Shown: piece after piece, positions 1-64,000 of the stretch | Position numbering within the stretch: the first letter of the stretch is position 1 | How the letters are laid out: each line of letters opens with the position of its first letter | Virus record (IMG/VR): IMGVR_UViG_3300017714_002439 | Strand: one strand, 5' to 3' | From: a virus | DNA length: 64,000 nucleotides | Notes under the pieces: model-generated | Told to the model about the DNA's origin: nothing | The model's input: only the letters and a program-made list of their open reading frames with translations | Databases searched by the model: none | Translations under genes and position numbers: made by a program

Positions 1-273
1 AAAGATGCGGCAACAATTTTGGGTGCTATTTTGGGAGCAGATATTGCCAACAAAAAAGGCGGCAAAAAAGTTATCATAGGCTACAAACAAGTTGAACAGT
101 GTGATATAATCAATCAAGTTGAATATCAAAATTTACCAGCTAAATATCGGGTAACTGTTAAAGTCCCAACCATGCAAAATGTTGAGCATGTGTTTATAAC
201 TACAGATCCATTATCTATTAACTCTAGAGTAGATGTGTATGTAGCCATAAGTATAAGAGTAAAAGACTTTTAA
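1..273 (+). CDS. Glycine-zipper-containing protein, 5'-truncated by the window edge
   Basis: Frame is open from base 1 (KDAATILGAILGADIANK), a glycine-zipper-like segment; stop at 273. Confidence 0.55.
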   Translation, partial: KDAATILGAILGADIANKKGGKKVIIGYKQVEQCDIINQVEYQNLPAKYRVTVKVPTMQNVEHVFITTDPLSINSRVDVYVAISIRVKDF

Positions 274-279
274 AACAAC

Positions 280-355
280 GCCGGTTTAGCTCAGTTGGTA
301 GAGCAACTGATTTGTAATCAGTAGGTCCGCAGTTCGAATCTGTGAATCGGCACCA
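280..355 (+). tRNA. tRNA-Thr(UGU)
   Basis: 76 nt; acceptor GCCGGTT/AATCGGC, anticodon arm ACTGA-TTTGTAA-TCAGT, TTCGAAT T-loop, encoded CCA. Confidence 0.97.
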
Positions 356-467
356 CTAACTACATAGAATATAAAAACATAGAAAAAGGCGACAGGACTG
401 CCGGGCTTAAATGCCTTACTAGGAAATACAAATAGACAAGACATTAACAAAAAATTATAAACAGTTT

Positions 468-543
468 GGGGGATTAGCTCAGATGGGAGAGCGCCTGATT
501 TGCATTCAGGAGGTCGTCAGTTCGATCCTGATATCCTCCACCA
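468..543 (+). tRNA. tRNA-Ala(UGC)
   Basis: 76 nt; acceptor GGGGGAT/ATCCTCC with the G3:U70 alanine identity pair, anticodon arm CCTGA-TTTGCAT-TCAGG, encoded CCA. Confidence 0.97.
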
Positions 544-549
544 AAACTC

Positions 550-576
550 AAACCCTGCCATAGTGCAGGGTTTTTT
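550..576 (+). terminator. Intrinsic terminator after the tRNA pair
   Basis: AAACCCTGC-catagt-GCAGGGTTT followed by a T run. Confidence 0.8.
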
Positions 577-584
577 ATTATAGG

Positions 585-595
585 TAAATATTAAT
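585..595 (+). promoter_or_regulatory. Putative late promoter TAAATA-N5 abutting the start codon (leaderless)
   Basis: TAAATA ttaat ATG(596); no room for a Shine-Dalgarno sequence. Confidence 0.65.
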
Positions 596-1528
596 ATGAA
601 CATAGCAATATATCAAACAGTAAACGCACATGCACCAGCAATTCACTGGTGGCTTGCAAATGATTCAAGATTTGGACCTCAAATATATTTGGGAAAAGAT
701 CCACTCAGAGACACTCCTACTACAAAAGATGTTATAGGAACTATTGTTCAAGAAATGAGAAATCCAAGCAGCGAATCCATTACAGAAGAACTTTATGAAA
801 TCCATCAAGAGTCATTGAGAAAAATGGAAAACCTACAAACTGACACTGGAGTATCATATTGCACAAAGGAATATTTTGAATATGGTAAAACTTTTGAATA
901 TCCGGTTTGGAGTAATTATTTTGGAAATACTAAAAATAAAACTGCCTCGCCATATTGTGATAAACTTATTTTTGCTAAGTCTAAAAAAGGCGAAGATCCT
1001 ATGTTCTATATAACGCAATATGCATACCAAGGATTTTTTGGAGTGAAGGATGTTAAATCACATAGTGAATTATGGTGGAAAGATCATATGTTCATGGATG
1101 GAAATACTGTAGGTTATGGTATGACTGAAAAATGGAAAGAAATATGGTATGCAAAATACGAAGATCAATGCATACAAGATTTCCATGATGGCAAACTAAA
1201 ATATATGTGGCAACTAAACCAATCTCATTGGGATTTGTTTCATTGTTTACTAGAAGGCAAAGAAAGTATTATACTTGACTATAGTGAAGAAAAATTGTTG
1301 GCACGTTGTGATGATACACAAGTATTAGTAAATCAAGCTAATAGATTAAACGCATTACCAGAAAATTCATTAGTTGTTGAAATAGACTGGTATGAAAATC
1401 CTAATATTATCCTTGATTATTTAGAGGTAAGCAATAGCCCTGAATTAACATCAGCAGTTGCTTTATACAAAGAACGATTTCTCAAAGTTCGAGAAGCATA
1501 CAACAAAAAATTTAACGCCAGCGTTTAA
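596..1528 (+). CDS. Hypothetical protein (310 aa)
   Basis: Long ORF with a TAAATA-N5-ATG start; no motif confidently recognised. Confidence 0.65.
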   Translation: MNIAIYQTVNAHAPAIHWWLANDSRFGPQIYLGKDPLRDTPTTKDVIGTIVQEMRNPSSESITEELYEIHQESLRKMENLQTDTGVSYCTKEYFEYGKTFEYPVWSNYFGNTKNKTASPYCDKLIFAKSKKGEDPMFYITQYAYQGFFGVKDVKSHSELWWKDHMFMDGNTVGYGMTEKWKEIWYAKYEDQCIQDFHDGKLKYMWQLNQSHWDLFHCLLEGKESIILDYSEEKLLARCDDTQVLVNQANRLNALPENSLVVEIDWYENPNIILDYLEVSNSPELTSAVALYKERFLKVREAYNKKFNASV

Positions 1529-1719
1529 TTCTTTTTTAGTTTTATATAAGACTCGTCTAATTTTATATAGATACAATCTACAGCAGAGTTCTTAGACTTT
1601 ACAATTACATGTGCCTTACTTAATTCAGCAACACAATCTTCTTTTGTAGGAAATGTGCCTAAGTGATAATTTTCCATGTTACCTCCGGCTGTTACACCTA
1701 ACCATAATAGTATCCACAT
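1525..1719 (-). CDS. Small hypothetical protein with hydrophobic N-terminus
   Basis: AGGTGG RBS before ATG; directly follows the upstream minus-strand gene. Confidence 0.55.
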   Translation of the reverse strand: MWILLWLGVTAGGNMENYHLGTFPTKEDCVAELSKAHVIVKSKNSAVDCIYIKLDESYIKLKKN

Positions 1720-1720
1720 C

Positions 1721-2203
1721 TTACCACCTACCCTGGCCTACACCTATAAGCCAAATAATAAAGCCAACAATTAATGCCACTCCTGCTGCGAGAGATAAAC
1801 CTATAATCCATTCAATGATTAATTGTTTACGTTCTTCTGCTTTATAAATTGCTTCTTTACGTTCGTTACGCATTTGTGCTTCTATTCCAACAATTTCTTT
1901 CCATGCAGAAGGTCCGTAAAATAAACTAATATGAGAACGTAATTCTTCACGCATTTCTTTTGCTTTTTGTTTATGCCCCCAAACTTCTAGAGCATTTTGC
2001 TCAACTTGGCTTGCACCAAATAGTTTTTTAAACATCGGAGGATTTTCTGCTTGTCGGTGTGCAAAATCTAAATCACTCATTGCTCCTGCCCACTTTTGTA
2101 ATGAGCCTGCCATATCATGTAAGTTTTTGCCTGTGTCTATAGCTGATTTAATGCCACGATATGCAGCGGTTGCCATCCCTATGGCGGATACTGGATCAAT
2201 CAT
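1721..2203 (-). CDS. Hypothetical coiled-coil protein with C-terminal transmembrane helix
   Basis: Start trimmed to MIDPVSAIG (2203); hydrophobic C-terminal segment LIIEWIIGLSLAAGVALIVGFIIWLIG. Confidence 0.65.
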   Translation of the reverse strand: MIDPVSAIGMATAAYRGIKSAIDTGKNLHDMAGSLQKWAGAMSDLDFAHRQAENPPMFKKLFGASQVEQNALEVWGHKQKAKEMREELRSHISLFYGPSAWKEIVGIEAQMRNERKEAIYKAEERKQLIIEWIIGLSLAAGVALIVGFIIWLIGVGQGRW

Positions 2204-2288
2204 TTTGGTGGTCACTTTCGTTGGTGGTATCAGATCGGATACATAAATATTTAAGTAGTATTTTATCGGCATAAACCAAGTATTTAAC

Positions 2289-2317
2289 TTGACATATGCA
2301 TAAAAACGTTATATACT
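2289..2317 (+). promoter_or_regulatory. Sigma70-type promoter for the yhhQ-proXW-tauD operon
   Basis: TTGACA-17 nt-TATACT. Confidence 0.75.
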
Positions 2318-2369
2318 TAACACACTTATTCATAATTTAAAGAGTAAGTCAACAAGGAGAAAAACTAAT

Positions 2370-2984
2370 ATGTTTACAAAACTTTTAGAAGGTGTAGACA
2401 AGACTCTAATTAGGAATCTTGTAATTCTACACACATTAGTAATTGCGGTAAGCAACTACTTAGTAACAATCAGATTTGATGTATTTCCAGGAGCAGAATT
2501 GCCCTTGTTTGGATCATTTCCACTAGCGGCTGCGGCGTTTACGTTTCCGATCGTTGTGGTAGCAACTGACCTAACAGTTAGGCTAGTTGGTAAAGAAGCA
2601 GGAAGAGCCGTTGTTGCAATGGCAATTATTCCGGCTATCGTTGCATCGGTACTTGTGCTATTAGCACTAGGCGATGAACATGCTTATAGAGTAGGTTTAG
2701 CAAGCGGAACAGCCTATGCAGTTGGAACAATGCTTGACGTATATGTATTCCAATATATCAGAGAAAAGTATACAGACATGTGGTGGGCGGCTCCGGCTTT
2801 GTCTACTGTTGTAGCAAACATTATTGATACGTATGCTTTCTTTTATACGGCATTTTATCCGGCGCCATGGGTAGGACCAGTAGCATTTAACAATACACTT
2901 ACTAAAATTGTAATTGGTTTGGTTGTATTTTTACCTGCTTATGGCTTACTACTAAGCTATCTTAAAAATAAAGTAAAACAATAA
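2370..2984 (+). CDS. yhhQ: VUT-family 7-deazaguanine (preQ0/preQ1) transporter, YhhQ-like
   Basis: Motifs LHTLVIAVSNYLV, FTFPIVVVATDLTVRL and DVYVFQ match YhhQ; multiple TM helices; AGGAG RBS. Confidence 0.85.
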   Translation: MFTKLLEGVDKTLIRNLVILHTLVIAVSNYLVTIRFDVFPGAELPLFGSFPLAAAAFTFPIVVVATDLTVRLVGKEAGRAVVAMAIIPAIVASVLVLLALGDEHAYRVGLASGTAYAVGTMLDVYVFQYIREKYTDMWWAAPALSTVVANIIDTYAFFYTAFYPAPWVGPVAFNNTLTKIVIGLVVFLPAYGLLLSYLKNKVKQ

Positions 2985-2994
2985 CGGAGAAAAA

Positions 2995-3975
2995 ATGAAA
3001 AGACTACTCGCCATTATGGCAATAGCTTTAGCAATGACACCCATTGCTAAAGCAGATGAAATTAAAATTGCTGAATTAAATTGGCAATCAGGATCAATGA
3101 TAGCCAATATTGATGCTTATATTCTAAAACATGGATATGAACATGATACAGAACTTGTTCCTGGTGGTATAGATGCCACTATTGCTTCTATGATGGCAAC
3201 AGGTTCACCAAACATATTTGGTGAGGCTTGGACTTCGTTACTAGGTGATGATGCTACACTTAATATTAAATCAAGTGATGAAGATTCACTTACGCAACTC
3301 AGAGATGAGGTTGTAGTAGGAGCAGGCGAAGGCTGGTATGTTCCAGATTATATTGTAGAACAATATGGATTAAATACCATCGCTGATGTATTAGCAAGAC
3401 CAGATTTATTCCCACATCCAGAAGATTCAAGCAAAGGCGGAATTGTAATTTGTCCAGAAGGTTGGAGTTGTAAAAAGCACAACGAAAACTTATTCCGTGC
3501 ATTTGATATGGAAGCAAAAGGCTGGAAGATTATTGATCCTGGCTCAGGCACAGGCCTAAATGCATATTGGGAAGGACAAGTTCTAAAACAAGCTGGCGTG
3601 TTTGGATATTATTGGGCACCTACAGTATTAGTAGGTCGCTTAGGAATGGTTAAACTAGATTCAGACCTTGAATTTGATTCAGCACATTGGAGTGATTGTA
3701 TTGCACAATTAGAATGTGCAGATCCAAAACCAATGAACTGGCCAAGTGCAGAAACAGGAACTATTGTAACGCCAGGTATTGACATCGAAGTAGCTAATTA
3801 TCTAACAGCTCGTGGATTAGATGGAAGTGTAATTACTTCTATGCTAGTTTGGGCAGATGATAATCAAGCCACAGCAGAAGACATGGCAATTGAGTTCTTA
3901 AAACGCTATCCGGAGATTTGGAATAATTGGGTAACCACTGAAGCGGCCAACAAAATTACTAAAGCATTACAATGA
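2995..3975 (+). CDS. proX: Glycine betaine/proline ABC transporter substrate-binding protein
   Basis: Signal peptide; IAELNWQS, GWYVPDYI, CPEGWSC and YYWAPT motifs of the OpuAC/ProX family. Confidence 0.85.
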   Translation: MKRLLAIMAIALAMTPIAKADEIKIAELNWQSGSMIANIDAYILKHGYEHDTELVPGGIDATIASMMATGSPNIFGEAWTSLLGDDATLNIKSSDEDSLTQLRDEVVVGAGEGWYVPDYIVEQYGLNTIADVLARPDLFPHPEDSSKGGIVICPEGWSCKKHNENLFRAFDMEAKGWKIIDPGSGTGLNAYWEGQVLKQAGVFGYYWAPTVLVGRLGMVKLDSDLEFDSAHWSDCIAQLECADPKPMNWPSAETGTIVTPGIDIEVANYLTARGLDGSVITSMLVWADDNQATAEDMAIEFLKRYPEIWNNWVTTEAANKITKALQ

Positions 3976-3976
3976 C

Positions 3977-4846
3977 ATGAATTTTCCATCGTTAGATAAA
4001 GGAACTATAACTAGTTTTAAAAAATCAATCGATGCAACGTTTAGAGAATTTGCGGCAAATTGGGGAGAGTGGTTTACAGACTTGCTCTCCCCATTACAAT
4101 GGCTACTAATACATTTTGAAAAACTACTATTGTCTACACCTTGGTGGGTGTTTTTAATTATAGTAAGTCTGTTAATATGGAAAGCAACAACAAATTGGAA
4201 ACTTATTATAGGTTTCCTTACTAGTTTTATAGCAATTGGATTAGTTGGCATGTGGAACGACACAATGCAAACACTAGCAATTGTTATTGTATCTACTCTT
4301 GTTTGTATTATAATTGGTATACCTACTGGTATATTAATGGCAAAAAACAAAACAGTAGAAAGAATTATAACACCAATCTTAGACTTAATGCAAACTATTC
4401 CAAGTTTTGTATATCTAATTCCAGTAGTAATGTTATTTGGATTAGGCAAGGTTCCAGGATTAATAGCAATAGTTGTATTTGCTATTCCACCTGTGATTAG
4501 ATTTACAAACATTGGATTAAAACAAGTAGATAAACATTTAGTAGAAACAGCACATGCATTAGGATTAAAACCAAAGCATGTATTAGCTCTTATTGAATTA
4601 CCACTAGCACGTAATGTTATATTAGGTGGAGTAAATCAAACAGTTATGATGGCACTAGCAATGGTAGTAATTGCAAGTATGATTGGAGTGCGTGGATTAG
4701 GATCACAAGTAATGAACTCAATAGGCAATGGATACTTAGGCCTAGGAGTTATAAGTGGATTAAGTATTGTTGCACTAGCAATTATTATAGATAGAGTTAT
4801 ACAATCACACAATAAAAAATATGACAAATGGCGTGATTATAAATAA
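3977..4846 (+). CDS. proW: Glycine betaine/proline ABC transporter permease
   Basis: PILDLMQTIPSFVYLIPVVMLFGLG and an EAA-like loop (LVETAHALG); ALAMVVIASMIG. Confidence 0.9.
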   Translation: MNFPSLDKGTITSFKKSIDATFREFAANWGEWFTDLLSPLQWLLIHFEKLLLSTPWWVFLIIVSLLIWKATTNWKLIIGFLTSFIAIGLVGMWNDTMQTLAIVIVSTLVCIIIGIPTGILMAKNKTVERIITPILDLMQTIPSFVYLIPVVMLFGLGKVPGLIAIVVFAIPPVIRFTNIGLKQVDKHLVETAHALGLKPKHVLALIELPLARNVILGGVNQTVMMALAMVVIASMIGVRGLGSQVMNSIGNGYLGLGVISGLSIVALAIIIDRVIQSHNKKYDKWRDYK

Positions 4847-4867
4847 CTATATAAAGGAGAATTGAGC

Positions 4868-5713
4868 ATGGAAAAACAGATAAAAGATTTTACAGATGAA
4901 GAAATGCTTAACGAAGCAACACGTATATTAACAGAAGGATTTACGTTGTATTACGATCAACAATTTACTATGGGTGAGTTAGTTGAATATTGTGGCAGAA
5001 TAGGAAGCACAGATGATGACATGCTAGGTTATATGCAGTTTAACCCAGAAGAACATCCTGATATTTCTATTGTATCTCCAAAGCCAGATATGTTACTTGG
5101 TCATTGTGATTTAGAATGGCATTCAAATGGAACAGTGCATCATGTGGTTGATGGTGTTTGGGAACACAAAGAATGGTTAATTTGTTTGTATTGTGTAGAC
5201 TATTGTCCTGATACAGTATTGTCAGTGAGTAACAACAGAGACGCATTTTTGGAACTACCCGAAGAAGAAAAACAATGGTGGCGCGGTGTTGAAGTGCAAT
5301 TAAACAACAACGGTGGAAGTATAATGGGTCAATATTGGAACCCACCAAACAAATCAGATGCGGCAAAAACAGCACGAATGGAAAAGTATGTTCAAGCACC
5401 AAAACATGAAGGTGACAGTAGAATGCCAGTAGTTAATACTCATCCTATTGGTGGACAAGAATTTTTATATTGGCAACCGCCTTTGATTAGTAAAGCATGG
5501 CACAATGGAGAACGAATAGATATTAAGCCATTGCAGAAAAAGTTTGATGCAGTTATTAATAGAACAAAATATATTAAAGACATTGTGTTTAGACCCGGAG
5601 ACATATTAATTATGGATCAATTTTACACACTACATAGACGTTCTCCAATATTAGATAAAAATAGAGAACTATGGAGAGTAGCAATAGACTACAAACATAC
5701 TATTGATAAGTAG
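4868..5713 (+). CDS. TauD/TfdA-family Fe(II)/2-oxoglutarate dioxygenase-like protein (HxN variant)
   Basis: LEWHSN, PVVNTHP, GDILIMDQFYTLHRR and RELWRV motifs; ATG 4868 follows AAGGAGA. Confidence 0.75.
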   Translation: MEKQIKDFTDEEMLNEATRILTEGFTLYYDQQFTMGELVEYCGRIGSTDDDMLGYMQFNPEEHPDISIVSPKPDMLLGHCDLEWHSNGTVHHVVDGVWEHKEWLICLYCVDYCPDTVLSVSNNRDAFLELPEEEKQWWRGVEVQLNNNGGSIMGQYWNPPNKSDAAKTARMEKYVQAPKHEGDSRMPVVNTHPIGGQEFLYWQPPLISKAWHNGERIDIKPLQKKFDAVINRTKYIKDIVFRPGDILIMDQFYTLHRRSPILDKNRELWRVAIDYKHTIDK

Positions 5714-5725
5714 AAAGGTATTTAC

Positions 5726-6604
5726 ATGAGTATTAAAAAATTACAAGACTACACTGATACAGAATTAAAAGAAGCAATGTATCAATGTGCTTCTGATGGA
5801 TATATATTACTTCATGATCAAGAATTTACTAGACAAGAATTAGTTGAAGTAAGTAGACGCATTGGTGATACAAATGATTCAAACCCATCAATGGGGCATA
5901 TGCAGTTTAATCCAGAAGATACACCAGATCTTTCTTTAATTACATCACAGCCAACTGGAACTGATCCACATGGCATGTTTGGTCCATCAGATTTATTATA
6001 TCATCATGATTTTGGAGTATGTCATTTTGGTGAATTCAAAGAACTACTAACAGGACTATATTGTGTAGGTTCGTGTCCAGATACAGTATTAAGTTTAATG
6101 AACACACAAGTTGCATTTAACTATTTGTCTGAGGAAGAAAAAGAATGGTGGCGTGGTGTTGAGACACAATTGAATCAAGGTTCACATGGAATATATGGAA
6201 CACCTGAAGAACACAATAGAGACCCTAGTTTAAAAGGTTACAAAGTTTTTAAACATACAGATGAAAGACAAAAAGTAATTAACATTCACCCGTATACTGA
6301 TAAAGAAATTATGCTATGGCAACCTGCATTTCTTGACAAGGCATGGCACAATGACGTGCCGCTTGACATAGAAGAATTAAAAGAGAAGTTCTTAAAGGAC
6401 CTATACAAAGGTAAGAACATAACTGACTTTGTTCTTAGAGAAGGCGACTTTTTAATATGTGACCAATTACTTACATTACATAGACGCAGTTGGGTTAAAA
6501 GTCTTGATAGAATGATATGGCGAACAGCATTTGATTATACTAATATACTTGGCCCTAATAAATCATATGATCCAGAAATAGAAAAACTAAAAGTAGTAAA
6601 ATAA
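5726..6604 (+). CDS. TauD/TfdA-family Fe(II)/2-oxoglutarate dioxygenase
   Basis: LLYHHD (HxD), GDFLICDQLLTLHRR and RMIWRT; clear paralogue of the preceding gene (both carry MQFNPE and EEEK.WWRGVE). Confidence 0.8.
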   Translation: MSIKKLQDYTDTELKEAMYQCASDGYILLHDQEFTRQELVEVSRRIGDTNDSNPSMGHMQFNPEDTPDLSLITSQPTGTDPHGMFGPSDLLYHHDFGVCHFGEFKELLTGLYCVGSCPDTVLSLMNTQVAFNYLSEEEKEWWRGVETQLNQGSHGIYGTPEEHNRDPSLKGYKVFKHTDERQKVINIHPYTDKEIMLWQPAFLDKAWHNDVPLDIEELKEKFLKDLYKGKNITDFVLREGDFLICDQLLTLHRRSWVKSLDRMIWRTAFDYTNILGPNKSYDPEIEKLKVVK

Positions 6605-8031
6605 TGTTAAAACAAAAACAACCACCATTAAGTGATGATCAAATATTTTTGAGTTCATCAACAGAGCAAATTACATGGGGAGAGCTACACGCTAACCTTG
6701 ACGCTAAGATTGAGCGTTTAAAAGAATGTGGGATTGGTCCACATGTTGTATTTGTAGTTGCAGAAAATCAAGTTACAATAGATGATTATTTGTGGATACT
6801 TGCTAGTATAAAAAATGGTGGAAGTGCAACACAGGCAGATGGTAGACAAAGTAAGATGGAATTAGATGGGTTAATAGCAGGATCTAAAGCAGTATGTATT
6901 ATACGAAGCAACGAGATCACCATGCTAACAGACGATTTGACACCCACAATACTACATCCACTAGAGATTTACAGAGGTATGACAAGTGGAACTACAGTTA
7001 AAGAGTTTTTTGAAATGTATCCTTTCTTTTGGGATTATGAAGATCACGAACTAGCAATTGTAGACGGAGAAACACTATTAGGTTGCACAGCACATGCATC
7101 AACTCAACATTTATTTGCTATTGCTCCAGAGTTTGAAAAAGACGAACGCCCAAAGATACTTTGCACACATGGATTTACAGCAACATACAATCCATACAAC
7201 TTGTTAAGAATGTATTATGTTGGAGGAGGGTTACACTTCCTAAACTACGGAGATGATGTCCCAGAACAAATACGCAAAGCAAATCCTAATTGTTGTATTT
7301 CATATCCTATTGCAGTTAAAAATATCGTAGATGCATGTCCAGATGATTTTAATTGGAGTGGCATTAAATATTGGGAATGTTCAGGCGGACATACACCCGA
7401 ATCAGTTGTGCGTAGTATTGAAAAGAAGTTTAACTTTGTATGTATGCATAATATGATGGCGTCAACAGAAGCAGACTGTCATTCACGTGCAGAATACAGA
7501 CCAGGTGATCCAATAGAAAACTTTTATGGATTCAAACATAGAATATACAATGGCGATCTTAAACTAGACGAAGAAGGTGTTTTGTGGTATAAGTATGGAA
7601 CACGTGATTGGCAAACAGACGGTGATAAGTTTGATGACAAAGATGGAGTATGGTTTTACAAAGGTAGAGCATTTGATGATGTTATCTTTATGAAAGGTGG
7701 CGTTAAGATTTACACAGGAATGATTGAAGCAAAAGCATTAGAAACTTTAGGTGTAGAAAATGTTGCTAGTTGCAGTAAAGATGAATTACATTACTTAATA
7801 TATACGGGCAGTGCTAATGCATATGATGTAGCAACTAGTTTTAAAGCAATGCAACCATCAAAAAGACCACATGAAATATATCATGTTACTGATAAATTAT
7901 TCTTTGGACAAACAGACGATACTAGAACTCCGCAAAAGCTACAAAAAAGTAAATTAGCAGGAATTGTTTTAAACGGACCACAAGATCAAATACTAAGTCA
8001 TATGCATGTAAAGGATCATTCACTAGTATGA
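6604..8031 (+). CDS. Adenylate-forming (AMP-binding/acyl-CoA ligase-like) enzyme, divergent
   Basis: MTSGTT P-loop-like motif, SGGH, ASTE, TDGDK and KGR..DVI.MKGG motifs; translationally coupled (TAATG). Confidence 0.6.
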   Translation: MLKQKQPPLSDDQIFLSSSTEQITWGELHANLDAKIERLKECGIGPHVVFVVAENQVTIDDYLWILASIKNGGSATQADGRQSKMELDGLIAGSKAVCIIRSNEITMLTDDLTPTILHPLEIYRGMTSGTTVKEFFEMYPFFWDYEDHELAIVDGETLLGCTAHASTQHLFAIAPEFEKDERPKILCTHGFTATYNPYNLLRMYYVGGGLHFLNYGDDVPEQIRKANPNCCISYPIAVKNIVDACPDDFNWSGIKYWECSGGHTPESVVRSIEKKFNFVCMHNMMASTEADCHSRAEYRPGDPIENFYGFKHRIYNGDLKLDEEGVLWYKYGTRDWQTDGDKFDDKDGVWFYKGRAFDDVIFMKGGVKIYTGMIEAKALETLGVENVASCSKDELHYLIYTGSANAYDVATSFKAMQPSKRPHEIYHVTDKLFFGQTDDTRTPQKLQKSKLAGIVLNGPQDQILSHMHVKDHSLV

Positions 8032-8717
8032 ATGTTACCAATTCATTAACAACACGCAAATCTACACGTGCTTACACTAATAAAAAAGTAGAAGTATCAT
8101 TAGTTAACGCTATTTTAAAACAAGCGATGCTATCACCTAGTGGAGATAATCATCAACCTTGGCAAGTAGCAGTATTAACAGGTAAAGCAAAAGCTAACCT
8201 ATGTAGTAAATTAGAACAAGCATTTCGATCTGGTGTAAAACCTATTATGGATTATGAATATTATCCACAAAATAAAAAGTCTGAAAAAGAAACAAAATGG
8301 TTTGGCGAGTATAAAGATAATAGAAAAGAATGTGGACTAGCATTATATTCTCAACTAGGCATCACTAGAAAAATGAAAAAAGAAAAAGACGACTTATATG
8401 CTAAAAACTATAGAGCCTTTGATGCACCGGTTATGTTATTATTCTTTATTGATAGAGAACTAGGCTACGGATCCTATGTTGACTATGGAATGTTCTTGCA
8501 AAGTATTATGTTACTAGCAACAGAACATGGATTAGCAACTTGCCCACAAGGCTCACTTAGTGAATATGGAAATATTGTAAGACAGGAATTGCCAGAACAC
8601 AAAGATAAAATAGTATTATGTGGAATGAGCATGGGATATGAAGATAAAGATAGCCTTATAAATAAATATAGAACAACAAGGCAACCAATATCAAAGAAAG
8701 TAAAATATTATGACTAA
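8028..8717 (+). CDS. Nitroreductase-family flavoprotein
   Basis: RKSTRAY, SPSGDNHQPW, FDAPV, LATCPQG and GMSMGY motifs. Confidence 0.9.
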   Translation: MNVTNSLTTRKSTRAYTNKKVEVSLVNAILKQAMLSPSGDNHQPWQVAVLTGKAKANLCSKLEQAFRSGVKPIMDYEYYPQNKKSEKETKWFGEYKDNRKECGLALYSQLGITRKMKKEKDDLYAKNYRAFDAPVMLLFFIDRELGYGSYVDYGMFLQSIMLLATEHGLATCPQGSLSEYGNIVRQELPEHKDKIVLCGMSMGYEDKDSLINKYRTTRQPISKKVKYYD

Positions 8718-9303
8718 GAAATGGTTAGACGAAGTATATGGTAAAACTAACAGTGAGTTATATGATAACTGGAACAATTATCATGAACAAGTTATAGATG
8801 GACTAGGCTGGAAGTGTCATATATTAGCAGCACAATGGATTGCTGATAACTTTGCAGAAGGAACAGAAGTTGCAGACATTGGATGTGGTAATGGACAAGT
8901 TGGAATAGGACTGCAAGCACATGATTACAAAATAGATGGATACGATATAAATCAACCTATGCTTGATAGATTTATAGCAAAGAATTACAGGTCAATACAA
9001 ATACATGATATAACTAAAGCACCACTACCTAAAAAATATAAATGTATAACAGCAATAGGTGTATTAACAATAGGACATGTTGATGCTAGTGCTTCAAAGA
9101 ATCTAGCTGATAGTTTAACTGATGATGGACTATTGTATTGTAGTATGGGCAAACATAATGTGGATTGGTATTTTGAAGGCGGGTGGAGTTCTCAAAAAGA
9201 TTTAGAAGTTATTAAAATTGAACCTATACATAGTTTAACTACACCAGAAGGTAATAAGCAATATCATAATATGATTACCTTTAAGAAGTCAAAAAAGACT
9301 TAA
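8710..9303 (+). CDS. Class I SAM-dependent methyltransferase
   Basis: VADIGCGNG SAM-binding motif; GYDINQPML. Confidence 0.85.
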   Translation: MTKKWLDEVYGKTNSELYDNWNNYHEQVIDGLGWKCHILAAQWIADNFAEGTEVADIGCGNGQVGIGLQAHDYKIDGYDINQPMLDRFIAKNYRSIQIHDITKAPLPKKYKCITAIGVLTIGHVDASASKNLADSLTDDGLLYCSMGKHNVDWYFEGGWSSQKDLEVIKIEPIHSLTTPEGNKQYHNMITFKKSKKT

Positions 9304-10003
9304 TCTCTTTCCAATTTTTATCTTTAACATTTAGCACTAATTTATTATTAGTGTTTATTCTATCTTGCATGTTATGATAAAGCGTGTTCTTAACACTAAT
9401 TAAATATTCGGTCCAATATTCATCTTTCATTAATGTTCCGTGTGTTTTTTGAGCCCATATATCTGCTACAGTAAAGTCTTTCTTTATCTCACTCATACAT
9501 TTTAAAAATACTAAATGCGGATTATTTTCTGGCACAATGTCTGCCATTCTTAGCCACCCTGGAAATTTTGCAGTAGTTTTCATATAACGTTCTGCAAGTG
9601 GATCTATATCATGGATTAAATTAATTACTTTACAGTTAGGAAACCAATGTAATAGCTCTTTAGGCTTACTATGTGTGCAATACACGAACGATTTATCAGT
9701 ATCTGGTGCTAATTGCTTAAACTTTTCAGCAAACATACTATAATAATACTCTGGAAATGGAAAAAAGTCTTTAACATAATCCCATGTAGGTGGAAGTTTC
9801 CCATTTGGCACAATTCTATCAAAATGTGCTGGTGCAACCTTGCGTTGTCTTATTGTAGTATGTTTTGTATTAATGTTCCATGGATTAATTCCATTATCTA
9901 TATGGCTATACCAATATATATTTGGAAGAGTTGCAATTGTTCTTGCAAGTCTATGACCACCGCCACCTTGTTCAAAACTAACAAATATAATATTATTCAT
10001 CAA
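9281..10003 (-). CDS. Hypothetical protein, possibly sulfotransferase-like fold
   Basis: N-terminal strand plus Gly-rich loop FEQGGGGHRLAR and a VYCTH motif; the family assignment is weak. Confidence 0.5.
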   Translation of the reverse strand: MMNNIIFVSFEQGGGGHRLARTIATLPNIYWYSHIDNGINPWNINTKHTTIRQRKVAPAHFDRIVPNGKLPPTWDYVKDFFPFPEYYYSMFAEKFKQLAPDTDKSFVYCTHSKPKELLHWFPNCKVINLIHDIDPLAERYMKTTAKFPGWLRMADIVPENNPHLVFLKCMSEIKKDFTVADIWAQKTHGTLMKDEYWTEYLISVKNTLYHNMQDRINTNNKLVLNVKDKNWKEIKSFLTS

Positions 10004-10271
10004 TAGTCTCTACATGTATTCCACGTATCCATTCATACCATTCTTTGGATCGTCTTTTTGCTTCCATATGTTCTGGGTTATGAGCCCAATCTGTAACATC
10101 TTCTTTACTACGCCAAGTGCTAACAGTAATTTCAATATCACCTATCTCTTCGTTTGTAATAGAAACAAACCCTGAATGACTTTCAGCAAGTTCACGCATT
10201 CTTTTACTCATTGTTACATACTCACTTGGCATAGGTGATTTCATTTTTGCTATAAAAAATACTTTAATCAT
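9993..10271 (-). CDS. Antibiotic biosynthesis monooxygenase (ABM) domain protein
   Basis: SGFVS and ITVSTWRSKEDVTDWAHNPEH pattern; 92 aa. Confidence 0.75.
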   Translation of the reverse strand: MIKVFFIAKMKSPMPSEYVTMSKRMRELAESHSGFVSITNEEIGDIEITVSTWRSKEDVTDWAHNPEHMEAKRRSKEWYEWIRGIHVETIDE

Positions 10272-10425
10272 TTTCTTTTTTTAACTCTTCAATAACTTTT
10301 TTCTTAATTGGCATTGTAACAATAGATCCTGTTGTAACTTTATAACCACCTATTTGAAATAATGTAGGACCAATACACCCTGTTAACATAATGCACAGGC
10401 AAAAAATAGCTAAGGTGTTTATCAC
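10264..10425 (-). CDS. Small predicted lipoprotein (53 aa), not in the ORF track
   Basis: GTG start overlapping the upstream stop; MINTLAIFCLCIMLTGC contains an LTGC lipobox; stop overlaps the ABM gene start. Confidence 0.55.
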   Translation of the reverse strand: MINTLAIFCLCIMLTGCIGPTLFQIGGYKVTTGSIVTMPIKKKVIEELKKEND

Positions 10426-11123
10426 TTTCTTCCTTTGTAATACAAGGTTCCTTGAGAATTTACTACAACATCATCTTGTGTATTAAACCAGCCACTGTAA
10501 ACACATATGTCACCATTCACAAAAAACTTACCATCTACAATATTCCATTTACAATAAAAATTATCTCCTAAAATAGTTGCATCTGGTATTGCATGTTCTT
10601 GGTAATATGCAACATCATTCATATTACGAAATACAGTATTAATAGCAGTAGGACCTACTTCACTCATACCCCAATTTGCCATAAATGTAGCTCCTTGTTT
10701 TACAAATGCTTCAATAATATCCCAATCAACTGGATCACTTCCTACTGTAACCCAAATACCAGTTAAGTCTAGATCGTAAAAGTTTTTAGTTTTCATTAAT
10801 GCACGACAATGTGCAGGAACTAAATGTGTATGTGTATAGTTATTAATTTTACTATTAAACGTATAAGCATTAAATGGCTCTACATCAATATGAGCACCTA
10901 CTGTAAAACCGGGTAATGTTTGTGCTAATAATCCACCTGCATGTTCCATTTTACAAACAGTGTATATTCTACTATCACTGTTTATGTTTTGACATTCAAC
11001 AGCAACTTTATTTGCCGCTGTTATTTTATTAATACTTTGACGTATTTCTTTAGGCTCACCAGTAGTTCCACTACTACGTATCACACCGCCTTTAAAAATC
11101 CAATCAGTTAGTTTAAGATCCAT
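10422..11123 (-). CDS. Minimal AMP-binding (adenylate-forming) enzyme core
   Basis: SSGTTGEPK, VTVGSDPV, WGMSEVGP and FNTQD motifs in only 233 aa. Confidence 0.65.
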   Translation of the reverse strand: MDLKLTDWIFKGGVIRSSGTTGEPKEIRQSINKITAANKVAVECQNINSDSRIYTVCKMEHAGGLLAQTLPGFTVGAHIDVEPFNAYTFNSKINNYTHTHLVPAHCRALMKTKNFYDLDLTGIWVTVGSDPVDWDIIEAFVKQGATFMANWGMSEVGPTAINTVFRNMNDVAYYQEHAIPDATILGDNFYCKWNIVDGKFFVNGDICVYSGWFNTQDDVVVNSQGTLYYKGRK

Positions 11124-11649
11124 TTCTTACTCTTTCATAATTCTCTATATCTAATAGCCATACATTTTGATTTACATTAAATATCTCTTCTTTGCCTAAA
11201 CAACATACAATATCATATTTTTCTAGTGTTAAAAAAGTTTTATTAACTTTTTGCATTCTACCACTTTGATCAGTATCTGTGTTTGTTGTTATATATAAAA
11301 ATGGATGTTCAGACATTGAGTGACCTTTAGCCCATTCAATTTGGTATGGTAACTGACTATAAAAGCAATAACTTTGCATATGATATCTGTTTAATCCGCA
11401 TGGTCTACTTTCAAGTTGAGCACCACGGAATAATAGACGCCACCCATCTTTAAATGGATGTATTCCACTAAGACTAATAATTTCATCTTTACTGTCATGT
11501 GTTGCAAACCACATGCCACCTTCTTCTAAACACCATTCAAACTTCATGGCTTTAAGAGAGTTATTATTTTTATATCCTAACTCATCACATTTTGTTAAAA
11601 AATTCATTAACTGTGGAGTCGGACTGGTTAACTTGGTCGTGTATATCAT
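11113..11649 (-). CDS. Hypothetical protein, possible GNAT-like acyltransferase
   Basis: Start trimmed to MIYTTKL; strand pattern WFAT..IISLSGIHPF..WRLLFRG resembles a GNAT core, weakly. Confidence 0.45.
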   Translation of the reverse strand: MIYTTKLTSPTPQLMNFLTKCDELGYKNNNSLKAMKFEWCLEEGGMWFATHDSKDEIISLSGIHPFKDGWRLLFRGAQLESRPCGLNRYHMQSYCFYSQLPYQIEWAKGHSMSEHPFLYITTNTDTDQSGRMQKVNKTFLTLEKYDIVCCLGKEEIFNVNQNVWLLDIENYERVRNGS

Positions 11650-11655
11650 GTTTAT

Positions 11656-11684
11656 ATTATATAATAAGGTTGACAATTTGTCAA
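11656..11684 (-). promoter_or_regulatory. Sigma70 consensus promoter, leftward
   Basis: Minus strand TTGACA (11684-11679), 17 nt, TATAAT (11661-11656). Confidence 0.75.
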
Positions 11685-11698
11685 GATCTACTTATAAT
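11670..11698 (+). promoter_or_regulatory. Sigma70 consensus promoter, rightward
   Basis: TTGACA-17 nt-TATAAT. Confidence 0.8.
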
Positions 11699-11735
11699 AA
11701 ATAAAGTAGTAATCATATTTATACACGGAGAAACA

Positions 11736-12521
11736 ATGGCAATTTTAGAACTTGAAGTTTTAAAGGTTCAGCACTATACTGACGACCTCTTTCATTTTAC
11801 AGTAGCACGTGATCCTGGATTAAGATTCAGAGATGGCGAATTTGTAATGATTGGATTAAATAACTGGTCAGAAAAACTACAAAAGAATAAACCAATAATG
11901 AGGGCATATAGTGTAGCAAGCCCTAACCATCAAGAAACAATAGAATTTTATAGTATTAAAGTTCAAGAAGGACCTTTAACTAGTAAACTACAACACGTAG
12001 TTCCAGGAGATAAAATATTAGTAAATGACAAAGCAGTAGGCACATTAGTTAATACAAATATTAAACCAGGACGTAATTTATACTTACTAGCAACAGGAAC
12101 AGGTGTAGCACCATTTTTATCAATAGCACGTGGAGTAGACACATACGAATACTATGAAAATGTAATATTAGTATGGGGAGCAAGAACAGTTGCAGAACTT
12201 CCATTTGATGCAATGTTTAGGAATTTAAACGAAGATGAAATATACCAACATGTTACAGAAGGCAAATTTAAATTTTATCCAACAGTAACAAGACAACTTT
12301 ATGAAAACGAAGGCCGTGTAACTGATGCAATGTATGAAGGTAAAGTGCAAGAAAAACTAGACTTACCAGAACTAGATTCAGAACAAGATAGAGTTATGAT
12401 ATGTGGAAGTATTCCAATGAACAATGAACTAGTAAAATGGCTAGAAGGCAAAGGGTTTGAAGAAGGCAATAATAAAACACCTGGAACTTATGTAGTGGAG
12501 AGAGCATTTGTAGAACAATGA
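11736..12521 (+). CDS. fpr: Ferredoxin/flavodoxin-NADP+ reductase (bacterial Fpr type)
   Basis: RAYSVAS, GPLTSKL, LLATGTGVAPF, MICGS and VVERAF motifs; GGAG RBS before ATG 11736. Confidence 0.9.
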   Translation: MAILELEVLKVQHYTDDLFHFTVARDPGLRFRDGEFVMIGLNNWSEKLQKNKPIMRAYSVASPNHQETIEFYSIKVQEGPLTSKLQHVVPGDKILVNDKAVGTLVNTNIKPGRNLYLLATGTGVAPFLSIARGVDTYEYYENVILVWGARTVAELPFDAMFRNLNEDEIYQHVTEGKFKFYPTVTRQLYENEGRVTDAMYEGKVQEKLDLPELDSEQDRVMICGSIPMNNELVKWLEGKGFEEGNNKTPGTYVVERAFVEQ

Positions 12522-13285
12522 GTTACCAAGAGCTAATTAAAACACACAGAGATACTATTATAAAAAACTTTGAACCTGCACGGTGCGAAGAAAATGTGTT
12601 TAGCGAAAAAGAACTACATGATTTAACTTTGTATCAGTTTCAAAATGCAGATGACTTTCGGTGGACAAATACTAGCAGTAATATACAACCTATATTAAAT
12701 GTTACACGACTATTTGAAGACTTTACATGGTTACAAGATAAATTTGAATCAATACTAAAACACGACTTTAGTCAATATCATACAGGTAACTATTATATTA
12801 CTACCCAACTACATGATGCACATGTAGACTTAATGACAGAAACAGAAACAAAATTTGACTGGGCAGAGAATTTAATTCCCTATAAAAGTTGTGTAATACC
12901 GTTAGGCATTACAGCAGGCGCTGAAGCCCATACAGCATTTTTTAAACAAAGACATATTGGCACAAGTGTAACATTTGATCGTGTTGGGCAAAGTTCACAA
13001 GATAAAAGTATGTATGAGATTTCACGTGAATATCCAAAGTTAGAAAGACTAGATACTCCAACATTAGAAAACACAGATTATATATTTCCACACATAAACG
13101 AGGATAATATATGTGACTTTGATTTAGAAGCAGTGTTTCCATTTCAACCAGGTAATGCATTAGTATTTGATGCATGCCAGTTACATGCAAGTTGTGTAAC
13201 ACGTAAACGGCCAAACTTTAATTCATTGAAAACAGGAATTAATATACAATTTTATATAAATACAACTGGAAAAATAAACTCATAA
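12518..13285 (+). CDS. Putative 2OG-Fe(II) oxygenase-like protein
   Basis: HVD and later QLHAS metal-ligand pattern (LHDAHVDL, FDACQLHASC); paralogue at 35280. Confidence 0.5.
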   Translation: MSYQELIKTHRDTIIKNFEPARCEENVFSEKELHDLTLYQFQNADDFRWTNTSSNIQPILNVTRLFEDFTWLQDKFESILKHDFSQYHTGNYYITTQLHDAHVDLMTETETKFDWAENLIPYKSCVIPLGITAGAEAHTAFFKQRHIGTSVTFDRVGQSSQDKSMYEISREYPKLERLDTPTLENTDYIFPHINEDNICDFDLEAVFPFQPGNALVFDACQLHASCVTRKRPNFNSLKTGINIQFYINTTGKINS

Positions 13286-13331
13286 TTTTTTTTGAGCAAA
13301 TTTTTTTTTGAATAACAAAAAGGAAAAGAAA

Positions 13332-14162
13332 ATGACGCAACTCATAAACCCACAAAAATTTACAGATACAGTTGGCCTTTTAAGGTCATTTTTTTTGGCT
13401 AAAGGATTTTTAGAAGTCCACACCCAAAATAGATTAAGCATATTAGCGGCTTGCGAAGATCCGTTTAATGTAGCAACATACAATTACGCAGGCCAAGTAT
13501 GGCCGTTGCCCCAAACAGGCCAAATGTGGTTAGAACACGAATTATTAAGTAGCCCCGATAGTAAGGGGTTTTTTTGTGTCTCCACGTCCTACAGACAAGA
13601 ACCAAACGCAATACCAGGCAGACATGATATAATATTTCCAATGTTTGAATTTGAAATGCCAGGTAGTGTAGATGATCTAAAAGCAATGGAGTATGAACTA
13701 TGTGAATACTTAGGCTTTGGTAACATTACAGAAAAGACTTATGCTGAATGGCAACAACACTTTGGACTAAGTGCTGATACAGAAATGGAAGCAGAACACG
13801 AACTTGCAATGGAAAAAGAGTTTGGACAAACACTTATTACAAACTTCCCTGAACTAACATCACCTTTCTGGAACATGGCAAGAAACGATGACGGCAACAC
13901 AGCAAAGAAGATGGATGTTATACTAGGTGGTATGGAAACTATTGGATCAGCAGAACGCAGTTGTAATGTTGATACGATGAGAGATACATTTCATAGTATT
14001 ACAGACGGTGCTTACTCAAAACTACTATTTGAATTATTTGGCAAAGATAGAGTAGAGGCAGAACTTGAAAAGTTTTTAGAGTTTGATTTCTTTCAAAGAG
14101 TTGGCGGAGGCATAGGTGTAACACGTATGATTCCTGCACTAGAAAAAATTAACAAAATCTAG
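13332..14162 (+). CDS. Class II aminoacyl-tRNA synthetase catalytic-domain paralogue (AsnRS/asparagine synthetase-like) lacking an anticodon domain
   Basis: PLPQTGQMWLE, SYRQEP..RH..F.MFEFE (motif 2), ETIGSAER and GGGIGVTRM (motif 3). Confidence 0.8.
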   Translation: MTQLINPQKFTDTVGLLRSFFLAKGFLEVHTQNRLSILAACEDPFNVATYNYAGQVWPLPQTGQMWLEHELLSSPDSKGFFCVSTSYRQEPNAIPGRHDIIFPMFEFEMPGSVDDLKAMEYELCEYLGFGNITEKTYAEWQQHFGLSADTEMEAEHELAMEKEFGQTLITNFPELTSPFWNMARNDDGNTAKKMDVILGGMETIGSAERSCNVDTMRDTFHSITDGAYSKLLFELFGKDRVEAELEKFLEFDFFQRVGGGIGVTRMIPALEKINKI

Positions 14163-14179
14163 AAAGCATAAATATTAAT

Positions 14180-14275
14180 ATAGGGTAACTAACCTAACTG
14201 GCCCGGGCAGAGATTCATTGTTTACATGTCAACCCCCTTAGGAATATAGCCAAACGGACAGGTTAACCCCTAATT
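14180..14275 (+). ncRNA. Candidate structured RNA or leader
   Basis: Begins 5 nt after TAAATA; the 5' AGGGT..TAACCT can pair with the 3' AGGTTA.CCCCT; GC-rich relative to flanks. No family recognised. Confidence 0.35.
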
Positions 14276-14295
14276 AATTACAAGGAAATAAAAAT

Positions 14296-15048
14296 ATGCA
14301 CACATTATATTTGGTAGTTAGCCAAAGTTGTATCAACCAAATGGAAATTCCATATCTATTAAACAACAGCCCTGAATTACATGGAACAAGTGGACCAGGA
14401 CAACATTGGGCAGGTTATGAACTAAACGGTGAAGCAGTAGATCACGAAGCAGGACCTTTAGGTAAAATACGAGTGCATGATGATTACTGGAATTTAGATG
14501 ACGAAGATAAACAATGGTATAACTTTGATATTCGTAACGAAATGAATATTTCAGAGGAACAATTAAATGGATTACTTAATATAAGCAACAAATATTCAAT
14601 TGCATTATTATTACATGCTCAAAATTTTGATGATGTTTGGAAATGGAGTAGAACACAGAATGTTATTATAGTAAATCCAATTATTAGTCAATGGAGTGAA
14701 GCAGTGCAAACATGGGCGGCTAGAGAGTATAACTATCTAATGGAAGATGACAAAAATGCTAATTACAGCGGATATGATCATGTTTGGCCAGGAACACAAG
14801 AAGTTGCAGAAAAGTTTGTAGAACGCATGAAATATGATAATGTAATAGCAGAACGTAACTCAGACAGATTAATAAAACAACCACAGTGGATGCAAGCACC
14901 AGAAATATACACACTATGGGATAGTGTTGGAATACAGCCACCACAAAGTGAATGGATTGATGCATACGTTGACGATTACAATAAGCATCAAGAATATGAT
15001 ATAGATAAAGTAAATGAATTGAAGGATGCATATGACAAAATCAGATAA
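14296..15048 (+). CDS. Hypothetical protein
   Basis: 250 aa ORF with AAGGA RBS. Confidence 0.7.
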   Translation: MHTLYLVVSQSCINQMEIPYLLNNSPELHGTSGPGQHWAGYELNGEAVDHEAGPLGKIRVHDDYWNLDDEDKQWYNFDIRNEMNISEEQLNGLLNISNKYSIALLLHAQNFDDVWKWSRTQNVIIVNPIISQWSEAVQTWAAREYNYLMEDDKNANYSGYDHVWPGTQEVAEKFVERMKYDNVIAERNSDRLIKQPQWMQAPEIYTLWDSVGIQPPQSEWIDAYVDDYNKHQEYDIDKVNELKDAYDKIR

Positions 15049-15439
15049 TATAGATACTAAGTCAGAATTAACTCAAGTAGAAAAAACAAGCTTCTTGCCA
15101 TTTAAAGAAACAATCAAAATTTACGTTTTTAAAAAAGAAAATTCAGTTCAACTTAGTTTTCGTTTTTCAGATAATGCAGTGTTTACTGATAAATTAAGTA
15201 TTCCAGACATGCATATTATTTGCAATGAATGGGATAATGGAGGTGTGAATGGAATTGAAACATGGATGGGAAAAGTGTTCTGGGAGAAGCGTAATTGTGG
15301 ACCAAGACCAGATTGTAAGCCTGCAGAGTTTGTAGCAATACAATTTAATAAATGGAATTTTAGATTAACAATAGAAGAAATGAATAACCTAATAAAGGAG
15401 TTTAATAAGCAGTTAAATAGTGCTAATTATTGGGATTAA
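15026..15439 (+). CDS. Hypothetical protein
   Basis: 137 aa ORF overlapping the upstream gene end. Confidence 0.6.
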   Translation: MHMTKSDNIDTKSELTQVEKTSFLPFKETIKIYVFKKENSVQLSFRFSDNAVFTDKLSIPDMHIICNEWDNGGVNGIETWMGKVFWEKRNCGPRPDCKPAEFVAIQFNKWNFRLTIEEMNNLIKEFNKQLNSANYWD

Positions 15440-15441
15440 GA

Positions 15442-15452
15442 TAAATAGCATT
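15442..15452 (+). promoter_or_regulatory. TAAATA-N5 leaderless late promoter
   Basis: TAAATA gcatt ATG(15453). Confidence 0.6.
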
Positions 15453-15950
15453 ATGGACATATATAAAAAAGACAAAGCAGTAAGCGTAGCACTTTCGATA
15501 GCCTTAATATTGCTAGTAGCCTGCCTGTCTTGTATGGTTTATTCATATGTTAAATTACAACAATCACATCCATTAGAAAACTTACGTGGCGCAATACTAC
15601 AACCAGTTTATGATGGAGATCCAGTTTTAGAGTTTCAAGGCACTTACGATAGATATGTAAAATGTAATATGACTGGATTTGATGTTCATTTATACAATAA
15701 AGAAACCGCTGATATCATTACATTAACACCAGTTCATTTAGCAAAACCAGTTCCAGTAATACCTGAACCAGCAGAAGGTATAAAAACAGAATTTGCATTA
15801 TTCATGCCAAAAACAATATACCCAGGAACATGGAAACCTTCATTTACAGGTTTTTATATATGTCAATTAGGTATATTTGTAGATCAAAAAGTTCAAAAAG
15901 TTGAACCAGAAGCTTTTATAATCAAAAGCAACACTACCACAAAACAATAG
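15453..15950 (+). CDS. Hypothetical membrane-anchored protein
   Basis: N-terminal TM helix; start moved to 15453 on the TAAATA-N5-ATG motif. Confidence 0.65.
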   Translation: MDIYKKDKAVSVALSIALILLVACLSCMVYSYVKLQQSHPLENLRGAILQPVYDGDPVLEFQGTYDRYVKCNMTGFDVHLYNKETADIITLTPVHLAKPVPVIPEPAEGIKTEFALFMPKTIYPGTWKPSFTGFYICQLGIFVDQKVQKVEPEAFIIKSNTTTKQ

Positions 15951-15951
15951 G

Positions 15952-15980
15952 TTGACAAAACCAAGACTTCTTGTTATAAT
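15952..15980 (+). promoter_or_regulatory. Sigma70 early promoter with CAAGA-NN-TCTTG spacer palindrome
   Basis: TTGACA aaaccaagacttcttgt TATAAT. Confidence 0.8.
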
Positions 15981-16011
15981 ACATACTAGTTTATTATAAT
16001 AAAGGAGAATT

Positions 16012-16200
16012 ATGTATCTAGGTAAAAGACAAAAAACAAGATTACATGAAAAATTATTTGCTGATTGGCAAATAAAAATCAAAAAACAATCACCTCATTT
16101 AACTAAACAATCGGTAAATTTATTAGCCGAATGGGCTGCAGAAGCTCAGATAACAAATTTGGAGAGCTATGACAAACTTACAGACTCAACTTCAACCTAA
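16012..16200 (+). CDS. Small hypothetical protein
   Basis: AAGGAG RBS; first gene after the promoter. Confidence 0.65.
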   Translation: MYLGKRQKTRLHEKLFADWQIKIKKQSPHLTKQSVNLLAEWAAEAQITNLESYDKLTDSTST

Positions 16201-16390
16201 AGACACATGTAGTATATGCGATAGTCCTTATGACGAGGATGCAGGTGGGATACAAGGATACTTTGGTATAATGCCAGTTACATTTTGTGAATGGTGTTAT
16301 AGTAGTATCTATGACATGCTTTATAAAGAAGTAGAAGAACATTACAAGGATAATCAAGAACCAGAACCTTGTGGAATGAGTAGAAAATAA
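16169..16390 (+). CDS. Small protein with two CxxC motifs (putative zinc ribbon)
   Basis: CSICD and FCEWC. Confidence 0.6.
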   Translation: MTNLQTQLQPKDTCSICDSPYDEDAGGIQGYFGIMPVTFCEWCYSSIYDMLYKEVEEHYKDNQEPEPCGMSRK

Positions 16391-16398
16391 ATACTTAT
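16388..16398 (+). promoter_or_regulatory. TAAATA-N5 leaderless late promoter
   Basis: TAAATA cttat ATG(16399). Confidence 0.55.
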
Positions 16399-16578
16399 AT
16401 GTTATACTTAATACTATTTTTCTGTGGAATACTTTTTACAATGGCTGTTGTATCAATTTGGATGCATGAAAAATCATATGATATACCAAAAATTCCTACT
16501 ACTTTATCAGAAGAAAAAGTAGATCAACTAAAATACAGAATATACAAGGCACAGCAAAGATTACAACAAAATAAATAG
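16399..16578 (+). CDS. Small membrane protein (59 aa), not in the ORF track
   Basis: MLYLILFFCGILFTMAVVSIW...QQNK; fills the gap between neighbours exactly. Confidence 0.6.
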   Translation: MLYLILFFCGILFTMAVVSIWMHEKSYDIPKIPTTLSEEKVDQLKYRIYKAQQRLQQNK

Positions 16579-16582
16579 TTGT
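16572..16582 (+). promoter_or_regulatory. TAAATA-N5 leaderless late promoter
   Basis: TAAATA gttgt ATG(16583). Confidence 0.6.
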
Positions 16583-17548
16583 ATGTTATATAAACGCATA
16601 CACACAATCCAATTTGATTTAAATGTTATATGTAATGCATTCTGCCCAGGATGCCATAGATACGCAGTAGTAGATGATGAAATGTATCTCAATCCATATC
16701 TACCATTTAATACTAGTGTAGATTTAAGCATTGTAGAACGTGTAATGGAAAATACTAGGTTAATTGATAACGTAGTAATTGATATGGTTGGGTTAGTAGG
16801 TGAGCCAATTGCACACAATGAGTTTTTAGATATAGTTGATATCATATATGGGCATAAACCTAATGCACGTATACACATTCACACAAATGGTGGATTACGC
16901 TCAGTAGAATTTTTCAAAGAACTTGCACATAAGTTAAATCATCAATCGTGGATTATATTCTCAATTGATGGATTAGCGGATACAAATCACAAATATAGAA
17001 TTGGAGTTATATGGGAAAAGGTAATGGAAAATGCAAAAGCATACATAGATGCAGGAGGAAAAGCAATATGGAAGTCTTTAGATTTTCCGTGGAATAGTCA
17101 CCAAAAAGAAGATATGCAATCATTATCAATTGATATGGGATTTAAAGGTTTTAGGTGGGAGAAAAATAGAGATGCTAATACTAAATGGATGGAAAAGTGG
17201 GTAAAAGCTGCAGAAAAGTTTAATCAAAAAACAAAAGCAAAACTAGGATACAAACAAGTATTATATCAACAACACTTTAATAGTATAAAAAATAGATGCT
17301 TTGATGATGAAGCAATTTACATAAATTATCAAGGTAAAGTTTTGCCATGTTGTATGTTTAATGCATCATTAACAGATGAGTCATATATGGACGAAATGAA
17401 ACCCTATATTAATGAAAATAATGAGAATTGGAACAGTTTAGAGCACAATACACTAGAAAATGTGATGAATAATAAATGGTGGCACAAGCTGTATGGCCAT
17501 TTAGATACTAAACCATGCAGTGTTTGTATCCATGCCTGTGATACATAA
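16583..17548 (+). CDS. Radical SAM enzyme with C-terminal SPASM/twitch-like domain
   Basis: CNAFCPGC (CxxxCxxC), GEP, HTNG, FSIDG, VLPCC and a C-terminal CSVC...C. Confidence 0.85.
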   Translation: MLYKRIHTIQFDLNVICNAFCPGCHRYAVVDDEMYLNPYLPFNTSVDLSIVERVMENTRLIDNVVIDMVGLVGEPIAHNEFLDIVDIIYGHKPNARIHIHTNGGLRSVEFFKELAHKLNHQSWIIFSIDGLADTNHKYRIGVIWEKVMENAKAYIDAGGKAIWKSLDFPWNSHQKEDMQSLSIDMGFKGFRWEKNRDANTKWMEKWVKAAEKFNQKTKAKLGYKQVLYQQHFNSIKNRCFDDEAIYINYQGKVLPCCMFNASLTDESYMDEMKPYINENNENWNSLEHNTLENVMNNKWWHKLYGHLDTKPCSVCIHACDT

Positions 17549-17567
17549 AATAAATGCATTTTTCTGG

Positions 17568-17596
17568 TTGACAACCAAGACATCTTAGTGTATATT
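17568..17596 (+). promoter_or_regulatory. Sigma70 early promoter with AAGA-CA-TCTT spacer
   Basis: TTGACA accaagacatcttagtg TATATT; 31 nt identical to the copy at 19391. Confidence 0.8.
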
Positions 17597-17628
17597 GTAT
17601 ATATAAGCTAATAAAACAGGAGTTGAAA

Positions 17629-17979
17629 ATGCAAAACGAAATAAACACACTATTACAAGCAATCAAAACTGACTACATTAGGTGGACTACTAAAGGTGGT
17701 AAAGAAGAACTTACAGGTTACTTCAAAGAAACAGTTGATAAGTTTGATGATAGTTTTACAGTTAAAGTTGGTAAAAAATATACAAAGATTATCAGAGATG
17801 GTGGTGTTTGGGGTTTTATTGCTAATGATGATTTTGTAACATCAAATGGTAAATCATTTACAAAAGGTGATATACTTAAAGCCGCTGGATGGCAGGCACC
17901 TGCACTAAACAGTGCAAGAGGTAATATATTTGATGATAATTATTCAGTTGCGTGGACTGGTCCACATTATTTAAAATAG
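17629..17979 (+). CDS. Conserved phage hypothetical protein
   Basis: KKYTKI..VWGFI..GDILKAAGWQAPA pattern recurrent in large phages; AGGAG RBS. Confidence 0.7.
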   Translation: MQNEINTLLQAIKTDYIRWTTKGGKEELTGYFKETVDKFDDSFTVKVGKKYTKIIRDGGVWGFIANDDFVTSNGKSFTKGDILKAAGWQAPALNSARGNIFDDNYSVAWTGPHYLK

Positions 17980-17990
17980 AAAGGAAATAT

Positions 17991-18185
17991 ATGTCAAAAA
18001 CAATGCAATGGGCGTGGGATAAAGCAGAAGAAAAATTAGAAGATACTGTTGATAAATTGAGATGTGGTTTTATTACTCAAAGTCAAGCAGTAAAAGAAAT
18101 CCAAGATGCCAATGAGGCATGGGAATTAATGGGATTTGATACAATTGATGATGTCATTGATTATATGGTAGACGAAGCAAAATAA
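17991..18185 (+). CDS. Small hypothetical protein
   Basis: AAGGA RBS before ATG 17991. Confidence 0.6.
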   Translation: MSKTMQWAWDKAEEKLEDTVDKLRCGFITQSQAVKEIQDANEAWELMGFDTIDDVIDYMVDEAK

Positions 18186-18196
18186 GGAGAATACTA

Positions 18197-18457
18197 TTGG
18201 CTAAATTTACACAACGATATCTTAAACCAACGTTGTTTAAACCAAAAGGTTCTGTGTTTGAAGGCTTGATATGGAAACAGCCTAATTCAAAAGGCACAGA
18301 CACATATGATGTTACTTGCACAGACAAAGGGTTTACTTGTGAGTGTCCAGGCTTTACATTCCGTGGCAAGTGTAAGCATAGTTTAGAAGTGCTAACAAGA
18401 GTAGAAATCGCACTAGACGACAAGCATCCACAATATAGAATGGAGTTAGCACAATGA
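18197..18457 (+). CDS. SWIM zinc-finger protein
   Basis: FTCECPGFTFRGKCKH motif; AAGGAG RBS with TTG start. Confidence 0.75.
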   Translation: MAKFTQRYLKPTLFKPKGSVFEGLIWKQPNSKGTDTYDVTCTDKGFTCECPGFTFRGKCKHSLEVLTRVEIALDDKHPQYRMELAQ

Positions 18458-19182
18458 AGACTGCATATCTATTTGATGTAGATGGAACATTAACACCAAG
18501 CCGGCAAAGAATGGACGAAAAGTTTAACAGATTTTTCTATGACTTTTGTCTTAATAATAATGTGTATATTGTTACAGGAAGTGATCAAAGCAAAACAGTA
18601 GAACAAATAGGTAATATTATCTATAGCGGTTCTAAACGAGTATACAATTGCAGTGGCAATGATGTATATGAAAACTTTGAAAATATATACACTAACAAAT
18701 GGACATTACCAGACGAGCCTTGGAAGTATTTAGAAAATAGATTAAATCACAGCGATTTTGGACAACGAGCAGGACTACATTTTGAAGAACGTCCTGGTAT
18801 GTTAAATTTTAGTATTGTTGGCAGAAAGGCTAATGCTCAGCAACGCAAAGACTATATTTTATATGATACATATCACAAAGAACGTGAAGATATTTCAAAC
18901 GAGTTTAATAAGCACTTTGGAGATAAACACAATATCATGTCAACTGTAGCTGGAGAAACTGGCTTAGATATAACACAAAAAAATTGTGGCAAAGCACAAA
19001 TACTTAAAGATTTTACAGAATACGAAGAAATAATTTTCTTTGGTGATAAAACTATGAAAGGCGGCAATGATCATGACATTGCAGAAGCATTAATAGGTAT
19101 GGGACATACTGTATTTGCCGTAAAAGAATGGCAAGATACGTATCGTATTTTAACACAAATGTATGAACCCCATTCGATCTGA
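18454..19182 (+). CDS. HAD-IIB hydrolase, eukaryotic-type phosphomannomutase-like
   Basis: LFDVDGTLT, VTGSD, EERPGMLNFSIVGR and FFGDKT..GGND motifs. Confidence 0.85.
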   Translation: MKTAYLFDVDGTLTPSRQRMDEKFNRFFYDFCLNNNVYIVTGSDQSKTVEQIGNIIYSGSKRVYNCSGNDVYENFENIYTNKWTLPDEPWKYLENRLNHSDFGQRAGLHFEERPGMLNFSIVGRKANAQQRKDYILYDTYHKEREDISNEFNKHFGDKHNIMSTVAGETGLDITQKNCGKAQILKDFTEYEEIIFFGDKTMKGGNDHDIAEALIGMGHTVFAVKEWQDTYRILTQMYEPHSI

Positions 19183-19351
19183 TAAAAAATGGACATGGCT
19201 TCCTAAACGTATGAGCAGTGGAAAAATAGTTTTCTGCTCATATTATTACTATGAAGAATTCCTAAGAACAGCAGACCCAAGACACAATTGGGTTCACAGA
19301 TATGAGTATTCCAAACGAGAATATTTCTTAAAAAAACTTTCAGAAAAATAA
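19163..19351 (+). CDS. Small hypothetical protein
   Basis: 62 aa ORF ending just before a terminator. Confidence 0.5.
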   Translation: MNPIRSDKKWTWLPKRMSSGKIVFCSYYYYEEFLRTADPRHNWVHRYEYSKREYFLKKLSEK

Positions 19352-19354
19352 CAA

Positions 19355-19378
19355 GCCCTTGTTTTACAAGGGTTTTTT
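19355..19378 (+). terminator. Intrinsic terminator
   Basis: GCCCTTGT-ttt-ACAAGGGT followed by a T run. Confidence 0.75.
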
Positions 19379-19392
19379 ATTGGCGATTCCGG

Positions 19393-19421
19393 TTGACAAC
19401 CAAGACATCTTAGTGTATATT
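19393..19421 (+). promoter_or_regulatory. Sigma70 early promoter with AAGA-CA-TCTT spacer
   Basis: TTGACA accaagacatcttagtg TATATT. Confidence 0.8.
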
Positions 19422-19452
19422 AGTAGTATAAGTTAAACAAAAGGAGCAATAA

Positions 19453-19743
19453 ATGATTTACTCAATGTTAGAAGCAGAAGTTCGTGAAGCAGTAAGCAAA
19501 GATGAAAATATTAATGCAGACGGTAGCATTAATTGGAACTATGTAGATAGTGATTGCTATATGAGTGGTGCTCCTAAGTGGTTTAAAGATGATACTGTAT
19601 ATTATGAAGCATGGAATGATATTGCAGATATGGTCGAAAAGGAACAACCAGTTGATACGTCAGAGCAGTTAGAATTGCTCGAAAAGTATCCAAATGCAGA
19701 AGAGCAAATTGAAGTTTTGAAAAAAGATTTTCTAGGACAATAA
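19453..19743 (+). CDS. Hypothetical acidic protein
   Basis: AAGGAG RBS; first gene after the promoter. Confidence 0.7.
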   Translation: MIYSMLEAEVREAVSKDENINADGSINWNYVDSDCYMSGAPKWFKDDTVYYEAWNDIADMVEKEQPVDTSEQLELLEKYPNAEEQIEVLKKDFLGQ

Positions 19744-19745
19744 TT

Positions 19746-20255
19746 ATGATGATAACAAGTGCAAAGATGTTTGCAACGGCGGCTCATGCCGCAGTAGGGC
19801 AAAAACGTAAATACTCAGGTGATGATTACATTGTTCATCCAGAGCGAGTTGCGGCTATTGTAGAAAAGCACGGCGGAACAGATGAAATGATTGCCGCGGC
19901 TTGGTTACATGACACTGTAGAAGATACAGATGTTACACCTATTCTTATTACTAAAATGTTTGGTGTTGATGTTGCAGATATCGTTGAAGGTCTTACTGAT
20001 ATTAGTTTACCTAGTGATGGTAATAGAGCAAAGCGTAAGTCAATTGATCGTATGCACAGTGCAAGGGCTTCAACTGAATCACAGTTTGTAAAATGTGCAG
20101 ACATTATTGATAACAGTTGGGATATCGCTGATAACGATCCTAGTTTTGCAAAAGTATACAAATCAGAAGTATTTCTTTTGTTACACGCAATGACAAAAGT
20201 AAAGCATACAGAAATTTGGGAACAAGCAATGAAAAGCGTAGAGTTAATGCCTTAA
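19746..20255 (+). CDS. HD-domain hydrolase of the RelA/SpoT/Mesh1 type (small alarmone hydrolase-like)
   Basis: AH..QKRK..YIVHP, AAWLHDTVED and VKCADIIDN motifs. Confidence 0.8.
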   Translation: MMITSAKMFATAAHAAVGQKRKYSGDDYIVHPERVAAIVEKHGGTDEMIAAAWLHDTVEDTDVTPILITKMFGVDVADIVEGLTDISLPSDGNRAKRKSIDRMHSARASTESQFVKCADIIDNSWDIADNDPSFAKVYKSEVFLLLHAMTKVKHTEIWEQAMKSVELMP

Positions 20256-20266
20256 TTGGCATTAAC

Positions 20267-20277
20267 TAAATACTGTT
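20267..20277 (+). promoter_or_regulatory. TAAATA-N5 leaderless late promoter
   Basis: TAAATA ctgtt ATG(20278). Confidence 0.65.
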
Positions 20278-21282
20278 ATGCTTTATAAAGAAATTGATAC
20301 TGTTGAATTTGATCTCAATACAGTATGTAACAGTTATTGTCCCCCTTGCCATAGATATACAATTCAAGACGGTGAGCTATTTCATAACCCATATGTAAAA
20401 CTAGGCGTTAATTTAGAATTAGATGTAATTGAGAAAGTATTCTGTAATGAACGTTTAGCAGATGATTGTTTTGTTGATCTAGTAGGACTTGTAGGTGAAC
20501 CAATTGCACATCCAAAGTTTATGGAAATAGTAGATATTATTTACAAACATAGACCAAACGCAGCAATTAACTTACATACAAATGGTGGATTACGAACTGA
20601 AAAAATGTTCTATGACTTAGGTAAAAAGTTTAACAAACACAGTTGGATTAAATTTTCATTAGATGGACTAGAAGATACAAACGGTATATATCGTATTGGA
20701 GTAGATTACCATAAAGTAATAAGAAATATGCGAGCATTTATAGATGGTGGTGGACGAGCAATATGGAAGTTTGTTACATTTGAATGGAATAAACATCAAG
20801 TAGAAGAAGCAAAAGCGTTATCAGAAGAATATGGCTGTTCTAAATTCCAACAAGATTGGGATGTCAATGATATGAGTATAAAGCAATATATGAAAGCAGC
20901 TAACACAAAAATTAATTATAAGGTTCAGGCTACCAAAGGTGATAATAGATTTCCTAATTTACCTGATAGAACATCTTATAAGATTGTAGATAGATGTTTT
21001 ACATATAAAAAGATATATGTAAATGCACATGGTTATGTTATTCCATGTTGTATGTTTAATGGTGCAATGACATATGATTCTATGCGTAATCAAACACTAA
21101 ATTTTATTAAAGAAGATAGAGCTGAATATTGGAATAGTTTATATCATAACGATTTAGAAACTATAATGAGTGATACATGGTGGCAAAAATTAAACGATAG
21201 TTTTAATGGTAATGCATGTGATATATGTATTGAACAATGTGGCAAGAATAACATTCCAAAAAACGAACGCTATTTTGATTGA
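20278..21282 (+). CDS. Radical SAM enzyme with SPASM/twitch-like domain
   Basis: CNSYCPPC, LVGEPIAH, HTNGGLR, VIPCC; close paralogue of 16583. Confidence 0.85.
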   Translation: MLYKEIDTVEFDLNTVCNSYCPPCHRYTIQDGELFHNPYVKLGVNLELDVIEKVFCNERLADDCFVDLVGLVGEPIAHPKFMEIVDIIYKHRPNAAINLHTNGGLRTEKMFYDLGKKFNKHSWIKFSLDGLEDTNGIYRIGVDYHKVIRNMRAFIDGGGRAIWKFVTFEWNKHQVEEAKALSEEYGCSKFQQDWDVNDMSIKQYMKAANTKINYKVQATKGDNRFPNLPDRTSYKIVDRCFTYKKIYVNAHGYVIPCCMFNGAMTYDSMRNQTLNFIKEDRAEYWNSLYHNDLETIMSDTWWQKLNDSFNGNACDICIEQCGKNNIPKNERYFD

Positions 21283-21307
21283 CTTTAGGCGTTAAATAGT
21301 GTATTAT
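21279..21307 (+). promoter_or_regulatory. Sigma70-like promoter
   Basis: TTGACT-17 nt-TATTAT. Confidence 0.55.
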
Positions 21308-21335
21308 ATAACTAATAAACAATAAGGAAATAACT

Positions 21336-21578
21336 ATGATATTAGAACTAATTAAAGATCCAATAGTATGGGGTATGACAATATTTGTTTTATTGTGTGC
21401 ATGGCATAATTTTAAAGCAGGACACAAGCAAGGTCTGTTAGAAGGTGTCGATGTAACTTTAGCAATGCTTAGTCAACAAAATCTTATTGAACTAGAGCAT
21501 GGCAAAGATGGAGAAATAATTATAAATGCAAAAGATGGAACCAGTAAAATGTTGCTAGAAAATCCAGACAATGTATAG
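21336..21578 (+). CDS. Small membrane protein
   Basis: N-terminal TM segment; AAGGA RBS. Confidence 0.65.
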   Translation: MILELIKDPIVWGMTIFVLLCAWHNFKAGHKQGLLEGVDVTLAMLSQQNLIELEHGKDGEIIINAKDGTSKMLLENPDNV

Positions 21579-22410
21579 TAAGCAAGAATTATTAGATAAG
21601 CAAGATAAGGCCGAACTTGCATTAGAAAAATCACAGGCACTAGAAACAAAGTTTGCTGACAGATTTGATATGGCAAAGTCTTTGTTTGCAGTATTAGATA
21701 AACAAAAGTTTATTGAATGCAACGATATTGATCCAACTGATCCATATAAAATTGAACCATGGAAAGACGAAGATGTTCCAGAAAAAAGTTTTGCATTTAA
21801 GCATGCAGGACCTGTATTTGGATTTGACATTGATACTATGGTTGGACCAGAAAGCTGGTATAACGAACAAAGTGGAGTAGATGATTATGTGTTGCGTAGA
21901 AAATGTTACATATATGATTGGACAGCAGAAAAACTGAAAGAAGATTTTCCAGAACTAACATACTTCACAGACCTACATAAAGAATTTGTTCCTGTATTGC
22001 AACATTATTATAATGAATGTTTTGAAGATCAACATGCAGATGTTTCTAAAAGATTACATAAACTCATGGTTATTGAATATTCACATCCTACTGCAAATGC
22101 GGGTAATATTATAGATCATAAAAAACATAATACAGAACGTTTTGGTGATATACATTGTGACGAAACATTAGGTGGATTACATTTAGGAGAAAATGTAGTA
22201 GAGTTTTATATTGAAAATCATTTAACAAATGAACGTAAAAGTGTAGATGGATTATCCAATAATAACACACTTTGGTTTTTTGGTGAATTTAGTGAACGTA
22301 GCGGGTGGCAACCAAGTATGCACGGTATGGCTCATAATAAAAACGATAATACTTGGAAAAGATACAGTATAATTTTTGATCTACAAGCTCGATACAAAGG
22401 AGAAGAGTAA
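21571..22410 (+). CDS. Putative 2OG-Fe(II) oxygenase-like protein
   Basis: HCDETL (HxD), later MHG and RYSIIF motifs typical of the DSBH oxygenase fold. Confidence 0.5.
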   Translation: MYSKQELLDKQDKAELALEKSQALETKFADRFDMAKSLFAVLDKQKFIECNDIDPTDPYKIEPWKDEDVPEKSFAFKHAGPVFGFDIDTMVGPESWYNEQSGVDDYVLRRKCYIYDWTAEKLKEDFPELTYFTDLHKEFVPVLQHYYNECFEDQHADVSKRLHKLMVIEYSHPTANAGNIIDHKKHNTERFGDIHCDETLGGLHLGENVVEFYIENHLTNERKSVDGLSNNNTLWFFGEFSERSGWQPSMHGMAHNKNDNTWKRYSIIFDLQARYKGEE

Positions 22411-22559
22411 TGTTTGAAGTAATCTATATCCCACGAATTCATGATGAAGTTGCGGTAGCACGATTCTCATCGGAAGAAGAAGCTGAAGCCTATATGGAAA
22501 AAATTAAAGTGGAACGCCCAAAAGCATACCCACATCATTATATAAAAGAAGGAGAGTAG
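22410..22559 (+). CDS. Small hypothetical protein (49 aa), not in the ORF track
   Basis: TAATG coupling; [19 protein letters not shown]...EGE. Confidence 0.55.
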
Positions 22560-22560
22560 T

Positions 22561-23151
22561 ATGGCATTGGTACCAATGGTGGTCGAACAGACCGGACGAG
22601 GAGAACGCAGTTACGATATTTACAGTAGACTATTAAAAGATCGTATTGTGATGTTAACTGGAGAAGTAAACGACATGACAGCAAATTTAGTTGTTGCACA
22701 AATGTTGTTTTTAGAATCACAAAATAGCAGTGAAGATATTAACTTTTACATTAATAGCCCAGGTGGCGGAGTTACAGCCGGACTTGGAATTTATGATACA
22801 ATGCAGTTTATTAAATCTCCTGTAAGCACAATTGTAATGGGTCAAGCATGTAGCATGGGCAGTTTCCTTGCTATGGCAGGTGAGCCTGGTAAACGTTTTG
22901 TATTGCCAAATAGTAGAACAATGATTCACCAACCAAGTGGTGGTGCAGGTGGACAAGCAACTGACATGGAAATACAAGTTCAAGAAATTCTTAAAATTAA
23001 AAAGAATCTTACAGACATTTATGTTAAACATAACAGTGCTGGAAAAACATTTGATGAACTAGCACAAGCAATGGAACGTGATAACTTTATGAGCGCCAAT
23101 GAAGCAGTAGAATTTGGTTTAGCTGATAAAGTAGTTATTAGAAAAACATAA
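22561..23151 (+). CDS. clpP: ATP-dependent Clp protease proteolytic subunit
   Basis: [23 protein letters not shown] (Ser), MIHQP (His) and ERDNFM (Asp). Confidence 0.97.
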
Positions 23152-23176
23152 AATATATCATATTAGCAATTAAGTA

Positions 23177-23187
23177 TAAATACTAAT
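23177..23187 (+). promoter_or_regulatory. TAAATA-N5 leaderless late promoter
   Basis: TATAAATA ctaat ATG(23188), full T4-like octamer. Confidence 0.7.
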
Positions 23188-23883
23188 ATGAAAATACATG
23201 ATATCTTAGAACAGATGATGGACGAAGGTCCAAATGATCCAGCTATATTTAAAGCAGTATTTCTTGCTGGTGGTCCTGGATCTGGTAAAAGTTATGTGGC
23301 AAGTAAAATTCTTTCAGGTTTAGGTCTCAAGCCAGTAAACAGTGATGACATCTACGAATACCTAGCTGACAAACAAGGTATTGATTTAGGAGATCCAGAT
23401 GCAGTTGCTAGTGATAGAGGACAAGAACTCAGAAACAAAGCCAAAGAATTAACTAATAAAAGACAAAATGTATACATAGACGGTCGTATTGGATTAATTA
23501 TTGATGGCACAGGTAAAGATGTGCAAAAGGTAAAAGAACAAAGTTTAATACTAAAAAATCTAGGATATGAATGTATAATGTTATTTGTAAACACAAATCT
23601 AGATGTTGCACAAAAACGTAATTTAGAAAGACCACGCAAACTGAAACCAGAAATGGTTGATAATATGTGGCGTAAAGTTCAAGAAAATATTATGAAGTTC
23701 CAACAGGTATTTGGCGCCAGTAACTTTCACGTTGTTGATAATAGCGGAGGGTTAGAGGACCCTGAACGTAAAGAAAACTTTGACAATGTATACAAGAAAG
23801 TTAGAGCGTTTATTTCATCTCCACCAGCTAGTCATACCGCTAAAAAGTGGTTAGATGACGCTAAAAGTAAAAATACCACTTAA
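23188..23883 (+). CDS. P-loop kinase (zeta-toxin/AAA_33-like)
   Basis: AGGPGSGKS Walker A, VNSDD, IIDGTG and RNLERPR. Confidence 0.75.
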   Translation: MKIHDILEQMMDEGPNDPAIFKAVFLAGGPGSGKSYVASKILSGLGLKPVNSDDIYEYLADKQGIDLGDPDAVASDRGQELRNKAKELTNKRQNVYIDGRIGLIIDGTGKDVQKVKEQSLILKNLGYECIMLFVNTNLDVAQKRNLERPRKLKPEMVDNMWRKVQENIMKFQQVFGASNFHVVDNSGGLEDPERKENFDNVYKKVRAFISSPPASHTAKKWLDDAKSKNTT

Positions 23884-23959
23884 ATCACCACAAAATATAG
23901 GTAAATATATAATAACGGCACAACTTTGTGTCATAAAGATTGGTTAATAAAGATAACAG

Positions 23960-24304
23960 ATGTATACATATAAAGCAAAACTTATTCGTATAGTTGACGG
24001 CGATACTATCGATGCAGAAATAGATTTAGGATTTGATACAATAGTTCGTAAGAGAATTAGACTGTATGGAATTAATACTCCTGAAATCAGAACAAAGGAT
24101 GCCGTTGAAAAAGAAAAAGGATTTGCTGCAAAGCAACGCCTTACTGAACTTCTTAATGGCGAGTTTGTAGTAGAAACTATTTTGAATAAACGTGGCAAAT
24201 ACGGTAGAGTTTTAGGTGTATTATATACTAAAGATAATGATACAAAAGTAAACATAAATGAAACTTTAGTAGCAGAAGGCCACGCTGTTAAGTATCTTGG
24301 TTAA
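23960..24304 (+). CDS. Thermonuclease (staphylococcal nuclease-like)
   Basis: VDGDTI, RIRLYGINTPE, GKYGRVLG and LVAEGHA motifs. Confidence 0.85.
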   Translation: MYTYKAKLIRIVDGDTIDAEIDLGFDTIVRKRIRLYGINTPEIRTKDAVEKEKGFAAKQRLTELLNGEFVVETILNKRGKYGRVLGVLYTKDNDTKVNINETLVAEGHAVKYLG

Positions 24305-24320
24305 TAGTTAGGATTTTATT

Positions 24321-25913
24321 ATGATGAGAATTTTTGGTTATTGGACAATCTTTATCGCACTAGTCATTAGTGCAATTGCAGCCTATTATTCAATCATAGG
24401 ACTAATTGCAATTTTTGCCGCAGCGGCAATTCCTGTTATTGTAATGGGAACAGCATTAGAGATTGGTAAAATTACATCAGCTATATGGTTACATTTAAAG
24501 TGGAAAACCGGAAAATGGCTTATCAAAGGATATCTAGTATTTGCAGTTGCATTGCTTATGTTTATTACAAGCATGGGTATATTTGGATTCCTATCAAAAG
24601 CACACGTAGAGCAAAATGCGTCAATGCTAGAAGGCGAAGCACAACTAGAGCGTATTGTAATTGAAATTACACGTGCAGAAGGTGAAATTGATCGTTATGA
24701 AACTAAAATTGAAAAACTTTCTACAGCAGACACTAGCACAGATGATGGAATACAAGAAAAGATTAGAATAGCAGAAGAAAGCATTACGACTGTATACGAT
24801 AGATTAAAAGACGACATTAAATTTACACAAGAATCATTAGCAACAGCAGCCGCTCCATATGAGAAGCAAGCCGAACAGGCAGATGCTACACTAGAAAAAA
24901 TGAATACTTATGTTGAAGAAAATAACATAAGAGCATTACAAGGATTAGTAGGTGCTGCACAAGATGGAAGAATGGGATCTAAAACAGCCGATAAAGTTAC
25001 AGAATTCCGTGACAAGACTGAAAAGAGCAGAATGATGGCTTTGTTCCAACTTGGAAAAATTAGAGAAGCATCACAAGAAGACATTGTTAAATTAAGAGAA
25101 GCAGCAGATAAGACAATAGCACAAACAAATGAACTTATTACTCGTTTGCGTGAGCAATTAGGAACAGCAACAGATACAGATGTTGAACCACAAATACAAG
25201 AATTACAAGCTAAAATTAAAGAGTTTGAAATAAATTTAGATACACTGTTTGAACAAAAGTATGCAATTGAAGCCACTAGTAGAGAACTAGAGGCAGACGT
25301 AGGTCCTGTAAAATATATTGCAGAACTAGTATATGGCAATGAAGCAGACAGAGATTCACTTGAAGATGCAGTTAGATGGGTAATACTATTACTTGTTATA
25401 GTATTTGATCCACTTGCAATTGTATTAGTTATTTCAGGAATATCTCTTGTTGAAGAATACCCTAGAAAAAAGAGGATTCGCAATGAAAAAGATACGCATA
25501 CTGAAAATGAACCAACGCCCACGTTGGTGGAAAAAAATATCAATAAGTCGTCTAAAGATACTAAGGAACCAAAACGCCCAAAAGTAACCCCTAAAACAAA
25601 ACAGCCGAGTTCTGACTCAATAGAATACAAAGGTAAAGTATACGAGCCTACACATTATAACTATCATCGCATCAAAGAACAAATTGAAGAAAACAATCGG
25701 CACCGTGAAATTACCGAAAGACAATCATTGGTAAATAATATTGTAGAAGAACTATATGATGATGAATCAACAGATGACATTGATATTGTTAAAAAGAAAT
25801 TAGAACAAATGTTTGAAGAAGATAAATCAAAACAAGAACTATTACAAAATGCAGACAAAAATTCAATACGAGAAGTATTTGACAATATTATTAGGGACAC
25901 TAAGAAATTTTAA
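24321..25913 (+). CDS. Membrane protein with a long coiled coil between TM segments
   Basis: Three N-terminal TM helices, heptad-rich centre, EADVGPVKYIAE and FDPLAIVL motifs. Confidence 0.75.
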   Translation: MMRIFGYWTIFIALVISAIAAYYSIIGLIAIFAAAAIPVIVMGTALEIGKITSAIWLHLKWKTGKWLIKGYLVFAVALLMFITSMGIFGFLSKAHVEQNASMLEGEAQLERIVIEITRAEGEIDRYETKIEKLSTADTSTDDGIQEKIRIAEESITTVYDRLKDDIKFTQESLATAAAPYEKQAEQADATLEKMNTYVEENNIRALQGLVGAAQDGRMGSKTADKVTEFRDKTEKSRMMALFQLGKIREASQEDIVKLREAADKTIAQTNELITRLREQLGTATDTDVEPQIQELQAKIKEFEINLDTLFEQKYAIEATSRELEADVGPVKYIAELVYGNEADRDSLEDAVRWVILLLVIVFDPLAIVLVISGISLVEEYPRKKRIRNEKDTHTENEPTPTLVEKNINKSSKDTKEPKRPKVTPKTKQPSSDSIEYKGKVYEPTHYNYHRIKEQIEENNRHREITERQSLVNNIVEELYDDESTDDIDIVKKKLEQMFEEDKSKQELLQNADKNSIREVFDNIIRDTKKF

Positions 25914-26365
25914 TGAATTTAAACGACAATAGCAGTTACACGGTAACTGCACCTGATTTATTTCTATCTGAAAATGGAGTAAATGTTTTAATCACAAGCA
26001 CTAACGAAAAACTAATCAATGACATGAAATTGTTATTTGAAAAGTTTATTAGATCAAGCGTAGTTTTTAATGTGCAACAAAAAGAAACTAAACCAGATAG
26101 TATGCCATGGATGTGGCATGTTAGTAGGACCTGTGAATACATGTTAGTTGATTTAGATACTTGTGCATGGGAAGATATTATGGCTGCAATATTAAAAACA
26201 ACAGATGAAAATCATACTGTAATTTTTTATAGCGAAAAAAACGTCAGAAGAGAAGCACTTAAACTTATTAATGCAACCAGCAAATATATTATAATTCATA
26301 ACTTAGAAGAATTAAATAGGTTCCTAGATATAGATACCCGTTACCCAGGCATGACAGATGAATAA
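25913..26365 (+). CDS. Hypothetical protein
   Basis: Translationally coupled (TAATG) and overlaps the clpX start. Confidence 0.7.
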   Translation: MNLNDNSSYTVTAPDLFLSENGVNVLITSTNEKLINDMKLLFEKFIRSSVVFNVQQKETKPDSMPWMWHVSRTCEYMLVDLDTCAWEDIMAAILKTTDENHTVIFYSEKNVRREALKLINATSKYIIIHNLEELNRFLDIDTRYPGMTDE

Positions 26366-27557
26366 TCCATACTGTAATTTTTGCGGTAAAAACAAGCATC
26401 AAACTAAAAAACTTTTAGCAGGCAATGATGGAACACACATATGCGATGGATGTGTTGATCTTTGTCACGACATTCTAATTAAAGAAAAAAGTAAAGAAAA
26501 CAAAAAGCCTACAGTAGTTAATAGGCTTAAACAAACTACACCCAATGAATTGCATACACACTTAAATAGATATGTCATTGGGCAAGATCGTGCTAAAAAG
26601 ACGCTTAGTGTAGCTGTATACAACCATTACAAGCGTATTATGAATACAACGCAAGTTAACCTACAAAAGAATAATGTGTTAATTGCAGGACCTACAGGAA
26701 CAGGAAAAACGCTAATAGCACAAACACTTGCTAAGTTTTTAGATGTTCCTTTTGTAGTTACAGATGCTACAACAATTACTGAAAGTGGATATGCTGGTGA
26801 TGACACAGAAGTGTTACTTGATAAGTTATTACAATCAGCAGATTATGATGTTGAAAAAGCACAGTTAGGTATTATATACGTTGACGAAATTGACAAGAAA
26901 GCAAAGCGTAATGACGTTGTAACATTAAGCCGTGATGTAAGTGGTGAAGGTGTGCAACAAAGTCTATTAAAATTAATGGAAGGTGTTACTGTAAAAATTC
27001 CAAATAAACCAGGTGATCATCCAGAAAAAGTAGATATAGATACCACCAATATATTGTTTATAGTTGGTGGTGCATTTATAGGATTAGAAGAACTCGTAAA
27101 ACAACGTATAGGACAAAGTAAAATAGGCTTTAATGATGATAAGCAAGAACAACTAGATAATTGGGAATTACACCTACAAACACGTGATTTAGTGCAATAT
27201 GGACTTATACCAGAATTTGTAGGAAGATTACCTAGTGTTAACGTTTTACACCAATTAACCAAGGAAGAATTGGTAAAAATCCTTACAGAACCCCAAGATT
27301 CCATAATAGATCAAATAAAAGTGCTTTTTTCACTTGACAAAATAGAAATAGAGTTTAATATAAAAGCATTAGAAGAGATTGCCAATATTGCAATCGAACA
27401 GGACCTCGGTGCTAGAGGTTTAAGAAAAATACTGGATTCAGCACTTGTAGATACACAATACCAGTTACCACAGTTAAGAGAAAGCGGAGTGAATAAAATT
27501 ATTATAACAGAAAAAACTATCACTAATGGACACCCGCCATTAATGGTAAAAGGATAA
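26358..27557 (+). CDS. clpX: ATP-dependent Clp protease ATP-binding subunit ClpX
   Basis: C4 zinc finger CNFC...CDGC, GPTGTGKT, YVDEIDK, RDVSGEGVQQ, IGF loop and GARGLR. Confidence 0.97.
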   Translation: MNNPYCNFCGKNKHQTKKLLAGNDGTHICDGCVDLCHDILIKEKSKENKKPTVVNRLKQTTPNELHTHLNRYVIGQDRAKKTLSVAVYNHYKRIMNTTQVNLQKNNVLIAGPTGTGKTLIAQTLAKFLDVPFVVTDATTITESGYAGDDTEVLLDKLLQSADYDVEKAQLGIIYVDEIDKKAKRNDVVTLSRDVSGEGVQQSLLKLMEGVTVKIPNKPGDHPEKVDIDTTNILFIVGGAFIGLEELVKQRIGQSKIGFNDDKQEQLDNWELHLQTRDLVQYGLIPEFVGRLPSVNVLHQLTKEELVKILTEPQDSIIDQIKVLFSLDKIEIEFNIKALEEIANIAIEQDLGARGLRKILDSALVDTQYQLPQLRESGVNKIIITEKTITNGHPPLMVKG

Positions 27558-27558
27558 T

Positions 27559-28077
27559 ATGAGGCAACAACATCATAAAAATCCAAGGCATCGAGTTATT
27601 GCTAATGAAAGAATTAAAGCAACTGATGTTAGGGTAATTGCTAGAGATAGCGAATCACAAGTAATGCCTTTAAGTAGTGCATTACAAAGAGCAAAGGACG
27701 AGGAGTTAGATTTAATACTTATAAATCACAAAATCGATCCTCCATTATGTAGAATAATGGAAATGAATAAGTTTTTGTATGAACAAAAACAAAAAGAAAA
27801 AGAAGCTAAAAAACGCCAACGTGAAAACGTAGTAGATCAAAAAGAGATACGAATGGGGCTTAACATTGATTTGCATGACTTACAAACTAAGGCAAATCGT
27901 GCTAAAAAGTTTTTAGAACAAAAAGCAAAGGTCACGGTGACCGTTGTATTAAAAGGTCGCGAAAGGGGCCGACAAGACATGGCTAGAGATCTGTTAAAAA
28001 ACTTCGCAGAAATGCTTGAAGCTGAGTATGAGACGATAAATACTCAAAACAACAGAGTTATAGGGCGTGTTAAATAG
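27559..28077 (+). CDS. infC: Translation initiation factor IF-3
   Basis: NERIKATDVRVI, LDLILI..DPPLCRIM and KEIRM..I..HDLQTK..KV.V..KGRE motifs. Confidence 0.92.
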   Translation: MRQQHHKNPRHRVIANERIKATDVRVIARDSESQVMPLSSALQRAKDEELDLILINHKIDPPLCRIMEMNKFLYEQKQKEKEAKKRQRENVVDQKEIRMGLNIDLHDLQTKANRAKKFLEQKAKVTVTVVLKGRERGRQDMARDLLKNFAEMLEAEYETINTQNNRVIGRVK

Positions 28078-28084
28078 GTAAAAA

Positions 28085-28348
28085 ATGGGTAAATATAATA
28101 ATAATCGTAACGACAAAGATTCAAGACATGGCGGCATGTATGTTGAAGTAAGAAACAACAATGTAGAGCAAGCTATGAGAAAGCTGAAGAAAAAGCTAAT
28201 GAATGACGGAATCATGCAGGAGTTACGTGAACGACAGTATTTCGTAAGTAATACAGAAAAGCGATTAAAGGCCGAGGCTCAGGCTCGTGCTAGACATCGC
28301 AAACGTATAGCTAAAGATAATCCAGAAAATAAGAAAAGGCTATACTAA
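28085..28348 (+). CDS. rpsU: Ribosomal protein bS21 homologue
   Basis: VEVRNNNVEQAMRKLKKK..GIMQELRERQYF..EKR pattern. Confidence 0.85.
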   Translation: MGKYNNNRNDKDSRHGGMYVEVRNNNVEQAMRKLKKKLMNDGIMQELRERQYFVSNTEKRLKAEAQARARHRKRIAKDNPENKKRLY

Positions 28349-28380
28349 ACAGAATTTGTATACATGTAGTATACAAATAG

Positions 28381-28437
28381 GCGGGATGCCGAAAGGGTCC
28401 CATAATTAACATCTTGCTTAAAAGGAGATAAAAGATG
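28381..28437 (+). promoter_or_regulatory. ROSE-like RNA thermometer in the hsp20 leader
   Basis: AUCUUGCU-UAAA-AGGAGAU hairpin with bulged G (UUGCU motif) pairing over the SD; upstream GGGA..GAAA..UCCC hairpin. Confidence 0.7.
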
Positions 28438-28875
28438 AAAACACTAACAACACTTGATCTAAATAAGATCACACCATATGCAGTTGGCTTTGACAGAATC
28501 ATTTCTGACATGTTCCAATATGCAGAAAATAACGTAGCAAGCACAGGCTACCCACCATATAACATTCGCAAAGAAGGTGACAAATTTCAAATTGAAATTG
28601 CACTTGCTGGAGTTACTAAAGAAGATTTAGATATTACAGCAGAAGGTGGAAAGCTAACAATCGCATACAATCCAGAAGAAATAGAACCAACAGTTGAAGA
28701 AGCAATGACTGAATGGTTACATAAAGGTATTGCACAGCGTAAGTTCAAACGTGTTTGGACATTATCTGATGATGTAGTTGTAAACGGTGCTAAAATGGAA
28801 AACGGAATGCTTTATATTGAATTAGAGCGTATCGTTCCAGAAGAAAAGAAAGCCCGTTCAATTAAAATCAAATAA
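28435..28875 (+). CDS. ibpA: Small heat-shock protein Hsp20 (IbpA-like)
   Basis: GFDRI, YPPYNI, IALAG, LHKGIAQRKF and MENGMLYIEL motifs. Confidence 0.93.
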   Translation: MKTLTTLDLNKITPYAVGFDRIISDMFQYAENNVASTGYPPYNIRKEGDKFQIEIALAGVTKEDLDITAEGGKLTIAYNPEEIEPTVEEAMTEWLHKGIAQRKFKRVWTLSDDVVVNGAKMENGMLYIELERIVPEEKKARSIKIK

Positions 28876-28940
28876 ATACTAACGTTAAAGGTGTAGGGGG
28901 TGTATCCCCTACACTGTAATTAAATACTATAAAGGTAAAC

Positions 28941-29240
28941 ATGGCACAGGAACAAGAACAAGTTGCAGAACGAACAAAACTTAAATCACCAAATAAATAT
29001 TTTGTGATATTTTTAAATGATAATGTAACACCTGTAGAATATGTAATACAGGTATTAACAACATTCTTTGGCAAAACATCTGAAGAAGCACATGATATTA
29101 CATTAGAAGTCCATGAAAACGGCAGATCAGTTGCTGGTGCATATAGCTATGAAGTAGCTGAACAAAAATGCATAGAAACAGTTACAGATGCAAGAAAACA
29201 TAGCTATCCACTCGATGTAGTTATGGAAGAATCAGTATAA
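28941..29240 (+). CDS. clpS: Clp protease adaptor ClpS
   Basis: VIFLNDNVTPVEYV, LEVHENG.SVAG.Y.YEVAE and YPL motifs. Confidence 0.9.
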   Translation: MAQEQEQVAERTKLKSPNKYFVIFLNDNVTPVEYVIQVLTTFFGKTSEEAHDITLEVHENGRSVAGAYSYEVAEQKCIETVTDARKHSYPLDVVMEESV

Positions 29241-29249
29241 CAAAACCAC

Positions 29250-29278
29250 TTGACAATTTAGAATTTTGATGTTATAAT
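29250..29278 (+). promoter_or_regulatory. Sigma70 consensus promoter
   Basis: TTGACA-17 nt-TATAAT. Confidence 0.8.
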
Positions 29279-29304
29279 AGATATAACAAATGAGGTATTC
29301 TGAC

Positions 29305-29640
29305 ATGAAAGTAAACATTAATGATATACAAGGTGAAATAGCCAAACAAGATGAACGTTATACAGTAACGGATAATAAAACTCTTAACAATTTAGTTCTT
29401 AGTTCCACAAGATTAAATCCAACATGTTCAACAAATGGGCATAGCCATAGTGGACAAGAAGAAATTTACTTCTTTGTAGAAGGTTCAGGTAAAATGGAGT
29501 TAGGCGAAGAAACTATTATTTTTGTTGAAGGTGACGTAATTTTAATACCAGATGGAATATTTCATAAAGTTATAGCAGGACCACTAGGAGCATATTTTGT
29601 ATGTGTATTTGATGGAAAGAGATATGATCATGGAAAATAA
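29305..29640 (+). CDS. Cupin-domain protein
   Basis: GHSHSGQEEIYFFVEGSG and IPDGIFHKV cupin motifs; GAGGT RBS supports start 29305. Confidence 0.85.
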   Translation: MKVNINDIQGEIAKQDERYTVTDNKTLNNLVLSSTRLNPTCSTNGHSHSGQEEIYFFVEGSGKMELGEETIIFVEGDVILIPDGIFHKVIAGPLGAYFVCVFDGKRYDHGK

Positions 29641-30061
29641 TAAAACAGTTGGGTTCACATGTAGCACCTTTGATTTATTACATGCAGGACATATCGGCAT
29701 GCTGAGAGAAGCAAAAGCAAACTGTGATTATTTAATTGTGGGATTGCAAAGTGATCCTACTATTGATAGACCTGACACAAAAAATAAACCAATACAAACA
29801 ATGGTAGAACGTTATGCACAACTTAATGCATTACATTTAGTTGATGAAATTGTTCCATATCAAACAGAAAAAGACCTAATTGATATACTAGAGTTATTTG
29901 CAATTGATGTAAGATTTTTAGGCGAAGAATATAGAGAAAAAGAATTTACTGGAAAAGATGTATGTCGCAAACGTGGAATAGAATTACATTTTAATAAACG
30001 TGATCATAGATTTAGCACAAGTGATTTAAGAAAACGTGTTTGCGAAAAGGAAACTAAATGA
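29630..30061 (+). CDS. Cytidylyltransferase (TagD-like)
   Basis: STFDLLHAGH (HxGH), VGLQSD and FSTSDLR motifs. Confidence 0.88.
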   Translation: MENNKTVGFTCSTFDLLHAGHIGMLREAKANCDYLIVGLQSDPTIDRPDTKNKPIQTMVERYAQLNALHLVDEIVPYQTEKDLIDILELFAIDVRFLGEEYREKEFTGKDVCRKRGIELHFNKRDHRFSTSDLRKRVCEKETK

Positions 30062-30597
30062 CAATACATGCAATGATTGATTTGGAAACATTAGGCACTT
30101 CGCCCGATTGTGCCGTGTTAACTATTGGCGGTGTTAAGTTTAATCCCAATGCTGTATCAGAACCATATCAGCCTTTTTATTATAGGTTTAATGTAGACGA
30201 ACAATTAGAAAAAGGTCGCACAGTATTAGATAGCACATTAGAATGGTGGGGCAAACAAGAAGAAAGTGTGCGTAACGAAGCACTTGGTGATGAGAATAGA
30301 ACACCTGTTCTAGAAGTATTACAAGCACTAAACAAATGGTGTGTGGGTGTTGATACTATTTGGTGTCAAGGACCTGCATTTGATATTGTAATATTAGAGA
30401 GCATGTTTAAAGAATACAAACATCATATACCTTGGCCGTTTTGGAAGATACGTGATAGCAGAACGCTGTTTGGTATTATGCCAGTAGACCCACGTAAAGC
30501 AATTAATTTTGCGGCCCACAATGCATTAGAAGATTGTAAAGTCCAAGCATTGTGTGTTCAGCAAACACTACAAAAGTTACAACTGGAGGTTAGGTAG
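30058..30597 (+). CDS. DEDDh 3'-5' exonuclease (DexA/Rv2179c-like)
   Basis: MIDLETLG, GPAFD, IRDSRT and HNALED motifs. Confidence 0.85.
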   Translation: MTIHAMIDLETLGTSPDCAVLTIGGVKFNPNAVSEPYQPFYYRFNVDEQLEKGRTVLDSTLEWWGKQEESVRNEALGDENRTPVLEVLQALNKWCVGVDTIWCQGPAFDIVILESMFKEYKHHIPWPFWKIRDSRTLFGIMPVDPRKAINFAAHNALEDCKVQALCVQQTLQKLQLEVR

Positions 30598-30846
30598 ATG
30601 TTACATACTGTAGAAGCACTAATAGATAAAATTAAAGTAATGCACGATAAAGCAATTATACTACACAGGCTTCGAAACCAGTATTCAGAATCTGCAGATA
30701 AAACATACGATAAAAAACAGTGCCAATTAATAATTGATGATATACAGGCACTAGCACTTCTTATTGCTAACGATAAGCAAGGAACTGAAATTAAAACAGA
30801 GATGGAATATAAGAAGTTTATAAAGGATCAAATAGATGAGAATTGA
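30598..30846 (+). CDS. Hypothetical protein
   Basis: GGAGG RBS; coupled to both neighbours. Confidence 0.65.
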
Positions 30847-31972
30847 AGAAGATCAAAAATTAGATTACAGTGACGTGCTTATTCGTCCTAAACGTAGCAC
30901 ATTAGGTTCACGCAAAGAAGTAGACTTGGAACGTGGATTTACATTTCGTAATACCGCATCACCAAAACATGAAAATAATCGACACTATCGTGGCGTTCCA
31001 CTTATGGCAAGTAACATGGACGGTGTTGGAACATTTGAAATGGCAGATGAATTAGCAAGTCAAAAGATTATGACTTGTTTGGTTAAAACTTATAGTGTAG
31101 AACATTTAGCGGCATACTTTGGAACAGATAGTAAAGAACGCAGAGATTATGTAGCAATGAGTATTGGCATTACAGACAAAGATGCTGATAAATTTTCTCA
31201 AGTATATGAACAAGCAAGTAAAGGTTTAAAGTATGTATGCATTGATGTAGCTAACGGATACAGTGAAAGATTTGGTAATTTTGTGAGAAAGTTTAGAAAA
31301 CAATATCCAAATACAGTAATTATAGCAGGTAATGTAGTTACCGGAGAAATGACAGAGGAGTTAATTTTAAATGGAGCAGATATTGTTAAAGTGGGTATTG
31401 GTCCCGGGTCTGTTTGCACTACTAGGATACAAACTGGTGTGGGATATCCGCAGTTATCGGCGGTCATCGAATGTGCCGACGCAGCACACGGACTTGGTGG
31501 TCACGTCATTGCTGATGGTGGGTGCAGTTGCCCTGGAGATATCGCTAAAGCCTTTGCCGGAGGGGCAGATTTTGTTATGCTTGGTGGCATGCTTGCTGGC
31601 CATGATGAAGGCGGCGGGGAAATTGTAACAAAACATATTGCCACAGGCGGAGCATATAAAACACCCGAAGGAACATTTATTCCTTATTTTGAAGAACAAA
31701 ATTTTATAGCATTTTATGGCATGAGTTCAGATGCGGCTAACACAAAACACTTTGGTGGATTAAAAGATTATCGTGCAAGTGAAGGTCGTGAAGTATTAGT
31801 GCCCTATCGTGGAGTAGTTGCAAATACAATACAAACTATATTAGGTGGAGTTAGAAGTTCTTGCACCTATGCTGGTGCTAAACGATTAAAACATCTTATG
31901 CGTTGTGCAACTTTTGTAAAAGTTAATAATCAGTTTAATCGCACCTATGAGAATACCACAACTAAATCGTAA
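30836..31972 (+). CDS. guaC: GMP reductase
   Basis: [44 protein letters not shown] and YRASEG motifs. Confidence 0.95.
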
Positions 31973-32049
31973 AGAGCTATGCATTTTAAACATAGCGTCT
32001 TTGCAAACAATAAGTAGGTGTTTTACGGTTATCATTGATAAATAAAAGT

Positions 32050-32270
32050 GTATTAGAAATAACACACCGTTGTGTTATTATTTACATATACAACGTAGTA
32101 TAGAGCGACCTCGGCTCAGAAAAAAAGAGCGGCAGTTAGTGCCACGCTAACTGACTCTGGGAAAGACCAGGGCATAACCCATGCCTTACAAGCGATACAT
32201 TATGAGGTATCGTGGTAGCGGCCAGGAGAGACTGGCAAACAACGGATGCTTTCCCAAAAACATCCCATAT
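32050..32270 (+). ncRNA. Candidate multi-hairpin structured RNA or long leader
   Basis: After TAAATA (32039-44), at least seven hairpins read directly from the sequence; GC-rich; no plausible ORF. Confidence 0.6.
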
Positions 32271-32292
32271 ATAACTTATTAAGGAGAATCCA

Positions 32293-32481
32293 ATGACCAA
32301 TTTTTTTGGTGCATGGGCAGAGCTCTTCAACGGCACACGTAGAACTCGTGTGAAATATGAGGCTGATCTGCTTACCTATGCAAAAACAGAATATACAAAA
32401 GACTGGCAGTATGCATACCAGTATATGTTAACACACGATGGCAAAGGGCCACACCAATATAGAGGTGACTACAGCAAATGA
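32293..32481 (+). CDS. Small hypothetical protein
   Basis: AAGGAG RBS; LLTYAKTEY..DWQYAY motif. Confidence 0.7.
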   Translation: MTNFFGAWAELFNGTRRTRVKYEADLLTYAKTEYTKDWQYAYQYMLTHDGKGPHQYRGDYSK

Positions 32482-32648
32482 TTAAAAGATTACTTAAGAT
32501 GGCAAGATTGTCAACACTAACAAAAGAAGAAAAATACTTAGCTAGTTCATGTGACTTAGTTGAGCTTGAAAGACGTCAAAGAGAATTGCAAAAAGGGTCT
32601 GCTCCATGGCAGGCAGTTGCAAACAAGAATTTAAGAGGATGGGTATAA
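32478..32648 (+). CDS. DUF3563-like small protein (56 aa), not in the ORF track
   Basis: EKYLASSCDLVELERRQREL resembles the family pattern; ATGA and TAATG coupling on both sides. Confidence 0.65.
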   Translation: MIKRLLKMARLSTLTKEEKYLASSCDLVELERRQRELQKGSAPWQAVANKNLRGWV

Positions 32649-32854
32649 TGACTACATTAACACACAAAACATGGGACCTAACATGTGGAGTATGTGTAGC
32701 AATCCGTAATGTATTAATTGCATTTTGGGTTGGTTGCATCGCAATGGGCGAATCAGCCGGTAGAGCAAGAGCCGCCGCTGAATTACACAGACAAGGTTAC
32801 ACAAAAGAAGCAAAAAAATTAATGACTGGGAGATATATAGATGAAGATTATTAG
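32648..32854 (+). CDS. Small hypothetical protein
   Basis: Start trimmed to MTTLTHK (TAATG coupling); GESAGRARAAAEL motif. Confidence 0.65.
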   Translation: MTTLTHKTWDLTCGVCVAIRNVLIAFWVGCIAMGESAGRARAAAELHRQGYTKEAKKLMTGRYIDEDY

Positions 32855-33023
32855 AGCATTTAAAAATTTCCTAAGAACAGATGAAACAGTTTGTATGAAA
32901 ACATACAATCAGTTACATAACATGACAGACCGTGATTTACAAGATATAGGAATATGCAGAGGAGATATCAAACGAGTGGCCAGCTCAAAACCTGATACTT
33001 TTGAACGTAGATCTAGATTTTAG
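32841..33023 (+). CDS. DUF1127 (YjiS-like) small protein
   Basis: QLHNMTDRDLQDIGICRGDI matches the L..L.D..L.DIG..R.DI signature. Confidence 0.8.
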   Translation: MKIIRAFKNFLRTDETVCMKTYNQLHNMTDRDLQDIGICRGDIKRVASSKPDTFERRSRF

Positions 33024-33059
33024 ATAATTACAAACATGGAATGCTTATAGTATTCCTGC

Positions 33060-33126
33060 AAAACCGCTTACAAGCATTCGTTGGAGCCGATATTTACTGT
33101 GCCCAAGTTGTTTGAAGCGGTTTTTT
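33060..33126 (+). terminator. Long hairpin or intrinsic terminator closing the small-protein operon
   Basis: AAAACCGCTT...AAGCGGTTTT 10-bp stem with internal pairing, followed by a T run. Confidence 0.6.
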
Positions 33127-33148
33127 ATTATATGTAGTTTTAATTGGC

Positions 33149-33159
33149 TAAATACTATT
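33149..33159 (+). promoter_or_regulatory. TAAATA-N5 leaderless late promoter
   Basis: TAAATA ctatt ATG(33160). Confidence 0.6.
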
Positions 33160-34128
33160 ATGAGTAAAGTCAATCTAATACCACAGTTAATTTCAAAACT
33201 ATCTGAAGCAACTTCGCAAGAACAAAAGTATAAGATAGTAAAGAAGTATGAAAAAGAAACACTTTTTAAGCGTATTCTTTTATTTTCATACAATCCTTGG
33301 ATAAATTTTAAATTACAACACTTTGTTCCAAAACATATGGGTAAAAAGTTTGGTATGGGTATGAGTAGATTTATGCATATGTTTGAAGAAATTATTGCTG
33401 GAAAACTAGATCCCAAAGATGCAGAGTTTGGATTTAATATGGCATTTTTACATGTTAATACAGAAGAAGCACCTATTTTGTTAGGTATAATCAATCAATC
33501 ATTAGATGTTGGATTAGAAATAGAAACAATTAATAGAGTTTGGCCAAACTCTATATCAGACTATCCATTACGAACAGCTAAAGCAGGAAAACATAAAGAC
33601 TTTACTAACTTTCCAGCATCTATACAAACAGTAAGTAAAGGTTTACGAGTTAATATTATTGTTACAGATAACACAGTTCAATATAGACAAAAAGATGGAA
33701 CTGTAATAGAAGGTTGGGATTGTTGGAATGAACAATTTCTTAATTTAGCACAAGGGCAAGGAACCGTGTTTGACGGGCATGCCGTAATTGCAGAAAACAA
33801 TAAAATAGCAGAAACAGACAATACTAAAGTATTAGAATCTGATGCAGAAAATATTAGATTTATATTTTGGGATGTAATACGTTATGATGGATTTATTTCC
33901 GGAAAAGATACTCGTATAGGTTATAACTGGCGTTACAATGGACTTGAGCATATGATGATGTTAGCATATGCTAAAAACCCAAAACCATGTTATGATATAT
34001 TAAAAGCAGAATTAGTAGGATCACAAGAACAGCTAGATACAGCAATAAAGAATTACAGCAAGGCAGTTATTAGATCTTTAGATGATACATGGAGTAATGG
34101 TGAAAGTGATGGTGAAATTATTTGCTAG
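33160..34128 (+). CDS. ATP-dependent DNA ligase paralogue (T4 gp30-like N-terminal and adenylation domains), predicted inactive
   Basis: INRVWP, FPASIQTVSKGLR (compare FPAFAQLKADGAR), FDGHAV and FWDVI; no OB domain. Confidence 0.7.
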   Translation: MSKVNLIPQLISKLSEATSQEQKYKIVKKYEKETLFKRILLFSYNPWINFKLQHFVPKHMGKKFGMGMSRFMHMFEEIIAGKLDPKDAEFGFNMAFLHVNTEEAPILLGIINQSLDVGLEIETINRVWPNSISDYPLRTAKAGKHKDFTNFPASIQTVSKGLRVNIIVTDNTVQYRQKDGTVIEGWDCWNEQFLNLAQGQGTVFDGHAVIAENNKIAETDNTKVLESDAENIRFIFWDVIRYDGFISGKDTRIGYNWRYNGLEHMMMLAYAKNPKPCYDILKAELVGSQEQLDTAIKNYSKAVIRSLDDTWSNGESDGEIIC

Positions 34129-34444
34129 AAGTAGGTGGGCTTATAATTTGTTCTAGTCTATGGTTTTGTATTTTAGTATTTTTAATATAACGCCATACTT
34201 TACCACGACCATTGTCAATTTCAAATGTAGTTTCTGAATAGCCTATACTAATAATAGTAGCACGTTCTCCATCTAAGTATACTACATCACCTGGCTCAAA
34301 TCCAGGTTTCATTTTCCAGCGTATACTAGCTACTAAATCTCCTACAAGTTCTTTGAACCATAGAGCAATTACACCTGATATAAGCAATGCTAATGCAGGT
34401 GTTAGGTATGTTGTAATGCTTTGTTCTACTATAGCGGTATCCAT
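34118..34444 (-). CDS. Small membrane protein with MscS beta-domain-like segment
   Basis: One TM helix followed by FEPGDVVYLDG..IISIG..T..IKN. Confidence 0.55.
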   Translation of the reverse strand: MDTAIVEQSITTYLTPALALLISGVIALWFKELVGDLVASIRWKMKPGFEPGDVVYLDGERATIISIGYSETTFEIDNGRGKVWRYIKNTKIQNHRLEQIISPPTSSK

Positions 34445-34455
34445 ATTACTATTTA
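34445..34455 (-). promoter_or_regulatory. TAAATA-N5 leaderless late promoter
   Basis: Minus strand TAAATA gtaat ATG(34444). Confidence 0.6.
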
Positions 34456-34495
34456 TGCAATGTATAAATATATATGTAGTTAACTAGGAAATAAA

Positions 34496-35296
34496 ATGAG
34501 AATAGCACTTTGTATAGCAGGAGAAACTAGAGATTATAATGATCACTTTGGACCTGATACAATCATAACACACTTAATGGAAAATGGACACACTGTTGAT
34601 GTATATGGACACACATGGAGCCATTGTGAAAAACCAGTTCAAGATGTTTTTAAATTTAAAAGATTACTTATAGAAGATCAGCTTAAGATAGTAGGAGATT
34701 GGGTTAATGTAAATCCACAACAACGACAATTTTCATATTGGGATAATGAGAATAATTGCGAAGGACCATTAGAAGATATAGATGTTACAAGAGCAAAAAT
34801 AGGACAGCATATTAGTGGATTAAGATGTTTACAAATGCCAGAAACAAATGATTATGATGCGTTTATTAGATGGCGATGGGATTTAAAACTAGAATGGGAC
34901 CAACATTGGATCAACCGAAAATTAGCAAATATCTATAGTCAAGATGATAAAAATAAAGTGGTAAAACTCATGTTTGATCAATGGATAGATTATCTAGAAA
35001 CTAAAAATGACCTACCAGTAGTCCTTACGGATGGATATGGATGGGTTGGACAATATAATTGGACAATTCAAGATACCCATTTTTATTTAAATAAAGTAGC
35101 ACATAGAAATATAAAAAATCTTAATTGGGAAACAGCAATTGAAAAAGTATGGAATGAAACATGTAAATGTTCTTATCATATGCTATGGAATCATTTATTA
35201 ATAAGAGCAGCAAAATGCATGATAAGACAACCAATGCCCAACGTGACAGTATTCACAAAGACGGAAAGACATAAACAAAATGAGTTACATAGATAA
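34496..35296 (+). CDS. Hypothetical protein, possibly glycosyltransferase-like
   Basis: MRIALCIAGETR, VYGHTW and FIRWRWD resemble a phage family with a K/RIA.C.SG..R N-terminus. Confidence 0.55.
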   Translation: MRIALCIAGETRDYNDHFGPDTIITHLMENGHTVDVYGHTWSHCEKPVQDVFKFKRLLIEDQLKIVGDWVNVNPQQRQFSYWDNENNCEGPLEDIDVTRAKIGQHISGLRCLQMPETNDYDAFIRWRWDLKLEWDQHWINRKLANIYSQDDKNKVVKLMFDQWIDYLETKNDLPVVLTDGYGWVGQYNWTIQDTHFYLNKVAHRNIKNLNWETAIEKVWNETCKCSYHMLWNHLLIRAAKCMIRQPMPNVTVFTKTERHKQNELHR

Positions 35297-36089
35297 TTGT
35301 AAAAAATATAGGCAAGATATTATAGACAGATTTGAACCTGCATATGTCATAGAAAAGTTTTTCTCAGAAGATGAAATACAAACTTTAATGGATTATCAGT
35401 TTCAAAATGCAAAGCGTGTAAAAGCAAGACCTACAAGTTGTAATATACAAAGTGTTGTTAGTATGCAACGTTTGTTTAGAGATAATCCTTGGTTAACAGA
35501 TAAATTTACAGAGGCAATAGGCGAGTTTGATGATAATTCACAAACCGGTAACTATTATATTACAAACCAATTACATGATGCACACGTAGATTTAATAAGC
35601 GAAGAAGAAGTTAAAAATGATGAGTATTGGACAATACACTCACATGATGAACACATACCAGTTACAAATAATATTATACCTTGGAAAAGTGTAGTGTTTC
35701 CATTGTTCTTATCATACGAAGCAGATTGTTATACAGCTTATATGGATCAACGTAGAATAGGATATGCAACAACGTTTGACAGAGATTATTTAACTGAACA
35801 AGCAGATAGTAGTTATACATTAGCCAGAAATTACGAAGGCTTTATAGATATAAATGGTAATCCATTACCAAGCACAAATGACAGCCCAGGCTGGACAGAA
35901 GAAAAGTATCCATTAATAAGTAAAAGAAACTTTAGTGGATTTAGTGAAGAAGCAATATTTAGACAAGTAACAGGTGATGTTATGGTGTTTGATGCATGCC
36001 AAATTCACGCTAGTTGTCAACTTCCAAACACAGAAGATCGTTGGATGAAAAATGGCATGAATATTCAATTTTACAAGTCGGTTGAATAA
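35280..36089 (+). CDS. Putative 2OG-Fe(II) oxygenase-like protein, paralogue of 12518
   Basis: YYITNQLHDAHVDL and FDACQIHASC. Confidence 0.5.
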   Translation: MSYIDNCKKYRQDIIDRFEPAYVIEKFFSEDEIQTLMDYQFQNAKRVKARPTSCNIQSVVSMQRLFRDNPWLTDKFTEAIGEFDDNSQTGNYYITNQLHDAHVDLISEEEVKNDEYWTIHSHDEHIPVTNNIIPWKSVVFPLFLSYEADCYTAYMDQRRIGYATTFDRDYLTEQADSSYTLARNYEGFIDINGNPLPSTNDSPGWTEEKYPLISKRNFSGFSEEAIFRQVTGDVMVFDACQIHASCQLPNTEDRWMKNGMNIQFYKSVE

Positions 36090-36137
36090 ATACATTTGTA
36101 GATATAATCTACCAGTAAACCACAAAGGAGAACTAAT

Positions 36138-36500
36138 ATGTATCACACAGAATCAATGATCCAAATGATGGAAGATATGCAACGTCAAGCAGCTGAAATG
36201 GAAAAGAATGTTAAAGACATGATGGAAATGGAAGGCAGAGCATGGGGCATAGAACTAGATAAGCGTAAAAATGCACGTGACCTAATGCATGAATTAATGG
36301 AAGCACAACAATCAGCACAAAATCCAACTGATATGACATGGGCATATGTGCCACATGACATAGTAGAATATGATTGTGAGCCACAAGAATGGGGCAATGA
36401 TATGCACTCACCATGGAACGGATTAGACGGACAAATGCTAACAGAGTCTGATTTATGGCACGAAGGTGGCGACATGGATGGCCACGAAGACCACGAGTAA
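36138..36500 (+). CDS. Acidic Met-rich hypothetical protein
   Basis: AAGGAG RBS; 15 Met in 120 aa; terminator follows. Confidence 0.7.
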   Translation: MYHTESMIQMMEDMQRQAAEMEKNVKDMMEMEGRAWGIELDKRKNARDLMHELMEAQQSAQNPTDMTWAYVPHDIVEYDCEPQEWGNDMHSPWNGLDGQMLTESDLWHEGGDMDGHEDHE

Positions 36501-36512
36501 ATTATTAAATAG

Positions 36513-36535
36513 AAAGGTGCTTCAGGCACCTTTTT
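36513..36535 (+). terminator. Intrinsic terminator
   Basis: AAAGGTGC-ttcag-GCACCTTT followed by TT. Confidence 0.75.
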
Positions 36536-36553
36536 AAGTGGAAGGAAAGTCCA

Positions 36554-36754
36554 ATGACCAAGTTCACAGAACTAAGTGACCAAGATCTATACTATATAGA
36601 AAAACTATTGGGACAAGAATTGGGTAAAGAAATTGAAGCTCGAAAAACATGGAATGATCCAATTAAAGAAGGTAAACCAAGTCAAATAAGAACATGCATA
36701 AATGCAGTTCGCAGTCTAAGAACTACAAATAAATTAAAATCTGAAAAATGGTAA
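36554..36754 (+). CDS. Small hypothetical protein
   Basis: GGAAGG RBS; 66 aa. Confidence 0.55.
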   Translation: MTKFTELSDQDLYYIEKLLGQELGKEIEARKTWNDPIKEGKPSQIRTCINAVRSLRTTNKLKSEKW

Positions 36755-36755
36755 A

Positions 36756-37826
36756 TTAGACATCAAGGCACTCTTTCCAATCTATTTTTCTAATAGCAGA
36801 AAGAGTGTCATAATAGTTAATCATTTTCTCTCTCAAATCATTATAATCATCTTGTGTGCTATTAAATTCAAGTAACTTGTTCAGTTTCTTGTTATTTAAA
36901 CTTCTTGCCTTTTCAATAATATGTGGTTGTGCTAAAAATGGTTGTAAGTGTTCGGGCTTATAAACACTATTAACCGACCATTCTATATCACGAACTTTAC
37001 ACCATTCTATAAGTTGAGGTATACTATCAATTCCACCTGCCTGTAAACTAGTTTCTACATATACCCATACATTATTATACTGTAACATTTTATCAACATT
37101 ACGTTCAATTTTATTCCATGTAAGAGGCCAACGAATAAAGTCATTAGCCTTACCATATGCATCTATACTAACATGTATAGAAACATGCACAAACTTTTTT
37201 AGTGTTTCCTGTAAGCGTTTACTAAAGCTACTACCATTAGATGTTATTTGAATATAGATATTAGGATTTAATTCTACAAGTTGATGTAGAAATTCATCTA
37301 GTAATCCTCTTACTGTTGGTTCACCACCTGTAAATCTAATACGTTTGGCCTTTGATGCAAATTGAACAATCTCTTTAAATTTTTCGTTATTTTCGAACCA
37401 ACTTATATTAGCAGGATCAGTAAAATATCTAAACTCTTTTAATTTTGGATTTGCTTTGTTTTCAGCATCTAGTAGACTACTATTATATGCACTACACATA
37501 ATACAACCAGCATTACATATATTACCAAACTTAATTTCCATGTCATGTAGATTAAATTCTTCTTGGTCAGGGTATCGTCTATTTCCATTATAAACCATCC
37601 CCTCAATTCCAGCTTGTTCATCTAATATACACTCTGTGCAACCAACAGCAAACCTATCTGCCTTCATATCAGTCATTAGGTTATTATAGAATTCACTGTT
37701 TAAGTAATCGTCTATACTATTAGTTGCAATATCTACTTGGTTGTCTTGTTCTTCCCATGCACAACAGGGTCTGTATTTGCCTGTAGAGCTTATGCTTACA
37801 TGGTTAGATGGCCATTTACACTTCAT
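36756..37826 (-). CDS. Radical SAM enzyme with N-terminal twitch/SPASM-like Cys cluster
   Basis: N-terminal CKW..YRPCC..CTEC, then CNAGCIMC, FTGGEP, TSNG and SIDAYG. Confidence 0.85.
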   Translation of the reverse strand: MKCKWPSNHVSISSTGKYRPCCAWEEQDNQVDIATNSIDDYLNSEFYNNLMTDMKADRFAVGCTECILDEQAGIEGMVYNGNRRYPDQEEFNLHDMEIKFGNICNAGCIMCSAYNSSLLDAENKANPKLKEFRYFTDPANISWFENNEKFKEIVQFASKAKRIRFTGGEPTVRGLLDEFLHQLVELNPNIYIQITSNGSSFSKRLQETLKKFVHVSIHVSIDAYGKANDFIRWPLTWNKIERNVDKMLQYNNVWVYVETSLQAGGIDSIPQLIEWCKVRDIEWSVNSVYKPEHLQPFLAQPHIIEKARSLNNKKLNKLLEFNSTQDDYNDLREKMINYYDTLSAIRKIDWKECLDV

Positions 37827-37837
37827 GTTAGTATTTA
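37827..37837 (-). promoter_or_regulatory. TAAATA-N5 leaderless late promoter
   Basis: Minus strand TAAATA ctaac ATG(37826). Confidence 0.6.
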
Positions 37838-37906
37838 TGGTAAATACAAGTGGTTGCATAATATGTAACATGTAGTATAATTATAACTATTTTATAGGAA
37901 ATTATT

Positions 37907-38314
37907 ATGGCATATAGCGAAAAAGTGCTAGACCATTACAACAATCCAAGAAATGTAGGTAAGTTTGATCCCAACGAAGAGAATATCGGAACTGGTATGG
38001 TAGGTGCACCTGCGTGTGGAGATGTAATGCGTTTACAAATAAAAGTAACAGAAGATGGCATTATTGAAGATGCAAAGTTTAAAACATATGGGTGTGGAAG
38101 TGCAATTGCTAGTTCAAGTATGGTAACAACTATGCTTAAAGGAATGACACTAGATGAAGCACAAGAAATTAAAAATACAACAATCGTTGAAGAACTAGCA
38201 TTACCGCCAGTTAAGATTCACTGTAGCGTATTGGCAGAAGATGCCATTAAGGCAGCAGTAAGAGATTACGGCGATAAAAAGCAAAAAATAAACGCAAAGC
38301 CTGTAGAGATATAA
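37907..38314 (+). CDS. iscU: Fe-S cluster scaffold IscU
   Basis: YSEKVLDHY.NPRNVG, APACGDVM, FKTYGCGSAIAS and PPVKIHCS. Confidence 0.96.
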   Translation: MAYSEKVLDHYNNPRNVGKFDPNEENIGTGMVGAPACGDVMRLQIKVTEDGIIEDAKFKTYGCGSAIASSSMVTTMLKGMTLDEAQEIKNTTIVEELALPPVKIHCSVLAEDAIKAAVRDYGDKKQKINAKPVEI

Positions 38315-38397
38315 GAAATAATATTGGTTAATTCATACCCAATGAAAAATAAATACTGATAAGTTAAAAATAACTTTAGCATTTAGGAGAAGATTTA

Positions 38398-39984
38398 ATG
38401 GCACAAAAAGCATTCATGGCTGATGCAGGAATTCGTTTAGGCGATTGGAGCATTGTAGAATTAGGAAACGGTGATATGCAAGTATCTAATACGCATGTTA
38501 TATCGGGTTCACAAAAAGCATTTAGAGTAGATAAAGGATTACGTATCGGCGACTGGAGAATGACAGTAAACAACGACGGAGATATGTTATTATCTGAAAC
38601 AGCAATAGTAGGCTCTCAAAGACCTTTCATAGCAGATGCTGGAGTTAAGGTTGGAGCATGGACACTTCATCCAACAGTTGATGGTGATTTATATGCAGAG
38701 AAAAATGCAGTAATGGTAAATTATACATTATCATGTAATTACTCAGCAGTCAACGAAGGTGGATCAGTTATAATATCTTTGGCAACAACAGGCGTAGCAG
38801 CTGGAACTAGTGTGCCATATACAATAACTGGAGTTACTAGTGCTGACATCAATGGTGCCAGTCTTACAGGAAACTTTGTAACAGGAACAACAGATTCAGT
38901 AACTTTAAATATTACAGCTGATTCTTCTACAGAAGGAACAGAAACTTTACAACTAGCATTGGATAACGGTAACTCAAGTAAGAGTGTTACAATAAATGAT
39001 ACAAGCACAATTGATTTATCACAATATAATTATACAGTTGCTATTACTGACTCAAATGGTAATGCAGTAACTAGTGTTAATGAAGGTGAAAATTATAATA
39101 TCACTACTACAACAAATGCACCAAACGGAACTTATCTATGGGTTCATTTAGTAGAAAACAACGAAAATGAACAAGTAGGTGATCCAGCTTGGATTGACTG
39201 GTTAATGGATGATACACAATCAATTGCAAGACAACCAGTGGTAACAAATGGTGGAACTACTACAACACTTTCTATGACAGCTGATCAAACTACTGAAACT
39301 GGATATGAGAAATTCACAGTTAAAATTTCAATAGCAGACGAATGGGCAGATGTTGCAGATCATTATGTAACACAGACAGCTGAAATTACAATTAATGATA
39401 CATCACAAACATCAAGCTCTGGAACACCAGCACAAGCACGTGACCGTTACTTACGTATTGCAGCCTCTAGTTATAATACTAATATATCATCTTATATAGC
39501 AGACCATGTTGACATGGATAGTGACCACCCTGATTGGACTTCAACTGGTATGACTACGGATGTAACACTTGTTAAGGTAGTGCATGCTCCATCAAGCACA
39601 ACACTAGAATTAGGCGATACAATACCGTCTAGTGTGTTTACCTTATCAGGTAACAGTGCATATCACACTTGGGGATTAGATGATACTGCATACTCAACTA
39701 GCCTTCATGCACCAAATGGATATCATATATCAGGATTTACAAAAGATCCAGGTAACGGAAATTATACAAGATGGAACATTGATTATGACGGTTCACAATT
39801 CGGTGCCAGAGAAGGGGTCATTGACCAATTGTTTGAAGGACAAGTAATTTCAAATTATGAAAATACTCCATGGATTACTTTTTACGATGCTGATGGCTAT
39901 AAATATGAGTTTTCTCATCATAGAAGATCCACAAATGGTTACGCTGACCAGTTCGAATATAACAGCACAACACAAGTATATTAA
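38398..39984 (+). CDS. Probable virion structural protein with tandem N-terminal repeats and Ig/Calx-beta-like domains
   Basis: Three roughly 36-aa repeats (K/RAF..D.G.R.G.W) then two Thr/Ser-rich SVNEG...TINDTS units. Confidence 0.65.
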   Translation: MAQKAFMADAGIRLGDWSIVELGNGDMQVSNTHVISGSQKAFRVDKGLRIGDWRMTVNNDGDMLLSETAIVGSQRPFIADAGVKVGAWTLHPTVDGDLYAEKNAVMVNYTLSCNYSAVNEGGSVIISLATTGVAAGTSVPYTITGVTSADINGASLTGNFVTGTTDSVTLNITADSSTEGTETLQLALDNGNSSKSVTINDTSTIDLSQYNYTVAITDSNGNAVTSVNEGENYNITTTTNAPNGTYLWVHLVENNENEQVGDPAWIDWLMDDTQSIARQPVVTNGGTTTTLSMTADQTTETGYEKFTVKISIADEWADVADHYVTQTAEITINDTSQTSSSGTPAQARDRYLRIAASSYNTNISSYIADHVDMDSDHPDWTSTGMTTDVTLVKVVHAPSSTTLELGDTIPSSVFTLSGNSAYHTWGLDDTAYSTSLHAPNGYHISGFTKDPGNGNYTRWNIDYDGSQFGAREGVIDQLFEGQVISNYENTPWITFYDADGYKYEFSHHRRSTNGYADQFEYNSTTQVY

Positions 39985-40007
39985 TAATTTTCAACTTATC
40001 TAAAATT

Positions 40008-40031
40008 AAAAGGGAGCTTAGGCTCCCTTTT
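40008..40031. terminator. Bidirectional intrinsic terminator
   Basis: AAAAGGGAGC-ttag-GCTCCCTTTT between convergent genes. Confidence 0.85.
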
Positions 40032-40452
40032 ATGATATATTACACCAATACTGTTCCATACCAGGTTTAAGAGAATCACAACCTCGTATAAGCAATTCCA
40101 ACATTTCAGAAAGGTCTCCAGCTACACCTGTAATAATTGCTATCAGACAAAACAATATAAAAAGAGTTATAGGACTTGTAAGAATAAGTAACCAATAAGT
40201 TCTAAATATTCCGTGTCCATGTTCTTTACGATATTCTCTTTTACGAGCAAACCAACGAGCAATGCCTTTTATTAATCGTTTTATTCCACCAGTAAACCAA
40301 TCACCTATTAAATGTCTAATAACTCTAACAACAATAAGAATAGGACTTGAAATTACTTCCCATACTAAAAGCAATGCGTCAACAATAAGATCAACTACAT
40401 GATCTATTGTCCACCAATCTTTAAATCTTTGCCATCTGCTTTTTTGTTCCAT
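40030..40452 (-). CDS. Membrane protein
   Basis: Start trimmed to MEQKSRW; two hydrophobic segments. Confidence 0.65.
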   Translation of the reverse strand: MEQKSRWQRFKDWWTIDHVVDLIVDALLLVWEVISSPILIVVRVIRHLIGDWFTGGIKRLIKGIARWFARKREYRKEHGHGIFRTYWLLILTSPITLFILFCLIAIITGVAGDLSEMLELLIRGCDSLKPGMEQYWCNIS

Positions 40453-40463
40453 GTTACTATTTA
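40453..40463 (-). promoter_or_regulatory. TAAATA-N5 leaderless late promoter
   Basis: Minus strand TATAAATA gtaac ATG(40452). Confidence 0.65.
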
Positions 40464-40471
40464 TAAAAAGG

Positions 40472-40500
40472 TTGACAAGCAAGATATCTTACAGTATGCT
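40472..40500 (+). promoter_or_regulatory. Sigma70 early promoter with perfect AAGATATCTT spacer palindrome
   Basis: TTGACA agcaagatatcttacag TATGCT. Confidence 0.75.
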
Positions 40501-40526
40501 AAACATAGTTAACAAAAGGAACTAAT

Positions 40527-40844
40527 ATGTCTATCAAAGATATAGTAATGATTGCCTTAGCTGGTTCTATATACATATCAGCTACAGGTATTGCAAAAGC
40601 AGATAATACTATTATAAGAGATTGTCAAGTAAAACATAATTACAACGGTCTCAATGAAACAAAAACATGGAGCAATATTGCTACATGTATTGTAACAGAG
40701 AAAAATAAAATACGATTTGCAGAAGAAGATCGATTATGGGCATTCGTAAAAGCTAATCCACACTATCGTTATCCTGGTTCAGCATTGCCTAATGGTAAAA
40801 TTTTACCTTTGGATCCTGGTCATTTTTCTTCAAAAAAATGGTAA
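40527..40844 (+). CDS. Hypothetical secreted protein
   Basis: Signal peptide ending AKA; AAGGA RBS. Confidence 0.7.
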   Translation: MSIKDIVMIALAGSIYISATGIAKADNTIIRDCQVKHNYNGLNETKTWSNIATCIVTEKNKIRFAEEDRLWAFVKANPHYRYPGSALPNGKILPLDPGHFSSKKW

Positions 40845-40861
40845 TTTCTAAAGAAAAAAGG

Positions 40862-40890
40862 TTGACAACCAAGACATCTTACTATATACT
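40862..40890 (+). promoter_or_regulatory. Sigma70 early promoter with AAGA-CA-TCTT spacer
   Basis: TTGACA accaagacatcttacta TATACT. Confidence 0.8.
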
Positions 40891-40921
40891 ATAAGTATAG
40901 TTAATAAAAAAAGGAACTAAT

Positions 40922-41278
40922 ATGTTTGTAGGATATCAAGAAGAAATGTTTAAAAGTGAATGGGGTGTTAATCCTGGATTTAAGCATCTAGCAGATCAAC
41001 TATGTGACATGCTTCCACTACAAGGTAGTGTTGAAAACCCACGTAGCACTAACAAACAATTAGAAAAATTCCGTAAAGCACAAAACGTTATATACGATTT
41101 ATTTAACAATGGATTGTGTAATAGACGAACTGAATACCGTAACATGTTTGGTGAAGTTCCTATTCCAGGTTACGGACATGAAATTAGTAACATTCGTTGG
41201 AGTCAAGTAGAAGATGAAGTTGAAGCAAACTTTACTCCTATTATTTTAGCAGCGGCAAAAGAACAAGGATTGTCATAA
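40922..41278 (+). CDS. Conserved phage hypothetical protein
   Basis: AAGGA RBS; LEKFRKAQNVIYDLFNNGLCN motif. Confidence 0.75.
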   Translation: MFVGYQEEMFKSEWGVNPGFKHLADQLCDMLPLQGSVENPRSTNKQLEKFRKAQNVIYDLFNNGLCNRRTEYRNMFGEVPIPGYGHEISNIRWSQVEDEVEANFTPIILAAAKEQGLS

Positions 41279-41466
41279 TGATACGTATTTTTAATTCATC
41301 AGTACCAGGCGAACGTTGGATCTCACTAGACGAAGTTAATGTTGTAACACAGAAGATTTGTCCTGTTCAAAGTTCACCTTATATACTATTTGAACACAAT
41401 GATTATCCATTAGGTGCTTTACGTGCCGAATATAATGGAGAACATTGGTCATGCGATTTAGATTGA
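41278..41466 (+). CDS. Small hypothetical protein
   Basis: TAATG coupling. Confidence 0.6.
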   Translation: MIRIFNSSVPGERWISLDEVNVVTQKICPVQSSPYILFEHNDYPLGALRAEYNGEHWSCDLD

Positions 41467-41615
41467 GAGGCAACATGCAACATCCTAATACCATAATATT
41501 AACTAAAAGTAGTATTTTTGGCCTAGCACTAACAGGTCTAATGATTTGTCTAAATATTTACTTTTTCTTTTAAACATAGGTTGACTTTTATACATTTTCG
41601 TGTATAAATAATATT

Positions 41616-41866
41616 GTTAACGTTGAAGCAACGTGGACACATACTGGACCTCGGGGCAGTACCGAGCAGCTCCACCATAAACACATTGCACAGTTAGTGT
41701 GCTTATGATGGGGCTGAAATAGGATCGACGGGTGTGAGAAGTGAAGTGGAGTTAACCGGTTGAGTGCGTTATTGCTCAAAATTCATAATTGCAAACGATA
41801 ATTATGCGCCAGAGATGGCATTAGCGGCGTAAAGCCACTATGAGGTAGCTATACCTTATCACCCAA
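41616..41866 (+). ncRNA. ssrA: Circularly permuted (two-piece) tmRNA; tag ANDNYAPEMALAA
   Basis: Acceptor piece ends CTCGG-GGCAGTA-CCGAG-CAGCTCCACCA (41677); 32-nt intervening segment; coding piece starts GGGGCTG (41710) giving G3:U70; tag frame 41791-41832. Outer ends are approximate. Confidence 0.92.
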
Positions 41867-41876
41867 AATAGTATGG

Positions 41877-41905
41877 AAAAAGGTCGCCTAGTGCGGCCTT
41901 TTTTT
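41877..41905 (+). terminator. Intrinsic terminator after tmRNA
   Basis: AAAAAGGTCGC-ctagt-GCGGCC followed by TTTTTTT. Confidence 0.8.
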
Positions 41906-41912
41906 GTGACTA

Positions 41913-41923
41913 TAAATACTAGC
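41913..41923 (+). promoter_or_regulatory. TAAATA-N5 leaderless late promoter
   Basis: TATAAATA ctagc ATG(41924). Confidence 0.7.
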
Positions 41924-42967
41924 ATGATATACTCAAAGAATCCTGTAATTTTACAACTAGAACTTAGTAGTATGTGTAACGCATTATGTTTAGGTTGTCA
42001 ACGTGTTGATCCAAACACATATAATACAGTGCATCCAGATATCCCAAAAAAAGAAATGATATCAGTTGATACAATATACAAACTGATTAGTAGTCCACGA
42101 ATGTCTACAGTAGAAGAAATACAATTTTGTGGAACCATAGACGAACCGTTAATGCATCCGCAATTTATGGATATTATAGATGCAATGTATAAAACGAATC
42201 CTGAACTTGAGATGGAAATACACACAAACGGAAGTTTACGTTCTACTGATTACTGGAAAGACTTAGCAGTTAAACTATCTAAGTTTAGAAAACATAAAGT
42301 ATTATTTGGCATAGATGGGTTAACCGATACACATAGTATATACAGGCAACAAACAGATTTTGAAACTATTATAAAAAATGCATCACACTTTATACAATCA
42401 GGTGGAAATGCACAGTGGCAATATCTTATATTTCCATGGAACAAACATCAAGTTGAAGAAGCACGTAATATGAGTAAACAGTTAGGATTTAAACAGTTTA
42501 AAACACGCAATGATAGAAGTGGAGTAAGCGAAGAAGGATTAAAACGAGTAAAAGAAATACAAAAACACCCAGTAACGTCTATTATGGGATCTGACGCAAG
42601 TGTATACAATGGATATAAAATAAAGTGTATGAATCACGAAGAAGATATGTATCATGTTTCATATGATGGCAGGCTTTGGCCATGTTGTTATTTTGGTAAT
42701 GTCAGATACATGGGTCCAAAATTATATAATGAATTTAAACAAAGAATATTTGGAGTATATGGTGAAGATTTTAATTTGCTTACTAAACACACAGTAGAAG
42801 AAATATTAGATTCAGAGTTATATACAAATGACCTAATCGAGTCTTGGAATAATCCAGTAGGTTGCGGTAGCAAAGATAAAGTAAATCGTTGTGCAATGTC
42901 ATGTAGCGTTAAAGCACTTGAAACAAGACCAATAGCAACTGCACACGAAGTAACAACATTTGATTAA
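41924..42967 (+). CDS. Radical SAM enzyme with SPASM/twitch-like domain
   Basis: CNALCLGC, DEPLMHP, HTNG, FGIDG and LWPCC; start moved to MIYSK. Confidence 0.85.
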   Translation: MIYSKNPVILQLELSSMCNALCLGCQRVDPNTYNTVHPDIPKKEMISVDTIYKLISSPRMSTVEEIQFCGTIDEPLMHPQFMDIIDAMYKTNPELEMEIHTNGSLRSTDYWKDLAVKLSKFRKHKVLFGIDGLTDTHSIYRQQTDFETIIKNASHFIQSGGNAQWQYLIFPWNKHQVEEARNMSKQLGFKQFKTRNDRSGVSEEGLKRVKEIQKHPVTSIMGSDASVYNGYKIKCMNHEEDMYHVSYDGRLWPCCYFGNVRYMGPKLYNEFKQRIFGVYGEDFNLLTKHTVEEILDSELYTNDLIESWNNPVGCGSKDKVNRCAMSCSVKALETRPIATAHEVTTFD

Positions 42968-42975
42968 ATAACACT
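42965..42975 (+). promoter_or_regulatory. TAAATA-N5 leaderless late promoter
   Basis: TAAATA acact ATG(42976). Confidence 0.6.
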
Positions 42976-43611
42976 ATGAGATATAATGCATATGACATTT
43001 CAATAACTACATATTGCCAGTTATTCTGTGCTGGATGTCAACGCAATGATGAAGATAATAATCTATCAAAAGAACTAGTGCAAGAGCATATGTCGTATGA
43101 GACATTTTGTATGATTATGAATCAGATTGATACAATGCCAGTTTCTCATATACAACTATGTGGTGAACTAGGTGATCCTATGATGCATCCAGATATAGAT
43201 AGAATATTAGAACGTATTTTAAAATCAAATTATACAATTATGATTAATACAAATGGTGCATTGCGTAGCCCAAGTTGGTATACAAAATGGGCAAGTAACC
43301 CTAATATTAAAATTTATTGGGGAATTGATGGATTAGATCACGTAACAAATGATAAGTATCGACGAGGAGCAAACTTTAAAAAAGCATGGGATAATATGTC
43401 TGCATGGTTTAAAAATAAAGGAAAAGGTGAATGGCATTTTATATTGTTTAGTTGGAATCTACATCAAGTTCCAGAGGTTGCGAGAATTGGAAGAGAAGAA
43501 CTTAATTGTAAAGTTCTTTACAAACTGACGCCAAGTAATACAGGTAAAGATGGATTAACTAATGAATATTGGGATCAAGCAAAACAACTGGTAGATAGAT
43601 ATGCAACATGA
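42976..43611 (+). CDS. Radical SAM core domain (split gene, N-terminal part)
   Basis: CQLFCAGC, GDPMMHP, NTNG and WGIDG; ends before the SPASM region. Confidence 0.8.
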   Translation: MRYNAYDISITTYCQLFCAGCQRNDEDNNLSKELVQEHMSYETFCMIMNQIDTMPVSHIQLCGELGDPMMHPDIDRILERILKSNYTIMINTNGALRSPSWYTKWASNPNIKIYWGIDGLDHVTNDKYRRGANFKKAWDNMSAWFKNKGKGEWHFILFSWNLHQVPEVARIGREELNCKVLYKLTPSNTGKDGLTNEYWDQAKQLVDRYAT

Positions 43612-43990
43612 TATAAAATGTATGTCATGGGGCGAAGCTGACCAACCTGGAGCAAAGTCTGAAAGACAATGGGAAATTAATATAGATGGCAAAGTATGGC
43701 CATGTTGTATATTTGTTATTGATGCATATCCATATATGTCGCATGAATTACTTAAAACTCCAGAGTTCATGGAACTATATGAAAAAGATCCTAACTGGAA
43801 TAGTTTACATCACCATAGTTTAGAAAAAATACAATCACATCCATTTTATACAGAGGTTGTGCATCCAAAAGGTTGGGAAAGTGATAACCCTCCTAACATG
43901 TGTGCAAAGTATTGTGGCAAGTGCAGAACCAAAGAGCTTGATAGGACATCAGCAGGTCAACAACAAGATTCAAATACTATTAATAAATAG
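43601..43990 (+). CDS. Stand-alone SPASM/twitch-like domain (split gene, C-terminal part)
   Basis: IKCM..IDGKVWPCC..CAKYC aligns with the C-terminus of 41924. Confidence 0.75.
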   Translation: MQHDIKCMSWGEADQPGAKSERQWEINIDGKVWPCCIFVIDAYPYMSHELLKTPEFMELYEKDPNWNSLHHHSLEKIQSHPFYTEVVHPKGWESDNPPNMCAKYCGKCRTKELDRTSAGQQQDSNTINK

Positions 43991-43991
43991 G

Positions 43992-44021
43992 TTGACATTC
44001 ATTACATATCAGTGTTAGTAT
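43992..44021 (+). promoter_or_regulatory. Sigma70-like promoter for tRNA-Trp
   Basis: TTGACA-18 nt-TAGTAT with an extended TG. Confidence 0.55.
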
Positions 44022-44036
44022 GATTGCAAGTTGTTA

Positions 44037-44111
44037 ATGGGTGTGGTGCTAATGGTAACATAGCGGTCTCCAAAACCGAAGACGAGGGTTCGATTCCTTC
44101 CACCTATGCCA
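44037..44111 (+). tRNA. tRNA-Trp(CCA)
   Basis: Acceptor ATGGGTG/CACCTAT, G73, anticodon loop CTCCAAA, TTCGATT T-loop, encoded CCA. Confidence 0.93.
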
Positions 44112-44155
44112 ACTTAGATAAATAGATCTAAAAAACTATTTAACCAAGGAGGGTT

Positions 44156-44299
44156 ATGAAATTATATAAAAATTTTATAGCACACGAAACACAACCAAAG
44201 AAAACAAGCATAGGAAACACTCACTCTAGAACAAAATTTAGCTCAATGAACAAAAGTAAAAAACGTTCATATAAGAAGTATAAAGGACAGGGTAAGTAA
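44156..44299 (+). CDS. Very basic small protein (47 aa), not in the ORF track
   Basis: AAGGAGG RBS; MKLYKNFIAHETQPKKTSIG...KKYKGQGK. Confidence 0.7.
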   Translation: MKLYKNFIAHETQPKKTSIGNTHSRTKFSSMNKSKKRSYKKYKGQGK

Positions 44300-44301
44300 T
44301 T

Positions 44302-44511
44302 ATGGGATTTAAAGCAGCAACAACTAAACCTAAGTCTGTAAACTGGAAACGTTATATAGATGGAGTTGAAATTAAACCATCTATGTATGTAGGTAAAAAT
44401 GGAAAAAGTGTTATTGGCGGATCAGTTGATGGAGAAGTAATTTTAGATAAAGATGGAAATGCTATTCCATTTGGTCAAATAAGACATACTTCAATTGCAC
44501 ATCAAAAATAA
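44302..44511 (+). CDS. Small hypothetical protein
   Basis: Follows the previous ORF by 2 nt. Confidence 0.6.
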   Translation: MGFKAATTKPKSVNWKRYIDGVEIKPSMYVGKNGKSVIGGSVDGEVILDKDGNAIPFGQIRHTSIAHQK

Positions 44512-44514
44512 AAC

Positions 44515-44542
44515 TTGACAAATGCTTTATAAGTAGTATAAT
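44515..44542 (+). promoter_or_regulatory. Sigma70 promoter, probably leaderless
   Basis: TTGACA-16 nt-TATAAT; ATG lies 6 nt downstream with no SD. Confidence 0.65.
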
Positions 44543-44548
44543 AAAAGC

Positions 44549-45463
44549 ATGTCACAGTTAGAGAAACACCACTGGATGAATGGAATTGATGAATACCTAA
44601 CACGTATTGATCATGTTCATGCTGACAAATTTAAACAAATTCATAAAGCAATTCATCAAGGACATATTTGGTCTATCAGAAACATGATGTTAGATCTAAT
44701 AAAAGAGGGAACCAAGACTACCAGTAAAGCTAATACAAATCTTTTACTTTCCCATTACCTTCCTGACTACGAGCCAACAGAAAAGCAATTACTACGTTTT
44801 ATACATAGATATGTAGACGATGGATTCTTAATTGATATATATCGATGGCTTGAAAATCACCAACATTTAGTTAATTTAGATTTGAATGATCACTTTAGTA
44901 GAGGTCAGATCAAAAGTAAACTATGGTTAATGGAAGAACTACGTAATGTAGTTGAAGGTAACCAATTGGGAACAGTAGTATTGTATGGTGGATGGTATGC
45001 CACTATTGCACATTTCTTCTTTAAGTTTTTTAGTCCATCAAAGCTATACAGTATTGATATAGATCCTAATACAGTTGAACTAGCAGATGGTTTTAATCTA
45101 AGACAAAGCAAGTTAAACAATTGGCAGTTTAAAGCATTTGCTCAAGATGTTAACAGCATTACATACGATAACGAAGGCAAGATAACTTTGCCTCCAGATG
45201 ATAGATTAGAAAATATTCCAATAAAACCAACAGTAGTAGTAAACACAAGTTGTGAGCATATGAACGAAGATTGGTTTTATAATTTACCAGATGGACAGTT
45301 TGTAGTATTGCAAACAAACGATTATTTTGGAAATGAACAACATGTTAATTGTGTTAATGGTATCAATGAAGCACTAGCAAAATATAAATTCAGTGAGGTA
45401 TACTTTAGTGGTGAATTAGATACACAATTATACAACAGGTTTATGATTATTGGGGTGAAATAA
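44549..45463 (+). CDS. Class I SAM-dependent methyltransferase-like protein
   Basis: GQIKSKLWL, VLYGGWY, SIDID and VNTSCEH motifs. Confidence 0.7.
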   Translation: MSQLEKHHWMNGIDEYLTRIDHVHADKFKQIHKAIHQGHIWSIRNMMLDLIKEGTKTTSKANTNLLLSHYLPDYEPTEKQLLRFIHRYVDDGFLIDIYRWLENHQHLVNLDLNDHFSRGQIKSKLWLMEELRNVVEGNQLGTVVLYGGWYATIAHFFFKFFSPSKLYSIDIDPNTVELADGFNLRQSKLNNWQFKAFAQDVNSITYDNEGKITLPPDDRLENIPIKPTVVVNTSCEHMNEDWFYNLPDGQFVVLQTNDYFGNEQHVNCVNGINEALAKYKFSEVYFSGELDTQLYNRFMIIGVK

Positions 45464-45502
45464 TTATAATAGTTGTTAATGCATATTTTATTAAATTAAG
45501 TA

Positions 45503-45531
45503 TTGACAACTACCTAGAAAAGTGGTATAGT
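45503..45531 (+). promoter_or_regulatory. Sigma70-type promoter
   Basis: TTGACA-17 nt-TATAGT. Confidence 0.7.
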
Positions 45532-45557
45532 ATTAATTAAATAAACAGGAGCAACTT

Positions 45558-45767
45558 ATGATTACAAGTAGACAAATTGTTGATATTATTCGCAAAGAAA
45601 AGCAAAAGACAAAGAGCACGGAAATGCAATCTGCATATGATAATATTCTTAACCGTATAGAGGTCATAGAGGATGTTGAATTGCATAATAGATATAGTTC
45701 ATTTGGCATGACAAGAGACGTAGATGAGAGAATGTCAAAAGATGAGCTCGAAAAAATATTTAAGTGA
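45558..45767 (+). CDS. Small hypothetical protein
   Basis: AGGAG RBS. Confidence 0.65.
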   Translation: MITSRQIVDIIRKEKQKTKSTEMQSAYDNILNRIEVIEDVELHNRYSSFGMTRDVDERMSKDELEKIFK

Positions 45768-45999
45768 AGTTTGGCACAGAGTAATAGTCAGGCATAAAGA
45801 TAAAAAAGAAGCAGTCAAGTGGCTAGACGATATGAATATCGTAGCACACTGGCAAGACTTTAACAATGACTATTTTGATGATGAGCTAAACACCATTCAA
45901 TTTATTTTTCGAGAAAGTGAAGATTCAGACTTGACATGTGCTACATCTTTTGCTAAACTGTTTTCACTGCATAACGAGGTAAGAAGCTATGAGGTTTAA
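45742..45999 (+). CDS. Small hypothetical protein
   Basis: Start uncertain; overlaps both neighbours. Confidence 0.55.
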   Translation: MSSKKYLSEVWHRVIVRHKDKKEAVKWLDDMNIVAHWQDFNNDYFDDELNTIQFIFRESEDSDLTCATSFAKLFSLHNEVRSYEV

Positions 46000-46300
46000 A
46001 GATATAAAATTTAAAAAAACAACAACTCCTAAAGGTATACAAGCATTAATTCAGTTTGGTCCATATGAGCTAAGTGTTATTCAAAACGAGATGTCATATG
46101 GTGGGCAAATGGGTTTATATGAAATAGGAGTGTTTTCAGGTGAAGAACTTATTGAATTACCTGGCATCACTGAAGACGGTGATTGTGTTAGAGGCTATTT
46201 GACAGAGTCAAATGTTGATGCAATCATGCAAAAACTGTATTTAATTACCGCAAAAAATCCGGTGAATATACAAGTAAGAAATATGGAGACATCACAATGA
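45989..46300 (+). CDS. Conserved phage hypothetical protein
   Basis: YELSVIQ..SYGG..GLYEI..V.GYLT pattern. Confidence 0.65.
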   Translation: MRFKDIKFKKTTTPKGIQALIQFGPYELSVIQNEMSYGGQMGLYEIGVFSGEELIELPGITEDGDCVRGYLTESNVDAIMQKLYLITAKNPVNIQVRNMETSQ

Positions 46301-46515
46301 AACAAGAACTTTACTTAGAATATCAAGTAGGAAATAAAACTGCCCGAGTAATGAAACGAAACGATCAATTTGAAGTTGATTTTTTTGACGGTCAGAAACA
46401 AATGGGAACTATTAACTATGCAGATAAAAGTATACACTTTGTAGAAGACGCTGCTGAAAACTGGGTAACAGGAATTATGACACAAGCTACGCTAAATACG
46501 TATAGTATAAAATAG
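46297..46515 (+). CDS. Small hypothetical protein
   Basis: ATGA coupling; GGAG RBS. Confidence 0.6.
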   Translation: MKQELYLEYQVGNKTARVMKRNDQFEVDFFDGQKQMGTINYADKSIHFVEDAAENWVTGIMTQATLNTYSIK

Positions 46516-46529
46516 CAAGCAGAGGTATC

Positions 46530-47276
46530 ATGTCAGACATTATTAACGATATTAAACGAACGTCACAAGTAATCAGACGTTGTCAAAGAAATTGGGATCT
46601 TTCAAAATCAATCCCACGTGAACACATTGAGTTATTGGCAGAAGTAGCCAAGAACTCGCCAGCTAAACAAGATGAAGCATATTTTGATGTATATGCTATT
46701 ACTGATAGAGGACTAGTTGAAGAACTGTATGAAGATAGTTATGGATTTACAACTGGTGTATTAGATGGAGAAAAGTTTGAAGTTTGGCCAAATTCCCAAT
46801 CAAGAGCTAATCTTATATTTTGTTGGGTAGCAAAACAACCAAAAACAATGCGTAATTATTATCAAGATAATGTAGATAACGATCATTTTATTGCAAGTGA
46901 ATATGATGTAGAAGATGCTGATAAAACTCCAGGTAATCCTAAAGATCCAGGTGAGTGGAGTAGAAGCGTTGAAAATACTTATACATCAATTGGTATCTCA
47001 ACAGCATGTGTGGCAATGGCAGCAGCACGTTTGGGATATGTAACTGGTTACAATAAAAATGTAGGGTTGTTTGATGAAACAATTGAAATTGATACAAGTG
47101 ATACAGTATGGTTGAGATATTCACTGGGTATAGGATTTCCACTTGAAGACCAACCTCATCATATTGATAACGAAGGAAGAAACTTCATGTCTTATTCAAT
47201 GACTACAGAACGAGATAATGAAGTTATTGAAGTTACACGCCAAGACGGCAAAATCATTAAAACTAAAATCATTTAA
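46530..47276 (+). CDS. Nitroreductase-fold protein, divergent
   Basis: RRCQRNW, SPAKQ, SIGISTA..A.LGYVTG and LGIGF motifs. Confidence 0.65.
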   Translation: MSDIINDIKRTSQVIRRCQRNWDLSKSIPREHIELLAEVAKNSPAKQDEAYFDVYAITDRGLVEELYEDSYGFTTGVLDGEKFEVWPNSQSRANLIFCWVAKQPKTMRNYYQDNVDNDHFIASEYDVEDADKTPGNPKDPGEWSRSVENTYTSIGISTACVAMAAARLGYVTGYNKNVGLFDETIEIDTSDTVWLRYSLGIGFPLEDQPHHIDNEGRNFMSYSMTTERDNEVIEVTRQDGKIIKTKII

Positions 47277-47294
47277 ATTAAAATAGTAACAATA

Positions 47295-47378
47295 GCGTCT
47301 ATGGTGGAATAGGTAGACACGACAGACTTAAAATCTGTTGCTTATGGCGTCCCGGTTCGAGTCCGGGTAGACGCACCA
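47295..47378 (+). tRNA. tRNA-Leu(UAA)
   Basis: 84 nt with long variable arm; GCGTCTA/TAGACGC acceptor, ACAGA-CTTAAAA-TCTGT anticodon arm, CCA. Confidence 0.96.
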
Positions 47379-47380
47379 AT

Positions 47381-47408
47381 AAAAGGGCAGTGTAAAAACT
47401 GCCCTTTT
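47381..47408. terminator. Bidirectional intrinsic terminator
   Basis: AAAAGGGCAG-tgtaaaaa-CTGCCCTTTT between tRNA-Leu and the convergent endolysin gene. Confidence 0.85.
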
Positions 47409-47411
47409 ACT

Positions 47412-47924
47412 TTAAATCATTTGTAATGCTAGTTCAGTTGTTTCATCGACTCGACGAGTCCAACCACGTCCAAAAGTTTCAAAAGTTTTTAATCTTTCGT
47501 AATAACCTTGTCTTGCTTCTTGGAAATTTTTGATTGCATTATCTAATCCGACTTTGTCTACATATTCATTAACGCATCTTATTGTATTAGGGCCTATGCC
47601 TCCGTCTACTGTGGTTCCAACCATTTTCTGCAAATATTTTGCAGTTCGGCCAGTGCCTGCGTTAACACCAAAGTCGAATACGCATAAATCTAATCCGTCA
47701 GGTAAATCGTCACCTTTGACTCTGTCCCAATAATTTTTCTTATATATTGGAGCAACGTCTTTGACGGTTAGATCACGCATACTCTTTGTTCCGCCCCATT
47801 CTTCATAAACTCGCTTAGTTACTCCTAAGTTAGTCTCGCCTCCTGGGTCTTTTGGATGGTTTACATAACCACCCTCATGGTGTAAAATAGTTTCTAGACA
47901 TTTGTCGTAGTTTCTATGTGCCAA
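47412..47924 (-). CDS. Endolysin, glycoside hydrolase family 108 with peptidoglycan-binding domain
   Basis: EGGYVNHPKDPGGETNLGVT, FDFGVNAG, DGGIGPNT and FGRGW.RR motifs; TTG start. Confidence 0.92.
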   Translation of the reverse strand: MAHRNYDKCLETILHHEGGYVNHPKDPGGETNLGVTKRVYEEWGGTKSMRDLTVKDVAPIYKKNYWDRVKGDDLPDGLDLCVFDFGVNAGTGRTAKYLQKMVGTTVDGGIGPNTIRCVNEYVDKVGLDNAIKNFQEARQGYYERLKTFETFGRGWTRRVDETTELALQMI

Positions 47925-47927
47925 TTT

Positions 47928-48107
47928 TTAATCCTCTTCTCTTTTCCAGATTGTCCATGCACCCCAAACAATAGCCACCCAAGCGGCAATTTTTGCTAAT
48001 GGTGTGAACATTAGAAAAACGACACCAGCGGCGACTAGCATCATGCCATCCCATGTAGTGCGTTCTTTGAAAAGTCCTGTGACTTTATTCTTTAAATAGT
48101 TAAACAT
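47928..48107 (-). CDS. Putative holin (59 aa, two TM helices), not in the ORF track
   Basis: AAGGAG RBS; MFNYLKNK...WDGMMLVAAGVVFLMFTPLAKIAAWVAIVWGAWTIWKREED; directly upstream of the endolysin. Confidence 0.6.
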   Translation of the reverse strand: MFNYLKNKVTGLFKERTTWDGMMLVAAGVVFLMFTPLAKIAAWVAIVWGAWTIWKREED

Positions 48108-48202
48108 AGTTGTTCTCCTTTTTATAACAGGTCACATTATGGCCTGTTACACGTATTTATGATAAAATTATGACTAAATACACTTAATACGAGGAGTAAA
48201 GC

Positions 48203-48580
48203 ATGGAACTAGTGCATAAGCATATTATATTAAGAATAGAAGCAAAGAAACCACCAAGTGAGCTTGAATTACAGCTATGGATGGCACAACTAGTAGAAAA
48301 GATAGATATGAAAATATTAGCCGGTCCTATATCAGCTAATATAGATTATATGCCAGGAAACAACGGGCCAACTTGTGTTGTTATTATTGAAACATCACAT
48401 TTTGCTTGCCATGTATGGACCGACTCGAACCCAGCCCTAATACAATTAGATGTTTACACTTGTGGTCCTTTTGACCCACATAAAGTGTTAGAACACATTC
48501 AAGTGTGGGAACCAACTAAAGTAGAATACAAATATCTAGATAGAGAACACGGATTAAACGAAATAAGTATTGACAAATAA
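48203..48580 (+). CDS. speD: S-adenosylmethionine decarboxylase proenzyme-like protein
   Basis: G.TCVVIIETSH..CHVW and QLDVYTCG motifs. Confidence 0.8.
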   Translation: MELVHKHIILRIEAKKPPSELELQLWMAQLVEKIDMKILAGPISANIDYMPGNNGPTCVVIIETSHFACHVWTDSNPALIQLDVYTCGPFDPHKVLEHIQVWEPTKVEYKYLDREHGLNEISIDK

Positions 48581-48598
48581 TACAACCTGCGTTATACT
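48570..48598 (+). promoter_or_regulatory. Sigma70-type promoter
   Basis: TTGACA-17 nt-TATACT. Confidence 0.7.
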
Positions 48599-48629
48599 AG
48601 TAGAGTATATAAAGCGTTAGGAGTATTAT

Positions 48630-49067
48630 ATGACTATGCACTTAGTTGGTCCTTACATGACCACAACTCAATACAGTCGTAAGAAAAAGAAAAAACACAT
48701 GACTGTTGAAAAACAAGAAAAGCTAAAGATACAATGGCGTAAGCATAATAAAGATTGTCGCAGACGACATATTCATTCAGCACAGTTTGAAAAATTTGAA
48801 GACTTTGTTGATTACATCAATGGAACATATACAGCACCAAAAAGAGAATATGTTGGTAAAGCATATGAACCACCCAAGCTACGTGAAACTCCAGACTATC
48901 CAAGTTTGAGCAACAACGTTGGCGGATCAGCTCCTCGTAAAGAAAGTATGAAATACACAGGTGAACGTAAATTACTAGGTATTGCTACAATGCATAAAAG
49001 TAATATGGTTCCAGTATTTGCTGATAATAAAGAAGAAGCAGTGGAGATTGCTAGAATGAGGCGCTGA
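48630..49067 (+). CDS. Conserved basic phage protein
   Basis: AGGAG RBS; YTG..LGIATMHKSNMVPVF motif. Confidence 0.75.
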   Translation: MTMHLVGPYMTTTQYSRKKKKKHMTVEKQEKLKIQWRKHNKDCRRRHIHSAQFEKFEDFVDYINGTYTAPKREYVGKAYEPPKLRETPDYPSLSNNVGGSAPRKESMKYTGERKLLGIATMHKSNMVPVFADNKEEAVEIARMRR

Positions 49068-49095
49068 GTTTTAGTAAATTAACTAGGATAACAGT

Positions 49096-49272
49096 ATGAA
49101 AAATCTCAAAAACTTATTTCGATATAAAGTAATGGAATGGCATATGCAGGCAAATGACGAAAGGGTAAGTTGGGGACAACGAACTATAAGTTTTGCTGAA
49201 TATGTTTCTCGTTACCGTTGGTGGTTACGAAGAAAATTTAGAAAGGAACAAGATGCAGATAGAAAGAACTGA
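49096..49272 (+). CDS. Small hypothetical protein (58 aa), not in the ORF track
   Basis: AGGA RBS; MKNLKNLFRYKVMEW...RWWLRRKF. Confidence 0.6.
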   Translation: MKNLKNLFRYKVMEWHMQANDERVSWGQRTISFAEYVSRYRWWLRRKFRKEQDADRKN

Positions 49273-49444
49273 AGAAGAAATTTTAGAACAAGCAATAAAG
49301 GAGTGGAAACAAAAGGGTGGTAAAATCACCATATGTGAACCGGGTGCTAGATCAGAAGATATACAGATTGGGCAATGGGGAAAACGCAAGAAAAATAAAA
49401 AGATTGGCGCAATAAAAACTGATAAGTTTGGCGAAGGCAAGTAA
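49253..49444 (+). CDS. Small hypothetical protein
   Basis: Start trimmed to MQIER (AAGGA RBS); KGGKITICEPG. Confidence 0.6.
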   Translation: MQIERTEEEILEQAIKEWKQKGGKITICEPGARSEDIQIGQWGKRKKNKKIGAIKTDKFGEGK

Positions 49445-49884
49445 TGTATAAAGTAACAGCATACTTTAAAGACCATAAAGTTACAAGAAAATTTTATGAT
49501 TTATATGATGCAATAGATTATAGAGATAGTGCAGATGCTTACTATCCTATTAAAGTAACATTTGAAAAGGTAAAAGATATGAGAGAATGGGTATATGAAT
49601 GTTGGAATGCAGTAATGGATGATAAAAGAAATCCATTAAGTAATATTCCAGACTTCAGCACTAGGCATATGATTATGCAAGTATTAGCATGGATGTGGTG
49701 TATTACATTTGCATTTATTGTAGGTAGTATGTGGGCTGGAGTAGTTTCTATGATGATACATGTAGTATTACTAGGAGCCATTGCAGTAACAGTTGCCACA
49801 TTTGAAACAGCAAAACGTAAACCACAGTTTTTTGTAAGAGATAATCGTATTAATTCAAGAGCTCCAGGTGGCGAACACGAGTAG
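49444..49884 (+). CDS. Membrane protein, possibly a two-ORF fusion
   Basis: TAATG coupling; internal AAGGT-ATG at MREWVY; two TM helices. Confidence 0.65.
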   Translation: MYKVTAYFKDHKVTRKFYDLYDAIDYRDSADAYYPIKVTFEKVKDMREWVYECWNAVMDDKRNPLSNIPDFSTRHMIMQVLAWMWCITFAFIVGSMWAGVVSMMIHVVLLGAIAVTVATFETAKRKPQFFVRDNRINSRAPGGEHE

Positions 49885-49891
49885 AAAAAGG

Positions 49892-49920
49892 TTGACAAAA
49901 CCAAGAGTTCTTGCTATAAT
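49892..49920 (+). promoter_or_regulatory. Sigma70 early promoter with CAAGA-NN-TCTTG spacer palindrome
   Basis: TTGACA aaaccaagagttcttgc TATAAT; 2 mismatches against the 15952 copy. Confidence 0.8.
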
Positions 49921-49947
49921 ATGTGTATGTTAAATGAAAGAGAAGAT

Positions 49948-50541
49948 ATGAAAAACTACAAAATTATACTTACAGATTGCGATGGAGTGTTACTTAATTG
50001 GGAGGCAGCATTTCACCAATGGATGGAGTCGCATGGACGTAAGGTAGTAGCGTCAGGTATGTATGACATTGCACAGCAATACGGATTAACTAAACCAGAA
50101 GGTAAGACACTTATTAAAATATTCAATGAAAGTGCATGGATGGGTTATTTAAAAGCATTTCGTGATGCACGAAGTGGTGTTGCTAAATTATACGAGCATG
50201 GATATCGTTTTCATTGTATTACTAGTTTAAGTTTAGATCAAAAAGCACAACGTTTACGAGCATATAACTTAGAAAATGTTTTTGGTAAAGGAACATTTAA
50301 AGAGTTAGTTTGTTTAGATACTGGTGCAGACAAAGATGATGCACTAGCAAAGTATAAAGATAGTGGACTTTGGTGGATTGAAGACAAACCAAGTAATGCC
50401 AGGTGTGGATCTCGGTTTGGATTACGACCTATATTGATTGCACATGAACATAATGAAAGTTCAAGCCTTGATCCTACAATGACTAGGTTAATGGATTGGA
50501 ATGCTATTACTACACATATTTTAGATAACGATAATATTTAA
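49948..50541 (+). CDS. HAD-family nucleotidase (T4 gp30.2-like)
   Basis: LTDCDGVLLNW, ITSL and WWIEDKP motifs. Confidence 0.8.
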   Translation: MKNYKIILTDCDGVLLNWEAAFHQWMESHGRKVVASGMYDIAQQYGLTKPEGKTLIKIFNESAWMGYLKAFRDARSGVAKLYEHGYRFHCITSLSLDQKAQRLRAYNLENVFGKGTFKELVCLDTGADKDDALAKYKDSGLWWIEDKPSNARCGSRFGLRPILIAHEHNESSSLDPTMTRLMDWNAITTHILDNDNI

Positions 50542-50582
50542 CAGCTGGCAAGTTAGGGCTTTATTTTTAACTCTGTTAAATG

Positions 50583-51323
50583 TTACTTAATATTATCGTC
50601 ACCGTAAATGTCTAGAACTGCACTTACCGCCGGGTGTCTTTCAACCTCATCTTTAGTGAATTCAACTACACTAATCATTTTATTGTTGCGGGTTTTAAGC
50701 AGTCCTACAAAATCTTTCAGACCGTTATGTTCAAAACCACGGTCATGCTGGTTGAGGTCTCCTGTAACTACTATCTTTGAATTGTTGCCAATACGGGTTA
50801 ACAACATTTTCATCTGACTTGGTGTAGCGTTTTGCATTTCGTCTGCAACGATCCAAGCGTTTTTAAATGTTCTACCACGCATGTAGGCTAACGGTGCGAT
50901 TTCGATAACATTTTCTTCTATCATGTTTTCGATTTCTTTTGGACCCCAATACTCTTCCATTACGTCGAATATAGGTCTTGTCCATGGTGCCATCTTTTCA
51001 ACAAGTGTGCCGGGTAGAAAACCGTGTTGTTCATCAACTGATACAGCTGGTCTAGTAATAACAATTTTATCGCATTGTCTATTATTCATTGCGTCTATGG
51101 CAGCTAATACGCCAAGCATTGTTTTACCTGTTCCTGCTGGTCCCATAGCAAACACAATATGCTTGCTGACATCATCTAGCATTTCAAGATAGTCCTCTTG
51201 AAGTAGGTTTTTTGGGATAATTTGCACGTGTTTCTGCCTACGTCTGTAAGCACTTACTGAAATAACATCATTTGAATAACTTTGATGTTGTTGTTTTTTT
51301 GTTTTTCGAGCTCTTTTTGCCAT
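50583..51323 (-). CDS. phoH: PhoH-family ATPase
   Basis: GPAGTGKT, ITRPAV, GFLPG, PLAYMRGRTF, DEMQN, GDLNQ.D and RH motifs. Confidence 0.95.
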   Translation of the reverse strand: MAKRARKTKKQQHQSYSNDVISVSAYRRRQKHVQIIPKNLLQEDYLEMLDDVSKHIVFAMGPAGTGKTMLGVLAAIDAMNNRQCDKIVITRPAVSVDEQHGFLPGTLVEKMAPWTRPIFDVMEEYWGPKEIENMIEENVIEIAPLAYMRGRTFKNAWIVADEMQNATPSQMKMLLTRIGNNSKIVVTGDLNQHDRGFEHNGLKDFVGLLKTRNNKMISVVEFTKDEVERHPAVSAVLDIYGDDNIK

Positions 51324-51450
51324 CTTAACTCCTATTATAAGGTTTTTACATTGGCCTAACTTGCCTGCTCATAAGTATTTAACAAAGAAACGCATAAGTT
51401 AACATTGTGTTTAAAGTCTAGATAAATAAACATATAAGGAAGATAAAATT

Positions 51451-51978
51451 ATGGATCAAAATTACATTATAGATACACTTAAAAACAACATTAATCGTCA
51501 AAGTGCGTTAGATACACTTATTGACTTTGAGCGTGTTTTAGATAATCAAAACATTTATACATATGCAAATTGGCTTGACGGCGAAATTGTTGAGGGACCA
51601 CACATTGAAAAATATTGGGTAACAGTTACATTAATGTATCCATATGATAAAATGCCAGACCCAGAAGGTGCAAAGCGTTTGCTAAAACATGACTGTAAAG
51701 TATATTACGCAAAAGATACTTTAATTACAGCGGCTAAACTCAAAGACCCTACTGACAGTGAACCAAGAGATGGTTCAGATGGAAAAAGACCCGGGCAACA
51801 TAGAGCTCATAAAATTGAAGAACCAATTTGGTTAGTAACATTAGAAATTCAACGTAAGTTTATGCAAGAGTTAGCAACAGCAGATTTAAGTATAGCTAAT
51901 GATACACTAGATGGTGAATCGGTGAATGCAGCTATGGACGATGGAGCAGGAGATGATGATGCAACAGCACAAATCTAA
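51451..51978 (+). CDS. Conserved jumbo-phage hypothetical protein
   Basis: DFERVLD, GEIVEGP and MPDPEGAKRL motifs. Confidence 0.75.
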   Translation: MDQNYIIDTLKNNINRQSALDTLIDFERVLDNQNIYTYANWLDGEIVEGPHIEKYWVTVTLMYPYDKMPDPEGAKRLLKHDCKVYYAKDTLITAAKLKDPTDSEPRDGSDGKRPGQHRAHKIEEPIWLVTLEIQRKFMQELATADLSIANDTLDGESVNAAMDDGAGDDDATAQI

Positions 51979-52453
51979 TATCAGCGAAAACATTAAGCAT
52001 AATGATTTAGCAGGATTAGTAAATCCAATATTCAGCGTTGATCAGTATAAGTCAAAATTAGGCGAAGATGAGAATGTAATTGTAATTGCATTTGTTGTTA
52101 TGGATTTAGAACCAGCACAAGAACTAAGTCAATTTTTAGAAACTGGACATGACGTAATTGATATAGATGTTAGCACAGGTCCAAATGAAGACGGACATTA
52201 TTCTGTATTTGTCGAAATAGATAGAGATAGCAAAGCATTTGAATGTATAGATGCAATCGTTAAAGATGTTCAACGTGCAAACACAGAACTTACAAATCCA
52301 CAATTTACTAGTTACGAAGATAAGAGTCCAAGAGATTGGAACGAAGGAAACTTTACTGCCAACGTTATTGTTAATAGTTATGATTATGTGCTAAAACATA
52401 ATCCAGAAGCTAAACAAATAAAAGAAAGAATTGACTTCCTAAGGAAGTATTAA
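51959..52453 (+). CDS. Hypothetical protein
   Basis: AGGAG RBS 6 nt before ATG 51959. Confidence 0.7.
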   Translation: MQQHKSNISENIKHNDLAGLVNPIFSVDQYKSKLGEDENVIVIAFVVMDLEPAQELSQFLETGHDVIDIDVSTGPNEDGHYSVFVEIDRDSKAFECIDAIVKDVQRANTELTNPQFTSYEDKSPRDWNEGNFTANVIVNSYDYVLKHNPEAKQIKERIDFLRKY

Positions 52454-52467
52454 TTCAGGTAAAAAAG

Positions 52468-52935
52468 ATGTTTACAAAACTCAAAGTTTATATTATAATG
52501 TTTACAGCGTTTGCAATGTTTGCCGGTGTTGCTTATTGGTATTATAAAGATACACAAAAAGCACTAGCAGTTGCAGCCGCTAACCAAGCCAAACTTGAAA
52601 CAAGTTTAAGCATACAAAAAGAAACAACAGCAAGTTTGCAAGCAGATATAAAACTAATGACAAAAACAATACAAGAACTAAATCAAGAATTTGCACTAAG
52701 TAGATTAAATGTTAAAAAAATAGAACAATTATTTACACAAAGTGAAGATGGAACATCACGTGATTTTGGTGAGCTAACAATTCAGCAACCAGATTATGTA
52801 GAAGAAAAAATCCAAAAAGGAAATGACGAAGTTTTTAGATGTATAGAATTACTAAGTGGCCAGGAGGCCAAAACAGGAGAAAAAGAAAATGCAGAATTTA
52901 TTGATTGCCTCGGCACTAATACTAACACTGACTAG
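52468..52935 (+). CDS. Inner-membrane spanin (Rz-like)
   Basis: N-terminal TM helix and periplasmic coiled coil with C-terminal Cys residues; overlaps a lipoprotein gene. Confidence 0.7.
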   Translation: MFTKLKVYIIMFTAFAMFAGVAYWYYKDTQKALAVAAANQAKLETSLSIQKETTASLQADIKLMTKTIQELNQEFALSRLNVKKIEQLFTQSEDGTSRDFGELTIQQPDYVEEKIQKGNDEVFRCIELLSGQEAKTGEKENAEFIDCLGTNTNTD

Positions 52936-53242
52936 TTGCTCAAGCATACCTAACATAATAGACATTAATACTTCTCCAGTAGAAAGACCTCCACTAGTGG
53001 TCCCTGATGTAGATGAATTTACTACAAGACCTATTGAATGGACAGTTGTAACACCTGAGAATCAAGAACAAGTATTCCAGGATTTAAACAATGAAGATAT
53101 AGATGTGGTACTTTACGCAATAACTGACGAAGGATATAAAAATCTTTCGTTGAATATGGCAGATATTATTAAGTTGGTAAAACAGCAAAAATCAATAATT
53201 GCCGCTTACGAAAAGTATAACAATGAAGAAGAAGCAGAGTAA
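52889..53242 (+). CDS. Outer-membrane spanin lipoprotein (Rz1-like)
   Basis: MQNLLIASALILTLTSC lipobox; Pro-rich N-region; overlaps the i-spanin 3' end. Confidence 0.7.
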   Translation: MQNLLIASALILTLTSCSSIPNIIDINTSPVERPPLVVPDVDEFTTRPIEWTVVTPENQEQVFQDLNNEDIDVVLYAITDEGYKNLSLNMADIIKLVKQQKSIIAAYEKYNNEEEAE

Positions 53243-53906
53243 TCCTTGGGATGTCCTAGGCATCCAGCCAGATTCAAATCTCAAAGAAGTTAAGCAAGCA
53301 TATAAAAATCTTTCTATGCTACATCACCCAGATAAAGGTGGTAAAGTTACAGACTGGTTAGCAATAGCAGATGCATACGAAACTATTAAGACAAACAAGT
53401 ATGTTCCCATACTACCATCAACTAGCACACAATTGTTAAATTTAACTCTTAGTTTAAAACAACAAATTTTAGGAATTGATGATCTTGTTGCAATTGATGA
53501 TGGCAATGAAGAAATATACATGCAAGTTAAAATAAGACCTGGAGCAGTTTCAGGAGATAAAATACAAGTAGTTAAAGATAAAAAGAAATACATAATAAAT
53601 ATTAAAGATAAAGCACATTCGGTCTTTACAAGACAAGGTTCTTCGCTTATAATGTATAAAAAGATATCAGTAATAAATGCATTAAAAAGAACACCAATGT
53701 TAATTGAAGGACCAACAGAAGAGTTTATTGAAGTAGAATTACCTAAAGAAATACAAACTGGAACAATCCTAACATTACCAAATCATGGATTATATGATAA
53801 AAACAAAAGAAAGCGTGGAAATTTGAAAATACATTTAAATGTTGAACTACCAACTCTCACTGATGATAATATTAACGATTTTATAAAAAGGTTAAAAGAT
53901 GACTGA
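53223..53906 (+). CDS. DnaJ/CbpA-like co-chaperone
   Basis: J domain with HPD (LHHPDKGG) and a C-terminal DnaJ_C-like region (VFTRQGSSL, RGNL.I). Confidence 0.85.
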   Translation: MKKKQSNPWDVLGIQPDSNLKEVKQAYKNLSMLHHPDKGGKVTDWLAIADAYETIKTNKYVPILPSTSTQLLNLTLSLKQQILGIDDLVAIDDGNEEIYMQVKIRPGAVSGDKIQVVKDKKKYIINIKDKAHSVFTRQGSSLIMYKKISVINALKRTPMLIEGPTEEFIEVELPKEIQTGTILTLPNHGLYDKNKRKRGNLKIHLNVELPTLTDDNINDFIKRLKDD

Positions 53907-56208
53907 TATTGAAAAAATTATTATTACTGCAATTGATTTAGCAAAACGTTTCAAGCATGAATACGTAACCATTGAGCATCTTACAGCCGTTATTTTAGAT
54001 GATGAAGAAGTTAGAAGCATGTGCTTTGATATTAATGCAGATTTTGAAGGCATTCAAGTTGCACTTATACATTACCTACAACATAGTTGTGATGAGATTA
54101 CAGGTGCAAAAGATGTAGAACCAGAGCCTAAAAAGACACAAATGTTAGAGCGTGTTTTTAATCGTGCGTTGACACAAGCATTATTTCAAGGTAAGAAAGC
54201 TATTGATCAGTTAGACTTAGTATTAAGTATACTAGGTGAAGATAAAAGCACAAGTTGTTTTTTCTCTCAAAGCCTAGGATTAACAAAATCAAAAGTATTA
54301 GCATGGATGCAAGAAAGTTATGCAGAAAACTTTAAAAGTAGTTACGATCAACAACAAGCATACGAAGAAGCATATCGTCAGCATCATAGAAAAAATCAAA
54401 TGGGACCACAAACACATATCGAAGTGTTACAACAATTTTGTAATAACTTATGTGAGAAGCATGCAGATTTTGAAGATGTAATTGGTCGTAGAGAAGAATT
54501 AAAAGATCTTGTGCAAACAATTGCACGTAAGAAAAAATCAAATGCTATTTTAGTAGGACCAAGTGGTGTTGGTAAAACAGCCATTGTTCAAGGACTAGCA
54601 AAACTTATTGTAGAAGGACATGTTCCTGAAATTATTAAAGGAACTACAGTTTGGGAACTTGATATGACCAAACTAATTGCAGGCACAAAATACAGAGGTG
54701 ATTTTGAAGAACGTATGAAACAATTAAGTGAAGCATTGCAAAAGCTAGATAACATTGTTTTATTCATTGATGAAATACACACAGTAATTGGTGCAGGTAG
54801 CACAAGTGGAAGTATGGATGCAGGTAATATGTTAAAGCCAGCACTTAGCAATGGTAAACTAAAAGTTATTGGTGCGACTACAGATGAAGAATATAGAAAA
54901 GTATTTGAAAAAGAAAGTGCATTAGCACGTAGATTTACAAAGTTAAATGTAATTGAACCAACAGTTCAAGAAGCAAAAGAAGTAGTGCGTAATACATTAG
55001 ATCATTACGAAGCATTCCATGAAGTAGATATTGATATTGCATCAGCAGATTTAGCCGTAGAGTTATCAGCACAGTATATCTTTAACAAGAAGCTCCCTGA
55101 TAAAGCGTTTGATATTATTGATAGAGCATGTGCATTTAACAGAATCCTACCAGAAGAAGAACGTGTAACAACTATTGGTATAGAAGAAATACGCAGCGAA
55201 GTAGGTAGATTAACAGGAATACCAAAAGAACATTTAGGCACAGCAGTAGAAGAACAATCAATTAAAAAACACACAGAAGTAAAATCATTTTTAGAAAATA
55301 CAGTATTTGGTCAGGCACAAGCAATAGAAAAAGTATCAAATGCAATTACAGTAAGTTTAGCAGGATTGAAAGATCCTAATAAACCTGTTGCTAGTTATTT
55401 GTTTACAGGGCCAACAGGTGTTGGGAAAACAGAACTTGCTACACGTTTAGCACAAGCAATGGGCATGAAACTGGTTCGTTATGATATGGCAGAATACCAA
55501 GAACGTCATAGTGTATCAAAACTTATCGGCTCACCTCCAGGTTATGTAGGACACGGAGATGGTAAAGCAGGCGATGGACTATTAATTACACACTTAGAAG
55601 ATAATCCAAATTGTGTATTACTACTAGACGAAGTAGAAAAAGCACACCCTGATATTATGAGTGTTATGCTAAGTTTATTAGATGAAGGTGTAATCACATC
55701 AAGCACAGGTAAAAAAGTCAGTGCAAAAAATGCCATTATTATAATGACAAGTAATCTAGGAGCAAGAGATGCCGCAATTAAGAGCATCGGATTTAACGAA
55801 GAAACATACAACGATAGTGCGGTAACAGAAGCTATTAATAACTTCTTTGCACCAGAGTTTAGAAATAGACTTGATGGTGTTATAAGATTTAATCCATTAC
55901 AGCCTGAAAATATGCAACGTATTGTTATAAAATTCTTAAGACAATTAGAAGGATATGTTGAGGGCAGACACATTAAAATTCATTGGAATAAGAACTTATT
56001 AAGCATGTTGCAAGATAAAGGATATAGTCCTACTATGGGTGCTCGTCCACTTGCACGTTTAATAAATGAAACAGTTAAATTACCATTGGCATCATATATG
56101 ATGGAAAATACAAACGTCAAAGAAATTGACATATCATATGATGCTAAAAAAGACACAGTCAATATTCTGCCAGCCAAACGGGTTATGGTAGATGAACAGC
56201 CAGCATAG
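53899..56208 (+). CDS. clpA: ATP-dependent Clp protease ATP-binding subunit ClpA
   Basis: HEYVTIEHL, two Walker A motifs (GPSGVGKT, GPTGVGKT), FIDEIH, LLDEVEKAH, IGF loop and GARPLAR. Confidence 0.95.
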   Translation: MTDIEKIIITAIDLAKRFKHEYVTIEHLTAVILDDEEVRSMCFDINADFEGIQVALIHYLQHSCDEITGAKDVEPEPKKTQMLERVFNRALTQALFQGKKAIDQLDLVLSILGEDKSTSCFFSQSLGLTKSKVLAWMQESYAENFKSSYDQQQAYEEAYRQHHRKNQMGPQTHIEVLQQFCNNLCEKHADFEDVIGRREELKDLVQTIARKKKSNAILVGPSGVGKTAIVQGLAKLIVEGHVPEIIKGTTVWELDMTKLIAGTKYRGDFEERMKQLSEALQKLDNIVLFIDEIHTVIGAGSTSGSMDAGNMLKPALSNGKLKVIGATTDEEYRKVFEKESALARRFTKLNVIEPTVQEAKEVVRNTLDHYEAFHEVDIDIASADLAVELSAQYIFNKKLPDKAFDIIDRACAFNRILPEEERVTTIGIEEIRSEVGRLTGIPKEHLGTAVEEQSIKKHTEVKSFLENTVFGQAQAIEKVSNAITVSLAGLKDPNKPVASYLFTGPTGVGKTELATRLAQAMGMKLVRYDMAEYQERHSVSKLIGSPPGYVGHGDGKAGDGLLITHLEDNPNCVLLLDEVEKAHPDIMSVMLSLLDEGVITSSTGKKVSAKNAIIIMTSNLGARDAAIKSIGFNEETYNDSAVTEAINNFFAPEFRNRLDGVIRFNPLQPENMQRIVIKFLRQLEGYVEGRHIKIHWNKNLLSMLQDKGYSPTMGARPLARLINETVKLPLASYMMENTNVKEIDISYDAKKDTVNILPAKRVMVDEQPA

Positions 56209-56842
56209 TCAACATCCAAAGTGGCAACCAGTCAGAAAACTATATTATAAAAAATATTATAATGTTGTTAGAACTGGCGCACATCCAACTCATCAAAAAA
56301 TAGACCTACCTAAAAAGTTTGCTAAACAATATAGGATAGTAGACAGATTTGTAGGCATACAACCTGATACTGACGGCAACAATGCGTTTACTAATATTGC
56401 TAGTGTATACACCAATAGCGAAGAATTAATACAGTATATCATAAAATATTACGAAGTTACTGGAATAGAAACGCCATATAATCAAACACATTTAGATTAT
56501 TTACAAGATACTAATAGAGAAATTATCTATAGAGATAAAGCATGGTATGATCAGTATCATCATAAAGTAAGAATATTTGAAACATGGCGTAGTAGAGGAT
56601 CTGTTAATAGGGCTAAGCCTATAGAAGTGTTAAATATGATTGACGAATTATTTAAACGCATAGATTCACGATGGAATGGACAAGGACGAGATCATTCAAA
56701 TTTATGGTCACATTCACGATATTTTTCTTATCCTACAATATATACCAACAATGAACCATCAATAATGCTACTTAAAATGTCATATAACTCAGTATTAAAC
56801 ATTAATGTGGAAACTGTAGTCACGCCAGATTTCCTAAAGTAG
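56192..56842 (+). CDS. Hypothetical protein
   Basis: 216 aa ORF overlapping the clpA end. Confidence 0.65.
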   Translation: MNSQHSQHPKWQPVRKLYYKKYYNVVRTGAHPTHQKIDLPKKFAKQYRIVDRFVGIQPDTDGNNAFTNIASVYTNSEELIQYIIKYYEVTGIETPYNQTHLDYLQDTNREIIYRDKAWYDQYHHKVRIFETWRSRGSVNRAKPIEVLNMIDELFKRIDSRWNGQGRDHSNLWSHSRYFSYPTIYTNNEPSIMLLKMSYNSVLNINVETVVTPDFLK

Positions 56843-56895
56843 ATAAATACAAGTATATATTTAGATATATAATATTGAATTAGAGAGACAAAATA

Positions 56896-57270
56896 ATGGC
56901 TAACACACAAATAGTATTAACAAATAAAGCAGAGCTTACTTATACCGGTGATAAGGTTAAAGGGGACGGCTATTATGGTTATGCAGATGGACTGCATACT
57001 ATGAGCTTTCATTTTAAGAATTTCAAAGGAAGAATTTTCTGTCAAGCAACACTGGTAGATGAACCAACCGAAGATGATTGGTTTAACATCGGGTTAGATA
57101 CAAATACAGATTACTACCAGTATACCACACAAACAAGTGGAACAGTAGGAACAACTTTCCAAGGAAATTTTGTTTGGCTTAGAGTCAAAATAGACAGAGA
57201 TTTTATTGGTGATTCAACATATGATTCAGCAACACATGGTCAATTTGATAAAGCAGTTCTTTTAATTTAG
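56896..57270 (+). CDS. Conserved phage protein, probably virion-associated
   Basis: KGDGYYG..DGLHT and QATL..PTEDDWF motifs; upstream TAAATA. Confidence 0.7.
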   Translation: MANTQIVLTNKAELTYTGDKVKGDGYYGYADGLHTMSFHFKNFKGRIFCQATLVDEPTEDDWFNIGLDTNTDYYQYTTQTSGTVGTTFQGNFVWLRVKIDRDFIGDSTYDSATHGQFDKAVLLI

Positions 57271-57301
57271 TATAAATATATAAAAGCAAGGAGAGTATAC
57301 A

Positions 57302-58111
57302 GTGCCAATTAAAGCGTTTAGTGGAAGTATTAGTTCATTACCATTACCAGAAGTCGTTCTTAGCGATGTGGTAGAAGATGGTGAGATTCTAGTTTATAAC
57401 AAATCTTTAAAAGTATTTGAAAATAACTTGGCAGCTGATAAGGCCACAGGTAAATTATATGTTACCGGTGCAGTTAGCACAGGTGGAAACAGCGTTGTAG
57501 ATTCTGTTGCTAATAGAGATATAAGACTAAAAGGTTTATCAGAAGGTAATATGATTACTATCGACGAAAGTGTTGATGGTAAGAGTTTAGTTATTGGAGT
57601 TAATTCAGCTATAGCAAATGCAACATCAGGTTTTACAGGTGAATTAAAAACAAGTGATCTTATAGTTGTTCCAGATAATGTAACAGTTGAGTATAAGTTT
57701 TATAAAGTTAATAACGGACAAGAGTTACAACTAAATGGAAACTTTACAATTGTATATAGAAATGGACGCAGATTAAGTCCAGATGAATATTCATTTACTG
57801 CAAATAACACTTGTATCTTTTATGAGATATTGGAAGGTGATGAATTACACATTGATACAATTACCGGTGAAACAGATAATAAACTAGTTCATAGTAAACG
57901 TGTAACAGTTCAAGCTGGTGTAAATGCATACGAATTCCAAGACCTACAAAACAATTTAATAACAATAAACAATCACTTTTTAGAAGTGTTTGTAAATAGA
58001 ATTAAAGTTCATCAACGTGACTACGCTGTTCAAGAGAACAAGGTAGTATTTGCTTCAGGAAGCATTGTTGATCAGGACGAATTAGAAATAATTACACTAG
58101 GAGACATTTAA
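57302..58111 (+). CDS. Putative virion structural protein
   Basis: AAGGAG RBS with GTG start; repeated VYRNG/VFVNR beta motifs. Confidence 0.65.
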   Translation: MPIKAFSGSISSLPLPEVVLSDVVEDGEILVYNKSLKVFENNLAADKATGKLYVTGAVSTGGNSVVDSVANRDIRLKGLSEGNMITIDESVDGKSLVIGVNSAIANATSGFTGELKTSDLIVVPDNVTVEYKFYKVNNGQELQLNGNFTIVYRNGRRLSPDEYSFTANNTCIFYEILEGDELHIDTITGETDNKLVHSKRVTVQAGVNAYEFQDLQNNLITINNHFLEVFVNRIKVHQRDYAVQENKVVFASGSIVDQDELEIITLGDI

Positions 58112-58890
58112 TGCCAAACACAAGAGTGACACATATAAAATCAGGCGCAGACGCTGATTTTAAATTAGAATACGATACAATTTATGTATACGATGAAGTA
58201 AACAATCAACTTACAACAGTAGCTGATCTTAGCTCTGTTCAAGCAAACCAATACGTATTTTTTGGAACAAAAAGCGACAGAAGAATTGACGCAGCTGAAA
58301 AGAATTTAAGTCTCCTAATTCATAAGCTAGAGTCACTTACTACTGACGATATTCCACAAGGTTCAAACAACACATATTTGTTAAACAATGGTTCAACAAG
58401 TCAAGCAGTGGCAACAGATGCTGTTAACTTAGATGTAAGTGGATCAAAAATATTCAAGCAGTTTGCAAGTGATAGATTAGAATTTAAAACTGTAAAAGCA
58501 GATACAGGTATTACATTAACAGAAGACGCAACAAGCGTTACAGTTGGATTAGACGGAAATGCAAATGCAAACAGCTCAAGCTGGAGTGCAAAAATTAACT
58601 TTGATGCAAATGGTGATCCAAGCACAGTAGAAAATTTACCAAGTGGTGTTACAGCTTCTGTAACAGGAACAGATATTACATTTACACATGGTTATGCAAG
58701 AAGTGTTAAAAGTGTTGTATACATGGGATACGATCAGGCTACAGACGAATATCGTATGAGATTCCCTACAGCAACGTATATTGTTAAAACAACGCCAGCT
58801 ACATTAACAACATCATTTACTATCAGTGTAAATACTGCGGCAACTGGTGCTGATGCAAGTGGACATGCGTTGATGAATGTGGTAATGTAA
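58111..58890 (+). CDS. Putative virion structural protein
   Basis: TAATG coupling; Thr/Ala/Ser-rich; TTDDIPQGSNN.Y fibre-like motif. Confidence 0.65.
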   Translation: MPNTRVTHIKSGADADFKLEYDTIYVYDEVNNQLTTVADLSSVQANQYVFFGTKSDRRIDAAEKNLSLLIHKLESLTTDDIPQGSNNTYLLNNGSTSQAVATDAVNLDVSGSKIFKQFASDRLEFKTVKADTGITLTEDATSVTVGLDGNANANSSSWSAKINFDANGDPSTVENLPSGVTASVTGTDITFTHGYARSVKSVVYMGYDQATDEYRMRFPTATYIVKTTPATLTTSFTISVNTAATGADASGHALMNVVM

Positions 58891-58891
58891 C

Positions 58892-61534
58892 ATGGCAATT
58901 GTTATCGATGCGCCGAAGTTACTGCCCATAAGGATAACAACGTTAACGTCGAAAGATGTTAAAAATGGTTACGTTTATACCTATAATGCAGAAATTGATG
59001 TAACAGCTCAGTTACACAGCGGAACCACAGGTTTCGTTACAAAGCAATATGACGGTAGAGATGTAAGAGTAGGCGATTATGTTGCTACTACTTCTTCAGG
59101 TAAAATATTAAAAATTATATCCATTACTAACACAGGACCAACACGTGTTGTATGTGTGTTAATGGACGAAGACCAAATGAATGCTGCTGTAGATCCTACA
59201 CAGTTTGGTGAAAGCTCAATAGATAAAGATAATGGTATATTGTTTGCTGTCAAAGAAGGCAAACCATTTATATTTCCATTACCAGATGTATTGCCCGGCG
59301 GGTTAACAAACGAATTTGCAATACAAATATTCTCACGTTTTAACTACGTATCAAAAGAAAGAAACATTAATGTTGAACAACAACCACATACATTTGAGGT
59401 TGGTGAAACAGTATTACTAACAGACACAGGATGGATTCCAGCCACAACTAATCCAACTGGTGTTGTTGTAAAAACAGATGATGACAGTTTTGGTGTAAGA
59501 CTATTTGGTGACAAAACAACAGTTCAACTTCCAGGTGACGTAGGTGACGTTTACTATTGGGATGAAGTTGACAGAATGTTAACTAAGACACCAACTAGTC
59601 CAAACGCAGTAAAATTATTTCAAAAGATAGATTCAAACGAAGCATTACTATTAGGTGGTGTTGGTGGTGGAAGTGGCGGCGGTGGTGCAGGCAACTTTAG
59701 TGGCGCCTTTAATGACCTTACAAATTTACCAAGCACACTTGCAGGTTATGGAATTACAGATGCAGTTATTAGTCCAGCAGATTATGGACAATTAACAAAT
59801 AAGCCTAACATACCAACTGATGTCAGTGACTTAGCAGATAGCACTAACTTGTTAGGTAGTGGAACACCTTTTAGCGGTGATTACAATGACCTAACAAACA
59901 AGCCAACAATATTCAGTGGAAACTGGAGTGATATTACAGGCACACCAGCTCTATTCAGCGGTAATTACAACGATCTTTACAATAGGCCTACTATACCACA
60001 GGACCTTGGAGATCTCACAAATAACGCAGGATATTTAAAGACTATAACAAGTTCTGATGTTACTACAGCATTAGGCTACACACCACAGAATGCCGCAACA
60101 GCATTTGGTGGAAGTTATACAGACTTAACAAACAAACCAACTATACCAGCAGACGTAAGTGACCTTACTGACAGCAATGGATTATTAGGTGGCGGCGGCG
60201 GAGCAACTACTATTGATGCACTCACTGACGTAGATGTATCAGGTGCTAGTGCAGGACAAGTATTAAAGTATGATGGTAGTAAATGGGTTCCTGCAGCAGA
60301 CGTAACAACAGGCGGTGGTGGAACAGATGCCGATACATTAGATGGACAAGATAGCACATATTTCTTAGATTGGAATAACTTTACAAACAAGCCTACATTA
60401 TTTGATGGACAATATTCAAGTCTAACAGGTTTACCAACATTGTATACAAATGCAGATGTTGATGCACATCTAAATCAAACTAACCCAACAAGTGGATATG
60501 TTCTTTCTTGGAACGGTTCAGATTATGCTTGGGTGGCACAATCAGGCGGCGGCGGTGGAGGTGGTGCTACAGCATTAGGCGGACTAACTGACGTAGTAAA
60601 CACAGCACCTACAAACGGCCAAGTTCTTAAATGGGATAGTGCAAACAGCACATGGGCACCAGCAGATGATGCCACAGCAGGTATTGGTGGTAGTAGCTAT
60701 GCAACTGAAGCCTATGTAGATCAAAAATTAGTAGAACGTGGTCCACACTTTAGTGGTGATTATAATGACTTAACTAATACACCAACATTGTTTAGTGGAA
60801 ACTTTGCAGACTTAAATGGCAAGCCAACTACAATTGCAGGTTATGGAATCACAGACGTTCCAGCAAGTTTAGTAGATCTTGCTATTGCAGATGGTAATGC
60901 AGGGCAAGTATTAACAACAGACGGTAATGGCAACTTTACATTTACAAGTGCAGGTGCCTTTAATGGCGACTATAATGCATTAATTAATAAGCCTAATTTG
61001 TTTAGCGGTGATTATAACGACCTAGCAAATAGACCATATATTCCAAGTATTGCAGGTTTGGCTTCTACTAACTATGTAGACCAAAAAGCAGATTATGGTG
61101 GCAATAAAAACTTCTTAAACAACGTAGAGTTTAGAGATAAAATTAAACAAAAAGCCAGCACAGCAAATACTACAGGCGAACGTGAAAGCCTTGTAATGGC
61201 AATAGAAACAACAGACGATGTTGAAACAGAAGTGCTATTTTCAGACAATACTAAGATAGAAATAGCAGATGGAACTACAGCAATGGTAGAAATGCACATT
61301 GTTGGTTCAAGTTCTATAGGACAATATGGTGTAAAACTACAAGCAATTGTGCATAGAGCAGGAACAAACGTGTTTATTATTGGAAGTCCAGCCAGAGAAA
61401 CATTAGCAGAATACAGCACATGGACAGCTGATTTAGACGTAAATACTACCAGTTTAAAGGTAACAGTAACAGGATCTGCGGCTACAACCGTGGATTGGAC
61501 CGTGTTTACCAACATTTTTTCAGTAATTAGATAA
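58892..61534 (+). CDS. Tail-fibre-like protein with FSGDYNDLTNKP repeats
   Basis: About 12 copies of F.G.Y.DL.N.P, several GQVL.W/YDG units and poly-Gly hinges. Confidence 0.75.
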   Translation: MAIVIDAPKLLPIRITTLTSKDVKNGYVYTYNAEIDVTAQLHSGTTGFVTKQYDGRDVRVGDYVATTSSGKILKIISITNTGPTRVVCVLMDEDQMNAAVDPTQFGESSIDKDNGILFAVKEGKPFIFPLPDVLPGGLTNEFAIQIFSRFNYVSKERNINVEQQPHTFEVGETVLLTDTGWIPATTNPTGVVVKTDDDSFGVRLFGDKTTVQLPGDVGDVYYWDEVDRMLTKTPTSPNAVKLFQKIDSNEALLLGGVGGGSGGGGAGNFSGAFNDLTNLPSTLAGYGITDAVISPADYGQLTNKPNIPTDVSDLADSTNLLGSGTPFSGDYNDLTNKPTIFSGNWSDITGTPALFSGNYNDLYNRPTIPQDLGDLTNNAGYLKTITSSDVTTALGYTPQNAATAFGGSYTDLTNKPTIPADVSDLTDSNGLLGGGGGATTIDALTDVDVSGASAGQVLKYDGSKWVPAADVTTGGGGTDADTLDGQDSTYFLDWNNFTNKPTLFDGQYSSLTGLPTLYTNADVDAHLNQTNPTSGYVLSWNGSDYAWVAQSGGGGGGGATALGGLTDVVNTAPTNGQVLKWDSANSTWAPADDATAGIGGSSYATEAYVDQKLVERGPHFSGDYNDLTNTPTLFSGNFADLNGKPTTIAGYGITDVPASLVDLAIADGNAGQVLTTDGNGNFTFTSAGAFNGDYNALINKPNLFSGDYNDLANRPYIPSIAGLASTNYVDQKADYGGNKNFLNNVEFRDKIKQKASTANTTGERESLVMAIETTDDVETEVLFSDNTKIEIADGTTAMVEMHIVGSSSIGQYGVKLQAIVHRAGTNVFIIGSPARETLAEYSTWTADLDVNTTSLKVTVTGSAATTVDWTVFTNIFSVIR

Positions 61535-61587
61535 ATACATTTAGCACATTAAAGTGCAGAAAATATACATTTTTAGGAGAAATTAAA

Positions 61588-61890
61588 ATGGCAACAAGAA
61601 ACCCAGCAAACGTAATTGAATTCGGTAAATTCAACTATGGCGCAACAATGACATCATGGACTATCACAGCAGACGCTGATATCTCAGGTGAAGTAAACCC
61701 AGGCGAAGAAATGGAAAAAGTAATGGAAACATTAACTCAACACGGAACTTTCGTTGGTTTATCTGATCACGCAACAGGCGGAACAGTATTCACAGTAGTA
61801 TTAGAAAACAGCTCATGGGCAGACGCAGCGGCAGTTCAAGCAGCTCTTAGAGCACTTGGCGGTAACTTTTCTACTTCAACAGTAGCGTAA
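61588..61890 (+). CDS. Small probable virion protein
   Basis: TAAATA promoter, AGGAG RBS and its own terminator. Confidence 0.7.
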   Translation: MATRNPANVIEFGKFNYGATMTSWTITADADISGEVNPGEEMEKVMETLTQHGTFVGLSDHATGGTVFTVVLENSSWADAAAVQAALRALGGNFSTSTVA

Positions 61891-61915
61891 GTAACACGAG
61901 TTTATTATTATAAAG

Positions 61916-61944
61916 AAAACCCAGTTCTCGGACTGGGTTTTTTT
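61916..61944 (+). terminator. Intrinsic terminator
   Basis: AAAACCCAGT-tctcgg-ACTGGGTTTT followed by further Ts. Confidence 0.85.
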
Positions 61945-61996
61945 ATGACTAATCTATTAGATAGATAAATACATATAATAGAAACAGGAGTTAAAG

Positions 61997-62320
61997 ATGG
62001 CAACAAAACGTAAATATAATAATCCATTACACGATATTAATAACGATGGTAAATTAAGCAAATGGGAAATATTTCCATATTGGTTCGATAAGTTGCGTGT
62101 ATTCCCACGTGCATTTATCAGTATATACATTTATATGTTTTATAACGTTGTAGAATGGTTTATGGCATTACCAGAACCAAACAATGCACAAGCAGGTCTT
62201 GTAAGTATTGTTGTTGGTGCAGGTGCGGCATGGTTTGGACTTTATGTAAATAGTGGAAGTAAGACTGTGGTGAAGCCATCAATGAGTTCAAAACATTATG
62301 AAGATGACGAGGATCTCTAA
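61997..62320 (+). CDS. Small membrane protein (two TM helices)
   Basis: RVFPRAFISIYIYMF and AQAGLVSIVVGAGAAWFGLYV. Confidence 0.7.
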   Translation: MATKRKYNNPLHDINNDGKLSKWEIFPYWFDKLRVFPRAFISIYIYMFYNVVEWFMALPEPNNAQAGLVSIVVGAGAAWFGLYVNSGSKTVVKPSMSSKHYEDDEDL

Positions 62321-62321
62321 T

Positions 62322-62519
62322 ATGATTAAGAATTTAAAAGATTTAATAATTGTTGTATTAGTTGCAGGCGTGTTAGCACTACTAGGATTAATAATTGTAG
62401 GTGACTACTATGTAGCATTACAAGAAAACAGACCAGTAGACGAAAGTGTTATTACATTAATGAAAATGGCACTTACAGGACTAATAGGTATTATTGCAGG
62501 ATACATAGGAAGTAAATAA
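62322..62519 (+). CDS. Small membrane protein (two TM helices)
   Basis: GAGG RBS; start trimmed to MIKNLK. Confidence 0.65.
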   Translation: MIKNLKDLIIVVLVAGVLALLGLIIVGDYYVALQENRPVDESVITLMKMALTGLIGIIAGYIGSK

Positions 62520-63061
62520 TGTTTCAACATCACATCATATTAGCAACACCAGAAATGTTACAATCAGAACTTGTTCACAAGTGGTATGAATTTGTAAAAG
62601 ATTATGGACCAGAAGGAATTGTATCTCCGTATACAACTGTTGACGGTGATGTTGCAATAGAATATGGAATACGTGAAAGCGAAATGCCACATTGTTATAT
62701 TATTCCATTATATCGAGATTTAACTACAGATGAAACACAATTTATTGTGGCAACATGGGAACATGTATACCCAGGAGATTTTGATATTGAAATCTCAAAT
62801 ATGTATGATGTTAATAGAGATTACGAATATGATATTAACGAAGAATTTGAAGAACGTGCAAGACACGATATGAAAAAATGGCATCACAACCGTTGGGTTG
62901 TAGAAATGTCAAACACTGGATGGAATTGGGGAACTTCATTTAGTGAATCAAAGAAAACACACCCAGCATTGCGTGATTGGGATAGCCTTCCAGAATCACA
63001 TAGACGCAGTCCAAATTTCAATCAAAAAGAAATTACTGAATGGCTACGCAACCTAATTTAG
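62519..63061 (+). CDS. Protein with C-terminal RyR-repeat-like domain
   Basis: HNRW..GWNWG..S..KKTHPAL..WDSLPES pattern. Confidence 0.7.
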   Translation: MFQHHIILATPEMLQSELVHKWYEFVKDYGPEGIVSPYTTVDGDVAIEYGIRESEMPHCYIIPLYRDLTTDETQFIVATWEHVYPGDFDIEISNMYDVNRDYEYDINEEFEERARHDMKKWHHNRWVVEMSNTGWNWGTSFSESKKTHPALRDWDSLPESHRRSPNFNQKEITEWLRNLI

Positions 63062-63062
63062 G

Positions 63063-63091
63063 TTGACACCTTACCCACATTATTATATAAT
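63063..63091 (+). promoter_or_regulatory. Sigma70 consensus promoter
   Basis: TTGACA-17 nt-TATAAT. Confidence 0.8.
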
Positions 63092-63119
63092 AAAGACTAT
63101 TAACCTATAGGAGACTCTG

Positions 63120-64000
63120 ATGAGCAAAGCATTAATACTTCTTTCTAGCAATAAGAATGAAGTTAAAAAATTAGGCCTGGCAAAACATGTCGCACTAATT
63201 GACAAAGACGTAGATGTTGCATTTGCAAACAAAGACTACGATTACATTACACTAATTAATAAAGCACCAACAACACCACAAGAAGCACGTGATATTGGTG
63301 GAAATATGTTTAAGAAGTATAAATCAAAAGCAACAGAAATTGTTTTTAATCTTCCTAGATTGAATGATGTTAAAGAAGGTGCAGCATTGGCATCATATGA
63401 GTTTACCAAATATAAAACAAAGCCTGAAGAAAACACACTACAAGTAGAAGATGCAGGCATTAGTGCAAGTGTTCATTTTGCACGTGATTTAGTTACAGAA
63501 CCAGGTAATGCATTATATCCTGAAAAATATGCAGATCTTATTAATGAAACACTTACACCACATGGTGTCAAAGTTCGTGTAATTTATCAACGTGAATTAG
63601 AACGTATTGGTATGGATATGTTACTAAGTGTAGGACAAGGTAGTGAGAATAACAGTGCGGTTGTTGTAATGGAATGGATGCATGGGTCAAAAGACGAACC
63701 ACCAATTGCATTAGTAGGTAAAGGCGTTACATTTGACACAGGTGGTATTAGTTTAAAGCCAGGGCGTAACATGGGTGATATGAAATACGACATGGGCGGT
63801 AGTGCCGCAGTTGTAGGAGCCATGCATGCTATTGCTGATAAGAAACTAAAGAAAAACGTAGTTGGTATTGTAGGTTTAGTAGAGAATATGCCAGACGGTA
63901 AAGCAATTAAACCAGGTGACGTTGTTAGATCACTAAGTGGACAATATGTTGAAAACCTAAACACAGATGCAGAAGGTAGACTTGTGCTAGGTGATATTCT
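63120..64000 (+). CDS. pepA: Leucyl aminopeptidase (M17), 3'-truncated by the window edge
   Basis: Translated by hand: FARDLVTEPGN, LVGKGVTFDTGGISLKP, MKYDMGG, ENMPDG and NTDAEGRL; AGGAG RBS. Confidence 0.95.
   Translation, partial: MSKALILLSSNKNEVKKLGLAKHVALIDKDVDVAFANKDYDYITLINKAPTTPQEARDIGGNMFKKYKSKATEIVFNLPRLNDVKEGAALASYEFTKYKTKPEENTLQVEDAGISASVHFARDLVTEPGNALYPEKYADLINETLTPHGVKVRVIYQRELERIGMDMLLSVGQGSENNSAVVVMEWMHGSKDEPPIALVGKGVTFDTGGISLKPGRNMGDMKYDMGGSAAVVGAMHAIADKKLKKNVVGIVGLVENMPDGKAIKPGDVVRSLSGQYVENLNTDAEGRLVLGDI

Follow-up and report, generated by a model that had tools for sequence, protein, structure and literature searches.

A fixed arrangement of box and start codon, TAAATA-N5-ATG, is real and conserved in the analysed DNA, a 64,000-nt window of an uncultured giant marine phage (IMG/VR record IMGVR_UViG_3300017714_002439). 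We consider it probable, at roughly 0.7, that this layout marks leaderless transcription units driven by T4-type late promoters and, in a second class, by sigma70-type promoters. The motif, its exact spacing, its conservation, its alternation with Shine-Dalgarno (SD) sequences and its occurrence ahead of late structural genes in the cultured phage HTVC008M were observed; from these we infer the sigma factor reading the box, the transcription start and the mode of translation. Although the N5 letters and the upstream DNA diverge, box and spacing are retained exactly, a pattern indicating that the layout is under selection. The leaderless reading is favoured by the geometry of T4 promoters, the conservation of the spacing, the switch to an SD sequence when a gene is operon-internal and the second promoter class. 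Further arguments are a pyrimidine at position -1, the location of boxes immediately after terminators and, in relatives of HTVC008M, divergent intergenic regions of just 26 nt.

Late promoters of T4 carry TATAAATA, which is read by gp55 together with gp33 and the gp45 clamp; a CTAAATA variant is found in Aeh1. In T4, TATAAATA occupies positions -13 to -6 (PMC1524935), so that the A of an ATG located exactly 5 nt past the box falls on +1. TAAATA would correspond to the invariant core of this promoter type, and in twelve units of the window the promoter appears to be fused to the start codon. Transcription would then yield RNAs that open with 5'-pppAUG and are read as leaderless mRNAs, the ribosome with its initiator tRNA binding the 5'-terminal AUG directly, without an SD sequence. 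Later genes of the same operons and other late units would use ordinary AGGAG leaders, and three sigma70-type promoters would act likewise, with a -10 box, 6 nt and the ATG. An earlier note on this DNA had placed +1 at the A of the ATG; several independent, indirect lines now argue for this, and the start itself is a prediction from sequence.

The twelve sites described in the earlier note were all recovered and are the sole TAAATA-N5-ATG matches in the window (Table 1). The tabulation of spacings against shuffled controls proposed there revealed the expected enrichment at spacing 5: 100 dinucleotide-preserving shuffles yielded 3.15 ± 1.76 matches, and none of them reached 12. Of the 101 TAAATA copies, twelve have an ATG at spacing 5; each other spacing between 0 and 30 was found at most 5 times and 1.8 times on average (Poisson p = 5e-7 for the excess). 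Spacing 5 is the lone spike in three related contigs as well (9, 10 and 15 matches). The distance from an ORF-initial ATG to the nearest upstream TAAATA is bimodal, being either exactly 5 nt (rarely 8) or at least 14 nt with an SD sequence. Spacings of 9–13 nt occur at no gene start in the window and at just three in relatives and HTVC008M (spacings 9 and 10). Approximately 12 of the about 28 box-led units in the window have their ATG at the predicted +1.

Table 1 Candidate leaderless starts and leadered contrast cases in the window, with the state of the orthologous starts in related contigs
Feature	Position	Strand	Gene and context	Related contigs
Header	585..598	+	310-aa ORF 596-1528; directly after hairpin (-13.7 kcal/mol) and T6 that follow tRNA-Ala	Same header in G003
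Header	15442..15455	+	165-aa ORF 15453-15950; stop of upstream gene 2 nt before box	Header kept 3/3, upstream DNA 42% identical
Header	16388..16401	+	59-aa ORF 16399-16578; box TAA is stop codon of upstream gene	ORF missing in G003; indel bounded by TAAATA
Header	16572..16585	+	Radical-SAM gene 16583-17548	Box and spacing kept 3/3; N5 differs (gttgt, aaact, taatt)
Header	20267..20280	+	Radical-SAM gene 20278-21282; directly after 9-bp hairpin	Header kept 3/3
Header, full TATAAATA	23177..23190	+	Zeta-toxin/AAA-type kinase-like gene 23188-23883	Header kept 3/3, upstream identity 50%
Header, CTAAATA	33149..33162	+	ATP-dependent DNA ligase gene 33160-34128; after stem and T6	Box and spacing 8/8 (72-93% aa identity), four different N5
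Header	34442..34455	-	108-aa ORF 34444-34118; in 51-nt divergent intergenic region	Either TAAATA-N5-ATG or, operon-internal, GAGGAATAAATT-ATG
Header	37824..37837	-	Radical-SAM/SPASM gene 37826-36756	Header kept 2/3; upstream frame broken by 1-nt indel between relatives
Header, TATAAATA	40450..40463	-	140-aa ORF 40452-40030	No orthologue found among related contigs examined
Header, TATAAATA	41913..41926	+	Radical-SAM/SPASM gene 41924-42967; 6 nt past terminator (hairpin -19.7 kcal/mol, T7) of phage tmRNA gene	Header kept 2/2
Header	42965..42978	+	Radical-SAM gene 42976-43611; box TAA is stop codon of upstream gene	
TTGACA-N16-TATAAT-N6-ATG	44515..44551	+	No SD; predicted leaderless early gene 44549-45463	
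TTGACA-N17-TATAAT-N6-ATG	49892..49929	+	Predicted leaderless start 49927, two codons inside ORF-track start 49921	Layout recurs in G001 at 43706
TTGACA-N17-TATAAT-N6-ATG	11647..11684	-	Predicted leaderless start 11649	Layout recurs in G002 and G003
Leadered contrast	34465..34498	+	TAAATA, 25-nt stretch with AGGA, ATG 34496	
Leadered contrast	51423..51453	+	TAAATA, leader with AAGGAAG, ATG 51451 of virion structural protein	
Leadered contrast	61966..61999	+	TAAATA, leader with AGGAG, ATG 61997	

Every one of the twelve candidate starts is an ATG, and the ORFs behind them measure 59 to 356 codons; no gene opens with a GTG or TTG at spacing 5 after TAAATA. In-frame stops are found 4 to 44 codons before these ATGs, and 7 of the 12 have no upstream in-frame start. 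The lack of an SD sequence described for these starts holds, since five nucleotides are too short to contain one. Five of the headed genes are radical-SAM paralogues, which reduces the number of independent gene families to about 8 or 9.

TAAATA is exact at every site. Pooled with HTVC008M, position -12 is an A at 17 of 24 sites; position -13 is variable, as in the late promoters of RB49, KVP40 and S-PM2 (PMC1524935, PMC2988020, PMC5259590). Position -1 is a pyrimidine at 12/12 sites of the window versus 26/48 SD-led genes (p = 0.002), and at 23/24 of the pooled sites. The extended consensus in the window is A-TAAATA-S-T-A-A-Y. There is no conserved -35 element, the upstream 30 nt being just 42–50% identical in several orthologue families with a kept box, and an A/T-rich segment follows the box. 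T4-type late promoters share the core sequence, the absence of a conserved -35, the A/T-rich stretch after the box and the position before virion genes. Nucleotides 1–40 of the headed genes fold weakly (mean dG -1.27 vs -2.75 kcal/mol in SD-led genes, one-sided Mann-Whitney p = 0.04), which is a weak effect.

Comparison of orthologous starts, which is an unbiased test, showed box and exact spacing to be kept at 28 of 34 starts in related IMG/VR contigs with varying N5. In four operon-internal orthologues of gene 34444, the header is replaced by an SD sequence (GAGGA/AAGGA). Boxes are located 4–8 nt past terminator hairpins at 596, 33160 and 41924, and at 6280 and 75559 of HTVC008M.

The box also occurs with ordinary leaders. 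For genes 34496, 48203, 61588 and 61997, which the earlier note had set apart from the headed genes, the analysis confirmed AGGA/GGAG in leaders 22 to 50 nt long. A leadered TAAATA precedes the virion structural gene 51451, which ties the box to late genes, and further copies precede the downstream ORFs 57302 and 61997, which have no assigned function. Both sigma70-type promoters reported previously with an ATG at about +1 (11649 and 44549) are real, and a third was added at 49927. Including these, the layout of -10 box, 6 nt and ATG was observed three times in the window and nine times in relatives and HTVC008M; TATAAT-N6-ATG is absent from T4. With spacings of 5 nt for TAAATA and 6 nt for TATAAT, the A of the ATG falls on the textbook +1 in both promoter types.

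TAAATA-N5-ATG is also present in HTVC008M, a phage of SAR11 (Pelagibacter), which is in culture together with its host Pelagibacter ubique HTCC1062. Twelve of its 14 matches are annotated CDS starts, and the headed genes include those for DNA end protector, head closure, baseplate tail tube cap, baseplate wedge, tape measure and tail completion. A late sigma factor and a sliding clamp are annotated in this phage. In relatives of HTVC008M, two divergent ATGs are 26 nt apart and the gap reads CAT-N5-TATTTA..TAAATA-N5-ATG; the two headers fill it and leave no room for leaders. The layout extends across these relatives, down to approximately 45% protein identity and at unrelated genes. It is absent from T4, Syn9, P-SSM2, S-PM2, KVP40, RaK2, Atu_ph07, PA5oct and phiM7.

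Homologues of gp55, gp33 and gp45 were not found in the approximately 20% of the phage genome analysed, and a tblastn search with gp55 of HTVC008M gave no match in the window and three relatives (contigs that each comprise only 17–19% of a genome according to CheckV). The cultured Rak2-like relatives CBB and GAP32 possess an ATAAATA late motif and a gp55-like sigma factor (PMC5259590). The designation as late is based on the motif, its position before virion genes and this analogy. DNA ligase and radical-SAM enzymes do not belong to the classical late functions, and their occurrence among the headed genes was counted against the late-promoter reading.

RNA data consisted of assembled metatranscriptome contigs, which cannot show transcript starts. 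A 266-nt contig of run X15, which aligns without mismatches, has its first base at 33149; this is the initial T of the box, 11 nt before the ligase ATG, so that the contig spans box and N5 of this gene. A contig of run X18 bridges the divergent region 34444/34496. DNA carry-over, read-through or breaks in the assembly where strains vary may account for both; a strict +1 at the ATG gains no support from them.

The beginning of the X15 contig, with TTTAAT located about 6 nt upstream, would also fit an explanation in which TAAATA-N5 is not a promoter but an A/U-rich, SD-independent translation signal or a conserved 11-nt 5' UTR. Transcripts would then start at or upstream of the box, and its fixed distance to the AUG would allow recognition by the ribosomes of an SD-poor host. 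SD-like motifs precede only 13% of ORF starts in a SAR11 genome, so that SD-independent initiation is normal in a candidate host, and N5 has a consensus of its own (S-T-A-A-Y). However, S-T is frequent after the box in leadered copies too, and the identical box is found 14–50 nt upstream of SD-led genes, virion genes included. Operon-internal orthologues exchange the box for an SD sequence instead of retaining it, and the unlike motif TATAAT behaves alike at its own promoter-specific distance. Boxes after terminators and in the 26-nt divergent regions are also in conflict with a translation signal, as no other promoter fits there. We regard this explanation as clearly unlikely.

An equally improbable alternative, in our judgement, is a mixed origin of the sites. 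Four of the twelve (15453, 16399, 16583 and 42976) are tight junctions with the TAA/TAG of the upstream ORF inside the box or 2 nt before it, so that termination-reinitiation on a polycistronic RNA could serve them. The box would there be mainly a stop codon with AT-rich filler, and leaderless starts would be limited to genes after terminators or in divergent regions. The TAAATA-N2-ATG of one orthologue (L003) and the TAAATAATG junctions at 62513 and 17973 (minus strand) are in line with this. Translational coupling, however, requires neither a fixed stop-to-start distance of 8 nt nor ATA after the TAA, and orthologues of 15453 and 16583 keep the N5 spacing despite differing upstream sequence (in G003, a differing gene arrangement). 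T4 late promoters often sit at the ends of upstream genes, which was likewise counted against a mixed origin. Chance in an AT-rich genome, with the count inflated by radical-SAM paralogues copied together with their upstream bases, is very improbable. The five paralogues share similar N-termini (MLYK, MIYS), and TAAATA as such is no commoner than base composition predicts (67 and 34 copies vs approximately 100 and 58 expected). Yet their upstream flanks are unrelated to each other, the seven non-paralogous genes alone exceed the expectation, and no shuffle reached 12. This candidate was rejected, as the shuffles, the related contigs, the orthologue conservation and the unrelated genes of HTVC008M and its relatives (to about 45% protein identity) already contradict it.

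The leaderless reading can be compared with known systems. In T4, unlike here, late units have SD leaders, with no start at spacing 5 and distances clustering at 12–29 nt. Leaderless middle and late transcripts are described for phiYS40, a phage of Thermus (Sevostyanova et al. 2007, summarised in PMC3594737), together with a proposed initiation-factor shift (IF2 up, IF3 down) favouring leaderless translation. Like the phage studied here, phiYS40 is a large myovirus, and most of its post-early mRNAs are leaderless. It differs in host phylum, in which leaderless mRNAs are common, in promoter type and in having mapped starts, whereas here T4-type and sigma70-type promoters would be involved and starts are predicted from sequence. 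The phage encodes its own IF3 and bS21 (27559-28348). The cI mRNA of lambda, transcribed from pRM, is a single leaderless phage mRNA (PMC10491246, PMC9031893); its start codon at the 5' end, the AUG requirement and the missing SD match the prediction made here. Cases of the cI type are isolated regulatory genes, in contrast to a genome-wide class with two promoter types. In bacterial genomes of 'group C' in GeneMarkS-2, a -10 box precedes operon-initial genes by 6–8 nt (PMC6028130) and, as here, internal genes have a ribosome binding site; these are cellular genomes with sigma70 boxes, as opposed to a phage-specific late promoter.

bS21 is a core gene of pelagimyophages. A wider reading, which we hold to be doubtful, is that two distant marine lineages of the T4 superfamily (Rak2-like giants and HTVC008M-type pelagimyophages) convergently came to express a large share of their early and late units as leaderless mRNAs. 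The layout could then help such phages to take over translation in an SD-poor host such as SAR11, with phage bS21 and the IF3 of the giant phage adjusting host ribosomes between leaderless first genes and strongly SD-led internal genes. In this reading, the 11-nt promoter-plus-start header might also be a portable unit in gene shuffling; for its proposed role as a cassette inserted anywhere, the support consists of two anecdotes (the indel at 16388 and the header gain or loss in orthologues of 34444). Confirmation of the starts would mean that promoters of the T4 late type can be routinely fused to start codons, outside the T4 paradigm, and that leaderless translation is a principal way of gene expression in some of the ocean's most abundant viruses. 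It would also offer a possible reason for phage-borne bS21 and IF3. Published searches for late promoters failed in pelagimyophages (PMC7029224), which the layout would explain.

The layout provides a simple rule for correcting gene starts, affecting five starts in the window and one sigma70-type start in HTVC008M. The ORF-track starts GTG 15420, TTG 33112 and ATG 41873 move to 15453, 33160 and 41924, and on the minus strand ATG 37871 and TTG 40482 move to 37826 and 40452. Such corrections had been claimed before, and those to 15453, 33160, 41924 and 37826 are backed by orthologues in which the longer upstream frame is missing.

The earlier note had listed twelve starts at which the T4-type late-promoter box TAAATA is followed, after exactly 5 nt, by ATG (referred to here as the header). 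All twelve were found, and the window features no other such match. In the spacing tabulation that the note had proposed, shuffled controls gave 3.15 ± 1.76 sites and no shuffle reached 12. The histogram of TAAATA-to-ATG spacings has a lone spike at 5 (12 matches), the other spacings yielding a mean of 1.8 and a maximum of 5 (Poisson p = 5e-7). The hexamer itself is not over-represented in the window; its unusual feature is placement, not abundance. Each of the twelve ATGs starts an ORF of 59–356 codons and has a stop codon in the same frame a short distance upstream. GTG or TTG at spacing 5 after TAAATA was never a gene start. Five of the twelve header genes are radical-SAM paralogues, which reduces the number of independent gene families with the header to about eight or nine.

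Nine related loci were retrieved via the ATP-dependent DNA ligase gene, and three long related IMG/VR contigs (G001–G003) were analysed in full. In each of the three, spacing 5 again stands out alone (9, 10 and 15 matches). For an unbiased test, orthologues of header genes were found by protein similarity and their upstream DNA was inspected afterwards. TAAATA-N5-ATG was observed at 28 of 34 orthologous starts, and one further start lies at a contig edge with the header still visible. In several families the upstream 30 nt are just 42–50% identical, while box and spacing are constant. The five intervening bases vary among orthologues, both for radical-SAM gene 16583 (gttgt, aaact, taatt) and for the ligase (ctatt, gtagt, catat, ctagt). 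Four orthologues of gene 34444, which are preceded by an extra gene of the same operon, bear GAGGAATAAATT-ATG, an ordinary Shine-Dalgarno (SD) sequence, instead of the header; orthologues that follow the divergent region as its first gene carry the header. We conclude that the header is a genuine, conserved and non-random layout.

The T4 late promoter TATAAATA spans positions −13 to −6 (PMC1524935), which places the fifth base after the box at −1 and the A of ATG at +1. The earlier note had also named two sigma70-type promoters with an ATG at about +1 (44549 and, on the minus strand, 11649). Both were borne out and a third was found at 49927, all with the layout TTGACA-N16/17-TATAAT, exactly 6 nt, ATG. 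A −10 hexamer spanning −12 to −7 puts the predicted +1 on the A of the start codon in this class as well. Nine more cases were observed in the relatives and in HTVC008M, a cultured Pelagibacter (SAR11) phage, and none in T4. The −1 base is a pyrimidine at all twelve header sites compared to 26 of 48 SD-led genes (p = 0.002); pyrimidine-purine is the usual preference at transcription start sites. Folding of the first 40 nt is weaker in header ORFs than in SD-led genes.

Distances from ORF-initial ATGs to the nearest TAAATA upstream are distributed bimodally, at either 5 nt (rarely 8) or at least 14 nt with an SD in between. Spacings of 9–13 nt, which leave too little room for an SD yet exceed what leaderless initiation allows, precede no gene start in the window and just three across the relatives and HTVC008M (spacings 9 and 10). 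T4 has the long class only. The contrast class of the note, TAAATA-driven genes with an AGGA(G) leader, was confirmed; in it the box is followed by 14–50 nt including AGGAG, and one such gene encodes the virion structural protein at 51451. Since the box also lies ahead of SD-led genes, it behaves as a promoter and not as a ribosome-binding site. TAAATA-N8-ATG without an SD occurs at the bS21 gene at 28085 (28071–28087, plus strand) and at an ORF from 2272 (2270–2291, minus strand), where the predicted leaders would be 3 nt. At 49921–49929 (plus strand), the automatically called start 49921 adjoins the −10 box and ATG 49927 fits the N6 leaderless geometry; in the G001 orthologue only the 49927-type ATG is present.

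T4-type late and sigma70-type promoters fused to start codons would give rise to a class of leaderless transcription units, and we regard such predicted units as the best explanation of the layout, with a probability of roughly 0.7. The leaderless claim of the earlier note is upheld in part: the spacing is conserved and an A occupies the predicted +1, but at the ligase an RNA contig from the marine run X15 begins 11 nt upstream of the ATG, at 33149, the first base of the box. A second RNA contig spans the divergent region 34444/34496. Neither is what strict leaderless RNA predicts, and both could be explained by DNA carry-over, by read-through or by an assembly break at strain divergence just upstream of the box. 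Parts of the window were present in six RNA runs, all as assembled contigs; four of these runs were mapped, with patchy cover and with starts that are unreadable from contigs. Between 33050 and 43040, fragments of the phage occur in assembled marine metatranscriptomes of several studies (runs X15–X19), oligo-dT libraries among them; these fragments may represent DNA carry-over.

In their genomic setting, three boxes follow a terminator hairpin at a distance of a few bases, namely those of 596 (after tRNA-Ala), 41924 (after the tmRNA gene) and 33160. The hairpins before 596 and 41924 were overlooked by a simple terminator scan and shown by RNAfold. Short divergent regions hold three boxes and tight gene junctions four, the latter with the upstream stop codon inside or beside the box. 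A 59-aa ORF (16399–16578, MLYLILFFCGIL..., within 16388–16585, plus strand) is missing from the closest relative G003, around 18753 (minus strand). The indel in G003 begins straight after one TAAATA, another header lies behind the ORF, and the locus may illustrate gain or loss of a gene bounded by headers. The note had suggested that the 11-nt header could let genes be inserted anywhere; a role of the header in promoting gene shuffling is speculation drawn from two anecdotes, this TAAATA-bounded indel and the swap of header and SD at 34444.

The window has a G + C content of 34%, features four tRNA genes and is gene-dense on the plus strand. A megablast search (20 kb) yielded no close match among cultured phages, and the nearest virion proteins belong to the Rak2-like and related jumbo phages Atu_ph07, PA5oct and PBECO4. 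CheckV completeness of 17–19% for related IMG/VR contigs of 60–68 kb indicates a genome of about 350 kb. Genome-wide header counts were taken from relatives. The presence of two Clp-related ATPases and a tmRNA gene in one window suggests a phage-borne tagging-and-degradation set. All five radical-SAM genes, two of them with SPASM, carry the header and lie within 27 kb; such genes are also reported to be typical of pelagimyophages (PMC7029224).

Coordinates of headers and selected genes in the window
Feature	Position	Strand	Remarks
Header ATGs	596, 15453, 16399, 16583, 20278, 23188, 33160, 41924, 42976	+	
Header ATGs	34444, 37826, 40452	-	
Radical-SAM gene	16583-17548	+	
Radical-SAM gene	20278-21282	+	
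ClpX-like ATPase	26358-27557	+	
ATP-dependent DNA ligase	33160-34128	+	
Radical-SAM gene	36756-37826	-	
tmRNA gene	41564-41923	+	permuted, alphaproteobacterial type, tag ANDNYAPEMALAA
Radical-SAM gene	41924-42967	+	
Radical-SAM gene	42976-43611	+	
Clp-type ATP-dependent protease ATPase	53899-56208	+	769 aa

Two SAR11 genomes have a different tmRNA tag (ANESYALAA), hence the tmRNA provides no link between the phage and SAR11, a candidate host. In the genome collection the tag has a single match, on a 30-kb contig of a 'Rickettsiales' MAG. This was rejected as host, as the contig itself is a related phage and was probably mis-binned. The phage IF3 protein was likewise discarded as a host clue, a search of bacterial genomes yielding matches in unrelated phyla only. 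In SAR11 strain HTCC8051 (first 400 kb, L220–L239), an SD-like tetramer at −18 to −3 precedes 13% of first-ATG ORF starts, compared to 43–45% in this phage and HTVC008M and 58% in T4; SD use is far higher in these phages than in the candidate host. A crude scan of the same 400 kb gave no clear −10 box peak at 6–7 nt, so that low SD usage is shown for this SAR11 genome and host-wide leaderless usage is not.

The pattern was also counted in ten T4-superfamily reference genomes against a reversed-pattern control. Nine of these (T4, Syn9, P-SSM2, S-PM2, KVP40, RaK2, Atu_ph07, PA5oct and phiM7) showed no excess over the control, and none of the T4 matches is an evident gene start. HTVC008M has 14 matches compared to 4 in the control, with a spike at spacing 5, and 12 of the 14 are annotated CDS starts. 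Its header genes include those for the DNA end protector, head closure, baseplate tail tube cap, baseplate wedge, tape measure and tail completion. HTVC008M has a gene for a late sigma factor; a search with its gp55 gave no match in the window or in three related contigs, which cover a fraction of the genome. The 26-nt divergent gap between the end-protector and head-closure genes of HTVC008M reads CAT-N5-TATTTA-tatc-TAAATA-N5-ATG. IMG/VR relatives share this arrangement down to a protein identity of about 45%; the spacing is 6 in a few of them, and in some lineages leaders take its place. For pelagimyophages, late-promoter prediction was reported as failed (PMC7029224).

The closest described case is Thermus phage phiYS40, in which most middle and late mRNAs lack a leader, as summarised in PMC3594737. 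Leaderless mRNAs, here predicted from sequence, would be shared with phiYS40. New in the present case are the type of promoter, the lineage of the phage and an apparent restriction to particular marine phages. Within the body of literature searched, no description of a leaderless late class turned up for T4-like phages, cyanophages or pelagiphages.

An excess of TATAAT-N0-ATG in HTVC008M proved only apparent, being due to AT-rich spacers after SDs. In the same genome (NC_020484), CobS is annotated from 89857, whereas the ATG matching the sigma70 N6 leaderless geometry is found 7 codons further downstream, at 89878. The annotated start of endonuclease V (76476) is an exact sigma70 N6 leaderless fit.

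Follow-up and report, generated by a model that had tools for sequence, protein, structure and literature searches.

A modular structured RNA family in the 5' leader of a late small-protein message of uncultured marine phages

What is the role of a 243-nt structured RNA that stands ahead of four overlapping phage genes for proteins of 56-68 aa? The question is raised by the window analyzed here, by which we mean the whole 64,000-nt stretch of DNA from the IMG/VR virus record IMGVR_UViG_3300017714_002439. The 5' leader (32050-32292, + strand) and its four coupled small ORFs lie between a GMP reductase gene (guaC, 30836-31972) and an ATP-dependent DNA-ligase-like gene (33160-34128). The G+C content of the window is approximately 33%, and it rises to as much as 51-52% over positions 32100-32250. 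The window also contains tail-fibre, radical-SAM, and ClpA/Lon-like genes, four tRNAs, and a permuted alpha-type tmRNA. Its relatives were all IMG/VR viral contigs, and among cultured phages the closest to it are jumbo phages, for example Agrobacterium phage Atu_ph07 with 41% protein identity.

The four ORFs, all on the + strand, are coupled through an ATGA, a TAATG, and a 14-nt overlap. ORF1 (32293-32481) encodes a 62-aa protein, here called protein A, with the motif AKTEY..DWQYAY; no Pfam, PHROG, or NCBIfam family was found for it, the ESM Atlas returned unnamed clusters only, and its AF2 model is a helical hairpin of modest confidence (pLDDT 68). ORF2 (32478-32648, 56 aa) encodes a DUF3563 protein (PF12086) that passes narrowly, with 28.8 bits against a cut-off of 26.9, and ORF4 (32841-33023, 60 aa) encodes a DUF1127 protein (PF06568) with 32.9 bits against a cut-off of 23.3. 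ORF3 (32648-32854, 68 aa, with an alternative start at 32639) encodes a family C protein with a hydrophobic helix and the motif GESAGRARAAAEL; no family was found for it in Pfam, PHROGs, or NCBIfam. The set of four coupled ORFs including DUF3563 and DUF1127, as given in the preliminary description of this locus, is therefore present, both domains passing the Pfam thresholds. Homology between DUF1127 and DUF3563, suggested by their shared tails, was rejected (hhalign probability 0.1), and the DUF1127 AF2 model (pLDDT 68) had no significant match in the PDB, the Smaug RNA-binding domain appearing at E = 7 with a TM score of 0.24.

A T4-type late-promoter-like box, GATAAATA, was read from the sequence at 32037-32044 on the + strand. 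In the window, the + (gene) strand contains 29 copies of the motif NATAAATA and the - strand five, mostly 15-50 nt upstream of an SD and ATG. Because the other boxes sit so close to the ATG, a leader of 243 nt is exceptionally long for this phage. A late-promoter box was also found upstream of 87 of the 115 related leaders.

Six RNA libraries from at least four studies contained the stretch, and contigs from four of them were compared over 31000-34200. These RNA data are assembled contigs of the runs, which do not by themselves show RNA ends or levels; contigs nevertheless began at 32049/32050 in three studies, and in an oligo-dT SMART-type library (X18) the contig carried ...GCAGAGTACGGG immediately 5' of 32050, which we take to be the template-switch oligo and hence a mark of the RNA 5' end. 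The transcription start was placed from the contig 5' ends at 32050 (± 1 nt, + strand), six bases past the late-promoter box. T4-type late promoters have a TATAAATA-like box with a start approximately 6 nt downstream, in agreement with GATAAATA and position 32050.

The contigs covered 32050-32806, 32050-32642, 32210-32981, and 32627-33080; they tile the region from 32050 to 33080, past the ORF4 stop codon (33023), no single contig spanning both ends. The leader is thus co-transcribed with the ORFs, as the continuous contig cover demonstrates. In these assembled contigs the cassette had a depth of 10-140, whereas guaC and the ligase gene on either side had one of 0-3, a contrast that speaks for very high expression rather than DNA carry-over. 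The contigs ended at 32981-33080, beyond which the depth dropped to about 0-5, and a long hairpin followed by a U-run at 33060-33126 on the + strand (-34.9 kcal/mol, z = -5.0) is the likely terminator of the cassette. These results show that 32050-32292 is the 5' leader of a late phage mRNA, which continues through the four ORFs and probably ends at the hairpin near 33126.

The + strand of 32039-32292 folds at -73.5 kcal/mol, whereas shuffled sequences average -51.7 kcal/mol (z = -4.9, none of 200 being as good); the z-score of the - strand was only -2.5. All eight hairpins previously listed between 32058 and 32265 were recovered at the positions assigned to them. The leader core was approximately 97% identical between relatives, one compensatory change included, whereas the flanks were 84-88% identical. 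The 5'-terminal hairpin AAUAACAC / GUGUUAUU (32058-32079, from sequence and fold) begins 8 nt from the transcript start and is a dispensable module: it is missing from two close relatives (L001 and L002), and other members carry a different 5' hairpin there. Its assignment as a guaC terminator was rejected, as it is the 5' end hairpin of the transcript starting at 32050.

An H-type pseudoknot was predicted at 32103-32132, with P1 formed by 32103-06/32114-17, an A-rich linker at 32118-26, and P2 formed by 32109-12/32127-31. Among relatives P1 switches between GAGC/GCUC and AAGC/GCUU, and P2 exists as three independent compensatory variants (CUCA/UGAG, UUCA/UGAA, and AUCA/UGAU) and in a CACC/GGUG register. 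The predicted pseudoknot, a module present in only part of the leader family, is supported by these compensatory variants. It is followed by hairpin Ha (CAGUUAG/CUAACUG, 32133-32153), which is restricted to the window's subfamily.

The remaining elements, also on the + strand, form the core. H1 (32155-32172) is the first hallmark hairpin, a GAAAGA hexaloop closed by G-C (CUGG-GAAAGA-CCAG at 32157-70), and its stem varies across the family as CUGG/CCAG, CCAG/CUGG, AUUG/CAAU, AUAG/CUAU, and others. H2 (GGCAU/AUGCC, 32171-32185), with a loop ending in YCC, is stacked directly on H1. The single-stranded joiner UUACAAG (32186-32192), kept in both main subfamilies, leads to the variable hairpin H3 (CGAUAC/GUAUCG, 32192-32213, core pairs 32193-212), in which a U-A pair has become C-G by compensatory change in L003 and others. 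H4 (GCCAG-GAGAGA-CUGGC, 32221-32236) is the second hallmark hairpin, its GAGAGA hexaloop again being closed by G-C. H5 (GGAUG/CAUCC, 32244-32265) carries the pyrimidine tract UGCUUUCC, and its sequence is kept in all subfamilies despite a differing pairing register. The SD AAGGAG and the ORF1 ATG (32281-32295) are preceded by an A-rich linker, and both linker and SD are unpaired in the predicted fold; on the stretch from H5 to the ribosome-binding site, a terminator scan found neither a terminator nor a U-run.

Three further readings of the leader were rejected. The H5 tract would not sequester the SD, since by inspection its polarity is wrong for pairing with AAGGAG. The window has a perfect 8-nt complement between 32158-65 and 32249-56, which might suggest kissing between the purine loops of H1/H4 and the H5 tract; however, over 115 leaders the longest complement (5.34) equaled that of shuffled pairings (5.34, with 271 of 500 as high), so loop kissing has no family-wide support. 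A possible uORF (32181-32282, 33 aa) has its frame broken by indels of 1-6 nt among close relatives.

Searches were made both from the RNA and from the protein. An 18-mer spanning H1-H2 matched 32 viral contigs, of which 31 were true relatives, and an ORF1-type gene followed the RNA wherever the downstream DNA sufficed. A 22-mer from H5 matched at least 120 viral contigs; among the matches listed, the cassette lay downstream in all 111 that had enough DNA, protein A being first in most and a DUF1127 protein with a DUF3563-like tail being first in six contigs. A search with aligned homologues of ORF1 (protein A) retrieved 205 viral loci, and all of the upstream regions inspected for these protein-first matches carried a related leader module. 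The module was always in the same orientation as the cassette. A search of 185,579 prokaryote genomes revealed protein A at one locus, on a 20-kb contig of a Flavobacteriales MAG; apart from that contig, the family is confined to phages. The linkage between RNA and small genes suggested earlier from this single locus is thus kept over hundreds of loci.

Neither the RNA nor protein A was found in cultured phages (GenBank/INPHARED), whether DNA or protein was searched and for both the window type and a second subfamily. An Rfam search with the leader region gave no family at the gathering score and, at E up to 10, chance miRNA and lncRNA rows only; five diverse relatives gave no match at E up to 1. 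The idea of an undescribed, phage-borne structured RNA is borne out by the missing Rfam match and by the presence of the RNA in viral contigs. These searches show that the leader represents a modular structured RNA family of uncultured marine phages that lies outside Rfam. A total of 8,495 unnamed candidate RNAs from IMG/VR were reported by Fremin et al. 2023 (PMC10690425), and the leader motif may be among them.

The family has a recurrent order. The late-promoter box is followed by a variable 5' hairpin, a CA-rich spacer or an H-type pseudoknot with an A-rich linker, and H1; then come H2, UUACAAG, H3, H4, and H5, after which approximately 20 A-rich bases stay unpaired ahead of a strong SD and the ATG. 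H1 has a stem of 4-6 bp and a NANAGA hexaloop, mostly GAAAGA or GAUAGA, whose closing pair is always G-C. In H4 the NANAGA hairpin recurs or is replaced by a GGAAGUU variant, and an R-G mismatch often lies two to three pairs lower down; after every hallmark hairpin comes one whose loop is rich in pyrimidines. The hallmark hairpin was present once in 23, twice in 83, three times in eight, and four times in one of the 115 unique leaders. The pseudoknot or H1-H2 may be missing, and minimal members consist of one hairpin and H5. The GARAGA loop first noticed as a repeat in the window is accordingly the hallmark of the family, and its one to four copies would fit a repeated binding site.

The covariation anticipated in the preliminary description was found by two approaches. 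Loops were first counted on the loop pattern alone, pairing not being demanded: all three pairs adjacent to G-NANAGA-C loops were Watson-Crick in 49 of 66 unique leader loops, as against 7 of 335 in background DNA. The non-Watson-Crick pairs beside these loops comprised 16 G-U/U-G and two C-A pairs, an excess indicating that the RNA strand is the gene (+) strand. A single subfamily served to build a covariance model, which found the window RNA at 32156-32265 on the + strand (32.2 bits, E = 2e-5). Of the 100 sources searched with this model, 99 gave exactly one match each, and the window contained no second copy.

The model yielded an alignment of 87 distinct sequences, with pairing in 93.6% of its cells, compared with 74.5 ± 0.6% in shuffles; both-side changes occurred in 20 of 26 pairs, and both-side-changed cells numbered 335, compared with 85 in shuffles and at most 65 with a slid partner. 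Since this alignment was fitted to the structure of the model, the loop-anchored count is the more independent evidence. Both-side changes affected five of five pairs in H2 (96.3% of cells pairing), seven of seven pairs covary in the homologous helix of H3, and four of four covary in H4 (100% of cells pairing). As judged from these sequence comparisons, H1, H2, H3, and H4 covary strongly and each is supported. H5 showed no covariation in the 87-sequence alignment, in which it never varies. RNAalifold on plain MAFFT alignments recovered eight pairs only, with hairpins one column off, and the loop-anchored counts and covariance model were used instead.

The genes behind the leader are less constant. 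Over 83 leaders with 1.7 kb of downstream DNA each, protein A was encoded at 80 loci, DUF1127 at 61, family C (hydrophobic helix and GESAGRARAAAEL) at 52, family E (44 aa) at 33, and DUF3563 at 21; many more small ORFs were seen in related cassettes, and in the close relatives L001 and L002 the cassette consists of protein A and DUF1127 only. The 'four-gene operon ending in DUF1127' does not hold up as a conserved unit: what is conserved is the leader together with a small-protein cassette, not the specific four genes.

How might this leader act? From its sequence and the analogies discussed below, we tentatively favor, at somewhat less than even confidence, a putative protein-binding platform that gives feedback control or forms a ribonucleoprotein. 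The repeated constant loops on freely covarying stems would be candidate binding sites for a protein, the likeliest binder being a small RNA-binding product of the cassette, either the DUF1127 protein or the near-universal protein A. Binding could then feed back on the translation or stability of the very abundant late message or could nucleate a small ribonucleoprotein. Control by simple occlusion is unlikely, because none of the predicted folds sequesters the ribosome-binding site. Constant loops, a fixed closing pair, a conserved mismatch, and a copy number that varies are together characteristic of a protein operator or a sponge-like array, and the one to four hallmark copies resemble arrays of protein sites.

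A protein-binding platform is favored also because the cassette encodes DUF1127, the family of the RNA binder CcaF1 and the only family of small proteins known both to bind RNA and to share transcripts with structured RNAs, which can lie in the 5' UTR (PMC8034643); in Sinorhizobium, the RNAs of the CIN1 locus lie in the 5' UTR (PMC8034643). Several points count against it. DUF1127 is absent from 22 and protein A from three of the 83 loci, and there is thus no strictly universal cassette protein; DUF1127 proteins can act by protein-protein contact with PhoR (PMC12501420); and this contact, the variability of the cassette, and the non-covarying H5 all speak against protein binding. The AF2 models of protein A and DUF1127 showed no predicted RNA-binding signal, which would count against it as well.

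The best-surviving rival, which we nevertheless consider doubtful, is that the leader is cut off as a stable RNA and acts in trans as a regulator or as a decoy for host factors, its loops (the pyrimidine loops UUUCCUC and UAUCC, or the purine loops) pairing with or sponging host targets. The CIN1 loci offer a precedent, since CcsR/NfeR RNAs are released from DUF1127 mRNAs and some are derived from the 5' UTR; the variable number of hairpin modules resembles that of sponge RNAs, and the H5 pyrimidine tract is kept in sequence even where its pairing differs. The depth in run X16, 120 over the core 32102-32239 compared with 32 downstream, would agree with a released RNA; however, the excess is confounded because strains that share the invariant core collapse there (loose ends at 32082 and 32265), and it is therefore not taken as a sign of a processed RNA. 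RNA ends cannot be shown by contigs, the stretch from H5 to the ribosome-binding site lacks a terminator or U-run, and no host target is known.

It is unlikely, in our estimate, that the leader serves without any specific ligand, as a stabilizing, translation-boosting 5' UTR that secures very high late expression. In this proposal the 5' hairpin and compact folds would block 5'-end-dependent RNases, and the purine loops and A-rich linker would serve as ribosome standby sites. The level of the cassette far above its neighbors in metatranscriptomes, the terminal hairpin 8 nt from the start, and the unpaired A-rich linker with its strong SD are all in line with it. Protection alone, however, does not explain the invariant hexaloops, UUACAAG, and UGCUUUCC across subfamilies whose stems have diverged, and elsewhere among the late genes of this phage leaders of 15-50 nt suffice.

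That the leader acts as a riboswitch, sensing a small molecule or an ion, is very improbable. The long conserved 5' UTR with its pseudoknot and invariant junction nucleotides, and the nucleotide-metabolism gene guaC adjoining the leader in the window, would suit such a function, but neither an Rfam class nor a curated aptamer model was matched at E up to 10. With one to four hallmark hairpins, the modular RNA has no single conserved pocket; it is also without an expression platform, having neither a terminator nor an SD-sequestering helix, and the downstream genes encode tiny proteins, not transporters or enzymes. We give scarcely any credence to the view that the hairpins belong to the - strand, as an antisense sRNA ending in a hairpin and U7 (32145-32120), or are guaC terminators: the terminator scan does list - strand hairpins with U-runs at 32145-32129 and 32153-32133, but the G-U to C-A ratio of 16 to 2, the stronger fold of the + strand, the constant orientation of the module with the cassette, and an RNA 5' end whose template-switch oligo fits a + transcript from the NATAAATA box all oppose it. 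A type III toxin-antitoxin system with ToxI-like repeats was rejected by inspection, as the hairpin stems differ and the downstream proteins are of 44-76 aa with no ToxN-like gene.

Returning to the protein-binding platform, a more far-reaching version of it, which we regard as improbable, is that the leader RNA and a protein together form a new phage ribonucleoprotein that reprograms host RNA turnover or signaling, for example along the PhoR/phosphate axis, the G-NANAGA-C hairpins being recognized by DUF1127-type or protein A microproteins. If so, such microproteins would have their first defined recognition element in these tandem hairpins, the complex would be made in bulk late in infection, and it would be the phage-adapted counterpart, unrelated in structure, of the bacterial CcsR-CcaF1 module. 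There are tens of thousands of DUF1127 proteins, and the debate continues over whether their target is RNA or a protein such as PhoR. In the compact natural system offered by these loci, one sharply defined, repeated RNA hairpin precedes a DUF1127 gene together with four other microprotein families, and this hallmark hairpin is a concrete RNA element with which DUF1127 and the other cassette microproteins can be tested; should it prove to be a protein operator, it might be used as a small orthogonal RNA tag. For marine phages without a cultured representative, our analysis adds a widespread, strongly expressed structured RNA family and a late-promoter start site mapped from public metatranscriptomes.

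Several known systems resemble the phage leader in part. Like CsrB/RsmZ and CsrA-regulated leaders, it has a variable number of hairpins, one conserved loop motif, and often GGA at the stem-loop junction; unlike CsrA/RsmA-binding RNAs, it shows the defining ANGGAN hexaloop in only nine hairpins over 115 leaders, and several hallmark loops (AAAAGA after U or A, and CAAAGA) are without GGA. It shares with the T4 gene 32 and ribosomal-protein leaders a long structured 5' leader (with a 5' pseudoknot in part), an unstructured A/U-rich stretch, and an SD, and with T4 gene 32 also that the message is a phage one for an abundant nucleic-acid-binding protein, a likeness that for the phage cassette is conditional on such binding; however, there is no sequence or structure homology with these leaders, and the regulated genes differ.

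The design of the hallmark hairpins recalls classical protein-binding RNA elements. The boxB sites of N, the MS2 and PP7 coat operators, and the Smaug/Vts1 hairpin have covarying short stems, a constant loop, and a fixed closing pair, and they can stand in tandem, as in the phage leader. Unlike boxB (lambda N), the MS2/PP7 operators, and the Smaug/Vts1 hairpin, whose loops differ in sequence and size, the phage element has the hexaloop NANAGA; the Smaug SAM domain matched the phage DUF1127 model at E = 7 only.

The nearest known system is the CIN1 loci of Alphaproteobacteria, in which the cuckoo/CcsR/NfeR RNAs (Rfam ar14 and relatives) occur with the DUF1127 protein CcaF1 (PMC8034643). In both, a small arginine-rich DUF1127 gene is transcribed together with structured hairpin RNAs, the copy number of the RNA modules varies, and hairpin loops are pyrimidine-rich; the 5' UTR position is as in Sinorhizobium. 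Unlike cuckoo/CcsR RNAs, the phage leader lacks the CCUCCUCCC anti-SD loop motif, with CCUCCUCC in none of the 115 unique leaders, does not match the Rfam models for ar14 and its relatives, and has a purine-rich hallmark loop, NANAGA. Unlike in CIN1, the first gene of the phage cassette is protein A and not DUF1127, and roughly one cassette in four has no DUF1127 gene. The analogy with Rhodobacter CcaF1/CcsR drawn in the preliminary description therefore stands for the arrangement of the locus and fails for the RNA itself, the cuckoo motif being absent. On these comparisons the leader RNA is not a member of the cuckoo/CcsR family; the layout of the locus alone is common to the two, and in the phages it belongs to a phage-borne element driven by a late promoter.

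The leader, the structured RNA at 32050-32292 (+) that precedes the small-protein cassette, contains an 8-nt perfect complement between the stem and loop of its hallmark hairpin H1 (32158-32165) and the loop of hairpin H5 (32249-32256). This complement was present in 19 of the 21 leaders of the window's subfamily, and it could support an alternative fold or RNA-RNA dimerisation. Covariation between the two segments was not seen family-wide.

The proteins encoded behind the leader varied among related contigs. In L124, L130, L147, L184, L186 and L229, the first ORF after the leader encodes a chimeric small protein in place of protein A (the ORF1 family), in which a DUF1127 core precedes the NLKGWV tail characteristic of DUF3563 proteins. 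Profile comparison of the DUF1127 and DUF3563 families found no homology between them. Family E, a protein of 44-45 aa with the motif EYRSY...ISEFKHNMY, was found in 33/83 cassettes (for example, L007:2207-2341(-), L011:12340-12474 and L019:3311-3445), and is absent from the window; the two libraries scanned, PHROGs and NCBIfam, yielded zero matches to it. One metatranscriptome contig, of <95% likeness, skipped 72 nt of ORF2 (DUF3563) in frame at window positions 32549-32622, and probably comes from a strain whose DUF3563 protein is shorter.

The sole prokaryote-genome match for protein A was L116 (PAND01000020.1), a 20-kb contig of a Flavobacteriales MAG, which carries the leader as well. L116 probably comes from a phage whose contig was binned with this MAG, and may be a clue to the host of its subfamily. 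For the phage of the window, an alphaproteobacterial host is hinted at by a permuted alpha-type tmRNA gene (41564-41923) on this phage-like contig; its tag peptide is ANDNYAPEMALAA, and TATAAATA boxes at 41603 and 41911 flank the gene. Four tRNA genes were also located, Thr-TGT (280-355), Ala-TGC (468-543), Trp-CCA (44037-44111) and Leu-TAA (47295-47378).

The window further encodes a ClpA/Lon-like ATP-dependent protease of 769 aa (53899-56208), whose closest cultured relatives, at 41-42% identity, are in the jumbo phages Agrobacterium Atu_ph07 and Sinorhizobium Phosso. Across the whole window, the NATAAATA box occurs in 29 copies on the + strand versus 5 on the - strand (for example, at 4838, 34463, 36085, 44117, 57271 and 61530), mostly with a Shine-Dalgarno sequence and ATG 15-50 nt downstream. 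A gp55-type late transcription system is probably used by this phage, and the box resembles the T4 late promoter.
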